A DNA stretch of 64,000 nucleotides, taken from contig OZ024740.1 of the NCBI GenBank assembly GCA_964016885.1, forward strand, positions 1,736,001 to 1,800,000, read 5' to 3'. The stretch is from Eledone cirrhosa. Lineage: Eukaryota. This document shows positions 1-64,000 of this stretch, piece after piece. Below the pieces are notes generated by a model. It saw only the letters and a list, made by a program, of their open reading frames with translations. It did not search any database and was not told the origin of the DNA. The first letter of the stretch is position 1, and every line of letters begins with the position of its first letter. The translations under genes were made by a program, and so were the position numbers.

Positions 1-3000
1 TGGTGACATAGTGACATAACTCCTGGTGGTGTTATAATGGTGACATAGTGACATAACTCCTGGTGGTGTAATGGTGACATAGTGACAACTCCTGGTGGTG
101 TTGTAATGGTGACATAGTGACATAACTCCTGGTGTTGTAATGGTGACACAGTGACATAACTCCTGGTGGTGTTGTAATGGTGACATAGTGACATAACTCC
201 TGGTGGTGTTGTAATGGTGACATAGTGACATAACTCCTGGTGGTGTTGTAATGGTGACATAGTGACAACTCCTGGTGGTGTTGTAATGGTGACATAGTGA
301 CATAACTCCTGGTGTTGTAATGGTGACATAGTGACATAACTCCTGGTGTTGTAATGGTGACATAGTGACATAACTCCTGGTGGTGGTGTAATGGTGACAT
401 AGTGACATAACTCCTGGTGGTGTTGTAATGGTGACATAGTAACAACTCCTGGTGGTGTTATAATGGTGACATAGTGACATAACTCCTGGTGGTGTAATGG
501 TGACATAGTGACAACTCCTGGTGGTGTTGTAATGGTGACATAGTGACATAACTCCTGGTGTTGTAATGGTGACACAGTGACATAACTCCTGGTGGTGTTG
601 TAATGGTGACATAGTGACATAACTCCTGGTGTTGTAATGGTGACATAGTGACATAACTCCTGGTGTTGTAATGGTGACATAGTGACATAACTCCTGGTGG
701 TGTTGTAATGGTGACATAGTGACATAACTCCTGGTGTTGTAATGGTGACATAGTGACATAACTCCTGGTGTTGTAATGGTGACACAGTGACATAACTCCT
801 GGTGGTGTTGTAATGGTGACATAGTGACAACTCCTGGTGGTGTTGTAATGGTGACATAGTGACATAACTCCTGGTGTTGTAATGGTGACATAGTGACAAC
901 TCCTGGTGGTGTTGTAATGGTGACACAGTGACATAACTCCTGGTGGTGTTGTAATGGTGACATAGTGACATAACTCCTGGTGGTGTAATGGTGACATAGT
1001 GACAGCTCCTGTTGGTGTTGTAATGGTGACATAGTGACATAACTCCTGGTGTTATAATGGTGACATAGTGACATAACTCCTGGTGGTGTAATGGTGACAT
1101 AGTGACAACTCCTGGTCGTGTTGTAATGGTGACACAGTGACATAACTCCTGGTGGTGTTGTAATGGTGACATAGTGACATAACTCCTGGTGGTGTTGTAA
1201 TGGTGACATAGTGACAGCTCCTGGTGGTGTTGTAATGGTGACATAGTGACAACTCCTGGTGTTGTAATGGTGACATAGTGACAACTCCTGGTGGTGTTGT
1301 AATGGTGACATAGTGACATAACTCCTGGTGGTGTTGTAATGGTGACATAGTAACAACTCCTGGTGGTGTTGTAATGGTGACATAGTGACATAACTCCTGG
1401 TGGTGTTGTAATGGTGACATAGTGACATAACTCCTGGTGGTGTTGTAATGGTGACATAGTGACAACTCCTGGTGGTGTTGTAATGGTGACACAGTGACAT
1501 AACTCCTGGTGGTGTTGTAATGGTGACATAGTGACATAACTCCTGGTGGTGTTGTAATGGTGACATAGTGACATAACTCCTGGTGGTGTTGTAATGGTGA
1601 CATAGTGACAACTCCTGGTGGTGTTGTAATGGTGACATAGTGACAACTCCTGGTGGTGTTGTAATGGTGACATAGTGACATAACTCCTGGTGGTGTTGTA
1701 ATGGTGACATAGTGACATAACTCCTGGTGGTGTTATAATGGTGACATAGTGACATAACTCCTGGTGGTGTAATGGTGACATAGTGACAACTCCTGGTGGT
1801 GTTGTAATGGTGACATAGTGACATAACTCCTGGTGTTGTAATGGTGACACAGTGACATAACTCCTGGTGGTGTTGTAATGGTGACATAGTGACATAACTC
1901 CTGGTGGTGTTGTAATGGTGACATAGTGACATAACTCCTGGTGGTGTTGTAATGGTGACATAGTGACAACTCCTGGTGGTGTTGTAATGGTGACATAGTG
2001 ACATAACTCCTGGTGTTGTAATGGTGACATAGTGACATAACTCCTGGTGTTGTAATGGTGACATAGTGACATAACTCCTGGTGGTGGTGTAATGGTGACA
2101 TAGTGACATAACTCCTGGTGGTGTTGTAATGGTGACATAGTAACAACTCCTGGTGGTGTTATAATGGTGACATAGTGACATAACTCCTGGTGGTGTAATG
2201 GTGACATAGTGACAACTCCTGGTGGTGTTGTAATGGTGACATAGTGACATAACTCCTGGTGTTGTAATGGTGACACAGTGACATAACTCCTGGTGGTGTT
2301 GTAATGGTGACATAGTGACATAACTCCTGGTGTTGTAATGGTGACATAGTGACATAACTCCTGGTGTTGTAATGGTGACATAGTGACATAACTCCTGGTG
2401 GTGTTGTAATGGTGACATAGTGACATAACTCCTGGTGTTGTAATGGTGACATAGTGACATAACTCCTGGTGTTGTAATGGTGACACAGTGACATAACTCC
2501 TGGTGGTGTTGTAATGGTGACATAGTGACAACTCCTGGTGGTGTTGTAATGGTGACATAGTGACATAACTCCTGGTGTTGTAATGGTGACATAGTGACAA
2601 CTCCTGGTGGTGTTGTAATGGTGACACAGTGACATAACTCCTGGTGGTGTTGTAATGGTGACATAGTGACATAACTCCTGGTGGTGTAATGGTGACATAG
2701 TGACAGCTCCTGTTGGTGTTGTAATGGTGACATAGTGACATAACTCCTGGTGTTATAATGGTGACATAGTGACATAACTCCTGGTGGTGTAATGGTGACA
2801 TAGTGACAACTCCTGGTCGTGTTGTAATGGTGACACAGTGACATAACTCCTGGTGGTGTTGTAATGGTGACATAGTGACATAACTCCTGGTGGTGTTGTA
2901 ATGGTGACATAGTGACAGCTCCTGGTGGTGTTGTAATGGTGACATAGTGACAACTCCTGGTGTTGTAATGGTGACATAGTGACAACTCCTGGTGGTGTTG

Positions 3001-4972
3001 TAATGGTGACATAGTGACATAACTCCTGGTGGTGTTGTAATGGTGACATAGTAACAACTCCTGGTGGTGTTGTAATGGTGACATAGTGACATAACTCCTG
3101 GTGGTGTTGTAATGGTGACATAGTGACATAACTCCTGGTGGTGTTGTAATGGTGACATAGTGACATAACTCCTGGTGGTGTAATGGTGACATAGTGACAA
3201 CTCCTGGTGGTGTTGTAATGGTGACACAGTGACATAACTCCTGGTGGTGTTATAATGGTGACATAGTGACAACTCCTGGTGGTGTTGTAATGGTGACATA
3301 GTGACAACTCCTGGTGGTGTTGTAATGGTGACACAGTGACATAACTCCTGGTGGTGTTGTAATGGTGACATAGTGACATAACTCCTGGTGGTGTTATAAT
3401 GGTGACATAGTGACATAACTCCTGGTGTTGTTGTAATGGTGACATAGTGACAACTCCTGGTGGTGTTGTAATGGTGACATAGTGACATAACTCCTGGTGG
3501 TGTTGTAATGGTGACATAGTGACATAACTCCTGGTGGTGTTGTAATGGTGACACAGTGACATAACTCCTGGTGGTGTTATAATGGTGACATAGTGACAAC
3601 TCCTGGTGGTGTTGTAATGGTGACACAGTGACATAACTCCTGGTGGTGTTGTAATGGTGACACAGTGACATAACTCCTGGTGGTGTTGTAATGGTGACAT
3701 AGTGACATAACTCCTGGTGGTGTTGTAATGGTGACATAGTGACATAACTCCTGGTGGTGTTGTAATGGTGACATAGTGACAACTCCTGGTGGTGTTGTAA
3801 TGGTGACACAGTGACATAACTCCTGGTGGTGTTGTAATGGTGACATAGTGACATAACTCCTGGTGGTGTTGTAATGGTGACATAGTGACATAACTCCTGG
3901 TGGTGTTGTAATGGTGACACAGTGACATAACTCCTGGTGGTGTTGTAATGGTGACATAGTGACATAACTCCTGGTGGTGTTGTAATGGTGACATAGTGAC
4001 ATAACTCCTGGTGGTGTTGTAATGGTGACATAGTGACAACTCCTGGTGGTGTTGTAATGGTGACATAGTGACATAACTCCTGGTGGTGTTGTAATGGTGA
4101 CATAGTGACAACTCCTGGTGGTGTTGTAATGGTGACATAGTGACAACTCCTGGTGGTGTAATGGTGACATAGTGACATAACTCCTGGTGGTGTTGTAATG
4201 GTGACATAGTGACATAACTCCTGGTGGTGTTGTAATGGTGACATAGTGACATAACTCCTGGTGGTGTTGTAATGGTGACATAGTGACATAACTCCTGGTG
4301 GTGTTGTAATGGTGACATAGTGACAACTCCTGGTGGTGTTGTAATGGTGACATAGTGACATAACTCCTGGTGTTGTAATGGTGACATAGTGACACAACTC
4401 CTGGTGGTGTTGTAATGGTGACATAGTGACAACTCCTGGTGGTGTTGTAATGGTGACATAGTGACAACTCCTGGTGGTGTTGTAATGGTGACACAGTGAC
4501 AACTCCTGGTGGTGTTGTAATGGTGACATAGTGACAACTCCTGGTGGTGTTGTAATGGTGACACAGTGACAACTCCTGGTGGTGTTGTAATGGTGACACA
4601 GTGACAACTCCTGGTGGTGTTGTAATGGTGACATAGTGACATAACTCCTAGTGGTGTTGTAATGGTGACATAGTGACATAACTCCTGGTGGTGTTGTAAT
4701 GGTGACATAGTGACATAACTCCTGGTGGTGTTGTAATGGTGACATAGTGACATAACTCCTGGTGGTGTTGTAATGGTGACATAGTGACATAACTCCTGGT
4801 GGTGTTGTAATGGTGACATAGTGACATAACTCCTGGTGGTGTTGTAATGGTGACATAGTGACATAACTCCTGGTGGTGTTGTAATGGTGACATAGTGACA
4901 ACTCCTGGTGGTGTTGTAATGGTGACATAGTGACATAACTCCTGGTGGTGTTGTAATGGTGACATAGTGACA
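1..4972. repeat. 37-bp minisatellite array (variants 34/35 bp), runs off the window start
   Basis: Unit TGGTGACATAGTGACATAACTCCTGGTGGTGTTGTAA repeated >130 times; identical ORF-track entries offset by 1701 bp show a block duplication. Confidence 0.97.
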
Positions 4973-5046
4973 TGACCATTTTAAACCTGGTGTGGTGGAG
5001 TTTATTCCTTCTATAAGTCACAACACAACTGATTTCTTCCAGAGGA

Positions 5047-5697
5047 CTACCACCACCACTACTGCTACTACCACTACCACCACCACTTCTACCACCACCA
5101 CCACTACTACCACCACCACTACTACCACCACCACCACTACCACCACTACGACCACCACCACCACCACTACTACCACCACCACTACTACTACCACCACCAT
5201 TACTATCACCACTACTACTACCACCACCATCACCTCCACCATCACTACTACTACCACCACCACTAGTACCACTACCACCACTACTACCACCACCACCACT
5301 ACTACTACTACCACTACTACCACCACCACACTACTACCACCACCACCACACTACTACCACCACCACTACTACACTACCACCACTACCACCACCACCACCA
5401 CTACCACCACCACCACTACTACACTACCACCACCACCACTACTACCACTACCACCACCACCACCACTACTACCGCCACCACTACTACTGCTACCACCACC
5501 ACTACCACTACTATTAATACTACTACAACTACTACCACTGCCACCACCACCACTACTACCACCACCACCACCACACTACTACCACTACCACCACCACCAT
5601 TCAACCACTGCTACCACCACCACCACCACCACCACCACCACCACACTACTACTACTACCACGACCACCACCACTACCACCACACCACTACTACTACC
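5047..5697. repeat. (ACC/ACT)n compound trinucleotide microsatellite
   Basis: Direct reading; source of the poly-T/P/V pseudo-ORFs. Confidence 0.95.
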
Positions 5698-5804
5698 TGT
5701 TATGCCCACTGGCATGTAGGGCAGCAATAAAGAGCCTCCACTCCTGTCTGCCCTGGGCCAGTTTCCTCTAGAGAGAAGGAGAGAGGCTAATAAAGCAAAA
5801 GAAA

Positions 5805-5950
5805 GAGACCAACCATTGACACCAGTACAGTACTGCTATTTTATTTACTGACTTGAAAAGGATGAAAGGCAAAAGTTGACCTTGGTGGAATTTGAACACA
5901 GATTGCAGAGAATCAACAAATATAACACATTCTCTCTAACAATCTAACAA
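5805..5950 (-). mobile_element. Degenerate SINE, Meta-domain-like family
   Basis: GGATGAAAGGCAAAAGTTGACCTTGGTGGAATTTGAAC is the reverse complement of the core of the complete copy at 48650-48845. Confidence 0.65.
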
Positions 5951-6149
5951 GATTTACAATTGAGCAACTTTGACAAATATATTTCCTGGCTCCAACTGTC
6001 ATTACTGCTGTCTTGTGTGCTTCGTTAGTCTATAATTAACTATAATCAATTTAAAAGTACATTAGTGGTTCAATGCTGCAAGTCGTATGTTGTCTGACAT
6101 CTCTTCTCACTAGGGACTTTAAGATTGTTTTACACTTAGCCTAACATAG

Positions 6150-9100
6150 TGTTGAGGCATGTGGCCTAGTGGTAAGGGTGTTGCACTGACCATCAGGATG
6201 TTGTAGGTTCTATTGCTAGACTTGGTTGTGTGTTGTGTTCTGTGGAGGTGTGTGGCCTAGTGGTAAGGGTGTTGGACTGACCATCAGGATGTTGTAGGTT
6301 CAATTGCTAGACTGTGTTGTGTGTTGTGTTCTGTTGAGGTGTGTGGCCTAGTGGTAAGGGTGTTGGACTGACCATCAAAATGTTGTAGGCTCAATTGCTG
6401 GACTGGGTTGTGTGTTGTGTTTTGTGGAGGTGTGTTGCCTAGTGGTAAGGGTGTTGGACTGACCATCAGGATGTTGTAGGTTCTATTGCTAGACTGGGTT
6501 GTGTGTTGTGTTCTGTGGAGGTGTGTGGCCTAGTGGTAAGGGTGTTGGACTGACCATCAGGATGTTGTAGGTTCAATTGCTAGACTGTGTTGTGTGTTGT
6601 GTTCTGTTAAGGTGTGTGGCCTAGTGGTAAGGGTGTTGGACTGACCATCAGGATGTTGTAGGCTCAATTGCTAGACTGGGTTGTGTGTTCTGTTCTGTGG
6701 AGGTGTGTGGCCTAGTGGTAAGGGTGTTGGACTGACCATCAGGATGTTGTAGGTTCAATTGCTAGACTGGGTTGTGTGTTCTGTTCTGTGGAGGTGTGTG
6801 GCCTAGTGGTAAGGGTGTTGGACTGACCATCAGGATGTTGTAGGCTCAATTGCTGGACTGGGTTGTGTGTTCTGTTCTGTGGAGGTGTGTGGCCTAGTGG
6901 TAAGGGTGTTGGACTGACCATCAGAATGTTGTAGGTTCAATTGCTAGACTGGGTTGTGTGTTGTGTTCTGTGGAGGTGTGTGGCCTAGTGGTAAGGGTGT
7001 TGGACTGACCATCAGAATGTTGTAGGTTCAATTGCTAGACTGGCTTGTGTGTTGTGTTCTGTGGAGGTGTGTGGCCTAGTGGTAAAGGTGTTGGACTGAC
7101 CATCAGAATGTTGTAGGTTCAATTGCTAGACTGGGTTGTGTGTTGTGTTCTGTGGATGTGTGTGGCCTAGTGGTAAGGGTGTTGGACTGACCATCAGAAT
7201 GTTGTAGGTTCAATTGCTAGACTGGGTTGTGTGTTGTGTTCTGTGGAGGTGTGTGGCCTAGTGGTAAGGGTGTTGGACTGACCATCAGAATGTTGTAGGT
7301 TCAGTTGCTAGACTGGGTTGTGTGTTGTGTTCTGTGGAGGTGTGTGGCCTAGTGGTAAGGGTGTTGGACTGACCATCAGAATGTTGTAGGTTCAATTGCT
7401 AGACTGGGTTGTGTGTTCTGTTCTGTGGAGGCGTGTGGCCTAGTGGTAAGGGTGTTGGACTGACCATCAGGATGTTGTAGGTTCAATTGCTAGACTGGCT
7501 TGTGTGTTGTGTTCTGTGGAGGTGTGTGGCCTAGTGGTAAGGGTGTTGGACTGACCATCAGGATGTTGTAGGCTCAATTGCTGGACTGGGTTGTGTGTTC
7601 TGTTCTGTGGAGGCGTGTGGCCTAGTGGTAAGGGTGTTGGACTGACCATCAGGATGTTGTAGGTTCAATTGCTAGACTGGGTTGTGTGTTGTGTTCTGTG
7701 GAGGTGTGTGGTCTAGTGGTAAGGGTGTTGGACTGACCATCAGGATGTTGTAGGCTCAATTGCTAGACTGGGTTGTGTGTTGTGTTCTGTGGAGGTGTGT
7801 GGCCTAGTGGTAAGGGTGTTGGACTGACCATCAGAATGTTGTAGGTTCTATTGCTAGACTGGGTTGTGTGTTGTGTTCTGTGGAGGTGTGTGGTCTAGTG
7901 GTAAGGGTGTTGGACTGACCATCAGGATGTTGTAGGCTCAATTGCTAGACTGGGTTGTGTGTTGTGTTCTGTGGAGGTGTGTGGCCTAGTGGTAAGGGTG
8001 TTGGACTGACCATCAGGATGTTGTAGGCTCAATTGCTAGACTGGGTTGTGTGTTGTGTTCTGTGGAGGTGTGTGGCCTAGTGGTAAGGGTGTTGGACTGA
8101 CCATCAGAATGTTGTAGGTTCAATTGCTAGACTGGGTTGTGTGTTGTGTTCTGTGGAGGTGTGTGGCCTAGTGGTAAGGGTGTTGGACTGACCATCAGGA
8201 TGTTGTAGGCTCAATTGCTGGACTGGGTTGTGTGTTGTGTTTTGTGGAGGTGTGTTGCCTAGTGGTAAGGGTGTTGGACTGACCATCAGGATGTTGTAGG
8301 TTCAATTGCTAGACTGGGTTGTGTGTTGTGTTCTGTGGAGGTGTGTGGCCTAGTGGTAAGGGTGTTGGACTGACCATCAGGATGTTGTAGGCTCAATTGC
8401 TGGACTGGGTTGTGTTGTGTTTTGTGGAGGTGTGTTGCCTAGTGGTAAGGGTGTTGGACTGACCATCAGGATGTTGTAGGTTCAATTGCTAGACTGGGTT
8501 GTGTGTTGTGTTCTGTGGAGGTGTGTGGCCTAGTGGTAAGGGTGTTGGACTGACCATCAGGATGTTGTAGGCTCAATTGCTGGACTGGGTTGTGTTGTGT
8601 TTTGTGGAGGTGTGTTGCCTAGTGGTAAGGGTGTTGGACTGACCATCAGGATGTTGTAGGTTCAATTGCTGGACTGGGTTGTGTGTTGTGTTCTGTGGAG
8701 GTGTGTGGCCTAGTGGTAAGGGTGTTGGACTGACCATCAGGATGTTGTAGGCTCAATTGCTGGACTGGGTTGTGTTATGTGTTCTGTGGAGGTGTGTGGC
8801 CTAGTGGTAAGGGTGTTGGACTGACCATTAGAATGTTGTAGGTTCAATTGCTAGACTGGCTTGTGTGTTGTGTTCTGTGGAGGTGTGTGGCCTAGTGTTA
8901 AAGGTGTTGGACTGACCTTCAGAATGTTGTATGTTCAATTGCTGGACTGGGTTGTGTGTTGTGTTCTGTGGAGGTGTATGGCCTAGTGGTAAGGGTGTTG
9001 GACTGACCATCAGGATGTTGTAGGTTCAATTGCTAGACTGGGTTGTGTGTTGTGTTCTGTGGAGGTGTGTGGCCTAGTGGTAAGGGTGTTGGACTGACCA

Positions 9101-12100
9101 TCAGAATGTTGTAGGTTCAATTGCTAGACTGGGTTGTGTGTTGTGTTCTGTGGAGGTGTGTGGCCTAGTGGTAAGGGTGTTGGACTGACCATCAGAATGT
9201 TGTAGGTTCAATTGGTAGACTGGGTTGTGTGTTGTGTTCTGTGGAGGTGTGTGGCCTAGTGGTAAGGGTGTTGGACTGACCATCAGAATGTTGTAGGTTC
9301 AATTGCTGGACTGGGTTGTGTGTTGTGTTCTGTGGAGGTGTATGGCCTAGTGGTAAGGGTGTTGGACTGACCATCAGAATGTTGTAGGTTCAATTGCTAG
9401 ACTGGGTTGTGTGTTGTGTTCTGTGGACGTGTGTGGCCTAGTGGTAAGGGTGTTGGACTGACCATCAGAATGTTGTAGGCTCAATTGCTGGACTGGGTTG
9501 TGTGTTCTGTTCTGTGGAGGCGTGTGGCCTAGTGGTAAGGGTGTTGGACTGACCATCAGGATGTTGCAGGTTCAATTGCTAGCCTGGGTTGTGTGTTGTG
9601 TTCTGTGGAGGTGTGTGGCCTAGTGGTAAGGGTGTTGGACTGACCATCAGAATGTTGTAGGTTCTATTGCTAGACTGGGTTGTGTGTTGTGTTCTGTGGA
9701 GGTGTGTGGTCTAGTGGTAAGGGTGTTGGACTGACCATCAGGATGTTGTAGGCTCAATTGCTAGACTGGGTTGTGTGTTGTGTTCTGTGGAGGTGTGTGG
9801 CCTAGTGGTAAGGGTGTTGGACTGACCATCAGAATGTTGTAGGTTCTATTGCTAGACTGGGTTGTGTGTTGTGTTCTGTGGAGGTGTGTGGCCTAGTGGT
9901 AAGGGTGTTGGACTGACCATCAGAATGTTGTAGGTTCTATTGCTAGACTGGGTTGTGTGTTGTGTTCTGTGGAGGTGTGTGGCCTAGTGGTAAGGGTGTT
10001 GGACTGACCATCAGGATGTTGTAGGTTCTATTGCTAGACTGGGTTGTGTGTTGTGTTCTGTGGAGGTGTGTGGCCTAGTGGTAAGGGTGTTGGACTGACC
10101 ATCAGGATGTTGTAGGTTCAATTGCTAGACTGGGTTGTGTGTTGTGTTCTGTGGAGGTGTGTGGCCTAGTGGTAAGGGTGTTGGACTGACCATCAGAATG
10201 TTGTAGGTTCTATTGCTAGACTGGGTTGTGTGTTGTGTTCTGTGGAGGTGTGTGGCCTAGTGGTAAGGGTGTTGGAATGACCATCAGGATGTTGTAGGTT
10301 CAATTGCTAGACTGGGTTGTGTGTTGTGTTCTGTGGAAGTGTGTGGCCTAGTGGTAATAGTGTTGGACTGACCATCAGAATGTTGTAGGTTCAATTGCTG
10401 GACTGGGTTGTGTGTTGTGTGCTGTTGAGGTGTGTGGTCTAGTGGTAAGGGTGTTGGACTGACCATCAGGATGTTGTAGGTTCAATTGCTGGACTGGGTT
10501 GTGTGTTGTGTTCTGTGGAAGTGTGTGGCCTAGTGGTAAGGGTGTTGGACTGACCATCAGGATGTTGTAGGGTCAATTGCTGGACTGGGTTGTGTGTTGT
10601 GTTCTGTGGAGGTGTGTGGCCTAGTGGTAAGGGTGTTGGACTGACCATCAGGATGTTGTAGGTTCAATTGCTAGACTGGGTTGTGTGTTGTGTTCTGTGG
10701 AAGTGTGTGGCCTAGTGGTAAGGGTGTTGGACTGACCATCAGGATGTTGTAGGGTCAATTGATGGACTGGGTTCTGTGTTGTGTTCTGTGGAGGTGTGTG
10801 GCCGAGTGGTAAGGGTATTGGACTGACCATCAGGATGTTGTAGGTTCTATTGCTAGACTGGGTTGTGTTCTGTGGAGGTGTGTGGCCTAGTGGTAAGGGT
10901 GTTGGACTGACCATCAGGATGTTGTAGGTTCTATTGCTAGACTGGGTTGTGTGTTGTGTTCTGTGGAGGTGTGTGGTCTAGTGGTAAGGGTGTTGGACTG
11001 ACCATCAGGATGTTGTAGGTTCAATTGCTAGACTGGGTTGTGTGTTGTGTTCTGTGGAGGTGTGTGGCCTAGTGGTAAGGGTGTTGGACTGACCATCAGG
11101 ATGTTGTAGGTTCTATTGCTAGACTGGGTTGTGTGTTGTGTTCTGTTGAGGTGTGTGGCCTAGTGGTAAGGGTGTTGGACTGACCATCAGGATGTTGTAG
11201 GTTCAATTGCTAGACTGGGTTGTGTGTTGTGTTCTGTGGAAGTGTGTGGCCTAGTGGTAAGGGTGTTGGACTGACCATCAGGATGTTGTAGGGTCAATTG
11301 ATGGACTGGGTTCTGTGTTGTGTTCTGTGGAGGTGTGTGGCCGAGTGGTAAGGGTATTGGACTGACCATCAGGATGTTGTAGGTTCTATTGCTAGACTGG
11401 GTTGTGTGTTGTGTTCTGTGGAGGTGTGTGGCCTAGTGGTAAGGGTATTGGACTGACCATCAGGATGTTGTAGGTTCTATTGCTAGACTGGGTTGTGTGT
11501 TGTGTTCTGTGGAGGTGTGTGGCCTAGTGGTAAGGTGTTGGACTGATCATCAGAATGTTGTAGGTTCAATTGCTAGACTGGGTTGTGTGTTGTGTTCTGT
11601 GGAGGTGTGTGGCCTAGTGGTAAGGATGTTGGACTGACCATCATGATGTTGTAGGTTCTATTGCTAGACTGGGTTGTGTGTTGTGTTCTGTGGAGGTGTG
11701 TGGCCTAGTGGCAAGGGTGTTGGACTGACCATCAGGATGTTGTAGGTTCAATTGCTAGACTGGGTTGTGTTCTGTGGAGGTGTGTGGCCTAGTGGTAAGG
11801 GTGTTGGACTGACCATCAGGATGTTGTAGGTTCAATTGCTGGACTGGGTTGTGTTCTGTGGAGGTGTGTGGACTAGTGGTAAGGGTGTTGGACTGACCAT
11901 CAGGATGTTGTAGGTTCTATTGCTAGACTGGGTTGTGTGTTGTGTTCTGTTGAGGTGTGTGGCCTAGTGGTAAGGGTGTTGGACTGACCATCAGGATGTT
12001 GTAGGTTCTATTGCTAGACTGGGTTGTGTGTTGTGTTCTGTGGAGGTGTGTGGTCTAGTGGTAAGGGTGTTGGACTGACCATCAGGATGTTGTAGGTTCA

Positions 12101-13172
12101 ATTGCTAGACTGTGTTGCGTGTTGTGTTCTGTGGAGGTGTGTGGCCTAGTGGTAAGGGTGTTGGACTGACCATCAGGATGTTGTAGGTTCTATTGCTAGA
12201 CTTGGTTGTGTTCTGTGGAGGTGTGTGGCCTAGTGGTAAGGGTGTTGGACTGACCATCAGGATGTTGTAGGTTCAATTGCTAGACTGGGTTGTGTGTTGT
12301 GTTTTGTGGAGGTGTGTGGCCTAGTAGTAAGGGTGTTGGACTGACCATCAGGATGTTGTAGGTTCTATTGCTAGACTTGGTTGTGTTCTGTGGAGGTGTG
12401 TGGCCTAGTGGTAAGGGTGTTGGACTGACCATCAGGATGTTGTAGGTTCTATTGCTAGACTTGGTTGTGTTCTGTGGAGGTGTGTGGCCTAGTGGTAAGG
12501 GTGTTGGACTGACCATCAGGATGTTGTAGTTTCTATTGCTAGACTGGGTTGTGTGTTGTGTTTTGTGGAGGTGTGTGGCCTAGTGGTAAGGGTGTTGGAC
12601 TGACCATCAGGATGTTGTAGGTTCTATTGCTAGACTTGGTTGTGTGTTGTGTTCTGTGGAGGTGTGTGGCCTAGTGGTAAGGGTGTTGGACTGATCATCA
12701 GAATGTTGTAGGTTCAATTGCTGGACTGGGTTGTGTGTTGTGTTCTGTGGAGGTGTGTGGCCTAGTGGTAAGGGTGTTGGACTGACCATCAGGATGTTGT
12801 AGGTTCTATTGCTAGACTGGGTTGTGTGTTGTGTTCTGTGGAGGTGTGTGGCCTAGTGGTAAGGGTGTTGGACTGACCATCAGGATGTTGTAGGTTGTAT
12901 TGCTAGACTGGGTTGTGTGTTGTGTTTTGTGGAGGTATGTTGCCTAGTGGTAAGGGTGTTGGACTGAAGATTATAATGTTGTGTTCTTGAGCAAAATACT
13001 TCATTTCATGTTTCTCCAGTATACTCAGCTGAAAATGAGTACCAGTAATAGGCGGAGATTTAACCCTGCAATGGACTGACATCCTGTCCAGGGTAAGTCT
13101 TGTACTCTGTCACTTCATGCCACAGAAACCAAGATAAGTATCGGCCTGATGAGCCTCCAGGCTCAAGACAGA
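6150..13172 (+). mobile_element. tRNA-derived CORE-like SINE whose head has been amplified into a tandem array
   Basis: Head at ~6154; body resumes at ~12980 (GTTCTTGAGCAAAATACTTCATTTCA...CTCAGCTG...GAAACC...TGAGCCTCCAGGCTCAAGAC), colinear with the single-head copy at 33135-33385. Confidence 0.88.
6154..12968 (+). repeat. 91-bp tandem array (~75 copies) of a SINE tRNA-like head with A-box and near-B-box
   Basis: Unit GAGGTGTGTGGCCTAGTGGTAAGGGTGTTGGACTGACCATCAGGATGTTGTAGGTTCAATTGCTAGACTGGGTTGTGTGTTGTGTTCTGTG; A box TGGCCTAGTGG, B-box-like GGTTCAATTGC. Confidence 0.96.
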
Positions 13173-14058
13173 CTTTAGACTTTGATATAGAGTAATGTAG
13201 AAACTATGTAATATGACAACTGTAGCCTGACAATGTCCATCAACCCCATACCAGTAATTGGAGCAGGCCAGTTGTTGTTTGACTAACAGGGCTGGATTTT
13301 TGAAGAACATGTTTGAATTTAATTTATGGCTAGTATGGTTTAGTGAGTCGGGTTGATTGTAGGATTATGGATAGCATGGGTTTGGTTTAGATTTGTTACA
13401 ATATGGCCATAGTTATATAATTATGGATATACAATGACATTCATAAATGAGATATTAATCAAACTCCTAACGGGTTTCATAATTTTAATGGATTTCACAT
13501 TGGCTTTGTATAGCTGCACAAAGACAACTGTAGTTAAATATATATGTTGGTCCTCCATCACTTTCTACGATGAGTGTTCCAGTTGATTCAATCAATGCAA
13601 CAGTGAGAGGGGAAGGGAAAGTAAAAATGGGTTAGAGAGAGACTCAACATATGGGATGAAGGAGGAGCATACATCCTGAGCTGAGTGGTTGGCAAAGAAT
13701 GAGATGGAGAGGCAAATATATAAACACTACTGAAGTCTGTGTTTACACACAAACACATACAGTATATGTACTTACATGGCCACAAGTAATTATCTGCTGA
13801 GTGGCTGCACAAAGTATTTTCCAGTCTTTTTTTTCTTTGATCAATGGACTATACATATATGAAAATATGTCTGAGCATAAGCAATATTATAAATCATTTT
13901 TACCAAATGCAGCAGTAGTGAATTCATTCATTTTTCATATATTTATTTGTATATTTTTATATACCTAATGCCACCCACAATGGTAAATATATATTCCCCA
14001 AATTACTCATCACATCACATGTAATACTCTAGTACGTAGATATTCTAGATAACAAGAA

Positions 14059-14097
<39 letters not shown>

Positions 14098-14100
<3 letters not shown>

Positions 14101-14173
14101 TCATCATCATTATCATTTCATTTTACGTTCGCTTTTTCCCTGCTTGCAAGGGTGGGATGGGAACTGATTCTGG

Positions 14174-14176
<3 letters not shown>
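14098..14176 (-). mobile_element. 5'-truncated 3' tail of the RTE-tailed SINE, inserted in (TA)n
   Basis: Reverse complement matches 57150-57210 (AGCCAGAATCAGTTCCC..CCCACCCT.GCAAGCAGGGAAAAAGCG); (GAT)n tail; (TA)n on both sides. Confidence 0.8.
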
Positions 14177-14213
<37 letters not shown>

Positions 14214-14533
14214 GAGGTTATATTTAATTTGTTGGGATTCAACAAGCTTAACAATTTTTATAACTGATATAAAGAACTCAATATAAAGTACTATCTCCAC
14301 TATCCAGTAAGCTCCAACCGTTAAGGTTGTCTTTTTTTACGGGTGTGTCAATATTTATAAAACAAATCTGTATTTTATCTGATGAAAGTGCACCATAATT
14401 TGTCTTGGTTGCCCTTAAAATAAATATGGTTTTATAAATATAGTTTCCATTTATTAATATATTGTATATATATATGTGTATGTATGTGTATATATATATA
14501 TATGTGTATGTATGTATGTATATATGTATGTAT

Positions 14534-14587
14534 GAAACCGACTCTCTCTATTGGTAAAACTTTGTGAAATTATAAAACCAAAAGAAC
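14534..14587 (+). mobile_element. Short 3' end of R4/Dong-like LINE
   Basis: CTCTCTATTGG...TTTGTGAAATTATAAAACCAAAAGAA-CATAC matches the 3' end at 52757-52800. Confidence 0.65.
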
Positions 14588-14989
14588 ATACATATATATA
14601 TACATACATACATACTCACTCACTCACTCACGTCATCCATTATCATATATATATATGTGTATGGGTATATATGTGTGTATGTATATATACACACACACAT
14701 ACATATATAATATCTGTATTTACTCTGTGTGTGTGTATATATATATATTTATTTGTGTATATATATGAATACATATATATTTGTATATACGTGTGTGTAC
14801 ACATTTGCGTTGTACAGTATATACATACATGCCTTATACATAATCTGCTACTTGAGATATTTAACTGAGACTGTTATCCATTAGACATTAGGTAAAACCT
14901 ACAACTTACCTCCTTCCCTCTTATTCCTTCCTTTTTATGTCTCTTATGGAAACTTAAGATAGAATTCAAGGAAAAAGTTATGTCGCTGG

Positions 14990-17900
14990 ATGTTATATAC
15001 CAGTGTGTCATTAGTGTTGTGTGGTGTGTGTTATATACCAGTGTGTCATTAGTGTTGTGTGGTGTGTGTTATATACCAGTGTGTCATTAGTGTTGTGTAG
15101 TGTGTGTTATATACCAGTGTGTCATTAGTGTTGTGTGGTGTGTGTTATATACCAGTGTGTCATTAGTGTTGTGTGGTGTGTGTTATATACCAGTGTATCA
15201 TTAGTGTTGTGTGCTGTATGTTATATACCAGTGTGTCATTAGTGTTGTGTGCTGTATGTTATATACCAGTGTGTCATTAGTGTTGTGTGCTGTATGTTAT
15301 ATACCAGTGTGTCATTAGTGTTGTGTGGTGTGTGTTATATACCAGTGTGTCATTAGTGTTGTTGTGTGGTGTGTGTTATATACCAGTGTGTCATTAGTGT
15401 TGTTGTGTGCTCTGTTATATACCAGTGTGTCATTAGTGTTGTTGTGTGGTGTATGTTATATACCAGTGTGTCATTAGTGTTGTTGTGTGGTGTGTGTTAT
15501 ATACCAGTGTGTCATTAGTGTTGTTGTGTGGTGTGTGTTATATACCAGTGTGTCATTAGTGTTGTTGTGTGCTCTGTTATATACCAGTGTGTCATTAGTG
15601 TTGTGTGGTGTATGTTATATACCAGTGTGTCATTAGTGTTGTTGTGTGGTGTGTGTTATATACCAGTGTGTCATTAGTGTTGTGTGGTGTGTGTTATATA
15701 CCAGTGTGTCATTAGTGTTGTGTGGTGTGTGTTATATACCAGTGTGTCATTAGTGTTGTGTGGTGTGTGTTATATACCAGTGTGTCATTAGTGTTGTGTG
15801 GTGTGTGTTATATACCAGTGTGTCATTAGTGTTGTTGTGTGCTCTGTTATATACCAGTGTGTCATTAGTGTTGTTGTGTGGTGTGTGTTATATGCCAGTG
15901 TGTCATTAGTTTTGTGTGCTGTATGTTATATACCAGTGTGTCATTAGTGTTGTTGTGTGCTCTGTTATATACCAGTGTGTCATTAGTGTTGTTGTGTGGT
16001 GTGTGTTATATACCAGTGTGTCATTAGTGTTGTTGTGTGGTGTGTGTTATATACCAGTGTGTCATTAGTGTTGTTGTGTGCTCTGTTATATACCAGTGTG
16101 TCATTAGTGTTGTTGTGTGGTGTATGTTATATACCAGTGTGTCATTAGTGTTGTTGTGTGGTGTGTGTTATATACCAGTGTGTCATTAGTGTTGTTGTGT
16201 GGTGTGTGTTATATACCAGTGTGTCATTAGTGTTGTTGTGTGGTGTGTGTTATATACCAGTGTGTCATTAGTGTTGTTGTGTGCTCTGTTATATACCAGT
16301 GTGTCATTAGTGTTGTGTGGTGTATGTTATATACCAGTGTGTCATTAGTGTTGTTGTGTGGTGTGTGTTATATACCAGTGTGTCATTAGTGTTGTTGTGT
16401 GGTGTGTGTTATATACCAGTGTGTCATTAGTGTTGTTGTGTGCTCTGTTATATACCAGTGTGTCATTAGTGTTGTTGTGTGGTGTGTTATATACCAGTGT
16501 GTCATTAGTGTTGTTGTGTGGTGTGTGTTATATACCAGTGTGTCATTAGTGTTGTTGTGTGCTCTGTTATATACCAGTGTGTCATTAGTGTTGTGTGCTC
16601 TGTTATATACCAGTGTGTCATTAGTGTTGTTGTGTGGTGTGTGTTATATACCAGTGTGTCATTAGTGTTGTGTGCTGTATGTTATATACCAGTGTGTCAT
16701 TAGTGTTGTGTGGTGTGTTATATACCAGTGTGTCATTAGTGTTGTGTGCTCTGTTATATACCAGTGTGTCATTAGTGTTGTTGTGTGCTCTGTTATATAC
16801 CAGTGTGTCATTAGTGTTGTTGTGTGGTGTGTGTTATGTACCAGTGTGTCATTAGTGGTGTTGTGTGCTGTATGTTATATACCAGTGTGTCATTAGTGTT
16901 GTTGTGTGCTCTGTTATATACCAGTGTGTCATTAGTGTTGTGTGGTGTATGTTATATACCAGTGTGTCATTAGTGTTGTTGTGTGCTGTATGTTATATAC
17001 CAGTGTGTCATTAGTGTTGTTGTGTGCTGTATGTTATATACCAGTGTGTCATTAGTGTTGTTGTGTGGTGTGTGTTATATACCAGTGTGTCATTAGTGTT
17101 GTTGTGTGCTCTATGTTATATACCAGTGTGTCATTAGTGTTGTTGTGTGGTGTGTTATATACCAGTGTCATTAGTGTTGTTGTGTGCTGTATGTTATATA
17201 CCAATGTGTCATTAGTGTTGTTGTGTGGTGTGTTATATACCAGTGTGTCATTAGTGTTGTGTCGTGTATGTTATATACCAGTGTGTCATTAGTGTTGTTG
17301 TGTGCTGTATGTTATATACCAGTGTGTCATTAGTGTTGTTGTGTGCTGTATGTTATATACCAGTGTGTCATTAGTGTTGTGTGGTGTATGTTATATACTA
17401 GTGTGTCATTAGTGTTGTTGTGTGGTGTATGTTATATACCAGTGTGTCATTAGTGTTGTGTGCTCTGTTATATACCAGTGTGTCATTAGTGTTGTGTGGT
17501 GTGTGTTATATACCAGTGTGTCATTAGTGTTGTGTGCTCTGTTATATACCAGTGTGTCATTAGTGTTGTGTGGTGTGTGTTATATACCAGTGTGTCATTA
17601 GTGTTGTCTGCTCTGTTATATACCAGTGTGTCATTAGTGTTGTGTGCTCTGTTATATACCAGTGTGTCATTAGAGTTGTTGTGTGCTGTGTGTTATATAC
17701 CAGTGTGTCATTAGTGTTGTGTGCTCTGTTATATACCAGTGTGTCATTAGTGTTGTGTGGTGTGTGTTATATACCAGTGTGTCATTAGTGTTGTCTGCTC
17801 TGTTATATACCAGTGTGTCATTAGTGTTGTGTGCTCTGTTATATACCAGTGTGTCATTAGTGTTGTGTGCTGTATGTTATATACCAGTGTGTCATTAGTG

Positions 17901-20900
17901 TTGTGTGCTGTATGTTATATACCAGTGTGTCATTAGTGTTGTTGTGTGCTCTGTTATATACCAGTGTGTCATTAGTGTTGTTGTGTGGTGTATGTTATAT
18001 GGCAGTGTGTCATTAGTGTTGTTGTGTCGTGTATGTTATATACCAGTGTGTCATTAGTGTTGTGTGGTGTATGTTATATACCAGTGTGTCATTAGTGTTG
18101 TGTGTTGTTATATACCAGTGTGTCATTAGTGTTGTTGTGTGGTGTGTGTTATATACCAGTGTGTCATTAGTGTTGTTGTGTGGTGTGTGTTATATACCAG
18201 TGTGTCATTAGTGTTGTGTGCTGTATGTTATATACCAGTGTGTCATTAGTGTTGTTGTGTGGTGTGTGTTATATACCAGTGTGTCATTAGTGTTGTGTGC
18301 TGTATGTTATATACCAGTGTGTCATTAGTGTTGTGTGCTGTATGTTATATACCAGTGTGTCATTAGTGTTGTTGTGTGGTGTATGTTATATACCAGTGTG
18401 TCATTAGTGTTGTGTCGTGTATGTTATATACCAGTGTGTCATTAGTGTTGTGTGGTGTGTGTTATATACCAGTGTGTCATTAGTGTTGTGTGGTGTGTGT
18501 TATATACCAGTGTGTCATTAGTGTTGTGTGGTGTGTGTTATATACCAGTGTGTCATTAGTGTTGTGTGGTGTGTGTTATATACCAGTGTGTCATTAGTGT
18601 TGTGTGGTGTGTGTTATATACCAGTGTGTCATTAGTGTTGTGTGGTGTGTGTTATATACCAGTGTGTCATTAGTGTTGTGTGGTGTGTGTTATATACCAG
18701 TGTGTCATTAGTGTTGTGTGGTGTGTGTTATATACCAGTGTGTCATTAGTGTTGTGTGGTGTGTGTTATATACCAGTGTGTCATTAGTGTTGTGTGGTGT
18801 GTTATATACCAGTGTGTCATTAGTGTTGTGTGGTGTGTGTTATATACCAGTGTGTCATTAGTGTTGTGTGGTGTGTGTTATATACCAGTGTGTCATTAGT
18901 GTTGTGTGGTGTGTGTTATATACCAGTGTGTCATTAGTGTTGTGTGGTGTGTGTTATATACCAGTGTGTCATTAGTGTTGTGTGGTGTGTGTTATATACC
19001 AGTGTGTCATTAGTGTTGTGTGGTGTGTGTTATATACCAGTGTGTCATTAGTGTTGTGTGGTGTGTGTTATATACCAGTGTGTCATTAGTGTTGTGTGGT
19101 GTGTGTTATATACCAGTGTGTCATTAGTGTTGTGTGGTGTGTGTTATATACCAGTGTGTCATTAGTGTTGTGTGGTGTGTGTTATATACCAGTGTGTCAT
19201 TAGTGTTGTGTGGTGTGTGTTATATACCAGTGTGTCATTAGTGTTGTGTGGTGTGTGTTATATACCAGTGTGTCATTAGTGTTGTGTGGTGTGTGTTATA
19301 TACCAGTGTGTCATTAGTGTTGTGTGGTGTGTGTTATATACCAGTGTGTCATTAGTGTTGTGTGGTGTGTGTTATATACCAGTGTGTCATTAGTGTTGTG
19401 TGGTGTGTGTTATATACCAGTGTGTCATTAGTGTTGTGTGGTGTGTTATATACCAGTGTGTCATTAGTGTTGTGTGGTGTGTGTTATATACCAGTGTGTC
19501 ATTAGTGTTGTGTGGTGTGTGTTATATACCAGTGTGTCATTAGTGTTGTGTGGTGTGTGTTATATACCAGTGTGTCATTAGTGTTGTGTGGGGTGTGTTA
19601 TATACCAGTGTGTCATTAGTGTTGTGTGGTGTGTGTTATATACCAGTGTGTCATTAGTGTTGTGTGGTGTGTGTTATATACCAGTGTGTCATTAGTGTTG
19701 TGTGGTGTGTGTTATATACCAGTGTGTCATTAGTGTTGTGTGGTGTGTGTTATATACCAGTGTGTCATTAGTGTTGTCTGCTCTGTTATATACCAGTGTG
19801 TCATTAGTGTTGTGTGCTCTGTTATATACCAGTGTGTCATTAGAGTTGTTGCGTGCTGTGTGTTATATACCAGTGTGTCATTAGTGTTGTGTGCTCTGTT
19901 ATATACCAGTGTGTCATTAGTGTTGTGTGCTGTATGTTATATACCAGTGTGTCATTAGTGTTGTGTGCTGTATGTTATATACCAGTGTGTCATTAGTGTT
20001 GTTGTGTGCTCTGTTATATACCAGTGTGTCATTAGTGTTGTTGTGTGGTGTATGTTATATGCCAGTGTGTCATTAGTGTTGTTGTGTCGTGTATGTTATA
20101 TACCAGTGTGTCATTAGTGTTGTGTGGTGTATGTTATATACCAGTGTGTCATTAGTGTTGTGTGCTCTGTTATATACCAGTGTGTCATTAGTGTTGTGTG
20201 CTCTGTTATATACCAGTGTGTCATTAGAGTTGTGTGCTCTGTTATATACCAGTGTGTCATTAGTGTTGTTGTGTGGTGTGTTATATACCAGTGTGTCATT
20301 AGTGTTGTGTGCTCTGTTATATACCAGTGTGTCATTAGTGTTGTGTGGTGTATGTTATATACCAGTGTGTCATTAGTGTTGTGTGCTGTATGTTATATAC
20401 CAGTGTGTCATTAGTGTTGTTGTGTGCTCTGTTATATACCAGTGTGTCATTAGTGTTGTTGTGTGGTGTATGTTATATACCAGTGTGTCATTAGTGTTGT
20501 TGTGTGGTGTATGTTATATACCAGTGTGTCATTAGTGTTGTTGTGTCGTGTATGTTATATACCAGTGTGTCATTAGTGTTGTGTGGTGCATGTTATATAC
20601 CAGTGTGTCATTAGTGTTGTGTGCTGTTATATACCAGTGTGTCATTAGTGTTGTTGTGTGGTGTGTGTTATATACCAGTGTGTCATTAGTGTTGTTGTGT
20701 GGTGTGTGTTATATACCAGTGTGTCATTAGTGTTGTGTGCTCTGTTATATACCAGTGTGTCATTAGTGTTGTGTACTGTATGTTATATACCAGTGTGTCA
20801 TTAGTGTTGTGTGGTGTGTTATATATCAGTATGTCATTAGCGTTTTTGTGTGGTGTATGTTATATACCAGTGTGTCATTAGTGTTGTGTGCTGTATGATA

Positions 20901-21035
20901 TATACCAGTGTGTCATTAGTGTTGTTGTGTGGGTATGTTTTATACCAGTGTGTCATTAGTGTTGTGTGGTGTATGTTGTATACAAGTGTGTCACTACTGT
21001 TGTGGGGTTGTGTTGTATACCAGTGTGTCACTACT
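14990..21035. repeat. 38-bp (36-41 bp) GT-rich minisatellite array
   Basis: Unit TTATATACCAGTGTGTCATTAGTGTTGTGTGGTGTGTG; very homogeneous core ~18440-19740. Confidence 0.96.
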
Positions 21036-24000
21036 GTTGTATAGTGTTATACCTTGTATGGCTGTGTTGTATAGTGTTATACCTTGTATGGCTGTGTTGT
21101 ATAGTGTTATACCTTGTGTGGCTGTGTTGTATAGTGTTATACCTTGTATGGCTCTGTTGTATAGTGTTATACCTTGTATGGCTGTGTTGTATAGTGTTAT
21201 ACCTTGTGTGGCTGTGTTGTATAGTGTTATACCTTGTATGGCTGTGTTGTATAGTGTTATACCTTGTATGACTCTGTTGTATAGTGTTATACCTTGTATG
21301 GCTGTGTTGTATAGTGTTATAGCTTGTGTGGCTGTGTTGTATAGTGTTATACCTTGTATGGCTCTGTTGTATAGTGTTATACCTTGTATGGCTGTGTTGT
21401 ATAGTGTTATACCTTGTGTGGCTGTGTTGTATAGTGTTATACCTTGTATGGCTGTGTTGTATAGTGTTATAGCTTGTGTGGCTGTGTTGTATAGTGTTAT
21501 ACCTTGTATGGCTGTGTTGTATAGTGTTATACCTTGTATGGCTCTGTTGTATAGTGTTATACCTTGTATGGCTGTGTTGTATAGTGTTATACCTTGTATG
21601 GCTGTGTTGTATAGTGTTATACCTTGTGTGGCTGTGTTGTATAGTGTTATACCTTGTGTGGCTGTTGTATAGTGTTATACCGTGTATGGTTGTGTTGTAT
21701 AGTGTTATACCTTGTGTGACTCTGTTGTATAGTTTTATACCTTGTATGGCTGTGTTGTATAGTGTTATACCTTGTATGGCTGTGTTGTATAGTGTTATAC
21801 CTTGTGTGGCTGTGTTGTATAGTGTTATACCTTGTATGGCTGTGTTGTATAGTGTTATACCTTGTATGGCTGTGTTGTATAGTGTTATACCTTGTATGGC
21901 TCTGTTGTATAGTGTTATACCTTGTGTGGCTCTGTTGTATAGTGTTACACCTTGTATGGCTGTGTTGTATAGTGTTATACCTTGTGTGACTCTGTTGTAT
22001 AGTGTTATACCTTGTATGGCTGTGTTGTATAGTGTTATACCTTGTATGACTGTTGTATAGTGTTATACCTTGTGTGACTCTGTTGTATAGTGTTATACCT
22101 TGTATGGCTCTGTTGTATAGTGTTATACCTTGTATGGTTGTGTTGTATAGTGTTATACCTTGTGTGACTGTTGTATAGTGTTATACCTTGTGTGGCTGTG
22201 TTGTATTGTGTTATACCTTGTGTGGCTCTGTTGTATAGTGTTATACCTTGTATGGCTCTGTTGTATAGTGTTGTACCTTGTATGGCTCTGTTGTATAGTG
22301 TTATACCTTGTGTGGCTGTGTTGTATAGTGTTATACCTTGTATGGCTTTGTTGTATAGTGTTATACCTTGTATGGCTCTGTTGTATAGTGTTATACTTTG
22401 TATGGCTCTGTTGTATAGTGTTATACCTTGTGTGGTTGTGTTGTATAGTGTTATACCTTGTGTGGCTCTGTTGTATAGTGTTATACCTTGTATGGCTCTG
22501 TTGTATAGTGTTATACCTTGTATGGCTCTGTTGTATAGTGTTATACCTTGTATGGCTCTGTTGTATAGTGTTATACCTTGTATGGCTGTGTTCTATAGTA
22601 TTATACCTTGTATGGCTCTGTTGTATAATGTTATGCTTTGTGTGGCTGTGTTGTATAGTGTTATACCTTGTATGGCTCTGTCGTATAGTGTTATACCTTG
22701 TATGGCTCTGTTGTATAGTGTTATACCTTGTATGGCTCTGTTGTATAGTGTTATACCTTGTATGGCTCTGTTGTATAGTGTTATACCTTGTGTGGCTGTG
22801 TTGTATAGTGTTATACCTTGTATGGCTCTGTTGTATAATGTTATACCTTGTGTGGCTGTGTTGTATAGTGTTATACCTTGTATGGCTGTGTTGTATAGTG
22901 TTATACCTTGTATGGCTCTGTTGTATAGTGTTATACCTTGTATGGCTATGTTGTATAGTGTTATACCTTGTGTGGCTCTGTTGTATAGTGTTATACCTTG
23001 TGTGGCTGTGTTGTATAGTGTTATACCTTGTATGGCTGTGTTGTATAGTGTTATACCTTGTGTGGCTCTGTTGTATAGTGTTATACCTTGTGTGGCTGTG
23101 TTGTATAGTGTTATACCTTGTGGGACTGTGTTGTATTGTGTTATACCTTGTGTGGCTCTGTTGTATAGTGTATACCTTGTGTGGCTGTGTTGCATAGTGT
23201 TATACCTTGTATGGCTGTGCTGTATAGTGTTATACCTTGTATGGCTGTGTTGTATAGTGTTATACCTTGTATGGCTCTGTTGTATAGTGTTATACCTTGT
23301 ATGGCTCTGTTGTATAGTGTTATACTTTGCATGACTCTGTTGTATAGTGTTATACCTTGTATGGCTGTGTTGTATAGTGTTGTACCTTGTGTGGCTGTGT
23401 TGTATAGTGTTATACCTTGTGTGGCTGTGTTGTATAGTGTTATACCTTGTGTGGCTCTGTTGTATAGTGTTATACCTTGTATGGCTCTGTTGTATAGTGT
23501 TATACCTTGTGTGGCTGTGTTGTATAGTGTTATACTTTGTATGGCTGTGTTGTATAGTGTTATACCTTGTGTGGCTGTGTTGTATAGTGTTATACCTTGT
23601 GTGGCTGTGTTGTATAGTGTTATACCTTGTGTGGCAGTGTTGTATAGTGTTATACCTTGTATGGCTGTGTTGTATAGTGTTATACCTTGTGTGGCTGTGT
23701 TGTATAGTGTTATACCTTGTGTGGCTGTGTTGTATAGTGTTATACCTTGTGTGGCTGTGTTGTATAGTGTTATACCTTGTGTGGCTGTGTTGTATAGTGT
23801 TATACCTTGTGTGGCTGTGTTGTATAGTGTTATACCTTGTATGGTTGTGTTGTATAGTGTTATACCTTGTGTGGCTGTGTCGTATAGTGTTATACCTTGT
23901 ATGGCTCTGTTGTATAGTGTTATACCTTGTGTGGCTGTGTTGTATAGTGTTATACCTTGTGTGGCTGTGTTGTATAGTGTTATACCTTGTGTGGCTCTGT

Positions 24001-27000
24001 TGTATAGTGTTATACCTTGTGTGGCTCTGTTGTATAGTGTTATACCTTGTATGGCTGTGTTGTATAGTGTTATACCTTGTGTGGCTGTGTTGTATAGTTT
24101 TATACCTTGTGTGGCTCTGTTGTATAGTGTTATACCTTGTGTGGCTCTGTTGTATAGTGTTATACCTTGTATGGCTGTGTTGTATAGTGTTATACCTTGT
24201 GTGGCTGTGTTGTATAGTGTTATACCTTGTATGGCTGTGTTGTATAGTGTTATACCTTGTGTGGCTGTGTTGTATAGTGTTATACCTTGTGTGGCTGTGT
24301 TGTATAGTGTTATACCTTGTGTGGCTGTGTTGTATAGTGTTATACCTTGTGTGGCAGTGTTGTATAGTGTTATACCTTGTGTGGCTGTGTTGTATAGTGT
24401 TATACCTTGTGTGGCTGTGTTGTATAGTGTTATACCTTGTGTGGCTGTGTTGTATAGTGTTATACCTTGTGTGGCTGTGTTGTATAGTGTTATACCTTGT
24501 ATGGTTGTGTTGTATAGTGTTATACCTTGTGTGGCTGTGTCGTATAGTGTTATACCTTGTATGGCTCTGTTGTATAGTGTTATACCTTGTGTGGCTGTGT
24601 TGTATAGTGTTATACCTTGTGTGGCTGTGTTGTATAGTGTTATACCTTGTGTGGCTCTGTTGTATAGTGTTATACCTTGTGTGGCTCTGTTGTATAGTGT
24701 TATACCTTGTATGGCTGTGTTGTATAGTGTTATACCTTGTGTGGCTGTGTTGTATAGTGTTATACCTTGTGTGGCTCTGTTGTATAGTGTTATACCTTGT
24801 ATGGCTGTGTTGTATAGTGTTATACCTTGTGTGGCTGTGTTGTATAGTGTTATACCTTGTGTGGCTCTGTTGTATAGTGTTATACCTTGTGTGGCTCTGT
24901 TGTATAGTGTTATACCTTGTATGGCTGTGTTGTATAGTGTTATACCTTGTGTGGCTGTGTTGTATAGTGTTATACCTTGTATGGCTGTGTTGTATAGTGT
25001 TATACCTTGTGTGGCTCTGTTGTATAGTGTTATACCTTGTATGGCTGTGTTGTATAGTGTTATACCGTGTGTGGCTCTGTTGTATAGTGTTATACCTTGT
25101 ATGGCTGTGTTGTATAGTGTTATACCTTGTATGGCTATGTTGTATAGTGTTATACCTTGTATGGCTGTGTTGTATAGTGTTATACCTTGTGTGGCTGTGT
25201 TGTATAGTGTTATACCTTGTATGGCTGTGTTGTATAGTGTTATACCTTGTGTGGCTGTGTTGTATAGTGTTATACCTTGTGTGGCTGTGTTGTATAGTGT
25301 TATACCGTGTATGGTTGTGTTGTATAGTGTTATACCTTGTGTGGCTGTGTTGTATAGTGTTATACCTTGTATGGCTGTGTTGTATAGTGTTATACCTTGT
25401 ATGGTTGTGTTGTATAGTGTTATACCTTGTGTGGCTGTGTCGTATAGTGTTATACCTTGTATGGCTCTGTTGTATAGTGTTATACCCTGTGTGGCTGTGT
25501 TGTATAGTGTTATACCTTGTGTGGCTCTGTTGTATAGTGTTATACCTTGTGTGGCTGTGTTGTATAGTGTTATACCTTGTATGGCTGTGTTGTATAGTGT
25601 TATACCTTGTGTGGCTGTGTTGTATAGTGTTATACCTTGTATGGCTGTGTTGTATAGTGTTATACCTTGTGTGGCTGTGTTGTATAGTGTTATACCTTGT
25701 GTGGCTCTGTTGTATAGTGTTATACCTTGTATGGCTGTGTTGTATAGTGTTATACCTTGTATGGCTGTGTTGTATAGTGTTATACCTTGTATGGCTGTGT
25801 TGTATAGTGTTATACCTTGTGTGGCTGTGTTGTATAGTGTTATACCTTGTGTGGCTGTGTTGTATAGTGTTATACCTTGTGTGGCTGTGTTGTATAGTGT
25901 TATACCTTGTATGGCTGTGTTGTATAGTGTTATACCTTGTGTGGCTGTGTTGTATAGTGTTATACCTTGTATGGCTCTGTTGTATAGTGTTATACCTTGT
26001 ATGGCTCTGTTGTATAGTGTTATACCTTGTATGGCTGTGTTGTATAGTGTTATACCTTGTGTGGCTGTGTTGTATAGTGTTATACCTTGTGTGGCTGTGT
26101 TGTATAGTGTTATACCTTGTATGGCTGTGTTGTATAGTGTTATACCTTGTATGGCTGTGTTGTATAGTGTTATGCCTTGTATGGCTCTGTTGTATAGTGT
26201 TATACCTTGTATGGCTCTGTTGTATAGTGTTATACCCTGTGTGGCTGTGTTGTATAGTGTTATACCTTGTGTGGCTCTGTTGTATAGTGTTATACCTTGT
26301 GTGGCTGTGTTGTATAGTGTTATACCTTGTATGGCTGTGTTGTATAGTGTTATACCTTGTGTGGCTGTGTTGTATAGTGTTATACCTTGTATGGCTGTGT
26401 TGTATAGTGTTATACCTTGTGTGGCTGTGTTGTATAGTGTTATACCTTGTGTGGCTCTGTTGTATAGTGTTATACCTTGTATGACTGTGTTGTATAGTGT
26501 TATACCTTGTATGGCTGTGTTGTATAGTGTTATACCTTGTATGGCTGTGTTGTATAGTGTTATACCTTGTGTGGCTGTGTTGTATAGTGTTATACCTTGT
26601 GTGGCTGTGTTGTATAGTGTTATACCTTGTATGGCTGTGTTGTATAGTGTTATACCTTGTATGGCTGTGTTGTATAGTGTTATACCTTGTATGGCTCTGT
26701 TGTATAGCGTTATACCTTGTGTGGCTCTGTTGTATAGTGTTATACCTTGTGTGGCTGTGTTGTATAGTGTTATATCTTGTGTGGCTGTGTTGTATAGTGT
26801 TATACCTTGTGTGGCTGTGTTGTATAGTGTTATTCTTGTATGGCTCTGTTGTATAGTGTTATGCCTTGTGTGGCTCTGTTGTATAGTGCTATACCTTGTG
26901 TGGCTCTGTTGTATAGTGTTATACCTTGTGTGGCTGTGTTGTATAGTGTTATACCTTGTATGGCTCTGTTGTATAGTGTTATACCTTGTGTGGCTCTGTT

Positions 27001-28073
27001 GTATAGTGTTATACCTTGTGTGGCTCTGTTGTATAGTGTTATACCTTGTGTGGCTCTGTTGTATAGTGTTATACCTTGTGTGGCTCTGTTGTATAGTGTT
27101 ATACCTTGTGTGGCTCTGTTGTATAGTGTTATACCTTGTGTGGCTCTGTTGTATAGTGTTATACCTTGTGTGGCTCTGTTGTATAGTGTTATACCTTGTA
27201 TGGCTCTGTTGTATAGTCTTATACCTTGTGTGGCTCTGTTGTATAGTCTTATACCTTGTGTGGCTCTGTTGTATAGTGTTATACCTTGTGTGGCTCTGTT
27301 GTATAGTGTTATACCTTGTGTGGCTCTGTTGTATAGTGTTATACCTTGTGTGGCTCTGTTGTATAGTGTTATACCTTGTGTGGCTCTGTTGTATAGTGTT
27401 ATACCTTGTGTGGCTCTGTTGTATAGTGTTATACCTTGTGTGGCTCTGTTGTATAGTGTTATACCTTGTGTGGCTCTGTTGTATAGTGTTATACCTTGTG
27501 TGGCTCTGTTGTATAGTGTTATACCTTGTGTGGCTCTGTTGTATAGTGTTATACCTTGTGTGGCTCTGTTGTATAGTGTTATACCTTGTGTGGCTCTGTT
27601 GTATAGTGTTATACCTTGTGTGGCTCTGTTGTATAGTGTTATACCTTGTATGGCTCTGTTGTATAGTGTTATACCTTGTGTGGCTCTGTTGTATAGTGTT
27701 ATACCTTGTATGGCTCTGTTGTATAGTGTTATACCTTGTATGGCTGTGTTGTATAGTGTTATACCTTGTATGGCTCTGTTGTATAGTGTTATACCTTGTG
27801 TGGCTCTGTTGTATAGTGTTATACATTGTGTGGCTCTGTTGTATAGTGTTATACCTTGTGTGGCTCTGTTGTATAGTGTTATACCTTGTATGGCTCTGTT
27901 GTATAGTGTTATACCTTGTATGGCTCTGTTGTATAGTGTTATACCTTGTGTGGCTCTGTTGTATAGTGTTATACCTTGTGTGGCTCTGTTGTATAGTGTT
28001 ATACCTTGTGTGGCTCTGTTGTATAGTGTTATACCTTGTGTGGCTCTGTTGTATAGTGTTATACCTTGTATGA
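21035..28073. repeat. 30-bp minisatellite array (~230 copies)
   Basis: Unit TGTTGTATAGTGTTATACCTTGTRTGGCTS; mainly two biallelic positions. Confidence 0.97.
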
Positions 28074-28074
28074 C

Positions 28075-28186
28075 ACCTGGCATTGTAGTTTGAGAATAGA
28101 ATTTGCAATTGTGAGGCTGCAAGTTTGATTCCTGGACCAGGTGATCCGTTATGTCCTTGAGCAAGACACTTTATTTCACATTGCTG
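28075..28186 (+). mobile_element. Degenerate CORE-like SINE fragment
   Basis: GTTTGATTCCTGGACC...GTCCTTGAGCAAGACACTTTATTTCACATTGCT matches 56965-56998. Confidence 0.75.
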
Positions 28187-28334
28187 GTGTTAAAACCAGT
28201 GGATAGTATCAGCAATGAAAAGACCAATGGAAACATTGTTTCCTTGGTTTGATAAGTTCCACAGCATTCGCTGAACAAGTGGGGTCTGGGATCTTGTCAA
28301 TCAATTTGATGGATTGATTGTACAGCTGTGTAGA

Positions 28335-30645
28335 TTGTGTTATACATGGTATAACTGTAGTGTATATACTGGTGATAGTGTGGTGGTGGTGTTGTGTTAT
28401 ACATGGTATAACTGTAGTGTATATATTGGTGATAGTGTGGTGGTGGTGTTGTGTTATACATGGTATAACTGTAGTGTATATACTGGTGATAGTGTGGTGG
28501 TGGTGTTGTGTTATAGATGGTATAACTGTAGTGTATATACTGGTGATAGTGTGGTGGTGGTGTTGTGTTATAGATGGTATAACTGTAGTGTATATACTGG
28601 TGATAGTGTGGTGGTGGTGTTGTTATAGATGGTATAACTGTAGTGTATATACTGGTGATAGTGTGGTGGTGGTGTTGTGTTATAGATGGTATAACTGTAG
28701 TGTATATACTGGTGATAGTGTGGTGGTGGTGTTGTGTTATACATGGTATAACTGTAGTGTATATATTGGTGATAGTGTGGTGGTGGTGTTGTGTTATACA
28801 TGGTATAACTGTAGTGTATATACTGGTGATAGTGTGGTGGTGGTGTTGTGTTATACATGGTATAACTGTAGTGTATATATTGGTGATAGTGTGGTGGTGG
28901 TGTTGTGTTATAGATGGTATAACTGTAGTGTATATACTGGTGATAGTGTGGTGGTGGTGTTGTGTTATAGATGGTATAACTGTAGTGTATATACTGGTGA
29001 TAGTGTGGTGGTGGTGTTGTGTTATACATGGTATAACTGTAGTGTATATATTGGTGATAGTGTGGTGGTGGTGTTGTGTTATACATGGTATAACTGTAGT
29101 GTATATACTGGTGATAGTGTGGTGGTGGTGTTGTGTTATACATGGTATAACTGTAGTGTATATATTGGTGATAGTGTGGTGGTGGTGTTGTGTTATAGAT
29201 GGTATAACTGTAGTGTATATACTGGTGATAGTGTGGTGGTGGTGTTGTGTTATACATGGTATAACTGTAGTGTATATATTGGTGATAGTGTGGTGGTGGT
29301 GTTGTGTTATACATGGTATAACTGTAGTGTATATACTGGTGATAGTGTGGTGGTGGTGTTGTGTTATAGATGGTATAACTGTAGTGTATATACTGGTGAT
29401 AGTGTGGTGGTGGTGTTGTGTTATACATGGTATAACTGTAGTGTATATACTGGTGATAGTGTGGTGGTGGTGTTGTGTTATAGATGGTATAACTGTAGTG
29501 TATATACTGGTGATAGTGTGGTGGTGGTGTTGTGTTATACATGGTATAACTGTAGTGTATATACTGGTGATAGTGTGGTGGTGGTGTTGTGTTATACATG
29601 GTATAACTGTAGTGTATATACTGGTGATAGTGTGGTGGTGGTGTTGTGTTATACATGGTATAACTGTAGTGTATATACTGGTGATAGTGTGGTGGTGGTG
29701 TTGTGTTATACATGGTATAACTGTAGTGTATATATTGGTGATAGTGTGGTGGTGGTGTTGTGTTATACATGGTATAACTGTAGTGTATATACTGGTGATA
29801 GTGTGGTGGTGGTGTTGTGTTATAGATGGTATAACTGTAGTGTATATACTGGTGATAGTGTGGTGGTGGTGTTGTGTTATACATGGTATAACTGTAGTGT
29901 ATATACTGGTGATAGTGTGGTGGTGGTGTTGTGTTATACATGGTATAACTGTAGTGTATATACTGGTGATAGTGTGGTGGTGGTGTTGTGTTATAGATGG
30001 TATAACTGTAGTGTATATACTGGTGATAGTGTGGTGGTGGTGTTGTGTTATAGATGGTATAACTGTAGTGTATATACTGGTGATAGTGTGGTGGTGGTGT
30101 TGTGTTATAGATGGTATAACTGTAGTGTATATACTGGTGATAGTGTGGTGGTGGTGTTGTGTTATAGATGGTATAACTGTAGTGTATATACTGGTGATAG
30201 TGTGGTGGTGGTGTTGTGTTATAGATGCTATAACTGTAGTGTATATACTGGTGATAGTGTGGTGGTGGTGTTGTGTTATACATGGTATAACTGTAGTGTA
30301 TATACTGGTGATAGTGTGGTGGTGGTGTTGTGTTATACATGGTATAACTGTAGTGTATATACTGGTGATAGTGTGGTGGTGGTGTTGTGTTATACATGGT
30401 ATAACTGTAGTGTATATACTGGTGATAGTGTGGTGGTGGTGTTGTGTTATAGATGGTATAACTGTAGTGTATATACTGGTGATAGTGTGGTGGTGGTGTT
30501 GTGTTATACATGGTATAACTGTAGTGTATATACTGGTGATAGTGTGGTGGTGGTGTTGTGTTATACATGGTATAACTGTAGTGTATATACTGGTGATAGT
30601 GTGGTGGTGGTGTTGTGTTATAGATGGTATAACTGTAGCGTATAT
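28335..30645. repeat. 57-bp minisatellite array (~40 copies) decaying into (GGT)n
   Basis: Unit ATASATGGTATAACTGTAGTGTATATACTGGTGATAGTGTGGTGGTGGTGTTGTGTT. Confidence 0.96.
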
Positions 30646-30883
30646 GTGGCGGTGGTGGTTGTATTGTGGTGGTGGTGGTAGTGTGGCGGTGGTGGTTGTA
30701 TTGTGGTAGTGGTGGTGGTGGTTGTATTGTGGTAGTGTGGCGGTGGTGATTGTATTGTGGTGGTGGTGCTGTGGTAGTGGTGGTTGTATTGTGTTATAGC
30801 TAGTATAACTATAGTGTATATACTGGTGCCTTGTGGCGGTACTGTAGTGTCGTAGTGGTAGTAGTGTGGGGGTGTCATGACTC

Positions 30884-31143
30884 CTCCTCTCCCCACCACC
30901 ACCATCCTACCATGTAGTGGGAGAGGGCGGTCTTAACCTCTCCCCACCACCACCATCCTACCATGTAGTGGGAGGGGGGGGTTAACCTCTCCCCACCACC
31001 ATCCTACGATGTAGTAGGAGGAGGGTTACCCTCTCCCCACCACCATCCTACCATGTAGTGGGAGGGGGGTTAACCTCTCCCCACCACCATCCTACGATGT
31101 AGTGGGAGGGGGGTTAACCTCTCCCCACCACCATCTTACCATG
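30884..31143. repeat. ~45-50-bp self-complementary tandem repeat (5-6 copies)
   Basis: AACCTCTCCCCACCACCATCCTACCATGTAGTGGGAGGGGGGTT; unit ends pair with each other. Confidence 0.85.
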
Positions 31144-31224
31144 CAAACTTCCAAACTTTTATAAGACCTGTATTTCTCACAGTCTCTCTCTCTCTCCTAC
31201 ATGTATTTACTCTAGAATAACAAT

Positions 31225-32485
31225 AATAATTGTTTCTACTTTTGGCACAAGGCCAGCAATTACCCAGTGTATTACTGGTACTTTATTTTATCGACCCCGT
31301 AAGGATGAAAGGCAAAGTTAACCTTGGCGGGATTTGAACTCAGAATGGCAAGGGTCGTAACTCTGTGTCAAAGCATGTTGTCTGACCCTCTACCGATACT
31401 GCCAATCCACCACCCTAACATGTTGTCCGACCCTCTACCGATACTGCCAATCCACCACCCTAACATGTTGTCCGACCCTCTACCGATACTGCCAATCCAC
31501 CATCCTAACATGTTGTCCGACCCTCTACCGATACTGCCAATCCACCACCCTAACATGTTGTCTGACCCTCTACCGATACTGCCAATCCACCACCCTAACA
31601 TGTTGTCTGACCCTCTACCGATACTGCCAATCCACCACCCTAACATGTTGTCCGACCCTCTACCGATACTGCCAATCCACCACCCTAACATGTTGTCCGA
31701 CCCTCTACCGATACTGCCAATCCACCACCCTAACATGTTGTCTGACCCTCTACCGATACTGCCAATCCACCACCCTAACATGTTGTCTGACCCTCTACCG
31801 ATACTGCCAATCCACCATCCTAACATGTTGTCCGACCCTCTACCGATACTGCCAATCCACCACCCTAACATGTTGTCCGACCCTCTACCGATACTGCCAA
31901 TCCACCACCCTAACATGTTGTCTGACCCTCTACCGATACTGCCAATCCACCACCCTAACATGTTGTCCGACCCTCTACCGATACTGCCAATCCACCACCC
32001 TAACATGTCTGACCCTCTACCGATACTGCCAATCCACCACCCTAACATGTTGTCTGACCCTCTACCGATACTGCCAATCCACCACCCTAACATGTTGTCC
32101 GACCCTCTACCGATACTGCCAATCCACCACCCTAACATGTTGTCCGACCCTCTACCGATACTGCCAATCCACCACCCTAACATGTTGTCCGACCCTCTAC
32201 CGATACTGCCAATCCACCACCCTAACATGTTGTCTGACCCTCTACCGATACTGCCAATCCACCACCCTAACATGTTGTCCGACCCTCTACCGATACTGCC
32301 AATCCACCACCCTAACATGTTGTCCGACCCTCTACCGATACTGCCAATCCACCACCCTAACATGTTGTCCGACCCTCTACCGATACTGCCAATCCACCAC
32401 CCTAACATGTTGTCTGACCCTCTACCGATACTGCCAATCCACCACCCTAACATGTTGTCTGACCCTCTACCGATACTGCCATTCC
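31225..32485 (-). mobile_element. Meta-domain-like SINE with its 5' head amplified
   Basis: 31225-31372 is colinear with 33470-33620; the array unit equals the head of that copy. Confidence 0.88.
31374..32482. repeat. 45-bp tandem array (~24 copies) derived from a SINE 5' end
   Basis: Unit CATGTTGTCYGACCCTCTACCGATACTGCCAATCCACCACCCTAA versus single copy CATGGCGTCTGACTCTCTACCGATACTGCCAATCCACCGCCCTAA at 33619-33663. Confidence 0.95.
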
Positions 32486-33134
32486 ACATAATAATGGTTT
32501 CTAATTTAGGTACAAGACCAACAATTTTAGGGGAGAGGAAGTTGATTAAATTGACCCCGGTACATTACTGGTACTTTATTTTATCACCCTCACACCACCC
32601 ACCACCCATAATAATAATTTTGTACATTGACATGAACAAGGCCAGTAGTTTTTTGGCCTCGAAATTTACGAAAACAATATTTTAAAAGATTATCATTGAA
32701 AACAACAAAAACGGTTTCTGATTTAGGCACAAGACCAACAATTTGGTGGGAGGGGAAAATGTTCTTTATCCCTAGCTTGACCACCACCACCATCACCACT
32801 GCTAACATTACCACCACCAACCTCCCCATCACTACTAACATTGCCACCACCATCACCACCACTAACATTACCACCACCACCACCATCACCACTACCACTG
32901 CTAACATTACCACCACCATCAGTCAGTACATAATCACATTAGACATACTTAAGAGGATCAATTTATACAAAATATCAATGAAAATCCTGTAAAAATATAG
33001 ATTTCCTTACTACGAAATATGGAATATATTCAGTGATCGTTGATAAACTCCTACGTCTATAGACATTTGGTAGTTATTACGTCAGGCAATAATACCTTGA
33101 AGTATTAGTTTGGTCCATTTTCTGTTATAAAGTC

Positions 33135-33386
33135 GAGGTGTGTGGCCTAGTGGTAAGGATGTTTGACTTATGATCATAATGTTGTGGGTTGGATTCCTGG
33201 ATTGGGTTGTGTGTTATGTTCTTGAGCAAGACATTTCATTTCACATTGCTCCAGTATACTCAGCTGTAAATGAGTACCATCAGTAGCTGGGGGTTTAACC
33301 TTCTGAAGGACTGCCTGTACTCTCAGTTGCTTCACTTCATGAAACCAGGATAATCACCGACCTAATGAGCCTTCTGGCTTAAGACT
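33135..33386 (+). mobile_element. Full-length tRNA-derived CORE-like SINE (tail type A)
   Basis: A box TGGCCTAGTGG, core GTTCTTGAGCAAGACATTTC; flanked by a direct repeat TTTCTGTTATAAAGTC (~33119-33134 and ~33399-33414), a probable TSD. Confidence 0.88.
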
Positions 33387-33469
33387 CTTTTTTTTAGATT
33401 TCTGTTATAAAGTCAACTTCACCTTTCATTCATCTGGAGTCAATTTAATTGACCAAACCCCTTCTAAAA

Positions 33470-33665
33470 TAATTGTTTCTACATTTGGCACAAGGCCAGC
33501 AATTAACCAGTGTATTACTGGTACTTTATTTTATCGACCTCATAAGGATGAAAGGCAAAGTTAACCTCGGCGGGATTTGAACTTGGATCATAAAGGGCCG
33601 TAACTCTATACGTCAAAGCATGGCGTCTGACTCTCTACCGATACTGCCAATCCACCGCCCTAATA
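33470..33665 (-). mobile_element. Full-length Meta-domain-like tRNA SINE
   Basis: Reverse complement has B-box-like GTTCAAATCCCGCC, then CTTTGCCTTTCATCCTTATGAGGTCGATAAAATAAAGTACCAG and an (ATT)n tail. Confidence 0.85.
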
Positions 33666-34069
33666 ATGAAAATTATTGTGTACAGTGCTCAGGTGCACTA
33701 CAACTTTCCAAAAGATTGAAGCTGCTCATTAGAACAGAACACTTTGTATGTGTTTTGGTTCACTGTACTCTGAGTTCAAATTCCGTTGCAGTCAACTTTG
33801 TCTTTGCATTCTTTCAAAATTGATAGAATAAGTTATTACCTGTCGAAGGGCGTTTGGTGGAATTGTTAGAATGTTGGGTGAGATGCCTTACATAAAGATG
33901 GAGTGTATGTGGCTGATGGTGCAGCAAGGGGTGTAAAAGAAGAGAGGGAAGTATCATGGCAGACACTGAATCAAAACAAACTACAGTAACAATTGATCAA
34001 AATACTGAAATGAGTTTACAGAAAGATACTGTTTAGAGAAAGACAGAGAAAATGAAAAATAACTGTTAA

Positions 34070-35187
34070 CCCTTTAGCATTTACATTACTCTATATATGA
34101 GGTGTGTCAGAAAAGTTCCAAGACTGATGTCACAAAAGATTTATTAAACTTCACACTAAGACTTTTCTCCTTCAAAGTAATCCCCCTGGAGTCTAATGCA
34201 CTTTTCCATCCTTTTGTGCCACGCTTGCATGCACTCTTGGAAGGATTCTTCCAGGATCCTCCGCAGTTCCGTCGTCACGGCCTTTTTGATGTCATCCACG
34301 TCTTCAAAACGGGTCCCCTCCTGGTCGTACTCGAAGATCCATGACTCATCAACTGTGATGACTGTCCCTAGCAAGTCTGGTTCGGTTTCAAGACGCTCGA
34401 GGATGTCGTGGCACACTTGCATGCGTCGACCCTTCTGGTCATCGTTCAGCAGTTTTGGCACCATCTTCGCGCAGACTTTCCAAATCTTCAGTGAGAATCT
34501 TCCAGACGCTGTGATTCATGCCCAGCTCATTTGCCATCAATCGAACAGTCGGCCGACGATTGCTACGCACCATCTGCCTGACACGCTCAACGTTAACCTC
34601 AGTCCTGGTTGTTGAGGGCCTTCCGCTCCTGGGGTCATCTTCCACATCCTCGCGTCCTTCTTTAAACCTCTTGCACCACTCAAAAACACATGAATGTGAC
34701 ATCGTCTCATCTCTATACACTTGCTCAGTAATCCCAGTGCTTCTGACAGTTTTCCCCAACCGTACCAGAAACTTCAAGTTTGTTCATTGCTCTGTGCTCA
34801 TTGCTTGACGACCTGAAACAGAGGACATGTATATAAAATTATGAAGAAAAAAGTTTGATCGCTGCAGAGAGCTAACATTACAGTTACATACTCCAGGGGG
34901 ATTACTTTGAAGGAGAAAACTCTTAGTGTGAAGTTTGGGTTTGAAATAAATCTTTTGTGACATCAGTCCTGGAACTTTTCTGACACACCTCGTATACTAT
35001 AATATTTTCATGGTAAAGTCTTTGCCTAACATAATTATCTCACATAATATTGAATCTCTGAGATTTTGATATTATTTATTTTGACAACAATACCTTGATA
35101 TCAGTATGAGTGTCTGGTTACAGATGGTTTGAACAGAAAGAGGTGAGAGAATTCTGGCCGGATATGGGTGGTTTAAATGCTAACGGG
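34070..35187. mobile_element. piggyBac-like TTAA MITE (~220 bp net) interrupted by a mariner
   Basis: TTAA|CCCTTTAGCATTTA ... TAAATGCTAACGGG|TTAA; uninterrupted inverted copy at 52995-53212. Confidence 0.85.
34096..34994 (-). mobile_element. Internally deleted mariner (Tc1/mariner) element, transposase pseudogene
   Basis: TIRs TAYGAGGTGTGTCAGAAAAGTTCCA with TA TSD; motifs VFEWCKRFKEGR, DDPRSGRP, VPKLL, TVDESWIFEYD, GDYFEG; frameshifts and loss of the catalytic core. Confidence 0.93.
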
Positions 35188-35231
35188 TTAAAACAGATAC
35201 TCAAAGACAGATAAAAACCAGAAACTTGTGT

Positions 35232-35433
35232 ATATACACACAATTTCACATATCAAAGTTAACTTGGCACAAGTAATTGGAATGGAAAAGTTATACATAC
35301 AGGTATTAAATTCCGACATTCTAACCTTCCTAAAACTAAAAACCCCAGCTGAGGGCAGAAATAAATTGCTACGGTTGCCACCGGTGGGACCTGGGGCAGT
35401 TGCCACCTTTGTCCCCCATTAAATCTGGCCCTG
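35232..35433 (-). mobile_element. Non-autonomous DNA-transposon end (hAT-like CAGGGCCAGATTTAA terminus)
   Basis: Inverted homolog at 51124-51341; superfamily inferred from the terminus only. Confidence 0.6.
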
Positions 35434-35659
35434 CACTGAATCACTATTCACAAGCTTATACGCTGGTACATGGGGTGCTGAGACATGTAAGTAACAGAGG
35501 CAAAGCCGTCAATATTTACCTCTGGGTCATAGTTACCTCTGTAAAACAGTATTGGCATTTAATAAGTGACAAAGACAACTATATATGGTTGGGAGGGATT
35601 AGTATGAACTTGTACATATTCATGACACATCAGAACCACGTGGCCTCTCAAGATGTTTA

Positions 35660-38600
35660 GGGGACATGACTGGCTTAGTGGTAAGGGTGTTGGACTTATG
35701 ATCAAAAAGGATTTTATGATAAATAACTAGATAGCCAGATTTATGATGAAAGAGTAAGTCATATTACTAAATCACAAGTTCTTTTTTTAAAAGAAATTCA
35801 AATATGTCAATAAAAACACACATGCACATACATATGTAAAGAACATAATATTGTGGACTCGATTCCTGGGTTGTGTGTTGTGTTCTTAAGCAAAACACTT
35901 CATTTTATGATGCTCCAGTATATTCAATTGAAATTGGGTATCAGCAATAGCTGGGGGTTTATCCCTGCGATGGACTGTCCAGGGAGAGTCTTGTACTCTG
36001 TCTGGACAGTCCATTGCAGGGTTACTTGTTTTGTACTCTCTCTGGACAGTCCATCACAGGGTTACTTGTCTTGTAATCTCTCTGGACAGTCCATCACAGG
36101 GTTACTTGTCTTTTACTCTCTCTGGACTGTCCATCACAGGGTTACTTGTCTTGTACTCTCTCTGGACTGTCCATCACAGGGTTACTTGTCTTGTAATCTC
36201 TCTGGACAGTCCATCACAGGGTTACTTGTCTTGTACTCTCTCTGGACTGTCCATCACAGGGTTACTTGTCTTGTACTCTCTCTGGACAGTCCATCACAGG
36301 GTTACTTGTCTTGTAATCTCTCTGGACAGTCCATCACAGGGTTACTTGTCTTGTAATCTCTCTGGACAGTCCATCACAGGGTTACTTGTCTTGTACTCTC
36401 TCTGGACAGTCCATTGCAGGGTTACTTTCTTGTACTCTCTCTGGACAGTCCATTGCAGGGTTACTTGTTTTGTACTCTCTCTGGACAGTCCATCACAGGG
36501 TTACTTGTCTTGTACTCTCTCTGGACAGTCCATCACAGGGTTACTTGTTTTGTACTCTCTCTGGACAGTCCATCACAGGGTTACTTGTCTTGTACTCTCT
36601 CTGGACAGTCCATCACAGGGTTACTTGTCTTGTACTCTCTCTGGACAGTCCATCACAGGGTTACTTGTCTTGTACTCTCTCTGGACTGTCCATCACAGGG
36701 TTACTTGTCTTGTACTCTCTCTGGACAGTCCATCACAGGGTTACTTGTCTTGTACTCTCTCTGGACAGTCCATCACAGGGTTACTTGTCTTGTACTCGCT
36801 CTGGACAGTCTATTGCAGGGTTACTTTCTTGTACTCTCTCTGGACAGTCCGTCACAGGGTTATTTGTCTTGTACTCTCTCTGGACAGTCCATCACAGGGT
36901 TACTTGTCTTGTACTCTCTCTGGACAGTCCATTGCAGGGTTACTTTCTTGTACTCTCTCTGGACAGTCCATCACAGGGTTACTTGTCTTGTACTCTCTCT
37001 GGACAGTCCATTGCAGGGTTATTTGTCTTGTACTCTCTCTGGACAGTCCATTGCAGGGTTACTTGTCTTGTACTCTCTCTGGACAGTCCATTGCAGGGTT
37101 ACTTTCTTGTACTCTCTCTGGACAGTCCATCACAGGGTTACTTGTCTTGTACTCTCTCTGGACAGTCCATTGCAGGGTTATTTGTCTTGTACTCTCTCTG
37201 GACAGTCCATCACAGGGTTACTTGTCTTGTACTCTCTCTGGACAGTCCATTGCAGGGTTACTTTCTTGTACTCTCTCTGGACAGTCCATCACAGGGTTAC
37301 TTGTCTTGTACTCTCTCTGGACAGTCCATCACAGGGTTACTTGTCTTGTACTCTCTCTGGACAGTCCATCACAGGGTTATTTGTCTTGTACTCTCTCTGG
37401 ACAGTCCATTGCAGGGTTACTTGTCTTGTACTCTCTCTGGACAGTCCATCACAGGGTTACTTGTCTTGTACTCTCTCTGGACAGTCCATCACAGGGTTAC
37501 TTGTCTTGTACTCTCTCTGGACAGTCCATTGCAGGGTTACTTGTCTTGTACTCTCTCTGGACAGTCCATCACAGGGTTACTTGTCTTGTACTCTCTCTGG
37601 ACAGTCCATTGCAGGGTTACTTGTCTTGTACTCTCTCTGGACAGTCCATCACAGGGTTACTTGTCTTGTACTCTCTCTGGACAGTCCATCACAGGGTTAC
37701 TTGTCTTGTACTCTCTCTGGACAGTCCATTGCAGGGTTACTTGTCTTGTACTCTCTCTGGACAGTCCATTGCAGGGTTACTTGTCTTGTACTCTCTCTGG
37801 ACAGTCCATCACAGGGTTACTTGTCTTGTACTCTCTCTGGACAGTCCATCACAGGGTTACTTGTCTTGTACTCTCTCTGGACAGTCCATCACAGGGTTAC
37901 TTGTCTTGTACTCTCTCTGGACAGTCCATCACAGGGTTACTTGTCTTGTACTCTCTCTGGACAGTCCATCACAGGGTTACTTGTCTTGTACTCTCTCTGG
38001 TCAGTCCATCACAGGGTTACTTGTCTTGTACTCTCTCTGGACAGTCCATCACAGGGTTACTTGTCTTGTACTCTCTCTGGTCAGTCCATCACAGGGTTAC
38101 TTGTCTTGTACTCTCTCTGGACAGTCCATCACAGGGTTACTTGTCTTGTACTCTCTCTGGACAGTCCATCACAGGGTTACTTGTCTTGTACTCTCTCTGG
38201 ACAGTCCATCACAGGGTTACTTGTCTTGTACTCTCTCTGGACAGTCCATTGCAGGGTTACTTGTCTTGTACTCTCTCTGGACAGTCCATCACAGGGTTAC
38301 TTGTCTTGTACTCTCTCTGGACAGTCCATCACAGGGTTACTTGTCTTGTACTCTCTCTGGACAGTCCATCACAGGGTTACTTGTCTTGTACTCTCTCTGG
38401 TCAGTCCATCACAGGGTTACTTGTCTTGTACTCTCTCTGGACAGTCCATCACAGGGTTACTTGTCTTGTACTCTCTCTGGTCAGTCCATCACAGGGTTAC
38501 TTGTCTTGTACTCTCTCTGGACAGTCCATCACAGGGTTACTTGTCTTGTACTCTCTCTGGACAGTCCATCACAGGGTTACTTGTCTTGTACTCTCTCTGG

Positions 38601-39846
38601 ACAGTCCATCACAGGGTTACTTGTCTTGTACTCTCTCTGGACAGTCCATTGCAGGGTTACTTGTCTTGTACTCTCTCTGGACAGTCCATCACAGGGTTAC
38701 TTGTCTTGTACTCTCTCTGGACAGTCCATTGCAGGGTTACTTGTCTTGTACTCTCTCTGGACAGTCCATCACAGGGTTACTTGTCTTGTACTCTCTCTGG
38801 ACAGTCCATCACAGGGTTACTTGTCTTGTACTCTCTCTGGACAGTCCATCACAGGGTTACTTGTCTTGTACTCTCTCTGGACAGTCCATTGCAGGGTTAC
38901 TTGTCTTGTACTCTCTCTGGACAGTCCATTGCAGGGTTACTTGTCTTGTACTCTCTCTGGACAGTCCATCACAGGGTTACTTGTCTTGTACTCTCTCTGG
39001 ACAGTCCATCACAGGGTTACTTGTCTTGTACTCTCTCTGGACAGTCCATTGCAGGGTTACTTGTCTTGTACTCTCTCTGGACAGTCCATCACAGGGTTAC
39101 TTGTCTTGTACTCTCTCTGGACAGTCCATCACAGGGTTACTTGTCTTGTACTCTCTCTGGACAGTCCATCACAGGGTTACTTGTCTTGTACTCTCTCTGG
39201 ACAGTCCATCACAGGGTTACTTGTCTTGTACTCTCTCTGGTCAGTCCATCACAGGGTTACTTGTCTTGTACTCTCTCTGGACAGTCCATCACAGGGTTAC
39301 TTGTCTTGTACTCTCTCTGGTCAGTCCATCACAGGGTTACTTGTCTTGTACTCTCTCTGGACAGTCCATCACAGGGTTACTTGTCTTGTACTCTCTCTGG
39401 ACAGTCCATCACAGGGTTACTTGTCTTGTACTCTCTCTGGACAGTCCATCACAGGGTTACTTGTCTTGTACTCTCTCTGGTCAGTCCATCACAGGGTTAC
39501 TTGTCTTGTACTCTCTCTGGACAGTCCATCACAGGGTTACTTGTCTTGTACTCTCTCTGGTCAGTCCATCACAGGGTTACTTGTCTTGTACTCTCTCTGG
39601 ACAGTCCATCACGGGGTTACTTGTCTTGTACTCTCTCTGGACAGTCCATCACAGGGTTACTTGTCTTGTACTCTCTCTGGACAGTCCATCACAGGGTTAC
39701 TTGTCTTGTACTCTCTCTGGACAGTCCATCACAGGGTTACTTGTCTTGTACTCTCTCTGGACAGTCCATTGCAGGGTTACTTGTCTTGTACTCCCAGTCA
39801 CTTAATACCACAGAAACCGAGGTAAACACCGGCCTTATGAACCTCC
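35660..39846 (+). mobile_element. CORE-like SINE (tail A) interrupted by a 40-bp array
   Basis: Head 35665-35703, body 35850-36000, tail resumes at 39792 (CAGTCACTTAATACCACAGAAACCG...ATGAACCTCC), as in 13108-13160. Confidence 0.85.
35988..39793. repeat. 40-bp tandem array (~95 copies) with an inverted+direct SINE-derived unit
   Basis: Unit TCTGGACAGTCCATCACAGGGTTACTTGTCTTGTACTCTC. Confidence 0.97.
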
Positions 39847-40155
39847 AACAATTGTGTTTTCAAAACAGTGATTGGGAACCAACCATATTTTACTTATAGG
39901 AAAAAAGATCTCTGCATGATTGGTGGAGCAATTAGCAGTAAAAGATATAGGAAGGAAGAGAGTGGTGGGGTGGGGGGGGGGGAAACATACTGAAATTAAG
40001 GTAGGGAGTCAGACAGACAGACTAACTGATAACTTTGAATCACATGATGTGTTTCCTGCAATCTTCCCTTCTGAGAAATTACCACCTCAGCCCTCATCCT
40101 CCCCTAATTGCCACACCCACACACCAGTGTTGTTAACATGCTTCAACAGTGCACA

Positions 40156-40305
<150 letters not shown>

Positions 40306-40472
40306 TTCCCCTCAACATCACATCTTTGACTCTATTACACTTATCCTACATACACTTCCCCAGTATATGTGTGTATATATGTGTATATGTATACACATAA
40401 ACATCTCCCTCCTGTAAACACGTATATACATCTCGTCAAATGATGATATTAAAAACATTTGAAATTCTAAAT

Positions 40473-41700
40473 ATGTAATATATAGTTGTAGAATGTGTGT
40501 AGAATGATGTGATATATAGTTGTAGAATGTGTGTAGAATGATGTGATATATAGTTGTAGAATGTGTGTAGAATGATGTGATATATAGTTGTAGAATGTGT
40601 GTAGAATGATGTGATATATAGTTGTAGAATGTGTGTAGAATGATGTGATATATAGTTGTAGAATGTGTGTAGAATGATGTAATATATAGTTGTAGAATGT
40701 GTGTAGAATGATGTGATATATAGTTGTAGAATGTGTGTAGAATGATGTGATATATAGTTGTAGAATGTGTGTAGAATGATGTGATATATAGTTGTAGAAT
40801 GTGTGTAGAATGATGTGATATATAGTTGTAGAATGTGTGTAGAATGATGTGATATATAGTTGTAGAATGTGTGTAGAATGATGTGATATATAGTTGTAGA
40901 ATGTGTGTAGAATGATGTGATATATAGTTGTAGAATGTGTGTAGAATGATGTGATATATAGTTGTAGAATGTGTGTAGAATGATGTGATATATAGTTGTA
41001 GAATGTGTGTAGAATGATGTGATATATAGTTGTAGAATGTGTGTAGAATGATGTGATATATAGTTGTAGAATGTGTGTAGAATGATGTGATATATAGTTG
41101 TAGAATGTGTGTAGAATGATGTGATATATAGTTGTAGAATGTGTGTAGAATGATGTGATATATAGTTGTAGAATGTGTGTAGAATGATGTGATATATAGT
41201 TGTAGAATGTGTGTAGAATGATGTGATATATAGTTGTAGAATGTGTGTAGAATGATGTGATATATAGTTGTAGAATGTGTGTAGAATGATGTGATATATA
41301 GTTGTAGAATGTGTGTAGAATGATGTGATATATAGTTGAAGAATGTGTGTAGAATATGTGTAGATTGATGTCATATATAGTTGTAGAATGTGTGTAGAAT
41401 GATGTAATATATAGTTGTAGAATGAGTGTGTAGAATATGTGTAGATTGATGTCATATATAGTTGTAGATTGTGTGTAGAATGATGTGATATATAGTTGTA
41501 GAATGTGTGTGTAGAATATGTGTAGATTGATGTAATATATAGTTGTAGAATGTGTGTAGAATGATGATATATAGTTGTAGAATATGTGTAGATTGATGTG
41601 ATATAGAGTTGTAGAATGTGTGTGTAGATTGATGTGATATATAGTTGTAGAATGTGTGTGTAGATTGATGTAATATATAGTTGTAGAATGTGTGTAGATT
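40473..41700. repeat. 34-bp minisatellite array with degenerate 3' edge
   Basis: Unit GATATATAGTTGTAGAATGTGTGTAGAATGATGT with internal TGTAGAATG subrepeat. Confidence 0.95.
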
Positions 41701-41944
41701 GTTTGTGTTAGTTTTTTTTTCATATATTTGAGTGTTTCCACTTGTTAAAATATTGTTTTATAGTAAATGTTATACAGGGATGGTGGAACTGTTAAGTAAA
41801 CTGTTGGAGAAAGATAATCCTTCAGCTTACCTACATATTGTTCTCTCTATCTACCTATCTGTATATATATATCTACCTACCTATCTATCTATCTACTTAC
41901 CTGTTTGTTTACCTCTCTACTTCACTATTGATCTATCTTCCTAC

Positions 41945-41994
<50 letters not shown>

Positions 41995-42005
41995 ATATAT
42001 ATATA

Positions 42006-42792
42006 ATTCTATAAAATGTATACAATGCATATCTTGGGTACACAAGAGATGTAGTGAGATAGCAGGCAAACTAACAGGTAGGGAGAAATATGTATGCAGT
42101 AGATGTTCAGGGACATTTGACAGTAGGAGTCGCAGTGATAGACACATTTTTCAAAAGCAGGTGGGTTCTATAGAAGTGGTTGATAGCTTCTGATACCTAG
42201 GTGATCAGATTAGCATGGGAGGGGGTGTTCCGAGGCTATAGTATCTAGAATAAGGACGGGTTGGAAGAAGTTTAGGGAGCTGCTTCCTCTGTTGACAAAG
42301 AAGGGTCTCTCCCTACGAAGGAAAAGCCAGTTATATGATGTCTGTGTGAGATGCGCGATGCTGCATGGTAGTGAGACATGGGCAGCAACTGTGGAGGATA
42401 TGTGACGGCTGGAGAGAAATGAAGCAAGCGTGCTCTGATGGATATGCAATGTTAATGTACGTGAATGACCAAGCATAGAGGAGTTGAGAGAGAAACTGAG
42501 TATAAGAGGGATAAGTTGTGGTGTGCAGGATAGAAGACTGAGATGGTATGGTCATGTGAAGCGCATGGAGGATGACCGCTGGGTAAAGAAGTGCCAAGAA
42601 ATCCCAGTAGAAGGAAGACGCAGTAGTGGTAGACCACGTAAAACATCGGTGGAGGTGGTGAGAGCAGACCTCAGATCGCTGAAGCTCACGGAGATGACAA
42701 AGGACCGTGACAAGTGGAGAGATGCTGTGCTGAATAGGACCCGTCCCACCCTTGCAAGCAGGGAAAAATGGATGTAAAATGATGATGATGAT
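42006..42792 (+). mobile_element. Degenerate 5'-truncated RTE-clade LINE
   Basis: NSIKCIQCISWVHKRCS, IEVVDSF, RRLRWYGHVKRM, GRPRKT with stops; (GAT)n tail; (TA)n flanks. Confidence 0.9.
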
Positions 42793-42799
42793 ATATATA

Positions 42800-42993
42800 T
42801 CAGATTGGAGGCATTAAAAACCAGTTAGACCATTACTCACCAGAGTACTCGATACTTGGAGTAGTAGAGTGGGTAATTTGAAAAAATTCAGGACTCCGGC
42901 AGCTGAGCTCCAGCCGTTTCGACAACTAGATCTGAGCTCAGATCTAGTTGTGGAAACGGCTGGAGCTCAACAGTCAGGGTCCTGAATTTTTTC
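42800..42993. mobile_element. Fold-back element with a partial hammerhead motif (Penelope-like remnant)
   Basis: Imperfect palindrome 42880-42993 centred on CTGAGCTCAG; the arm reads GAAACGGCTG-GAGCT-CAACAG-TC-AGGG. Confidence 0.55.
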
Positions 42994-43223
42994 ATATATA
43001 TATAAATTAGTGGGTGTTAGTATAATACTTATTCTGTCTCTACTTTTCTTTAACCTAAATTCAGAAGGAAAGGAAACATTTTAAGTTATATGTGTGTGCA
43101 TATATATGTGTGCGTGTATGTATGTATGTATGTATGTGTGTGTGTGTGTGTGCATGTGTATATGTGTTTGCGTGTGTATATATATATTTGTGTATGCATG
43201 TGTGCTTGTGTACATGTGTATAT

Positions 43224-46200
43224 AATAATAATAAAATCATTGTGTACAATGTTCAGGTGCACTACAACTCATCAAAGGTGCATGTATAGTACATAGAATA
43301 ATATACAAATGTCAGGGAAGTGAATAGTGTATGAGTCATGATATACATGTGTGCATGTGTATGGAGGGGGAATATTAGGTGTAATGTTGGTGAATCTTAG
43401 GAGGCATGGAGGTTTTAAAGGATGCAGTGTCTCGACAGCTAACAACTGATGCAGGTAGTTTGTTCCATGGGGGTTTTAAAGGATGCAGTGTCTCGACAGC
43501 TAACAACTGATGCAGGTAGTTTGTTCCATGGGGGTTTTAAAGGATGCAGTGTCTCGACAGCTAACAACTGATGCAGGTAGTTTGTTCCATGGGGGTTTTA
43601 AAGGATGCAGTGTCTCGACAGCTAACAACTGATGCAGGTAGTTTGTTCCATGGGGGTTTTAAAGGATGCAGTGTCTCGACAGCTAACAACTGATGCAGGT
43701 AGTTTGTTACATGGGGGTTTTAAAGGATGCAGTGTCTCGACAGCTAACAACTGATGCAGGTAGTTTGTTCCATGGAGGTTTTAAAGGATGCAGTGTCTCG
43801 ACAGCTAACAACTGATGCAGGTAGTTTGTTCCATGGGGGTTTTAAAGGATGCAGTGTCTCGACAGCTAACAACTGATGCAGGTAGTTTGTTACATGGGGG
43901 TTTTAAAGGATGCAGTGTCTCGACAGCTAACAACTGATGCAGGTAGTTTGTTCCATGGAGGTTTTAAAGGATGCAGTGTCTCGACAGCTAACAACTGATG
44001 CAGGTAGTTTGTTACATGGGGGTTTTAAAGGATGCAGTGTCTCGACAGCTAACAACTGATGCAGGTAGTTTGTTCCATGGGGGTTTTAAAGGATGCAGTG
44101 TCTCGACAGCTAACAACTGATGCAGGTAGTTTGTTCCATGGAGGTTTTAAAGGATGCAGTGTCTCGACAGCTAACAACTGATGCAGGTAGTTTGTTCCAT
44201 GGGGGTTTTAAAGGATGCAGTGTCTCGACAGCTAACAACTGATGCAGGTAGTTTGTTCGATGGAGGTTATAAAGGATGCAGTGTCTCGACAGCTAACAAC
44301 TGATGCAGGTAGTTTGTTCCATGGAGGTTTTAAAGGATGCAGTGTCTCGACAGCTAACAACTGATGTAGGTAGTTTGTTCCATGGGGGTTTTAAAGGATG
44401 CAGTGTCTCGACAGCTAACAACTGATGCAGGTAGTTTGTTCCATGGGGGTTTTAAAGGATGCAGTGTCTCGACAGCTAACAACTGATGTAGGTAGTTTGT
44501 TACATGGGGGTTTTAAAGGATGCAGTGTCTCGACAGCTAACAACTGATGCAGGTAGTTTGTTCCATGGGGGTTTTAAAGGATGCAGTGTCTCGACAGCTA
44601 ACAACTGATGCAGGTAGTTTGTTCCATGGGGGTTTTAAAGGATGCAGTGTCTCGACAGCTAACAACTGATGCAGGTAGTTTGTTCCATGGAGGTTTTAAA
44701 GGATGCAGTGTCTCGACAGCTAACAACTGATGCAGGTAGTTTGTTCCATGGAGGTTTTAAAGGATGCAGTGTCTCGACAGCTAACAACTGATGCAGGTAG
44801 TTTGTTCCATGGAGGTTTTAAAGGATGCAGTGTCTTGACAGCTAACAACTGATGCAGGTAGTTTGTTCCATGGAGGTTTTAAAGGATGCAGTGTCTCGAC
44901 AGCTAACAACTGATGCAGGTAGTTTGTTCCATGGGGGTTTTAAAGGATGCAGTGTCTCGACAGCTAACAACTGATGCAGGTAGTTTGTTCCATGGAGGTT
45001 TTAAAGGATGCAGTGTCTCGACAGCTAACAACGGATGCAGGTAGTTTGTTACATGGGGGTTTTAAAGGATGTAGTGTCTCGACAGCTAACAACTGATGCA
45101 GGTAGTTTGTTCCATGGAGGTTTTAAAGGATGCAGTGTCTCGACAGCTAACAACTGATGCAGGTAGTTTGTTCGATGGAGGTTTTAAAGGATGCAGTGTC
45201 TCGACAGCTAACAACTGGTGCAGGTAGTTTGTTCCATGGAGGTTTTAAAGGATGCAGTGTCTCGACAGCTAACAACTGATGCAGGTAGTTTGTTCGATGG
45301 AGGTTTTAAAGGATGCAGTGTCTCGACAGCTAACAACTAATGCAGGTAGTTTGTTACATGGGGGTTTTAAAGGATGCAGTGTCTCGACAGCTAACAACTG
45401 ATGCAGGTAGTTTGTTCGATGGAGGTTTTAAAGGATGCAGTGTCTCGACAGCTAACAACTGGTGCAGGTAGTTTGTTCCATGGAGGTTTTAAAGGATGCA
45501 GTGTCTCGACAGCTAACAACTGATGCAGGTAGTTTGTTCCATGGGGGTTTTAAAGGATGCAGTGTCTCGACAGCTAACAACTGATGCAGGTAGTTTGTTA
45601 CATGGGGGTTTTAAAGGATGCAGTGTCTCGACAGCTAACAACTGATGCAGGTAGTTTGTTCCATGGAGGTTTTAAAGGATGCAGTGTCTCGACAGCTAAC
45701 AACTGATGCAGGTAGTTTGTTCCATGGGGGTTTTAAAGGATGCAGTGTCTCGACAGCTAACAACTGATGCAGGTAGTTTGTTACATGGGGGTTTTAAAGG
45801 ATGCAGTGTCTCGACAGCTAACAACTGATGCAGGTAGTTTGTTCCATGGAGGTTTTAAAGGATGCAGTGTCTCGACAGCTAACAACTGATGCAGGTAGTT
45901 TGTTACATGGGGGTTTTAAAGGATGCAGTGTCTCGACAGCTAACAACTGATGCAGGTAGTTTGTTCCATGGGGGTTTTAAAGGATGCAGTGTCTCGACAG
46001 CTAACAACTGATGCAGGTAGTTTGTTCCATGGAGGTTTTAAAGGATGCAGTGTCTCGACAGCTAACAACTGATGCAGGTAGTTTGTTCGATGGAGGTTAT
46101 AAAGGATGCAGTGTCTCGACAGCTAACAACTGATGCAGGTAGTTTGTTCCATGGAGGTTTTAAAGGATGCAGTGTCTCGACAGCTAACAACTGATGTAGG

Positions 46201-47503
46201 TAGTTTGTTCCATGGGGGTTTTAAAGGATGCAGTGTCTCGACAGCTAACAACTGATGCAGGTAGTTTGTTCCATGGGGGTTTTAAAGGATGCAGTGTCTC
46301 GACAGCTAACAACTGATGTAGGTAGTTTGTTACATGGGGGTTTTAAAGGATGCAGTGTCTCGACAGCTAACAACTGATGCAGGTAGTTTGTTCCATGGGG
46401 GTTTTAAAGGATGCAGTGTCTCGACAGCTAACAACTGATGCAGGTAGTTTGTTCCATGGGGGTTTTAAAGGATGCAGTGTCTCGACAGCTAACAACTGAT
46501 GCAGGTAGTTTGTTCCATGGAGGTTTTAAAGGATGCAGTGTCTCGACAGCTAACAACTGATGCAGGTAGTTTGTTCCATGGAGGTTTTAAAGGATGCAGT
46601 GTCTCGACAGCTAACAACTGATGCAGGTAGTTTGTTCCATGGAGGTTTTAAAGGATGCAGTGTCTTGACAGCTAACAACTGATGCAGGTAGTTTGTTCCA
46701 TGGAGGTTTTAAAGGATGCAGTGTCTCGACAGCTAACAACTGATGCAGGTAGTTTGTTCCATGGGGGTTTTAAAGGATGCAGTGTCTCGACAGCTAACAA
46801 CTGATGCAGGTAGTTTGTTCCATGGAGGTTTTAAAGGATGCAGTGTCTCGACAGCTAACAACTGATGCAGGTAGTTTGTTACATGGGGGTTTTAAAGGAT
46901 GTAGTGTCTCGACAGCTAACAACTGATGCAGGTAGTTTGTTCCATGGAGGTTTTAAAGGATGCAGTGTCTCGACAGCTAACAACTGATGCAGGTAGTTTG
47001 TTCGATGGAGGTTTTAAAGGATGCAGTGTCTCGACAGCTAACAACTGGTGCAGGTAGTTTGTTCCATGGAGGTTTTAAAGGATGCAGTGTCTCGACAGCT
47101 AACAACTGATGCAGGTAGTTTGTTCGATGGAGGTTTTAAAGGATGCAGTGTCTCGACAGCTAACAACTAATGCAGGTAGTTTGTTTGATGGAGGTTTTAA
47201 AGGGTGCAGTGTCTCGACAGCTAACAACTGATACAGGCAGTTTGCTCCATGGAGGTTTTAAAGGATGCAGTGTCTCGACAGCTAACTGATGCAAGTAGTT
47301 TGTTCCATTGAGGTTTTAAAGGATGCAGTGTCTAGAAAGTTAACATGTTCCATGCTTCAGCAACTCTGAGCATGAAAAAATGTTTCCGAAAGTCATGAGA
47401 GCCGTGCTGTTTTTTTACTTTGTTGGCATGTCCACGTGTGATAGACACATGTGGACATGCCCACGTGTGTTAGACACATGGAAATCAAAAAGGTACTCAG
47501 GGT
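43224..47503 (-). mobile_element. CR1-like LINE 3' fragment containing a 61-bp array
   Basis: 43224-43405 and 47345-47503 are reverse complements of ~50605-50790 and ~50420-50550. Confidence 0.92.
43406..47343. repeat. 61-bp tandem array (~64 copies) derived from the CR1 ORF2 C-terminus
   Basis: Unit CATGGRGGTTTTAAAGGATGCAGTGTCTCGACAGCTAACAACTGATGCAGGTAGTTTGTTC is the reverse complement of ~50547-50607 (NKLPASVVS...). Confidence 0.97.
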
Positions 47504-47772
47504 TGTATATATATGTGAGGACTGGGGCCTCTATCATTAAAAACACCTGAGAAACCTGTGAGATACAACCTTGTAAAAGGTGAGCCAAAGCTTCATAGGT
47601 ATGAGGTCTAAATTTCATTTTTCATTTCATTTCAATGTGAGTTTGATTCTCACTAAGGGCAACTTTGGCTTTCATATTTCCAGGATAGGGTTGATAAAAT
47701 CAATTTATCACCACCACCACCCATCTATCTAATAAAGTATTAGTCAAGCACTAGGGTTGATAAAATCGATCT

Positions 47773-47950
47773 ATCACCATCACCACTACCACCACCACCA
47801 TCACCACCACTACCACCACCAACATCACCACTACCACCACCACCACCACCACTACCACCACCATCACCACCACTACCACCACCATCACCACCACTACCAC
47901 CAGCACCACCACCATCGCCACTACCACCACCACCAGCATCACCACCACTG
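47773..47950. repeat. (ACC)n-type microsatellite
   Basis: Direct reading. Confidence 0.9.
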
Positions 47951-48384
47951 GTGGTAAGATATTCCCTTGCTAACATAGGTTTCTCAGGTTAGGCTGAGTG
48001 CTGGAAAGAAATGTATTGATTTCATATTGATATTACATAATGATTTATATCCAGTCTGCCACAACTACAGTCACTATTACTGTTACTACTACCAACAATA
48101 ACAACCGCTACTACCACCACCACCACCAACAACAACAAACACAAACCACAAAAATACAACAAACAAGGGACTCTACATGGTCACTTAACCTGCTGGTAGT
48201 AGGTAACTAAATCTCCCTCATACCCCACCGTCTTAAAAAGAAGAGGATATATCAGAAAATGTAGTCTTAGATATATCTGTAAAACATGATGGTCACAGTT
48301 GGAATGTCTTTGATCATAGACCTACTGAATCAGAACTAACCCTGGGCTACACAACCACCATTTCTCTTTCTCCTATAAGAACTG

Positions 48385-48606
48385 TTGGGACACTGCACCC
48401 TTCAAAACTCCATGCTTCCTAAAATTTGCCAACACTACACCTGATATCCCCCCTCCATACACACGCATGTATCTGTGTGTATATCACGACTCATACACTG
48501 TTCACTTCCCTGACATTTTTACATTATTCTATGTACCATAAATGCACCTTTGATGAGTTGTAGTGCACCTGAGCACTGTACACAATAATTTTCATCATTA
48601 TTATTT
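48385..48606 (+). mobile_element. CR1-like LINE 3' UTR fragment
   Basis: Colinear with ~50575-50790; ends GATGAGTTGTAGTGCACCTGAGCACTGTACACAATA...(ATT)n. Confidence 0.88.
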
Positions 48607-48649
48607 ATAATACAGTGGTAGATTGGCAGTATCAACATTATTTATAACA

Positions 48650-48846
48650 AGGTGGTGGATTTGCAGTATCGATAGAGGGTCGGACGCCATGCTATACAGC
48701 AAAGGGTTACGGCCCTTTATGGTCTGAGTTCAAATCCTGCCAAGGTTAACTTTGCCTTTCATCCTTACGGGGGTCGATAAAATAAAGTACCAGTAATGTA
48801 CTGGGTAATTGCTGGCCTTGTACCAAAAGTAGAAACAATTATTATT
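48650..48846 (+). mobile_element. Full-length Meta-domain-like tRNA SINE
   Basis: GAGTTCAAATCC B box; GCCTTTCATCCTTACGGGGGTCGATAAAATAAAGTACCAG core. Confidence 0.85.
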
Positions 48847-49204
48847 TATAACACGTACAACACAGTTTTCCTTTTTTCTCTGTAAGTCAACCAATTAGTA
48901 AGACACCCCTCCCAATACATTAGATAAATTCCCCCACATCCCATCTCTGTCCCCATCCCTGCCCACTGGCCTTCCTAATTTCATTTCATTTAAAATCACT
49001 TTATCATATTTATGGTAGGAAATATCATTTTCATAATAGTCAAATTAGAGCAACGTTTTATGATGAATCTCTTACTTTTTTCACATTATTTTTTCCCATA
49101 AATGTATGTATATATGTGTAGACGTGCCTACACATGCAGCTACAGGAAAGGTATACACACACACACACATATAGATACGTGTGTGTGTGTATGTCTGTTT
49201 TTGT

Positions 49205-50790
49205 ACTCTTCTAGTGCTTCTATGTACTTCCTTTGGCACCAGCTTTCTTTCTTCTTTCAATACTGTCTCAACAATGGTGCTACTCCGGAGCAGTGGAAAA
49301 CTGCCAGTGTCATTCCCCTCTTCAAAAAGGGCGACCGCACGTCACCTGTCAACTATCGTCCAGTCTGTCTTACTAGCTGTATGGCCAAACTGATGGAATC
49401 CTGTGTCAGAGAAACACTTTGGAACTTCTGGAACTCTCACAGCCTCATCTGGCCCTCACAGTTTGGATTTATCCCTAACTCCAGCTGCTGTGATCAGCTT
49501 ATCGAGTTCCTTGAAGACATTACCCGGATCACTGACAGCGGCTCATGAGTGGATGTTGTTTACCTTGACTTCGCTAAGGCTTTTAATTCTGTGCCACACA
49601 AAAGACTTATGGCGAAACTCTCTGCAATGGGTGTGAGGGATGATCTTTTTAACTCGTTGAAATCCTTCATTCTCAGCCGAAAAGAGGTAGTCACGGTTCT
49701 AGGACAGCATTCTTCACTATATGAGATGTCATCTGGTGTACCACAGGGATCTGTTCTTGGTCCCCTTTTGTTTGTTGCATACATTGACATAGATGCCAAC
49801 TTAAAGAATGCCACGGTACTGAAATATGCAGATGACATCAAGCTGTACCTTGAAATCAAAAGGACTGATCCTGAAATCTATAACTCTTTCCTACAATCAG
49901 ACCTGGACACAATGCAGCAATGGATCACACACTGGCAACTGAAGCTGGCTGTGGAGAAGTGTACCACCATGCATTTTGGAAGGAAAAATCCAGCGTCCAC
50001 ATACTCCCTCCACAACATTGACATCAAGAAGTCCTCTTGTGAACGTGACCTGGGCATTACTGTCAGCAGCGATTTGCGTTGGACAAAGCATGTCTCTAAG
50101 ATTGTCAAGAAGGCCGAGGGTGTCTTGGCATCACACAGCAAGACCTTTGTTAGCCACTCTCCAGCCACATATTTAAAGCTGTATACAGCTATGGTACGAC
50201 CACACTTGGAATTCGCATCATCAGTCTGGAACCCCTATCTTGCTCAGAACATTGACCTCATGGAAACTGTTCAGAGACATGAAACCAAGCGCATACCCTC
50301 CATCAGACACCTACCATACTCTGAACGCCTTGCTTCCCTGGGCATCGATTCATTGAAGCTCCGACGTTTGGCAATGGACTTGGTAAACACCCACAAAGTT
50401 ATTAACCATCTCGCCAATTGCAACCCTGACCACCTTTTTGATCTCCATATGTCTAACACACATGGACATGCCTACAAAGTCAGAAAACAGCACAACTCCC
50501 ATGACTTTCGGAAATATTTTTTCACGCTCAGAGTTGCTGAAGCATGGAACAAACTGCCTGCATCAGTTGTTAGCTGCTGAGGCACTGCATCCTTTAAAAC
50601 CCTCATGCTTCCCAAAATTCGCCAAAACTACACCTGATGTATCCCTTCCATACACATGCACACGTGTATATCATGACTCATGCACTGTTCATTTTCCTGA
50701 CGTTTGAACATTACCCTATGTACTATACATACACTTTTGATGAGTTGTAGTGCACCTGAGCACTGTACACAATATTTTCATTATTATTAT
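49205..50790 (+). mobile_element. 5'-truncated CR1-clade LINE, reverse-transcriptase pseudogene
   Basis: PEQWK, NYRPVCLTS, QFGF, YLDFAKAF, SGVPQGSVLGPLLF, YADD, ERDLGI, VRPHLEF; in-frame TGA at 49546-49548 and 50578-50580; (ATT)n tail. Confidence 0.95.
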
Positions 50791-50960
50791 CATATATATA
50801 TATATATATACATATATACATACATCATCAGTAACCATCACAACACACATGTATATATACATATGTGTGTGTACATGTATATGCACTTCTTTGTGCTTCC
50901 ATGTATATATGAATGTTTACATGTTGTGTGCTCTTGTATACTAATATATATATATATATA

Positions 50961-51005
<45 letters not shown>

Positions 51006-51123
51006 ATAAAAATCATCATTAACCTACCACTGTTACCATTACACCATCCTACCACACGTGTGTGTATGCTATAGTCCACACACATTAAACAGTGGATTGT
51101 CAGAACATCAGACAAGACATAGC

Positions 51124-51341
51124 CAGAGCTGGATTTAATGTAGAGCAAAGGGAGCAATTGCCCCAGTGATAGGCCCTACCAGTGATAGGCCCTACCAGTG
51201 ATAGGCCCTACCAGTGATAGGCCCTACCAGTGACAGACATAGCAATTTATTTGTGCCCTGGGCTTTTTAGTTTTAATACCTGTTTGTATAACTTTTCAAT
51301 TCCAATTACTTGCACCAAGTTAATTTTAATATGTAAAATTG
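51124..51341 (+). mobile_element. hAT-like transposon end with an internal 17-bp x4 repeat
   Basis: Homolog of 35232-35433; CCAGTGATAGGCCCTA repeated at ~51163-51233. Confidence 0.6.
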
Positions 51342-51469
51342 AAGGGTTTGCGGTGTGGGGGAGGGGGCAAACCTGAATGGCATTTTATCTGATGCTCTAC
51401 CAATTCTGCCAATCTATCACCCTTGATATATATATAATGTGTGTAATAGTAAAGACAGCCTCTCTAAAG

Positions 51470-51734
51470 TCTGTCTCGAGGATGGAGGCTCATCGGTGTT
51501 TATCCTGGTTTCTGTGGTGTGAAGCAACTGAGAGTGTCAGACCATCTCCTGGACAGGACACCAGCCCATTGCAAGGTTAAATCCCCAGCTATTGCTGGTA
51601 CTCATTTTCAGTCAAGTATACTGGAGCAATGTGAAATGAAGTATTTTGCTCAACAACACAACACACAACCCAGCCCAGGAATCAAACCTCTTACATTTTG
51701 ATCCAATACTGTTAGCACTAGGCCACACACCTCC
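51470..51734 (-). mobile_element. CORE-like SINE (tail A), full length
   Basis: Reverse complement begins GAGGTGTGTGGCCTAGTG and matches 33135-33385. Confidence 0.87.
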
Positions 51735-51909
51735 CCAGTCAACACATAACAGAACCATTGATGAGGAATGGTGTATTATTAATGGCATATACCATTGATG
51801 AGGGATAAATGGTAAATATATTGGCATCAAAAGAGAATATCACACAACTGTAATATCTCACTTTCTTTCTCTCCATCTCTCTCATTATTACCAATAGCTC
51901 CCAATATTC

Positions 51910-52146
51910 TACTCCATTACTACTACTACCACTACTACCACTACTACTACTACCACTACCACTACTACTACTACCCCTACTACTACTACCACTACTACTA
52001 CCACTACCACTACAACCACTACTACTACTACCACCACTACTACTACTATCACTACTACTACTACTACCACTACTACTACTACCACTACTACTAGCACTAC
52101 TACTACTACTACCACCACCACCACCACCACCACCACCACTACTACT
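51910..52146. repeat. (ACT/ACC)n microsatellite
   Basis: Direct reading. Confidence 0.93.
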
Positions 52147-52290
52147 TCACAATACTTTATCTAACCATCTCTGCTATCCTAGTTGTCTGCCTGTCCATTA
52201 GTCTAACTTGGTTCCCATCTTCTCTTTCCTCCTCTCAGCTGCTCTGTACATTTCTAATTAACTACTCTTACCGACATTGGATGAGACACA

Positions 52291-52321
<31 letters not shown>

Positions 52322-52348
52322 GCACGCATGCATGCATACATACATACG

Positions 52349-52800
52349 ATACTCCACCCTGATTACACCTTCAGATTTATGCCTGTGATTATTGGGGCAC
52401 TGGGGTATGTTAGTAACTGCCTCAATACAAATCTTGAGAAGCTGGGCTTCACAGAAACAGAAAGAACACAACTAGTTAGGAAACTACAAATACAATCCAT
52501 TAATGGAACAGTAAAAATATGTAAAACATTCCAAAAATTCTACATCTAATAACTGCATATACACATGTACAATAACTGCATATACACATGTACAAATACA
52601 AAGCATATACACATGTACAGATACAACTCAAAACATCCACATCCACACATACAATAACATCCATATCGACACATGCAGACATACATACATATCTACCTAG
52701 TTGATGTTGTGTAAATTCTCATGAGAGAGTCTTGTGTCTATGTTAGAACCCGAGTCACTCTCTATTGGGAAACATTTGTGAAATTATAAAACCAGAAGAA
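52349..52800 (+). mobile_element. 3' fragment of an RLE-type non-LTR retrotransposon (R4/Dong-like)
   Basis: C-terminal FRFMPVIIGALGYV...LEKLGF...IQSINGTVKICKTF resembles the end of a restriction-like endonuclease ORF; both ends lie in (CATA)n. Confidence 0.72.
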
Positions 52801-52811
52801 CATACATACAT

Positions 52812-52850
<39 letters not shown>

Positions 52851-52994
52851 CATGGACACACAAAACACAAATACTGATTTGCTGTGGTTGTTTTGTGTAA
52901 TTTCAATTTCATTTGTTTTTTATTTTATTTCTCTTTGATATGTTTTCAAGAATGTCTTGGTGCCACACTCTCTTACTCTTATACAGTGTCCTTT

Positions 52995-53212
52995 CTTTAG
53001 CATTTAAACTGACCATACCCGGCCAGAATTCTCTCACTTCTTTCTGTTCAAACTGGTCATAACCAGCCACTCATACTGATGTTAAGGTATTGTTCTTAAA
53101 ATAAATAACATCAAAATCTCATAGATTTGATATTATGTGAGATATCATGTAAGGTAAAGCCTTTACCACAAAAATACAATAGTATATATAGAGTAACGTA
53201 AATGTTAAAGGG
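52995..53212. mobile_element. piggyBac-like TTAA MITE, empty-site copy
   Basis: Inverted homolog of 34070-35187 without the mariner; ends TAAATGTTAAAGGG|TTAA. Confidence 0.82.
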
Positions 53213-53468
53213 TTAAGGGAAAACTCATCCTACAACAGGCTCTAGGCATTTGTTGAACAATGTCTTGGTATCCCCCACTACACTGACTTCATCTTATATA
53301 GTGTCATTAAGGGAAGAACTCAACCTACAGCATGCTCTAGTGTTTCCTTGATGGTTAACTGTTGGTACAATGGAGGTAAACTTGATGAAACTTTCTCTTG
53401 TTGAGTCAAAAACCATTGCATGTTGACAGTCTTCGATTTCCCCTAACGAAATCTGATCATTACTATAT

Positions 53469-53505
<37 letters not shown>

Positions 53506-54053
53506 TATATAATAAAGCACAATTGTCAGGTGATAACCACTTTGTGCTAGATTTGTTTGGGAAATGGTAATTTGATATCTTCCTCTCTCTCTCTCTCTGG
53601 TCAACAAGATGATCTGTAGTCAAGCAACTGCTATCTATACCTATCTACCTATCTATCTGTCTATCTGTCTATGGACAATAAAAACAACAGAAAAATACTC
53701 CAAGTGTAAAACATTCTCATAAAAGGTTTTGTGCTGTGTCAGCAAAGAAAAGCAGCCATAAAAAGGAAGATTGTCACTTGCTTTACTTCATCATCACATT
53801 AGCTTCCCATGGCATGGGTTAGATATGTTATCTCAGATTGAGACCAACCAGGTCAGGTCAACTCATTTTGCTCATACATTCCATATTTGGCATAATTTCT
53901 ATGGCTGGATGCTCCTCTTAATGCCAGCCACCTTACATGGTGTATTTACTATTTAATTTATTGCAAAAAGAAAAAAAACTTCCAATGTATGAACTGCTTC
54001 CATTTAAATCAACACAAACATTTTTTTAATAAGAGTTTTTCTTTTCATTACAG

Positions 54054-54129
54054 AACTAGTCTTCCAAAACCAATGTTCTCCCGTAATGACTTCAGTATAT
54101 GGAGTATTCTTAAACAATGTATTGGAAAG
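54054..54129 (+). CDS. Internal 76-nt exon of an oxysterol-binding-protein-related protein, ORP1/ORP2 subfamily (OSBPL1A/OSBPL2-like), start of the ORD domain
   Basis: Polypyrimidine tract + CATTACAG acceptor, AAG|GTCAGT donor; encodes (R)TSLPKPMFSRNDFSIWSILKQCIGK, matching the recalled ORP1/2 motif RTSLPxPMFSRxDFSxWxILxKCxG. Confidence 0.9.
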
Positions 54130-54805
54130 GTCAGTGTCTTTTTATTCAACTTCTCTGTTGTGCTGTTCTTTTGCTGTCAATCTATTCCAAACTCTATTGG
54201 CCATTTTGTGTTGTTGTAGCCTTCATATAATATACTACTTTATACACTAACACAAAGGTTCTCAACAAGGGAGTGTTTTGCAGCAAGGGGGCGTTTGAAG
54301 CTTTGGGGGTCGCTTGAAGCTTTGGGGGTTGCTGGAAGCCCCTTTAGTTTAGTAAGTTTAATAAGTCATATTTGTACGTCTCTTAGACAGCCAGTGTGAA
54401 TGCATTTGAATGAAGAAAACGAAGAAAATAAATAAAAGAAGCTTGTCAACGAATTCCCTAGGGAGATAAAAGAAATCAAAGAAAATGAACATAAGGATGT
54501 CAACTTTGACAACACATACATACATACATACATACACACATGCACACACACACATATACACACACAGGCCTGCGTTAGTGTTTGATGAGGTTGAGAACCT
54601 GGTCAGCTTTCAGCCAGAGCTGTGGTATTTAATCTCCCTAGGTAATAAAATCTGGGGACAGAATTTTCTCCTTACCCCCAAAAAATAAAAACCATAAATA
54701 ATCATGTCAACATCCTTACACACTGAAATATAAATGCACATATATATACAAATGTATAAATGCATAGCTATATACATACGTAAATGTATGTATATATGTA
54801 TGTAG

Positions 54806-54840
<35 letters not shown>

Positions 54841-54843
<3 letters not shown>

Positions 54844-56795
54844 TCATCATCATCATCATCATCAACGTTTAACGTCCGTGTTCCACGCTTGCATGGGTTT
54901 GGACGGGGGTAGTCCCACTTGAGGCAAGAGTGATTGTCTTGCTCGCATAGGACTGTCTGGCAGGTTTTCTACAGTTGGATGCCCTTCCTAACACCAACCA
55001 CATTTACAGTGTGGGTCTGGGAGGTTTTTACCGTGTTGCCTACACGGCCACATTACAGCGTGGACTGTGTGTTTTTTGTCGTGACACCTACACGATCTCA
55101 TTTGTTTCGGCCTCGAAGGCGCGGCACCAACATAACTTTACATAGAACGGGGTGGTGTGGATCGGGTGGGGGTGGGGGTGGTGGGACGGGGTGTATTTTG
55201 TTAGAGATGCCTACTGGCTGGAGTAGGTTTTACTATATATTTAGGTAAGGCGGGTCTTCTCTGTTACTGAGTACCGCCAAAGGTCTCGGTCCAGTGACAT
55301 TGTCTTGGAGAGGTGTAAGTGTGTGATGTCGGAGTTTATCAGCTCGTCCCAGGTTTTTCTAGGTCTGCCTATTCCGTGACTACCGTCTATCTTTATTGCC
55401 CTGCACTTTGTTATACAGCTATCGACTTTCATGCGCATCACGTGTCCATACCAACGTAGCCTTCTCTCGAGTAAACAACATCTGATCCCTCTTATCTCTA
55501 ATTTTTTCCTTAGTTCGTTTATGCTTTGCCGTTCACGTATATTACTGTTACACATCCAGCGGAGCATGCAAGCTTCGTTCCTCTCTAGTCTGCGTATATC
55601 CTCTGCACACAATGCCCAGGTCTCACTGCCATGCAGCATTGCTGTTCGTATGCAGGCATCGTACAACCTGCCTTTCATTTTTAGTGAGAACCCTTTAGCA
55701 GCTAATAGTGGTATAAGCTCTCTGAACTTTTTCCAACCAGTTCTGACTCTAGCTACAGTACTTTCAGAGCACCCTCCCCCACTGCTGATTTTATCGCCCA
55801 GGTAACGGAAGCTGTCCACTATTTCTATAGAACCCTCTGCGCAATTGAAAGAGCTAGTATTTTGTGGGCACTTGCTGCTACTTATTGCACCAGAGCACCG
55901 GCCACATGTAAAATCTATGTTCTTAGTTAGCTTACCTGTGATCCCACTACATCTTTTATGCACCCATACTTTGCATTTAGGACATAAAATGGAGTTTCTA
56001 CCTACGCCTTTCCTACACACCGAGCACGACCATTTCCCAGAAGGGACCGCCGCCTTGTTTTCTTTCCTACAAACTAGCACTTTGGTCTTAGCCAGGTTAA
56101 TTTTAAGTCCTTTTGACTCTAGGCCGTGCTTCCATGTTTGGAATTTCTTCTCTAGCTCGGCCATTGATTCCGCTATGAGTGTCAGGTCGTCTGCGTATAG
56201 GAGTTCCCATGGGCAGCCTGTCTTGAACTCCTCTGTTATAGCCTGAAGGGCAATAATAAATAGTAGTGGACTGAGAACAGAGCCCTGATGGACGCCAACT
56301 TTTACGCTAAACTCTTCACTATATTCGTTGTTAATTCTAACCTTGCTGACTGTTTCTTTATACATGGCTTGTATAGCCCTCACAAGCCATTCGTCAACGC
56401 CTAGTTTTCTAAGAGCCCACCAGATAATGGAGCGGGGGACTCTGTCGAAGGCTTTCTCCAAGTCGACGAAAGCTAAGTAGAGGGGTTTACCTTTAGCTAG
56501 GTACTTCTCCTGTAGTTGTCGTACTATGAAAAGAGCGTCTGTGGTACTTTTGCCTGACACAAACCCGAACTGCATTTCATCTAGGTCAATTCTCTCTCTG
56601 ATTAGTTGCGCTATTACTCTTTCCGTGACCTTCATGACCTGGTCGATTAATTTAATGCCTCTATAGTTACTCCTATCTAGGGCGTCTCCTTTACCCTTAT
56701 AACAGTTAACGATGATGCTGCTATGCCAGTCCTTCGGAACAACCCCATTCTGTACGACTTGGTTAACTATGCGGGTGACCATGGTGTGTCCCACC

Positions 56796-56796
<1 letters not shown>
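54841..56796 (-). mobile_element. Young 5'-truncated RTE-clade LINE with an open RT frame (55241-56796)
   Basis: NYRGIKL, QFGF, FVDLEKAFDRV, VGVHQGSVLSPLLF, YADD, PHD-type Cys/His motif, RLRWYGHV, GRPRKTW; (GAT)n tail; (TA)n on both sides. Confidence 0.96.
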
Positions 56797-56880
<84 letters not shown>

Positions 56881-56881
<1 letters not shown>

Positions 56882-57228
56882 GGAGGCACATGGCTTAGTG
56901 GTTAGAGCATTGGCCTTGCAATCGAAAGGTTGTGAGTTCAATTCTCAGACCGAGTGATGTGTTGTTTCCTTGAGCAAGACACTTTATTTCACATTGCTCC
57001 AGTTTACTCAGCTGTAGAAATGAGATGATAGGGACTGGGGTCCCTATCATTCCACTGCAAAGTGGACGTGGAGGTGCCACGGCAAAAAAGCACCCAGCAC
57101 TCACTGTAAAATGAGGTTGGTGTTAGGAAGGGCATCCAGCTGTAGAAATCAAGCCAGAATCAGTTCCCGTCCCACCCTGGCAAGCAGGGAAAAAGCGGAC
57201 GTAAAATGAAAAAATGAAAAAAATGAAA
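56881..57228 (+). mobile_element. tRNA-derived CORE-like SINE with an RTE-derived 3' tail (tail B)
   Basis: A box TGGCTTAGTGG, B box GAGTTCAATTC, core CCTTGAGCAAGACACTT; 3' half matches RTE 3' UTRs at ~59905-60055 and 42740-42790. Confidence 0.9.
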
Positions 57229-57337
57229 TATATATAAATCTACATACATACATATATACATACATACATTTATGTATGTATATAGCTATGCATTTATACA
57301 TTTGTATATATACATGCATTTATATTTAAGTGTGTAA

Positions 57338-57379
<42 letters not shown>

Positions 57380-58682
57380 ATAATATATATATATATATTT
57401 TCAGTCTGGTCTACCATGTTTGAGCCCCCTGTTGGAGATAGATAGATAGACGTGTACCAAACACACACACACACATTTCTTACTCTCTCTGTCCTTACCT
57501 CTTTCTCTCTTCATTTATATATATATATATATATGGCGTTGTTGAAAAGAGCAGTGGCCTTTGACCTGGCAATAAAAACTGGAGACAAATTCTTTCTGTA
57601 CCAAAACCAAGGCACACACTAGTTTGTGTGTGTGTGTGTGTGTTCATGCATGCACGTTTATGTGTGTGTGTGTGTGTATCTATCTATGTATATATATATA
57701 AGGGATACAGATGTGGCTTTCTCACTGTCACCAAGCTTCTTAATTCATTCGTTTCTATTAAGTATTTTATTTTGCAAGGTACTATTTTCCCCCTTAGTTT
57801 GTGATTTCAAAGAAAGGTAAGAAATTCTTCATATTTTGCATCTTTTGTATTTTGACTTTACAGTTTGAATTGTAGAATTGTCTATCCACTCAAAATATTA
57901 CAACAGCTAACAGTGAAATATAGAATTTAAAAAAAAAGAAGCTTTTTCGACTGAGATCAAATTTTTTTTTTTTTTTTTTAAATATATAATTTGAAATAGC
58001 TTGCTTTTGTTTTGGACTGAAACTTTTTTGTATTTAATTTGTGCAAGTAATTTTTAAAGATTCTAACATAACTTGATTTGTCCCAGTAATCTACTGATAT
58101 CAAAATCAGTACTATATTGAAAAATGGAAAAATGGGGGGGGTGAGGCGTTTCGTGATTTCGAGGGGCGTTTAGCCGAAATGGGTTGAGAACCTTTGCACT
58201 AACACAATTTTTCAAGCAAACTATAACACTCTCTTTTTTATGTATATATTTTTCTGTAAGCTATCTTTATAGCATTTCTGTGCTTAACCACTTTATATAT
58301 ATAATCCAGCTTTGTACATTGTTTACATATGGAAGTCTGTCTGTCAGTCTTTCTGCTGACATCTGAAAGCTGTTGTCTAGCTAAAATGATAGGAAGGGAT
58401 TTGTCATGGCTGCTTAGTTCAATGGTTAAAGTGTCTAACCAATATCTGGAAGATATCGGGTTTCAATTCCTCATAGCTGCCAATGGCAACTTCTTTTTCC
58501 ATCTTTTAATGGTCTTCTCCCTATTGTATAAGCTATCTTTGTAGCCTTTCTACAGTTGAGCATTTTCTTTATACTTTATATATATGAGATGTCAACATGA
58601 ATGGACCTGTTATTTTTATCTAAAGACATATTTTCCAATTCGAACCTGCCCGTCCCCTCAATCTATCTTATTTCTCATTCTT

Positions 58683-58718
58683 TCTTCTGATGAAGGACTA
58701 GCGTCCGAAATGTTAAGA
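58683..58718 (+). ncRNA. Minimal type I hammerhead ribozyme motif (probably decayed)
   Basis: TCTT-CTGATGA-A-GGAC(TAGC)GTCC-GAAA-TG-TT-AAGA: stems I and II pair; stem III is consistent with CpG decay of palindromic ACGT. Confidence 0.65.
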
Positions 58719-58813
58719 CCCTCTTCCTACTATATCAAGTGTTAACCTAATATATCCCTTCCATATACTGTACTGATTGTGTTGTTATTTCTATTTACCT
58801 TTTACATACATGT

Positions 58814-59035
58814 GAAGGCGCATGGCTTAGTGGTTAGAGCATTGGGCTTGCAATCAAAAGGTTGTGAGTTCAATTCTCGGACCGGGTTATGTGTTGTTTC
58901 CTTGAGCAAGACACTTTATTTCACATTGTTCCAGTTTACTCAGCTGTAGAAATGAGTTGATAGGACTGGGGTCCCTATCATTCGACTGCAAAGTGGTCGT
59001 GGAGGTGCCACTGTAAAAAAGCACCGGGCGCACAC
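58814..59035 (+). mobile_element. CORE-like SINE (tail B), 3'-truncated
   Basis: Near-identical to 56881-57100. Confidence 0.88.
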
Positions 59036-59042
59036 TCATTCC

Positions 59043-59192
59043 TTATCATCTCATTTCTACAGCTGAGTAAACTGGAGCAATGTGAAATAAAGTGTCTTGC
59101 TCAAGGAAACAACACATCACCCGGTCTGAGAATTGAACTCACAACCTTTCGATTGCAAGACCAATGCTCTAACCACTAAGCCATGTGCCTCC
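59043..59192 (-). mobile_element. CORE-like SINE 5' half, inverted relative to its neighbour
   Basis: Reverse complement of ~56882-57030. Confidence 0.88.
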
Positions 59193-59344
59193 ATATATAT
59201 ATATATATATATCTATATCCAAAATTAAGATAAATCAAATGAATTTAATCTAAATCAAAATTATGGGTGTCATGCCAGAAAGACATGCGCCATATCACCC
59301 GCAAAATAAGCTCTAAGATTCTAACGAGTAGGTCTGAGCATTTT

Positions 59345-59759
59345 ATAATAACTAGAGATTGATTAACATATAAATAAACATGAATAATCACAGGAGATAA
59401 TTTTTACAGTTTGAATTGTAGCTGGGACGAAGCTAGTATGATGTGTGTATTTCTAGTAAATACAACACATGTTGGCCAGTCACTGATTTGAACTTGAAGT
59501 GTAAACACGGATTGCTGGAAATTTCTTCCTTGTTGAAAATCCAAGTGTCCCCTTCTGTGGTTTACCATTCGATTAATTGGTGAAATATATTTCTTTAATG
59601 GAATATATACAGGGAAGATTAATCATATTATAAGGTATCTATTTTTGAAGTTCTGGTCAACTTTATTTAGTTACCTACCTAGCTATGTGTGGTTACACAC
59701 TTGTAAAAATTATCTCCTGTGATTATTCATGTTTATTTATATGTTAATCAATCTCTAGT

Positions 59760-59766
<7 letters not shown>
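59345..59766. repeat. ~64-bp inverted repeat around a ~295-bp spacer
   Basis: ATAATAACTAGAGATTGATTAAC...GGAGATAATTTTTACA (59345-59408) is complementary to 59703-59766. Confidence 0.85.
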
Positions 59767-59792
<26 letters not shown>

Positions 59793-59795
<3 letters not shown>

Positions 59796-60558
59796 TCATC
59801 ATCATCATCACCGTTTTACGTCCGTTCTTCCACGCTAGCATGGGTTAGACGGGTTGTCCTGTTGTGGGCAGTGTCTGGTCGGCTGACCATGCCTTGCTCA
59901 TACAGGAACTGATCTGGCTTGATTTCTACAGCTGGATGCCCTTCCTAACACCAACCTCATTTACAGTGAGTGCTGGGTGCTTTTTCGTGGCGCCTACACG
60001 TCCACTTTACAGTGTGGGCTGGGTGCTTTTTTGCCGTGGCACCTCCACGACCACCTTGCGGGGGGGGGGGGGGGGGGCATATTGTTTATATGCTTCAGCA
60101 TGTACCCATGGGAGGTCGGGTACCCTGTATTACTGCGTGACGCCAGAAGTCACGGTCGTGTGTCATTGACTTTGAGAGGTGTAGTTGGGTAAGGTCGGCT
60201 TTTATCACCTCATCCCAAGTCATCTTGGGTCTCCCCACTCCGCGGTTTCCATCAACTTCTAGTGCTCTGCACCTTTTTATGCAGCTGTCATCCTTCATAC
60301 GCATCACATGTCCATACCAGCGTAACCGCCTCTCCTGCACGCAGCATTTGATTCCTCTTATGCTCAGTCTCTCTCTCAATTCATTTATGCTTTGTCGTTC
60401 ACGTATATTACTGTTACACATCCATCGGAGCATGCAGGCTTCGTTTCTCTCTAATCTACGTAAGTCTTCCACCTTCAGCGCCCAGGTCTCACTACCATGC
60501 AACATCGCTGTTCGGATACACGCATCATACAGTCTGCCTTTCATTCTGAGGGAGAAGC

Positions 60559-60563
<5 letters not shown>
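59793..60563 (-). mobile_element. 5'-truncated RTE LINE, second subfamily
   Basis: MKGRLYDACIRTAMLHGSETW...RLRWYGHV...GRPKMTW; (GAT)n tail; (TA)n flanks. Confidence 0.93.
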
Positions 60564-60627
<64 letters not shown>

Positions 60628-60878
60628 ACAGGGAGAAAAAGATGATTATTAGGAAGAAAAATATATTTTTTTCCTTTTTTGTTTCTCTCTCTCTTTTTTC
60701 TGAGTTAGAAAATGATTAAAACGAAATGTTTTACTTTGTGTGAAGTGTTAAGGTATTAGTTGATTTATTTATTATTTAACAATGGCATTTATTTATCTAT
60801 TTATATATTTAATTATTGTCTATTACTGGTTTCAGCATTTATATATGTGTGTGTGTGTACGTATGCATACTTATATAT

Positions 60879-62682
60879 CATCATCATCATCATCATCATC
60901 AGGTTTAGCGTCCGTGTTCCACGCTTGCATGGGTTTGGACGGGGGTTTTCCCACTTGAGGCAAGAGTGGTTGTCTTGCTCGCATAGGACTGTCTGGCGGG
61001 TTTTCTACAGTTGGATGCCCTTCCTAACACCAACCACATTTACAGTGTGGGGCTGGGAGGTTTTTACCGTGTTGCCTACACGGCCACATTACAGCGTGGA
61101 CTGTCTGGCGGGTTTTCTACAGCTGGATGCCCTTCCTAACACCAACCACATTTACAGTGTGGGGCTGGGAGGTTTTTACCGTGTTGCCTACACGGCCACA
61201 TTTACAGCGTGGACTGTGTGTTTTTTGTCGTGACACCTACACGATCTCATTTGTTTCGGCCTGGATGTTGTGGGGCCAACATAACTTTACATTGAAAGGG
61301 GCGGTGTGGGTGGGGTGGAGGTGGAGGTGGTGGGACGGGGGTGTGTTTTGATAGAGGTGCCTACTGACTGTAGTAGGTTTTTACTTTGTATTTAGGTAAG
61401 GCGGGTCTTCTCTATTACTGAGTACCGCCAAAGGTCTCGGTCCAGTGACATTGTCTTGGAGAGGTGTAAGCGTGTGAGGTCGGAAATTATCAGCTCGTCC
61501 CATGTTTTTCTGGGTCTGCCTACTCCGTGGCTACCGTCTATCTTTATTGCCCTGCACTTTGTTATACAGCTGTCGTCTTTCATGCGCATCACGTGACCGT
61601 ACCAACGTAGCCTTCTCTCGAGTAAACAACATCTGATCCCTCTTATTTCTAATTTTTTCCTTAGTTCGTTTATGCTTTGCCGTTCACGTATATTACTATT
61701 GCACATCCAGCGGAGCATGCAAGCTTCGTTCCTCTCTAGTCTGCGTATATCCTCTGCACACAATGCCCAGGTCTCACTGCCATGCAGCATTGCTGTTCGT
61801 ATGCAGGCATCGTATAACCTGCCTTTCATTTTTAGGGAGAACCCTCTAGCGGCTAATAGTGGTATAAGCTCTCTGAACTTTTTCCATCCAGTTCTGACTC
61901 TAGCTACTGTACTTTCAGAGCACCCTCCCCCACTGCTGATTTTGTCACCCAGATAACGGAAGCTATCCACTATTTCTATAGAACCCTCTGCGCAGTTGAA
62001 GGAGCTAGTATTTTGTGGGCACTTGCTGCTACTTATTGCACCAGAGCACCGGCCACATGTAAAATCTATGTTCTTAGTTAGCTTACCTGTGATCCCACTA
62101 CATCTTTTATGCACCCATACTTTGCATTTGGGACATAAAATGGAGTTTCTACCTACGCCTTTCCTACACACTGAGCATGGCCATTTCCCCGATGGGACCG
62201 CCGCCTTATTTTCTTTCCTACAAACTAGAACTTTAGTCTTAGCCAGGTTAATTTTAAGGCCTTTTGATTCTAGGCCGTGCTTCCACGTTTGGAATTTCTT
62301 CTCTAGTTCGGTCATTGATTCAGCTATGAGCGTTAGATCATCTGCGTATAGGAGTTCCCATGGGCAGCCGGTCTTGAACTCCTCTGTTATAGCCTGAAGG
62401 GCAATAATAAATAGTAGGGGGCTAAGTACAGAGCCCTGATGGACACCAACTTTTACGCTAAACTCTTCACTATATTCGTTGTTAATTCTAACCTTACTGA
62501 CTGTTTCTTTATACATGGCTTGTATAGCTCTCACAAGCCATTCGTCAACACCTAGTTTTCTAAGAGACCACCAGATAATGGAACGGGGGACTCTGTCGAA
62601 GGCTTTCTCCAAGTCGACAAAAGCTAAGTATAGGGGTTTACTTTTAGCTAGGTACTTCTCCTGTAGTTGTCGTACAATGAAA

Positions 62683-62684
<2 letters not shown>
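60879..62684 (-). mobile_element. Young 5'-truncated RTE LINE, close relative of 54841-56796 (open frame 61392-62684)
   Basis: Nearly identical protein including YADD and the PHD-type finger; 112-bp duplication in the 3' UTR; (TA)n flanks. Confidence 0.96.
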
Positions 62685-62734
<50 letters not shown>

Positions 62735-62932
62735 TTATTCAGGTTTGAGGTTCACCACTGTATAGAGCTGGTCTATTCCGTATGGTCAATCGTAATGCAA
62801 TAATATAGAGAGTACTCAACATAAGGCAGTTCAACCGTCTTTGTTTTTGTAGTTGGTGGTGCTATTACGGAGTTAAATATTATAATGAAATGACAGGAGG
62901 CTGGATTTATGTAAATCCTTGAAAGGTTTATT

Positions 62933-62990
62933 ATACTATGATCATTTCAATGACCGGGTTCCGTATGAATCCGGTGATATCATCAGGTAT
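62933..62990 (-). ncRNA. Type I hammerhead ribozyme motif, minus-strand copy
   Basis: Exact reverse complement of 63042-63099. Confidence 0.62.
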
Positions 62991-63041
62991 TCGAAATATA
63001 ATACGTGAATGTATCTATTACATTCACGTATTATATTTCGA

Positions 63042-63099
63042 ATACCTGATGATATCACCGGATTCATACGGAACCCGGTCATTGAAATGATCATAGTAT
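63042..63099 (+). ncRNA. Type I hammerhead ribozyme motif with palindromic stem III
   Basis: ATAC-CTGATGA-[imperfect stem II ACCGG..TTC/GAA..CCGGT]-GAAA-TGATCA-TA/GTAT. Confidence 0.62.
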
Positions 63100-63415
63100 A
63101 ATAAACCTTTCAAGGATTTACACAAATCCAGCCTCCTGTCATTTCATTATTATATATATATTTGTTTGTTTTATTTTTGTTTTTGTTGACAAACTTTCAT
63201 CTGCTAAGTGACCTGTTACCACAGATCAGTGACATGCAACAGGCTTACTGCAATAACACTTTCAATTGTCTTATATATCCTATCTATCTCCTCTGCTCTT
63301 TACAATAAGCATCATGTAAAATCTTTCTGAACCTTTCTGTAAAAAATTCATCAATTCATAACATTTCTTTAAAACAATTCTTAATATCTACTGAAACTTT
63401 AATGACACTTCCTTA

Positions 63416-63820
63416 ATTTGAGATTTGATCTCGTGACTTTGTGCCTCACAAACCAGCTCAGTTATATTTGAGATTTGATCTCGTCACTTTGAGCCTCACA
63501 AACCAGCTCAGTTATATTTGAGATTTGATCTCATCACTTTGAGCCTCACAAACCAGCTCAGATATATTTGAGATTTGATCTCATCACTTTGAGCCTCACA
63601 AACCAGCTCAGATCTATTTTAGGTTTGATATCATCACTTTGAGCCTCACAAACCAGCTCATATCTATTTTAGATTTGATCTCTTGACTTTGAGCCTCACA
63701 AACCAGCTCAGATATATTTGAGATTTGATCTCATCACTTTGAGCCTCACAAACCAGCTCAGATCTATTTTAGGTTTGAACTCATCACTTTGAGCCTCACA
63801 AACCAGCTCACATCTATTTC
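63416..63820. repeat. 50-bp tandem repeat (~8 copies)
   Basis: Unit TTTGAGATTTGATCTCATCACTTTGAGCCTCACAAACCAGCTCAGATATA. Confidence 0.93.
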
Positions 63821-64000
63821 TATTTGTTATTGTTGTCATATATGTTGTTGTTGTTGTAGGTGCTACTGATGTTATATATGTTGTTGTTGTTTTAGATATT
63901 ACTGATGTTATATATGTTGTTGTTGCTATCGATATTAGTGTTGTTGTTATTGTTAGTAGTGTTGTACTTGTTAAAAATCCATATCTATAATAAAGTTTTC

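What the first reader, a model, noticed from the sequence alone, without database searches (positions are those of the whole stretch)
6150..47503. Transposons converted in place into kilobase satellites: four independent events, plus early intermediates
Seen: the 91-bp (6.2-13.0 kb), 45-bp (31.4-32.5 kb), 40-bp (36.0-39.8 kb) and 61-bp (43.4-47.3 kb) arrays each lie inside a SINE or CR1 copy. Each unit is a segment of that element, the element resumes on the other side of the array, and unamplified sibling copies occur in the same window (33135, 33470, 51470, 50545). Junctions use short microhomologies (TGTT, CATG). Low-copy intermediates also occur: 17 bp x4 at ~51163, 112 bp x2 at 60986, and a single fold-back at ~47427. 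Known: TE-derived satellites exist in many taxa. Inference: this density suggests a sequence-independent local amplification process inflating this region, which may also explain the orphan arrays.
Basis: partly seen in the sequence, partly recalled or inferred. Interest (0 to 1): 0.75.

Follow-up and report, generated by a model that had tools for sequence, protein, structure and literature searches.

The report
Satellites homing into transposon copies
Four long tandem repeats here are built from pieces of jumping elements, but three of them recur with the same joint in other copies of those elements elsewhere in the genome and at least two were likely copied in from another site by DNA repair, while only the fourth, made from a flipped piece, was likely born on the spot.

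Summary
The 61-bp LINE joint occurs 21,241 times genome-wide and the 45-bp SINE-head joint 14,119 times. The 91-bp unit has one other home, an array of about 73 kb in a different SINE copy: consensus 0 of 91 differences and shared minor variants, but host bodies only 150 of 181 alike. In a young LINE subfamily, array joints carry the older subfamily's letters (17 of 17), which points to import. Only the 40-bp array is unique (77 of 77 matches); its unit is an inverted, fold-back copy bearing its host's own deletion. The '112 x2 intermediate' is carried by its LINE (11,241 joints). Array density is a chromosome-end property (0.54 vs 0.04). Best reading: chromosome ends amplify any seed, and seeds collinear with a dispersed element likely spread between its copies by ectopic recombination. 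Known kind (reptile SINE satellites, Drosophila Rsp-like spread). This scan noted the 61- and 45-bp spread before, on other DNA of this genome.

The parts
6151..12967 (+). 91-bp array (75 units) of a SINE 5' head; likely received from a second locus (contig C1660)
12930..13185 (+). Host SINE remainder: last head keeps family-type letters absent from the array, has a 32-bp deletion, then the body
31225..31373 (-). Body and tail of the second SINE family, host of the 45-bp array
   Evidence: 176/194 to sibling
31374..32487 (-). 45-bp array (25 units) of that SINE's 5' head; member of a genome-wide family; last unit lacks the 8 joint-forming bases
35862..35999 (+). Host SINE of the 40-bp array, with a private 8-bp deletion and the small hairpin where the fold-back starts
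35988..39793 (+). 40-bp array (95 units): 30-base inverted SINE piece plus a short forward piece; single-locus
39783..39847 (+). Same SINE resumes
43222..43404 (-). 3' end of a LINE (CR1-like; clade label recalled from motifs), host of the 61-bp array
43405..47345 (-). 61-bp array (65 units) of the last ORF2 codons; consensus equals the subfamily consensus; 30-unit block duplicated; last unit decayed with a 16-bp deletion
47346..47505 (-). LINE resumes; holds a unique 29-bp fold-back insertion at about 47427-47475, the same class of event as the 40-bp seed
33132..33385 (+). Unamplified sibling SINE (91-bp and 40-bp family)
33468..33663 (-). Unamplified sibling SINE (45-bp family)
49102..50790 (+). 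Unamplified sibling LINE (reverse transcriptase domain), single unit at 50546-50606; belongs to the younger subfamily
51463..51756 (-). Unamplified sibling SINE
51163..51233 (+). 16 bp x4.4 perfect repeat; no recognised element on either side
60986..61217 (-). 112 bp x2 in the 3' end of a second LINE (RTE-like, label recalled); inherited with the element
1..4973 (+). Orphan 37-bp array (starts about 8 kb left of the window); single-locus
14991..28069 (+). Abutting orphan 38-bp (single-locus, tested) and 30-bp (not tested genome-wide) arrays
28335..30645 (+). Orphan 57-bp array; single-locus

Best explanation
This window lies in a chromosome-end zone rich in kilobase minisatellites, and its transposon-derived arrays likely arrived by three routes: local birth by a fold-back copying error (40-bp array), copying of an existing array into a resident element copy by ectopic recombination (91-bp array, probably the 61-bp one, possibly the 45-bp one), and a duplication carried by the element itself (112 x2). 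Shown: unit anatomy, genome-wide counts, host-versus-unit mismatch, end enrichment. Inferred: a break in or near a resident SINE or LINE copy is repaired on a homologous copy that already holds an array (strand invasion and copying across several joints, or integration of an excised circle), so the host gains donor units between its own two ends; unequal exchange then lengthens the array. A unit collinear with the family has thousands of landing pads and spreads; the inverted 40-bp unit and the orphan units have none and stay at one locus.
For: 91 bp: its diagnostic 25-mer matches 551 times, the first 100 listed only here and on C1660, with no contig in between; consensus of 74 vs 423 units differs at 0 of 91, four minor variants are shared (positions 47, 61, 68 and a short-deletion form), host bodies agree at 150 of 181, flanks share only interspersed-repeat hits, the best of 11 single heads in my loci is 84% alike, and this window's last head is family-type while C1660's is array-type. 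61 bp: arrays occur in both starred subfamilies of a 70-row flank tree. In young-subfamily hosts 47 of 50 single units start AG, yet 17 of 17 inner units of the 3 flank-found arrays and 26 of 27 in L061 start GA, 0 AG. Genome-wide GA-type joints 21,241 vs AG-type 37, against 2,801 and 915 host starts. Two arrays (L208, L209) mix both joint types. Arrays are in 12 of 36 distal vs 1 of 32 interior hosts (p 0.0016), so they arise after insertion. This window's host flank is 8 of 170 from consensus and its last unit decayed, yet no difference is fixed in 63 units. 40 bp: unique, carries the host's 8-bp deletion. Orphans single-locus.
Against: Local births at the same 61-bp joint do occur: L207 (3 units share a private change), L274, L090, L110, so an identical joint alone proves nothing. 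For this window's 61-bp array the case is modest: 11 of 57 single copies also have no change in positions 16-61. Per-unit divergence in small arrays equals that of single copies (p 0.88), which fits early birth equally well. The GA letters could be templated from the hairpin's other arm. Mosaic sites in old-subfamily arrays showed no linkage to flank markers, so that test was inconclusive. The position test on position-ordered hosts alone gives p 0.064 (8 of 30 vs 1 of 21), and the 35-Mb cut was chosen. The 45-bp array here carries its host's rare variant next to the joint in 25 of 25 units, which fits local birth. C1660 is unplaced. No donor-recipient event was seen in time.
Confidence: 0.6

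Rival explanations
1. Each array was born where it sits; identical joints recur because the same weak points (a hairpin-flanked CATG, the SINE 5' end) slip again and again.
For: True for the 40-bp array and the orphans. AG-type joints exist at 6 places; L207, L274, L090 look local. The 61-bp unit is the loop of a 10-bp stem, perfect in the subfamily with more arrays (8 of 30 vs 0 of 30 hosts). Alternative 42- and 50-bp joints in the same SINE head show repeated births.
Against: Cannot give a 91-bp consensus identical in two hosts that are 83% alike, with shared minor variants. Predicts AG joints in young-subfamily hosts; 0 of 17 and 0 of 27 seen. Predicts host-private changes fixed in arrays: 3 fixed changes in 14 arrays vs 1.86 per single copy.
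Confidence: 0.2
2. The repeats were made during retrotransposition: array-bearing master elements, or reverse transcriptase jumping back, delivered seeds that later grew.
For: Shown for the 112-bp duplication (11,241 joints, mostly single and dispersed; 7 of 7 loci read sit in the same LINE end). The 61-bp duplication changes only the last 9 or so ORF2 residues. Small arrays are as diverged as single copies. Outer ends of 45-bp arrays are cut at varied points.
Against: Array hosts are not a clade (15 label changes, at least 4 forced by starred branches; no flank column linked to arrays after 243 and 169 tests). Strong end bias; 0 of 29 mostly interior SINE hosts carry arrays while six 45-bp arrays lie within about 0.5 Mb of the window. 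Young hosts have own-type flanks on both sides but old-type joints.
Confidence: 0.15
3. The arrays are assembly artefacts.
For: Only that tandem arrays are hard to assemble; no listed short-read contig bridged the last 91-bp joint.
Against: Units vary and show block structure (30-unit period). In run X18 a contig spans the 40-bp fold-back joint without mismatch and summed depth over the unit is 833-892 vs 8.4-8.9 on the flank, about 100-fold (contig depth is a rough measure and X18 may be the assembled sample).
Confidence: 0.02

Closest known systems
SINE-derived satellites sSat1-3 of squamates (PMC10702118; parts 1-4 of 5 of the text read, supplements not seen)
   Same: Tandem units from part of a SINE, one end running into the SINE, same unit at many loci, units more alike than the SINEs (89% vs 64% in cobra), subtelomeric bias, few to about 1000 units.
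   Different: That paper proposes initial duplication by unequal recombination, a library and concerted evolution; in the parts read it does not test transfer between SINE copies. Here units are shorter (40-91 bp), LINEs take part, and host-versus-joint letters point to transfer.
Spread of Rsp-like satellite into 1.688 clusters in Drosophila simulans and mauritiana (PMC7403614; 12 passages read)
   Same: A rare microhomology joint is born once and then seeds new clusters at loci that already hold homologous DNA, by interlocus conversion or circle reintegration; one fixed and one variable junction.
   Different: There the landing pads are satellite clusters on one chromosome; here they are single SINE and LINE copies across many chromosomes, and the satellite is a piece of the landing pad itself.
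TE-derived minisatellites of the human genome (PMC3389668; abstract and part 1 of 2 of Results read)
   Same: 23% of human minisatellites come from transposons; single- and multi-locus classes; element-borne internal repeats (LTR12) treated apart, like the 112 x2 here.
   Different: Human cases average 2.3-2.4 units and 185 of 5,932 clusters are multi-locus; here 25-95 units in the window and several hundred elsewhere.
Fold-back templated inverted duplications at DNA breaks in yeast (PMC11724301; abstract only)
   Same: Short (about 5-34 bp) inverted duplications made by fold-back at a microhomology; matches the 30-base inverted piece of the 40-bp unit and the 47427 insertion.
   Different: There single events at an induced break; here one such event seeded a 95-unit array.

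Membership tests
Transposon-derived satellite (sSat type) | Unit is part of an interspersed element | tested here: met
   for the 40-bp unit mostly in inverted orientation
Transposon-derived satellite (sSat type) | A terminal unit runs on into the parent element | tested here: met
   one side for 91 and 45 bp, both sides for 40 and 61 bp
Transposon-derived satellite (sSat type) | Same unit at many loci, more uniform than the hosts | tested here: met
   61 bp and 45 bp many loci; 91 bp two loci; not met by the 40-bp array
Transposon-derived satellite (sSat type) | Subtelomeric bias | tested here: met
   0.54 vs 0.04 array cover, 10 vs 10 stretches of one chromosome; 12 of 36 vs 1 of 32 hosts
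tRNA-derived SINE (hosts) | tRNA-like head | tested here: inconclusive
   Rfam tRNA match at 33143-33200 only 14.7 bits, E 5.5; SINE label rests on size, copy number and recalled A/B-box motifs
LINE (hosts) | Reverse transcriptase ORF in a sibling copy | tested here: met
   RVT_1, E 6e-22 and 1e-32
CR1 and RTE clades | Placement on an RT tree with named references | not tested
   labels recalled from C-terminal motifs seen
Homology-seeded satellite spread (Rsp-like type) | Same joint in hosts of different lineage, with donor letters discordant with the host | tested here: met
Homology-seeded satellite spread (Rsp-like type) | Landing pad present without the array at the orthologous site in relatives | not testable with these tools
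   no relative genomes held; other runs did not cover the unique flanks
Homology-seeded satellite spread (Rsp-like type) | Units on extrachromosomal circles | not testable with these tools
   needs circle sequencing
Element-borne internal repeat | Carriers form the element lineage and are dispersed as low-copy forms | tested here: met
   112 x2; not met by the 61-bp arrays

The most novel reading that the evidence does not exclude
Minisatellite arrays behave as non-coding homing elements: once a joint is born in one SINE or LINE copy, repair copies multi-unit tracts into other copies of that family across chromosomes, so the retrotransposon family is the satellite's dispersal network, and whether a new repeat spreads depends on its staying collinear with the family (the inverted 40-bp unit could not). 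This one window holds a two-locus transfer with a visible direction, two genome-wide families and a non-spreading control.
Probability: 0.5. Interest if true: 0.7.

Novelty: new variant of a known kind. Interest (0 to 1): 0.5.

Why it matters
How a new satellite gets from one locus to many is an open question; circles, conversion and transposon carriage are all proposed and rarely separable. Here subfamily-diagnostic letters next to the joint separate birth from import locus by locus, over thousands of hosts, and the 91-bp pair gives a tractable donor-recipient case. It also warns that an array nested in a transposon with both ends intact does not show birth in place. Birth of satellites from transposons, by itself, is already well documented.

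Tried and rejected
Array-bearing master clade for the 61-bp family: not found (70 rows; seven array stretches without a usable left flank and two rows with an indel at the unit start left out). Mosaic-marker test in old-subfamily arrays: sites 38, 51 and 30 are mixed in 7, 6 and 4 of 14 arrays but are not linked to flank markers, so hypermutability is not excluded. The TT variant as a marker of 45-bp arrays: rejected, 329 host starts carry it. C1660 as an allele of this locus: its flanks hit only interspersed repeats in the window and 100 kb either side; not excluded for sequence beyond that. Reads across the last 91-bp joint and an empty allele: no listed contig bridged it, inconclusive. Other species' runs and RAD reads did not cover the unique flanks. 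Parents for orphan units: none in 1.36 Mb of fetched loci, a small sample of a 3.0-Gb genome. Rfam support for a tRNA head: below threshold. Target-site duplications could not be read because tails and targets are both (AAT)n-like. Literature: searches listed no paper on such arrays in cephalopods; two searches listed none on array transfer between transposon copies; the library lacks most subscription papers, and supplements were not seen.
Full report
Setting. The window is C1:1,736,001-1,800,000 of a 3.0-Gb genome, 1.7 Mb from the start of a 443-Mb chromosome. That it is an octopod is recalled from the look of its SINEs and stated in earlier notes of the scan; I did not test it. Minisatellites of 15 bp or longer unit cover 59% of the window, 44% of the 200 kb around it, 54% of ten 10-kb samples within 30 Mb of either end of C1 and 4% of ten interior samples (p 0.002; one chromosome only). 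The density is thus typical of the chromosome end, not special to this window. At least 59% of the window's 22.7 kb of non-tandem DNA is interspersed repeat, so arrays inside transposons are expected.

Observation. The four arrays stand at the given places beside the given elements and siblings. The corrections are listed under the observation check: the 40-bp unit is mostly inverted; the 91- and 45-bp arrays are 5' heads; CATG is a joint overlap only for the 61-bp unit; the small repeat is 16 bp.

40-bp array: born here. A DNA search found one candidate region and all 77 exact joint matches lie in the window. Thirty bases of the unit are the reverse complement of the host SINE just upstream (27 of 30), including an 8-base deletion that the four sibling copies aligned lack. 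The switch begins at a small hairpin (5-base stem, 7-base loop) and returns a few bases upstream, leaving a short direct repeat 40 bases apart. I infer a fold-back template switch, as described at yeast breaks (PMC11724301, abstract), then ordinary expansion. A short-read contig spans this joint without mismatch and depth over the unit is about 100 times the flank. The unique 29-bp insertion at 47427 has the same anatomy.

91-bp array: likely received. Its diagnostic 25-mer has 551 matches, all on one strand; the first 65 are here and the list then jumps to unplaced contig C1660 (451 not listed), where the array runs from about 23.3 to 96.0 kb. Consensus of 74 window units and 423 C1660 units (from overlapping stretches) differs at 0 of 91 and four minor variants are shared, while the host bodies agree at 150 of 181 and the flanks share only interspersed-repeat hits. 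The best of 11 single heads in my loci is 84% alike; a pattern for the unit's 3' half plus the body found five single heads, none with the diagnostic stretch. Here the first unit starts and the last unit ends with host letters that the array lacks; on C1660 both terminal units are array-type. I infer that a multi-unit tract moved from C1660's lineage into this SINE.

61-bp array: one of a large family. The joint has 21,241 exact matches, with six other arrays within 2.6 Mb among the first 100 listed. Each array with a visible left end sits in its own LINE 3' end, apart from nested insertions; sizes run from 2 units to more than 28 kb. To avoid selecting on the unit I sampled hosts by flank or by position: 7 of 29 and 3 of 29 nearest relatives of the host and of the sibling carry arrays; 8 of 30 distal old-type hosts, 0 of 30 young-type hosts, 1 of 21 interior old-type hosts. 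Adding the 17 flank-found old-type hosts on C1-C4 (12 on other contigs left out) gives 12 of 36 distal vs 1 of 32 interior. Array hosts are scattered over the tree, in both starred subfamilies. The telling test: young-subfamily units start AG (47 of 50 singles), yet inner units of their arrays start GA (17 of 17 in three flank-found arrays, 3 indel-shifted units dropped; 26 of 27 in L061, which was found by unit and so is biased) and often carry old-type letters at positions 30 and 51 (8 and 6 of 17 vs 11 and 5 of 50). AG joints total 37 at six places; of four such arrays read, two are pure AG (L207 clearly local) and two mix both types. So local births happen, but imports seem the majority in young hosts. 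For the window's own array the evidence is weaker: host flank 8 of 170 from consensus, decayed last unit, no fixed difference in 63 units, but 11 of 57 singles are also unchanged.

45-bp array: family member, route open. The common joint has 14,119 matches, with six arrays within about 0.5 Mb of the window. The window's variant joint has 49 matches, 21 here and the rest at eight other places. All 25 units carry the host-type variant, which favours local birth; but the host's own end lacks the 8 bases that form the joint, which favours import or later loss. 0 of 29 other hosts with that variant, 27 of them interior, have arrays.

Intermediates and orphans. The 112-bp joint has 11,241 matches, mostly single and dispersed, with a few 3-5 unit runs; 7 of 7 loci read are the same LINE end. 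It is inherited, not a local early stage. The 37-, 38- and 57-bp orphans are single-locus; the 30-, 44-, 34- and 50-bp ones were only compared with 1.36 Mb of fetched DNA, without a hit elsewhere.

Mechanism. Shown: three of four transposon-collinear units are multi-locus; the inverted unit and three orphans are single-locus; joints can carry letters foreign to their host; arrays favour chromosome ends. Inferred: high recombination and repair near the ends lengthens any tandem seed, and ectopic repair between homologous element copies moves arrays. Conversion and circle integration cannot be told apart here. Confidence 0.6; hotspot rebirth 0.2; retrotransposition-made seeds 0.15; artefact 0.02.

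Comparison. It belongs to the transposon-derived satellites of the squamate sSat type (PMC10702118) and works like the Drosophila Rsp-like spread (PMC7403614), with single transposon copies as landing pads; two defining tests of that model (empty orthologous sites, circles) could not be run. Earlier notes of this scan reached the same reading for the 61- and 45-bp families on other DNA; I had formed it before the look-up and count the notes as no evidence. New in this window are the two-locus 91-bp transfer with a likely direction, the inverted unit as a non-spreading control, and the element-borne 112-bp case. Verdict: new variant of a known kind, interest 0.5.

Noticed in passing
window 58814-59195: A SINE head and body followed about 90 bases later by its near-perfect inverted copy; a larger fold-back or an inverted insertion.
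   Followed up: no
window 42819-43004 and 62890-63150: Two palindromic elements; the first has about 80% copies in other loci, MITE-like.
   Followed up: partly
window 55241-56944 and 61392-62738 (minus): Two close copies of a LINE ORF, open for 450-520 residues; the first gives reverse transcriptase plus a weak PHD-finger match. Likely a young family.
   Followed up: partly
window 20900-21100: The 38-bp orphan array grades directly into the 30-bp array, sharing a motif; possibly one satellite born from the edge of another. The first six arrays are all G/T-rich on the same strand.
   Followed up: no
L156 5015-5090: A 45-bp family array 70 kb left of the window ends in a perfect palindrome of about 55 bases, another fold-back at an array edge.
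   Followed up: no
L068 1500-1740 and L086 1323-3497: The same SINE head also forms arrays with about 42-bp and 50-bp units and other joints.
   Followed up: partly
L064 (C1660 1-10000): A 25-bp satellite holding a telomere-like TAACCCT motif, suggesting that C1660 is subtelomeric.
   Followed up: no
L164 3350-8524, L176 3153-5991: Further kilobase arrays whose units resemble the SINE 3' end and the second LINE's 3' end (by eye).
   Followed up: no
L193-L206 (C4 99.14-99.17 Mb): A LINE end with a 5-unit array is itself repeated five times at 5-9 kb spacing.
   Followed up: partly

What the first reader, a model, noticed from the sequence alone, without database searches (positions are those of the whole stretch)
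35955..39800. 40-bp satellite unit built from an inverted plus a direct piece at a hairpin: signature of repeated fold-back synthesis
Seen: the SINE reads TATCCCTGCGATGGACTGTCCAGGGAGAGTCTTGTACTCT just before the array. AGAGT-CTTGT-ACTCT is a small hairpin. The unit continues CTCTGGACAGTCCATYRCAGGGTTA, the reverse complement of the sequence just upstream of that hairpin, then jumps back to forward GTCTTGTACTC. After ~95 cycles the normal SINE tail resumes. Simple slippage cannot create the inversion. Inference: a 3' end snapped back, self-primed ~25 nt, switched back and regenerated the same priming end. This resembles polymerase-theta templated insertion or telomerase-like reiteration; later unequal exchange may have expanded it.
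Basis: partly seen in the sequence, partly recalled or inferred. Interest (0 to 1): 0.72.

Follow-up and report, generated by a model that had tools for sequence, protein, structure and literature searches.

The report
Minisatellite born from one fold-back
A 40-base repeat sits 95 times inside one copy of a short jumping element (SINE) and carries a mirror-image copy of the DNA just beside it; it likely arose from a single DNA-copying fold-back and likely grew afterwards by ordinary repeat expansion, not by 95 separate fold-backs.

Summary
Observation confirmed. Window 35988-39793 holds 95 units of 40 bp plus an 11-nt partial unit inside one tRNA-type SINE copy. Each unit is a forward SINE piece plus the reverse complement of the 27 nt just upstream. 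The SINE consensus lacks this inversion, and the unit junction occurs only here (76 of 76 hits in 3.0 Gb). The inverted piece shares this copy's rare 8-nt deletion (8 versus 2,707 genomic matches), so it was templated locally.

'Repeated fold-back' is not supported. All 95 units share a change that the flank lacks, and none keeps the flank's CpG. Of 78 variant cells, 72 are shared between units, mostly near neighbours. No unit regenerates the priming arm. No other SINE copy shows a fold-back at this hairpin.

Best reading: one short-range template switch made an inverted insert between short direct repeats, and ordinary expansion then built the array. Half of the 1.66 Mb sampled is tandem repeat, and only this one of 133 complex arrays has such a unit. 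Both steps are known separately; I found no paper combining them. Earlier scan notes report SINE-derived arrays and SINE snap-backs elsewhere in this genome. Modest interest.

The parts
35660..35704 (+). 5' head of the SINE copy (tRNA-type head; the tRNA origin is recalled from its A-box-like sequence and was not tested)
   Evidence: 34 of 37 aligned bases match the consensus of 30 copies
35705..35843 (.). About 140-bp AT-rich interruption between SINE head and body
   Evidence: Absent from the consensus; other copies join 35702 to 35844 (table 5)
35844..35999 (+). SINE body up to the hairpin, about 10% diverged from the consensus, with a copy-specific 8-nt deletion near 35976/35977 and a G run one base short
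   Evidence: 143 matches and 16 mismatches to the consensus; deletion in 8 genomic matches versus 2,707 without
35960..35989 (+). Template of the inverted piece (switch points 3 to 2)
   Evidence: Reverse complement of the unit matches 35963-35989 at 25 of 27 positions; best shuffle score 11 against 21
35984..35999 (+). Small hairpin (stem 35984/5-35989 with 35995-35999, loop 35990-35994): inferred priming site of the fold-back
   Evidence: Sequence; DNA fold -2.7 kcal/mol; the same hairpin is in the SINE consensus and has 383 exact genomic matches followed by C
35988..39782 (+). 95 tandem units of 40 bp (five are 39 bp): 12-14 nt forward SINE piece + about 25 nt inverted piece + CTT
   Evidence: 15 unit types; only this locus in the genome
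39783..39793 (+). Incomplete terminal unit: second copy of the short direct repeat (switch point 4)
   Evidence: the SINE reads through when 35988-39782 is removed
39794..39845 (+). Resumed SINE 3' part; it lacks the last ~25 nt of the consensus tail
   Evidence: Alignment to the consensus, 49 matches and 12 mismatches over 39783-39844; loose ends of other copies at 39845

Best explanation
This is a single-locus minisatellite inside a SINE copy whose unit contains an inverted copy of its own flank; it likely began with one short-range template switch and likely reached 95 copies by ordinary unit-to-unit expansion. Step 1 (inferred): a nascent or broken 3' end just past the hairpin paired through the 5-6-bp stem and copied about 25 nt of this copy's own upstream sequence in reverse. 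A switch to the opposite strand at the same stem gives the same product. Step 2 (inferred): it rejoined the forward template 12-14 nt behind the point where it had left, with three extra bases, leaving a 40-nt insertion bounded by a short direct repeat and no deletion. Step 3 (inferred; strongly supported by the variant pattern): slippage, gene conversion or unequal exchange at that direct repeat duplicated the unit. Two copies lost the CpG in opposite directions, and their descendants expanded and were reshuffled into the present array. No function is implied. Shown: anatomy, local template, uniqueness, shared variants. Not shown: the enzyme, the timing and the intermediates.
For: (1) Local template: the inverted piece has the flank's 8-nt deletion (8 versus 2,707 genomic matches) and its 3-G spacing (1 of those 8). 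(2) Pure insertion with a direct repeat and an incomplete last unit. This is the product of a four-point switch with point 4 before point 1 (PMC7954356, S5 Fig legend) and the stated signature of minisatellite birth at noncontiguous repeats (PMC3389668 introduction). (3) One ancestral unit: 0 of 95 units have the flank's CCCTGG, 0 of 95 keep the CpG (73 CA, 22 TG), whereas 18 of 30 dispersed SINE copies keep it. All 95 units end the inverted piece at the same base. (4) Copying between units: 72 of 78 variant cells are shared and only 6 are singletons; 5 of the 6 shared non-CpG variants have clustering p<0.025 and the sixth p=0.048. (5) Background: 49.7% of 1.664 Mb sampled is tandem repeat; 9 of 133 complex arrays match this SINE and 8 of the 9 have plain direct units. 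(6) No second fold-back at this hairpin in the genome: 0 matches; 1 match of another kind; 22 matches, of which the 20 fetched are plain SINE minus strands.
Against: No allele or relative with 0, 1 or 2 units was seen, so the single-unit intermediate is reconstructed, not observed. Homogenisation has erased the earliest history, so a few early rounds cannot be excluded formally. The three junction bases (CTT) have no clean single-step template. The CA/TG variant itself is not significantly clustered (p=0.12), and the longest repeated block of unit types (10 units) is not significant (p=0.09). The flank-unit divergence rests on about 3 sites, so timing is weak. The pattern searches are exact or near-exact and would miss decayed fold-backs.
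Confidence: 0.78

Rival explanations
1. Reiterative fold-back: the 3' end snapped back, copied ~25 nt, returned and repeated this many times, as polymerase theta or a telomerase-like enzyme might; later exchange expanded the array.
For: The hairpin sits exactly at the inversion point. Alt-EJ in Drosophila is described as using multiple rounds of annealing and synthesis (PMC5728401, passages). The duplicated loop at the junction suggests more than one priming step in the founding event.
Against: The priming arm is absent from all 95 units. The only template is paired by unit 1 in a -28.6 kcal/mol hairpin. All units share a non-template base and identical end points. None keeps the CpG. Only 6 private changes occur in 3,800 cells. 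No other copy shows the product, although 383 exact hairpin matches exist.
Confidence: 0.05
2. The single fold-back happened during insertion of the SINE (second-strand synthesis after reverse transcription) rather than during later replication or repair; expansion followed as in the best explanation.
For: The 8-nt deletion predates or coincides with the event, and the unit keeps the consensus A where the flank now has T, so the event is old.
Against: First-strand synthesis from the SINE 3' end would need a minus-strand template for the upstream part that has not yet been made (inference from the geometry). The switch lies mid-body, not at an element end. Flank-unit divergence (1-2 changes per lineage in ~29 nt) is not larger than the copy's 10% divergence and cannot date the event.
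Confidence: 0.12
3. The inverted piece is a fragment of another SINE copy or transcript, inserted in reverse at a break with a short target duplication, then expanded.
For: The SINE is abundant (2,707 exact core matches); the 12-14-nt direct repeat resembles a target-site duplication in length.
Against: The donor would need the same 8-nt deletion (7 other matches against 2,707 undeleted) and the same G-run length (0 of those 7), and its edge would have to coincide with the hairpin stem by chance.
Confidence: 0.03
4. Sequencing or assembly artefact (fold-back chimeric long reads).
For: Fold-back chimeras are a known long-read artefact (recalled).
Against: Run X18 contigs hold the unit at about 70 times single-copy depth for one form and 92-131 times summed over bins, and one contig bridges units to the unique right flank with 1 substitution and a 3-nt gap relative to the window. 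Unit variants are structured.
Confidence: 0.02

Closest known systems
Short-range (four-point) template switch with switch point 4 before 1 (Loytynoja and Goldman 2017, PMC5453318; Walker et al. 2021, PMC7954356; keyword passages read)
   Same: Reverse-complement copy of a nearby 2-to-3 fragment; return behind the departure point; product with both inverted and direct repeats.
   Different: Those are single events inferred from ape alignments; 'tandem' has 0 occurrences in both main texts. Here the product became the unit of a 95-copy array, and no outgroup allele was available.
Snap-back SD-MMEJ in Drosophila (PMC5728401, passages) and fold-back templated inverted duplications of ~5-34 bp at yeast breaks (PMC11724301, abstract only)
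   Same: Short inverted primer repeats (P1/P2) at a hairpin, limited synthesis, an inverted insert of similar size.
   Different: No break or enzyme is shown here; there is no deletion at the junction; the return microhomology is not clean; those papers as read describe single junctions.
[quoted passage not shown]
   Same: Array bounded by a short direct repeat, with an incomplete terminal unit.
   Different: Here the direct repeat and the spacer were likely made together by the template switch instead of existing beforehand.
SINE-derived satellites (sSats) of squamates (PMC10702118, passages) and Alu/TE-derived minisatellites (PMC3389668, passages)
   Same: Tandem array of a SINE portion still embedded in its parent element.
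   Different: About two thirds of the unit is antisense SINE; the word 'inverted' has 0 occurrences in both main texts; single locus only.

Membership tests
Four-point template switch, 4 before 1 | Inserted fragment is the reverse complement of a nearby fragment of the same locus | tested here: met
   25 of 27 match to 35963-35989; shares the copy-specific deletion
Four-point template switch, 4 before 1 | Direct repeat of the 4-to-1 stretch, nothing lost | tested here: met
   11-14-nt repeat at both ends; SINE reads through when the array is removed
Four-point template switch, 4 before 1 | Three fragments explain the product perfectly | tested here: inconclusive
   Three junction bases and one shared substitution remain; they may be part of the event or later changes
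Four-point template switch, 4 before 1 | Ancestral state seen in an outgroup | tested here: inconclusive
   No orthologous contig across the site; the SINE consensus served as ancestor
Snap-back SD-MMEJ / polymerase-theta templated insertion | Inverted primer repeats P1/P2 next to the junction | tested here: met
   5-6-bp stem at 35984-35999
Snap-back SD-MMEJ / polymerase-theta templated insertion | New microhomology at the return junction | tested here: inconclusive
   At most 1-2 nt; the loop appears duplicated
Snap-back SD-MMEJ / polymerase-theta templated insertion | Dependence on a double-strand break and on polymerase theta | not testable with these tools
   Needs genetics
Telomerase-like or reiterative fold-back synthesis | Each round regenerates the priming site and copies the same template | tested here: not met
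   Left arm 0 times in the array; 0 of 95 units match the flank at the CCC and CpG sites
Telomerase-like or reiterative fold-back synthesis | Units independent of one another (private changes, no shared history) | tested here: not met
   72 of 78 variant cells shared; 6 singletons
Minisatellite born at noncontiguous direct repeats | Incomplete terminal unit equal to the starting repeat | tested here: met
   39783-39793
SINE-derived satellite (sSat-like) | Unit derived from part of a SINE, array inside the parent copy | tested here: met
MetaSINE superfamily | 66-bp Meta central domain | tested here: inconclusive
   The resemblance is recalled only. The domain sequence was not found as text: supplement file 1 of PMC4824008 could not be searched, and two other papers' supplements gave no match. 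The paper lists a cuttlefish member, SepiaSINE2.

The most novel reading that the evidence does not exclude
A fold-back repair or replication event can run reiteratively in the germ line and lay down several inverted-plus-direct units in one go, so that template switching is itself a birth route and first amplifier of minisatellites, with later homogenisation hiding the early rounds.
Probability: 0.06. Interest if true: 0.65.

Novelty: new variant of a known kind. Interest (0 to 1): 0.24.

Why it matters
It is an unusually readable record of how a minisatellite unit with no forward counterpart in the genome can arise. One template switch makes both the new sequence and the direct repeat that slippage needs, and the parent SINE supplies the ancestral state. 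That links two separate literatures, short-range template switching and minisatellite birth. It seems rare (1 of 133 complex arrays in a non-random sample, and that one was the starting point), it is confined to one locus, and no function is suggested. It is a good teaching example rather than a new system.

Tried and rejected
Searches for sister fold-backs at this hairpin found none. One search gave 0 matches with one mismatch allowed; the pattern fits 4-G copies and does not match this locus itself. One search gave 0. One search gave 1 match against 6 for the reversed control, and that match is an inverted end of a direct-unit array. One search gave 22 matches; the 20 fetched are ordinary SINE minus strands, and the other 2 look the same from the matched letters.

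Search for an unexpanded allele: run X1 (organism A) has an orthologous left flank and SINE head (35448-35704, 31 differences) and shows no depth on 39690-39721, but no contig crosses the site, so this shows nothing. X2, X3, X5 and the RAD run X21 gave no single-copy cover; 6 of the 23 listed runs were laid.

Survey near-misses inspected and set aside: C1:2021951 (GGT/ACC low-complexity match), C3:1576959 (AT-rich), and C25:2621763, C3:1462507 and C1:1487403 (scores 11-12, within the range of the reversed control).

A higher-order repeat test was not significant (p=0.09).

A longer fold-back that returned at the SINE's upstream GAGTAC inverted repeat, followed by an internal deletion, was considered by eye. 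It needs about 10 lost bases and several changes and is less parsimonious.

Meta-domain assignment could not be tested. Taylor and Breden 2000 was not held. A Pfam scan of 6 window ORFs found only retroelement domains.

Full report
OBSERVATION. The array is real and as described. TRF gives period 40, 95.3 copies, 35988-39793. It splits into 95 units (90 of 40 nt, 5 of 39 nt; 15 types) and an 11-nt partial unit. Each unit is a 12-14-nt forward piece (hairpin loop and right arm), about 25 nt that are the reverse complement of the sequence just upstream, and three further bases. The inverted match covers 35963-35989 at 25 of 27 positions (score 21; best of 20,000 shuffles 11). Contigs of one public run, X18, carry the commonest unit form at depth 468 against 6.7 for the unique flank, and one contig links the last units to the right flank. 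X18 may be the assembly's own sample, so this argues against an assembly artefact but is not an independent animal.

HOST ELEMENT. Thirty loci out of 99 exact matches to a 23-nt core pattern gave a majority consensus of about 280 nt. These copies were selected for an intact hairpin region, so the consensus is biased there. The window copy has a head at 35660-35704, an interruption of about 140 bp, a body 10% diverged from the consensus, the array, and a shortened tail. The consensus contains the hairpin but no inverted segment. Removing 35988-39782 restores an uninterrupted SINE (82 matches, 13 mismatches; gaps only at the 8-nt deletion, the G run and one 1-nt insertion). The genome is 3.0 Gb in 1,796 contigs. 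That it is an octopod comes from earlier scan notes and my recall of its repeats, not from a test. A MetaSINE assignment is recalled and could not be tested.

THE INVERTED PIECE WAS COPIED LOCALLY. The flank lacks 8 nt of the SINE core, and so does the unit's inverted piece. Exact patterns find 8 genomic matches with this deletion, this locus included, and 2,707 without it. Among the 8, only this copy has three G before AGAGT, the spacing seen in the unit. The unit junction occurs 76 times in the genome, always in this array. So the unit is neither a dispersed satellite nor part of a SINE subfamily, and its inverted part came from its own neighbour, beginning at the hairpin stem.

ONE FOLD-BACK, NOT MANY. 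(a) The priming arm AGAGT is absent from the array (0 occurrences). Each new round would have to reach back up to 3.8 kb to the single flank copy, which is predicted to be paired with unit 1 (-28.6 kcal/mol). (b) No unit has the flank's CCCTGG (0 of 95). All carry T there, in both main unit lineages, so both descend from one product. (c) The flank keeps a CpG; no unit does (73 CA, 22 TG), while 18 of 30 dispersed copies keep it. CA and TG are the two one-step decay products, which implies at least two early CpG-bearing units whose descendants took over. (d) Of 78 variant cells in 3,800, 72 belong to variants shared by 3 to 22 units and only 6 are singletons. The six shared non-CpG variants have clustering p-values of 0.001, 0.006, 0.007, 0.008, 0.024 and 0.048. 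The CpG variant is not clustered (0.12), and a higher-order-repeat test is not significant (0.09). The first 30 units hold 12 types and the last 65 hold 6, consistent with polar, more recent growth on the 3' side. (e) The flank differs from the units at about 3 of 29 sites, so the present array is younger than the founding event, although this estimate rests on very few sites. Homogenisation hides the earliest steps, so a few early rounds cannot be formally excluded.

THE HAIRPIN IS NOT A HOT SPOT. There are 383 exact matches of the hairpin with its context. Searches for fold-back products found 0, 0, 1 unrelated case, and 22 matches of which the 20 fetched are plain SINE minus strands. These patterns are strict and would miss decayed cases.

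BACKGROUND. I surveyed 1.664 Mb (the window plus 160 stretches of 10 kb). The regions were near contig ends and not random: C3 was chosen for locus L069, and C25 and C4 for hits. Tandem repeats cover 49.7%. Of 224 arrays (period 15 or more, 3 or more copies, 80% or more matches), 91 were dropped as low-complexity and 133 kept. Scores of 13 or more between the reverse-complemented unit and the 70-nt flanks occurred in 4 of 133, against 2 of 133 for the reversed control. The four are this array, an array whose last two units are inverted (C3:1469150-1474694), a GGT/ACC match and an AT-rich match. Nine of the 133 match this SINE, and the other eight have plain direct units. This genome builds long arrays from many sequences without any inversion, so the inversion explains the unit but not the array.

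MECHANISM. Inferred: a 3' end just past the hairpin paired through the 5-6-bp stem, copied about 25 nt backwards, then rejoined the forward template 12-14 nt behind its departure point with three extra bases. The switch order along the SINE is 3-2-4-1. That left a 40-nt insertion between short direct repeats. Slippage, conversion or unequal exchange then duplicated and expanded it. Whether this happened at a fork, at a break or during SINE insertion, and with which polymerase, cannot be told. Confidence 0.78; during insertion 0.12; reiterative fold-back 0.05; foreign fragment 0.03; artefact 0.02.

COMPARISON WITH WHAT IS KNOWN. The four-point model includes inverted-plus-direct products (PMC5453318, passages). 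PMC7954356 shows a case with point 4 before point 1 (S5 Fig legend). Snap-back SD-MMEJ uses inverted primer repeats (PMC5728401, passages). Yeast makes inverted duplications of about 5-34 bp by fold-back (PMC11724301, abstract and outline). Birth at noncontiguous repeats with an incomplete last unit, and Alu-derived minisatellites, are summarised in PMC3389668 (passages). SINE-derived satellites are described in PMC10702118 (passages). PMC4824008 and PMC5804259 (passages) were read for the SINE family. Two full-text searches (16 and 23 papers, seen as listings, one abstract opened) showed no report of a minisatellite whose unit is a template-switch product; the library lacks most subscription papers. 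It works like a template switch followed by VNTR expansion. It fails the tests for reiterative synthesis.

EARLIER NOTES. Unchecked scan notes describe this genome as rich in SINE-derived arrays, which my survey partly bears out. One describes snap-back SINE insertions and prompted the insertion-time rival. None of those listed describes a fold-back unit like this one.

VERDICT. Observation confirmed; interpretation partly supported. New variant of a known kind, single locus, no function suggested. Interest 0.24.

Noticed in passing
L069 / G000:C3:1469150-1474780: A 43-bp, 129-copy array from the same SINE core with direct units ends in an inverted copy of about two units: a fold-back at an array end, not inside the unit.
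   Followed up: partly
window 6160-13180: A 91-bp, 75-copy array made from the head of another copy of the same SINE, still attached to its body at 12968-13180.
   Followed up: partly
G000:C25:2630661, 2678244, 2706827; G000:C8:11120228-11120930; L065: Three 101-bp arrays with nearly the same SINE segment (consensus positions 136-243) lie within 80 kb on C25; a 136-bp-period array on C8 and a tandem in L065 also span the core.
   Followed up: no
window 35932-39899: The + strand of the array gives three long stop-free frames (1,162-1,297 aa) because most units lack a stop codon; likely incidental.
   Followed up: no
window 36108-36690 (units 4, 5, 7, 18): One shared variant changes the centre of the TGGAC/GTCCA quasi-palindrome to the flank's forward base, as a 1-nt spacer inversion would; a single substitution explains it equally well.
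   Followed up: no
window 49102-50577 (+), 55244-56944 (-), 61395-62738 (-): Reverse-transcriptase frames (PF00078); the two minus-strand ones also carry a PHD finger (PF00628) after the RT. Retrotransposon copies; class not determined.
   Followed up: partly
window 31374-32487, 43405-47345; G000:C1:1670611, C1:1981973, C25:2693881: Some other minisatellite units of this window recur at other loci (the 45-bp unit at C1:1670611 and, reversed, C1:1981973; the 61-bp unit at C25:2693881), unlike the focal unit.
   Followed up: no
window 35705-35843: An AT-rich stretch of about 140 bp separates the SINE head from its body; origin unknown.
   Followed up: no
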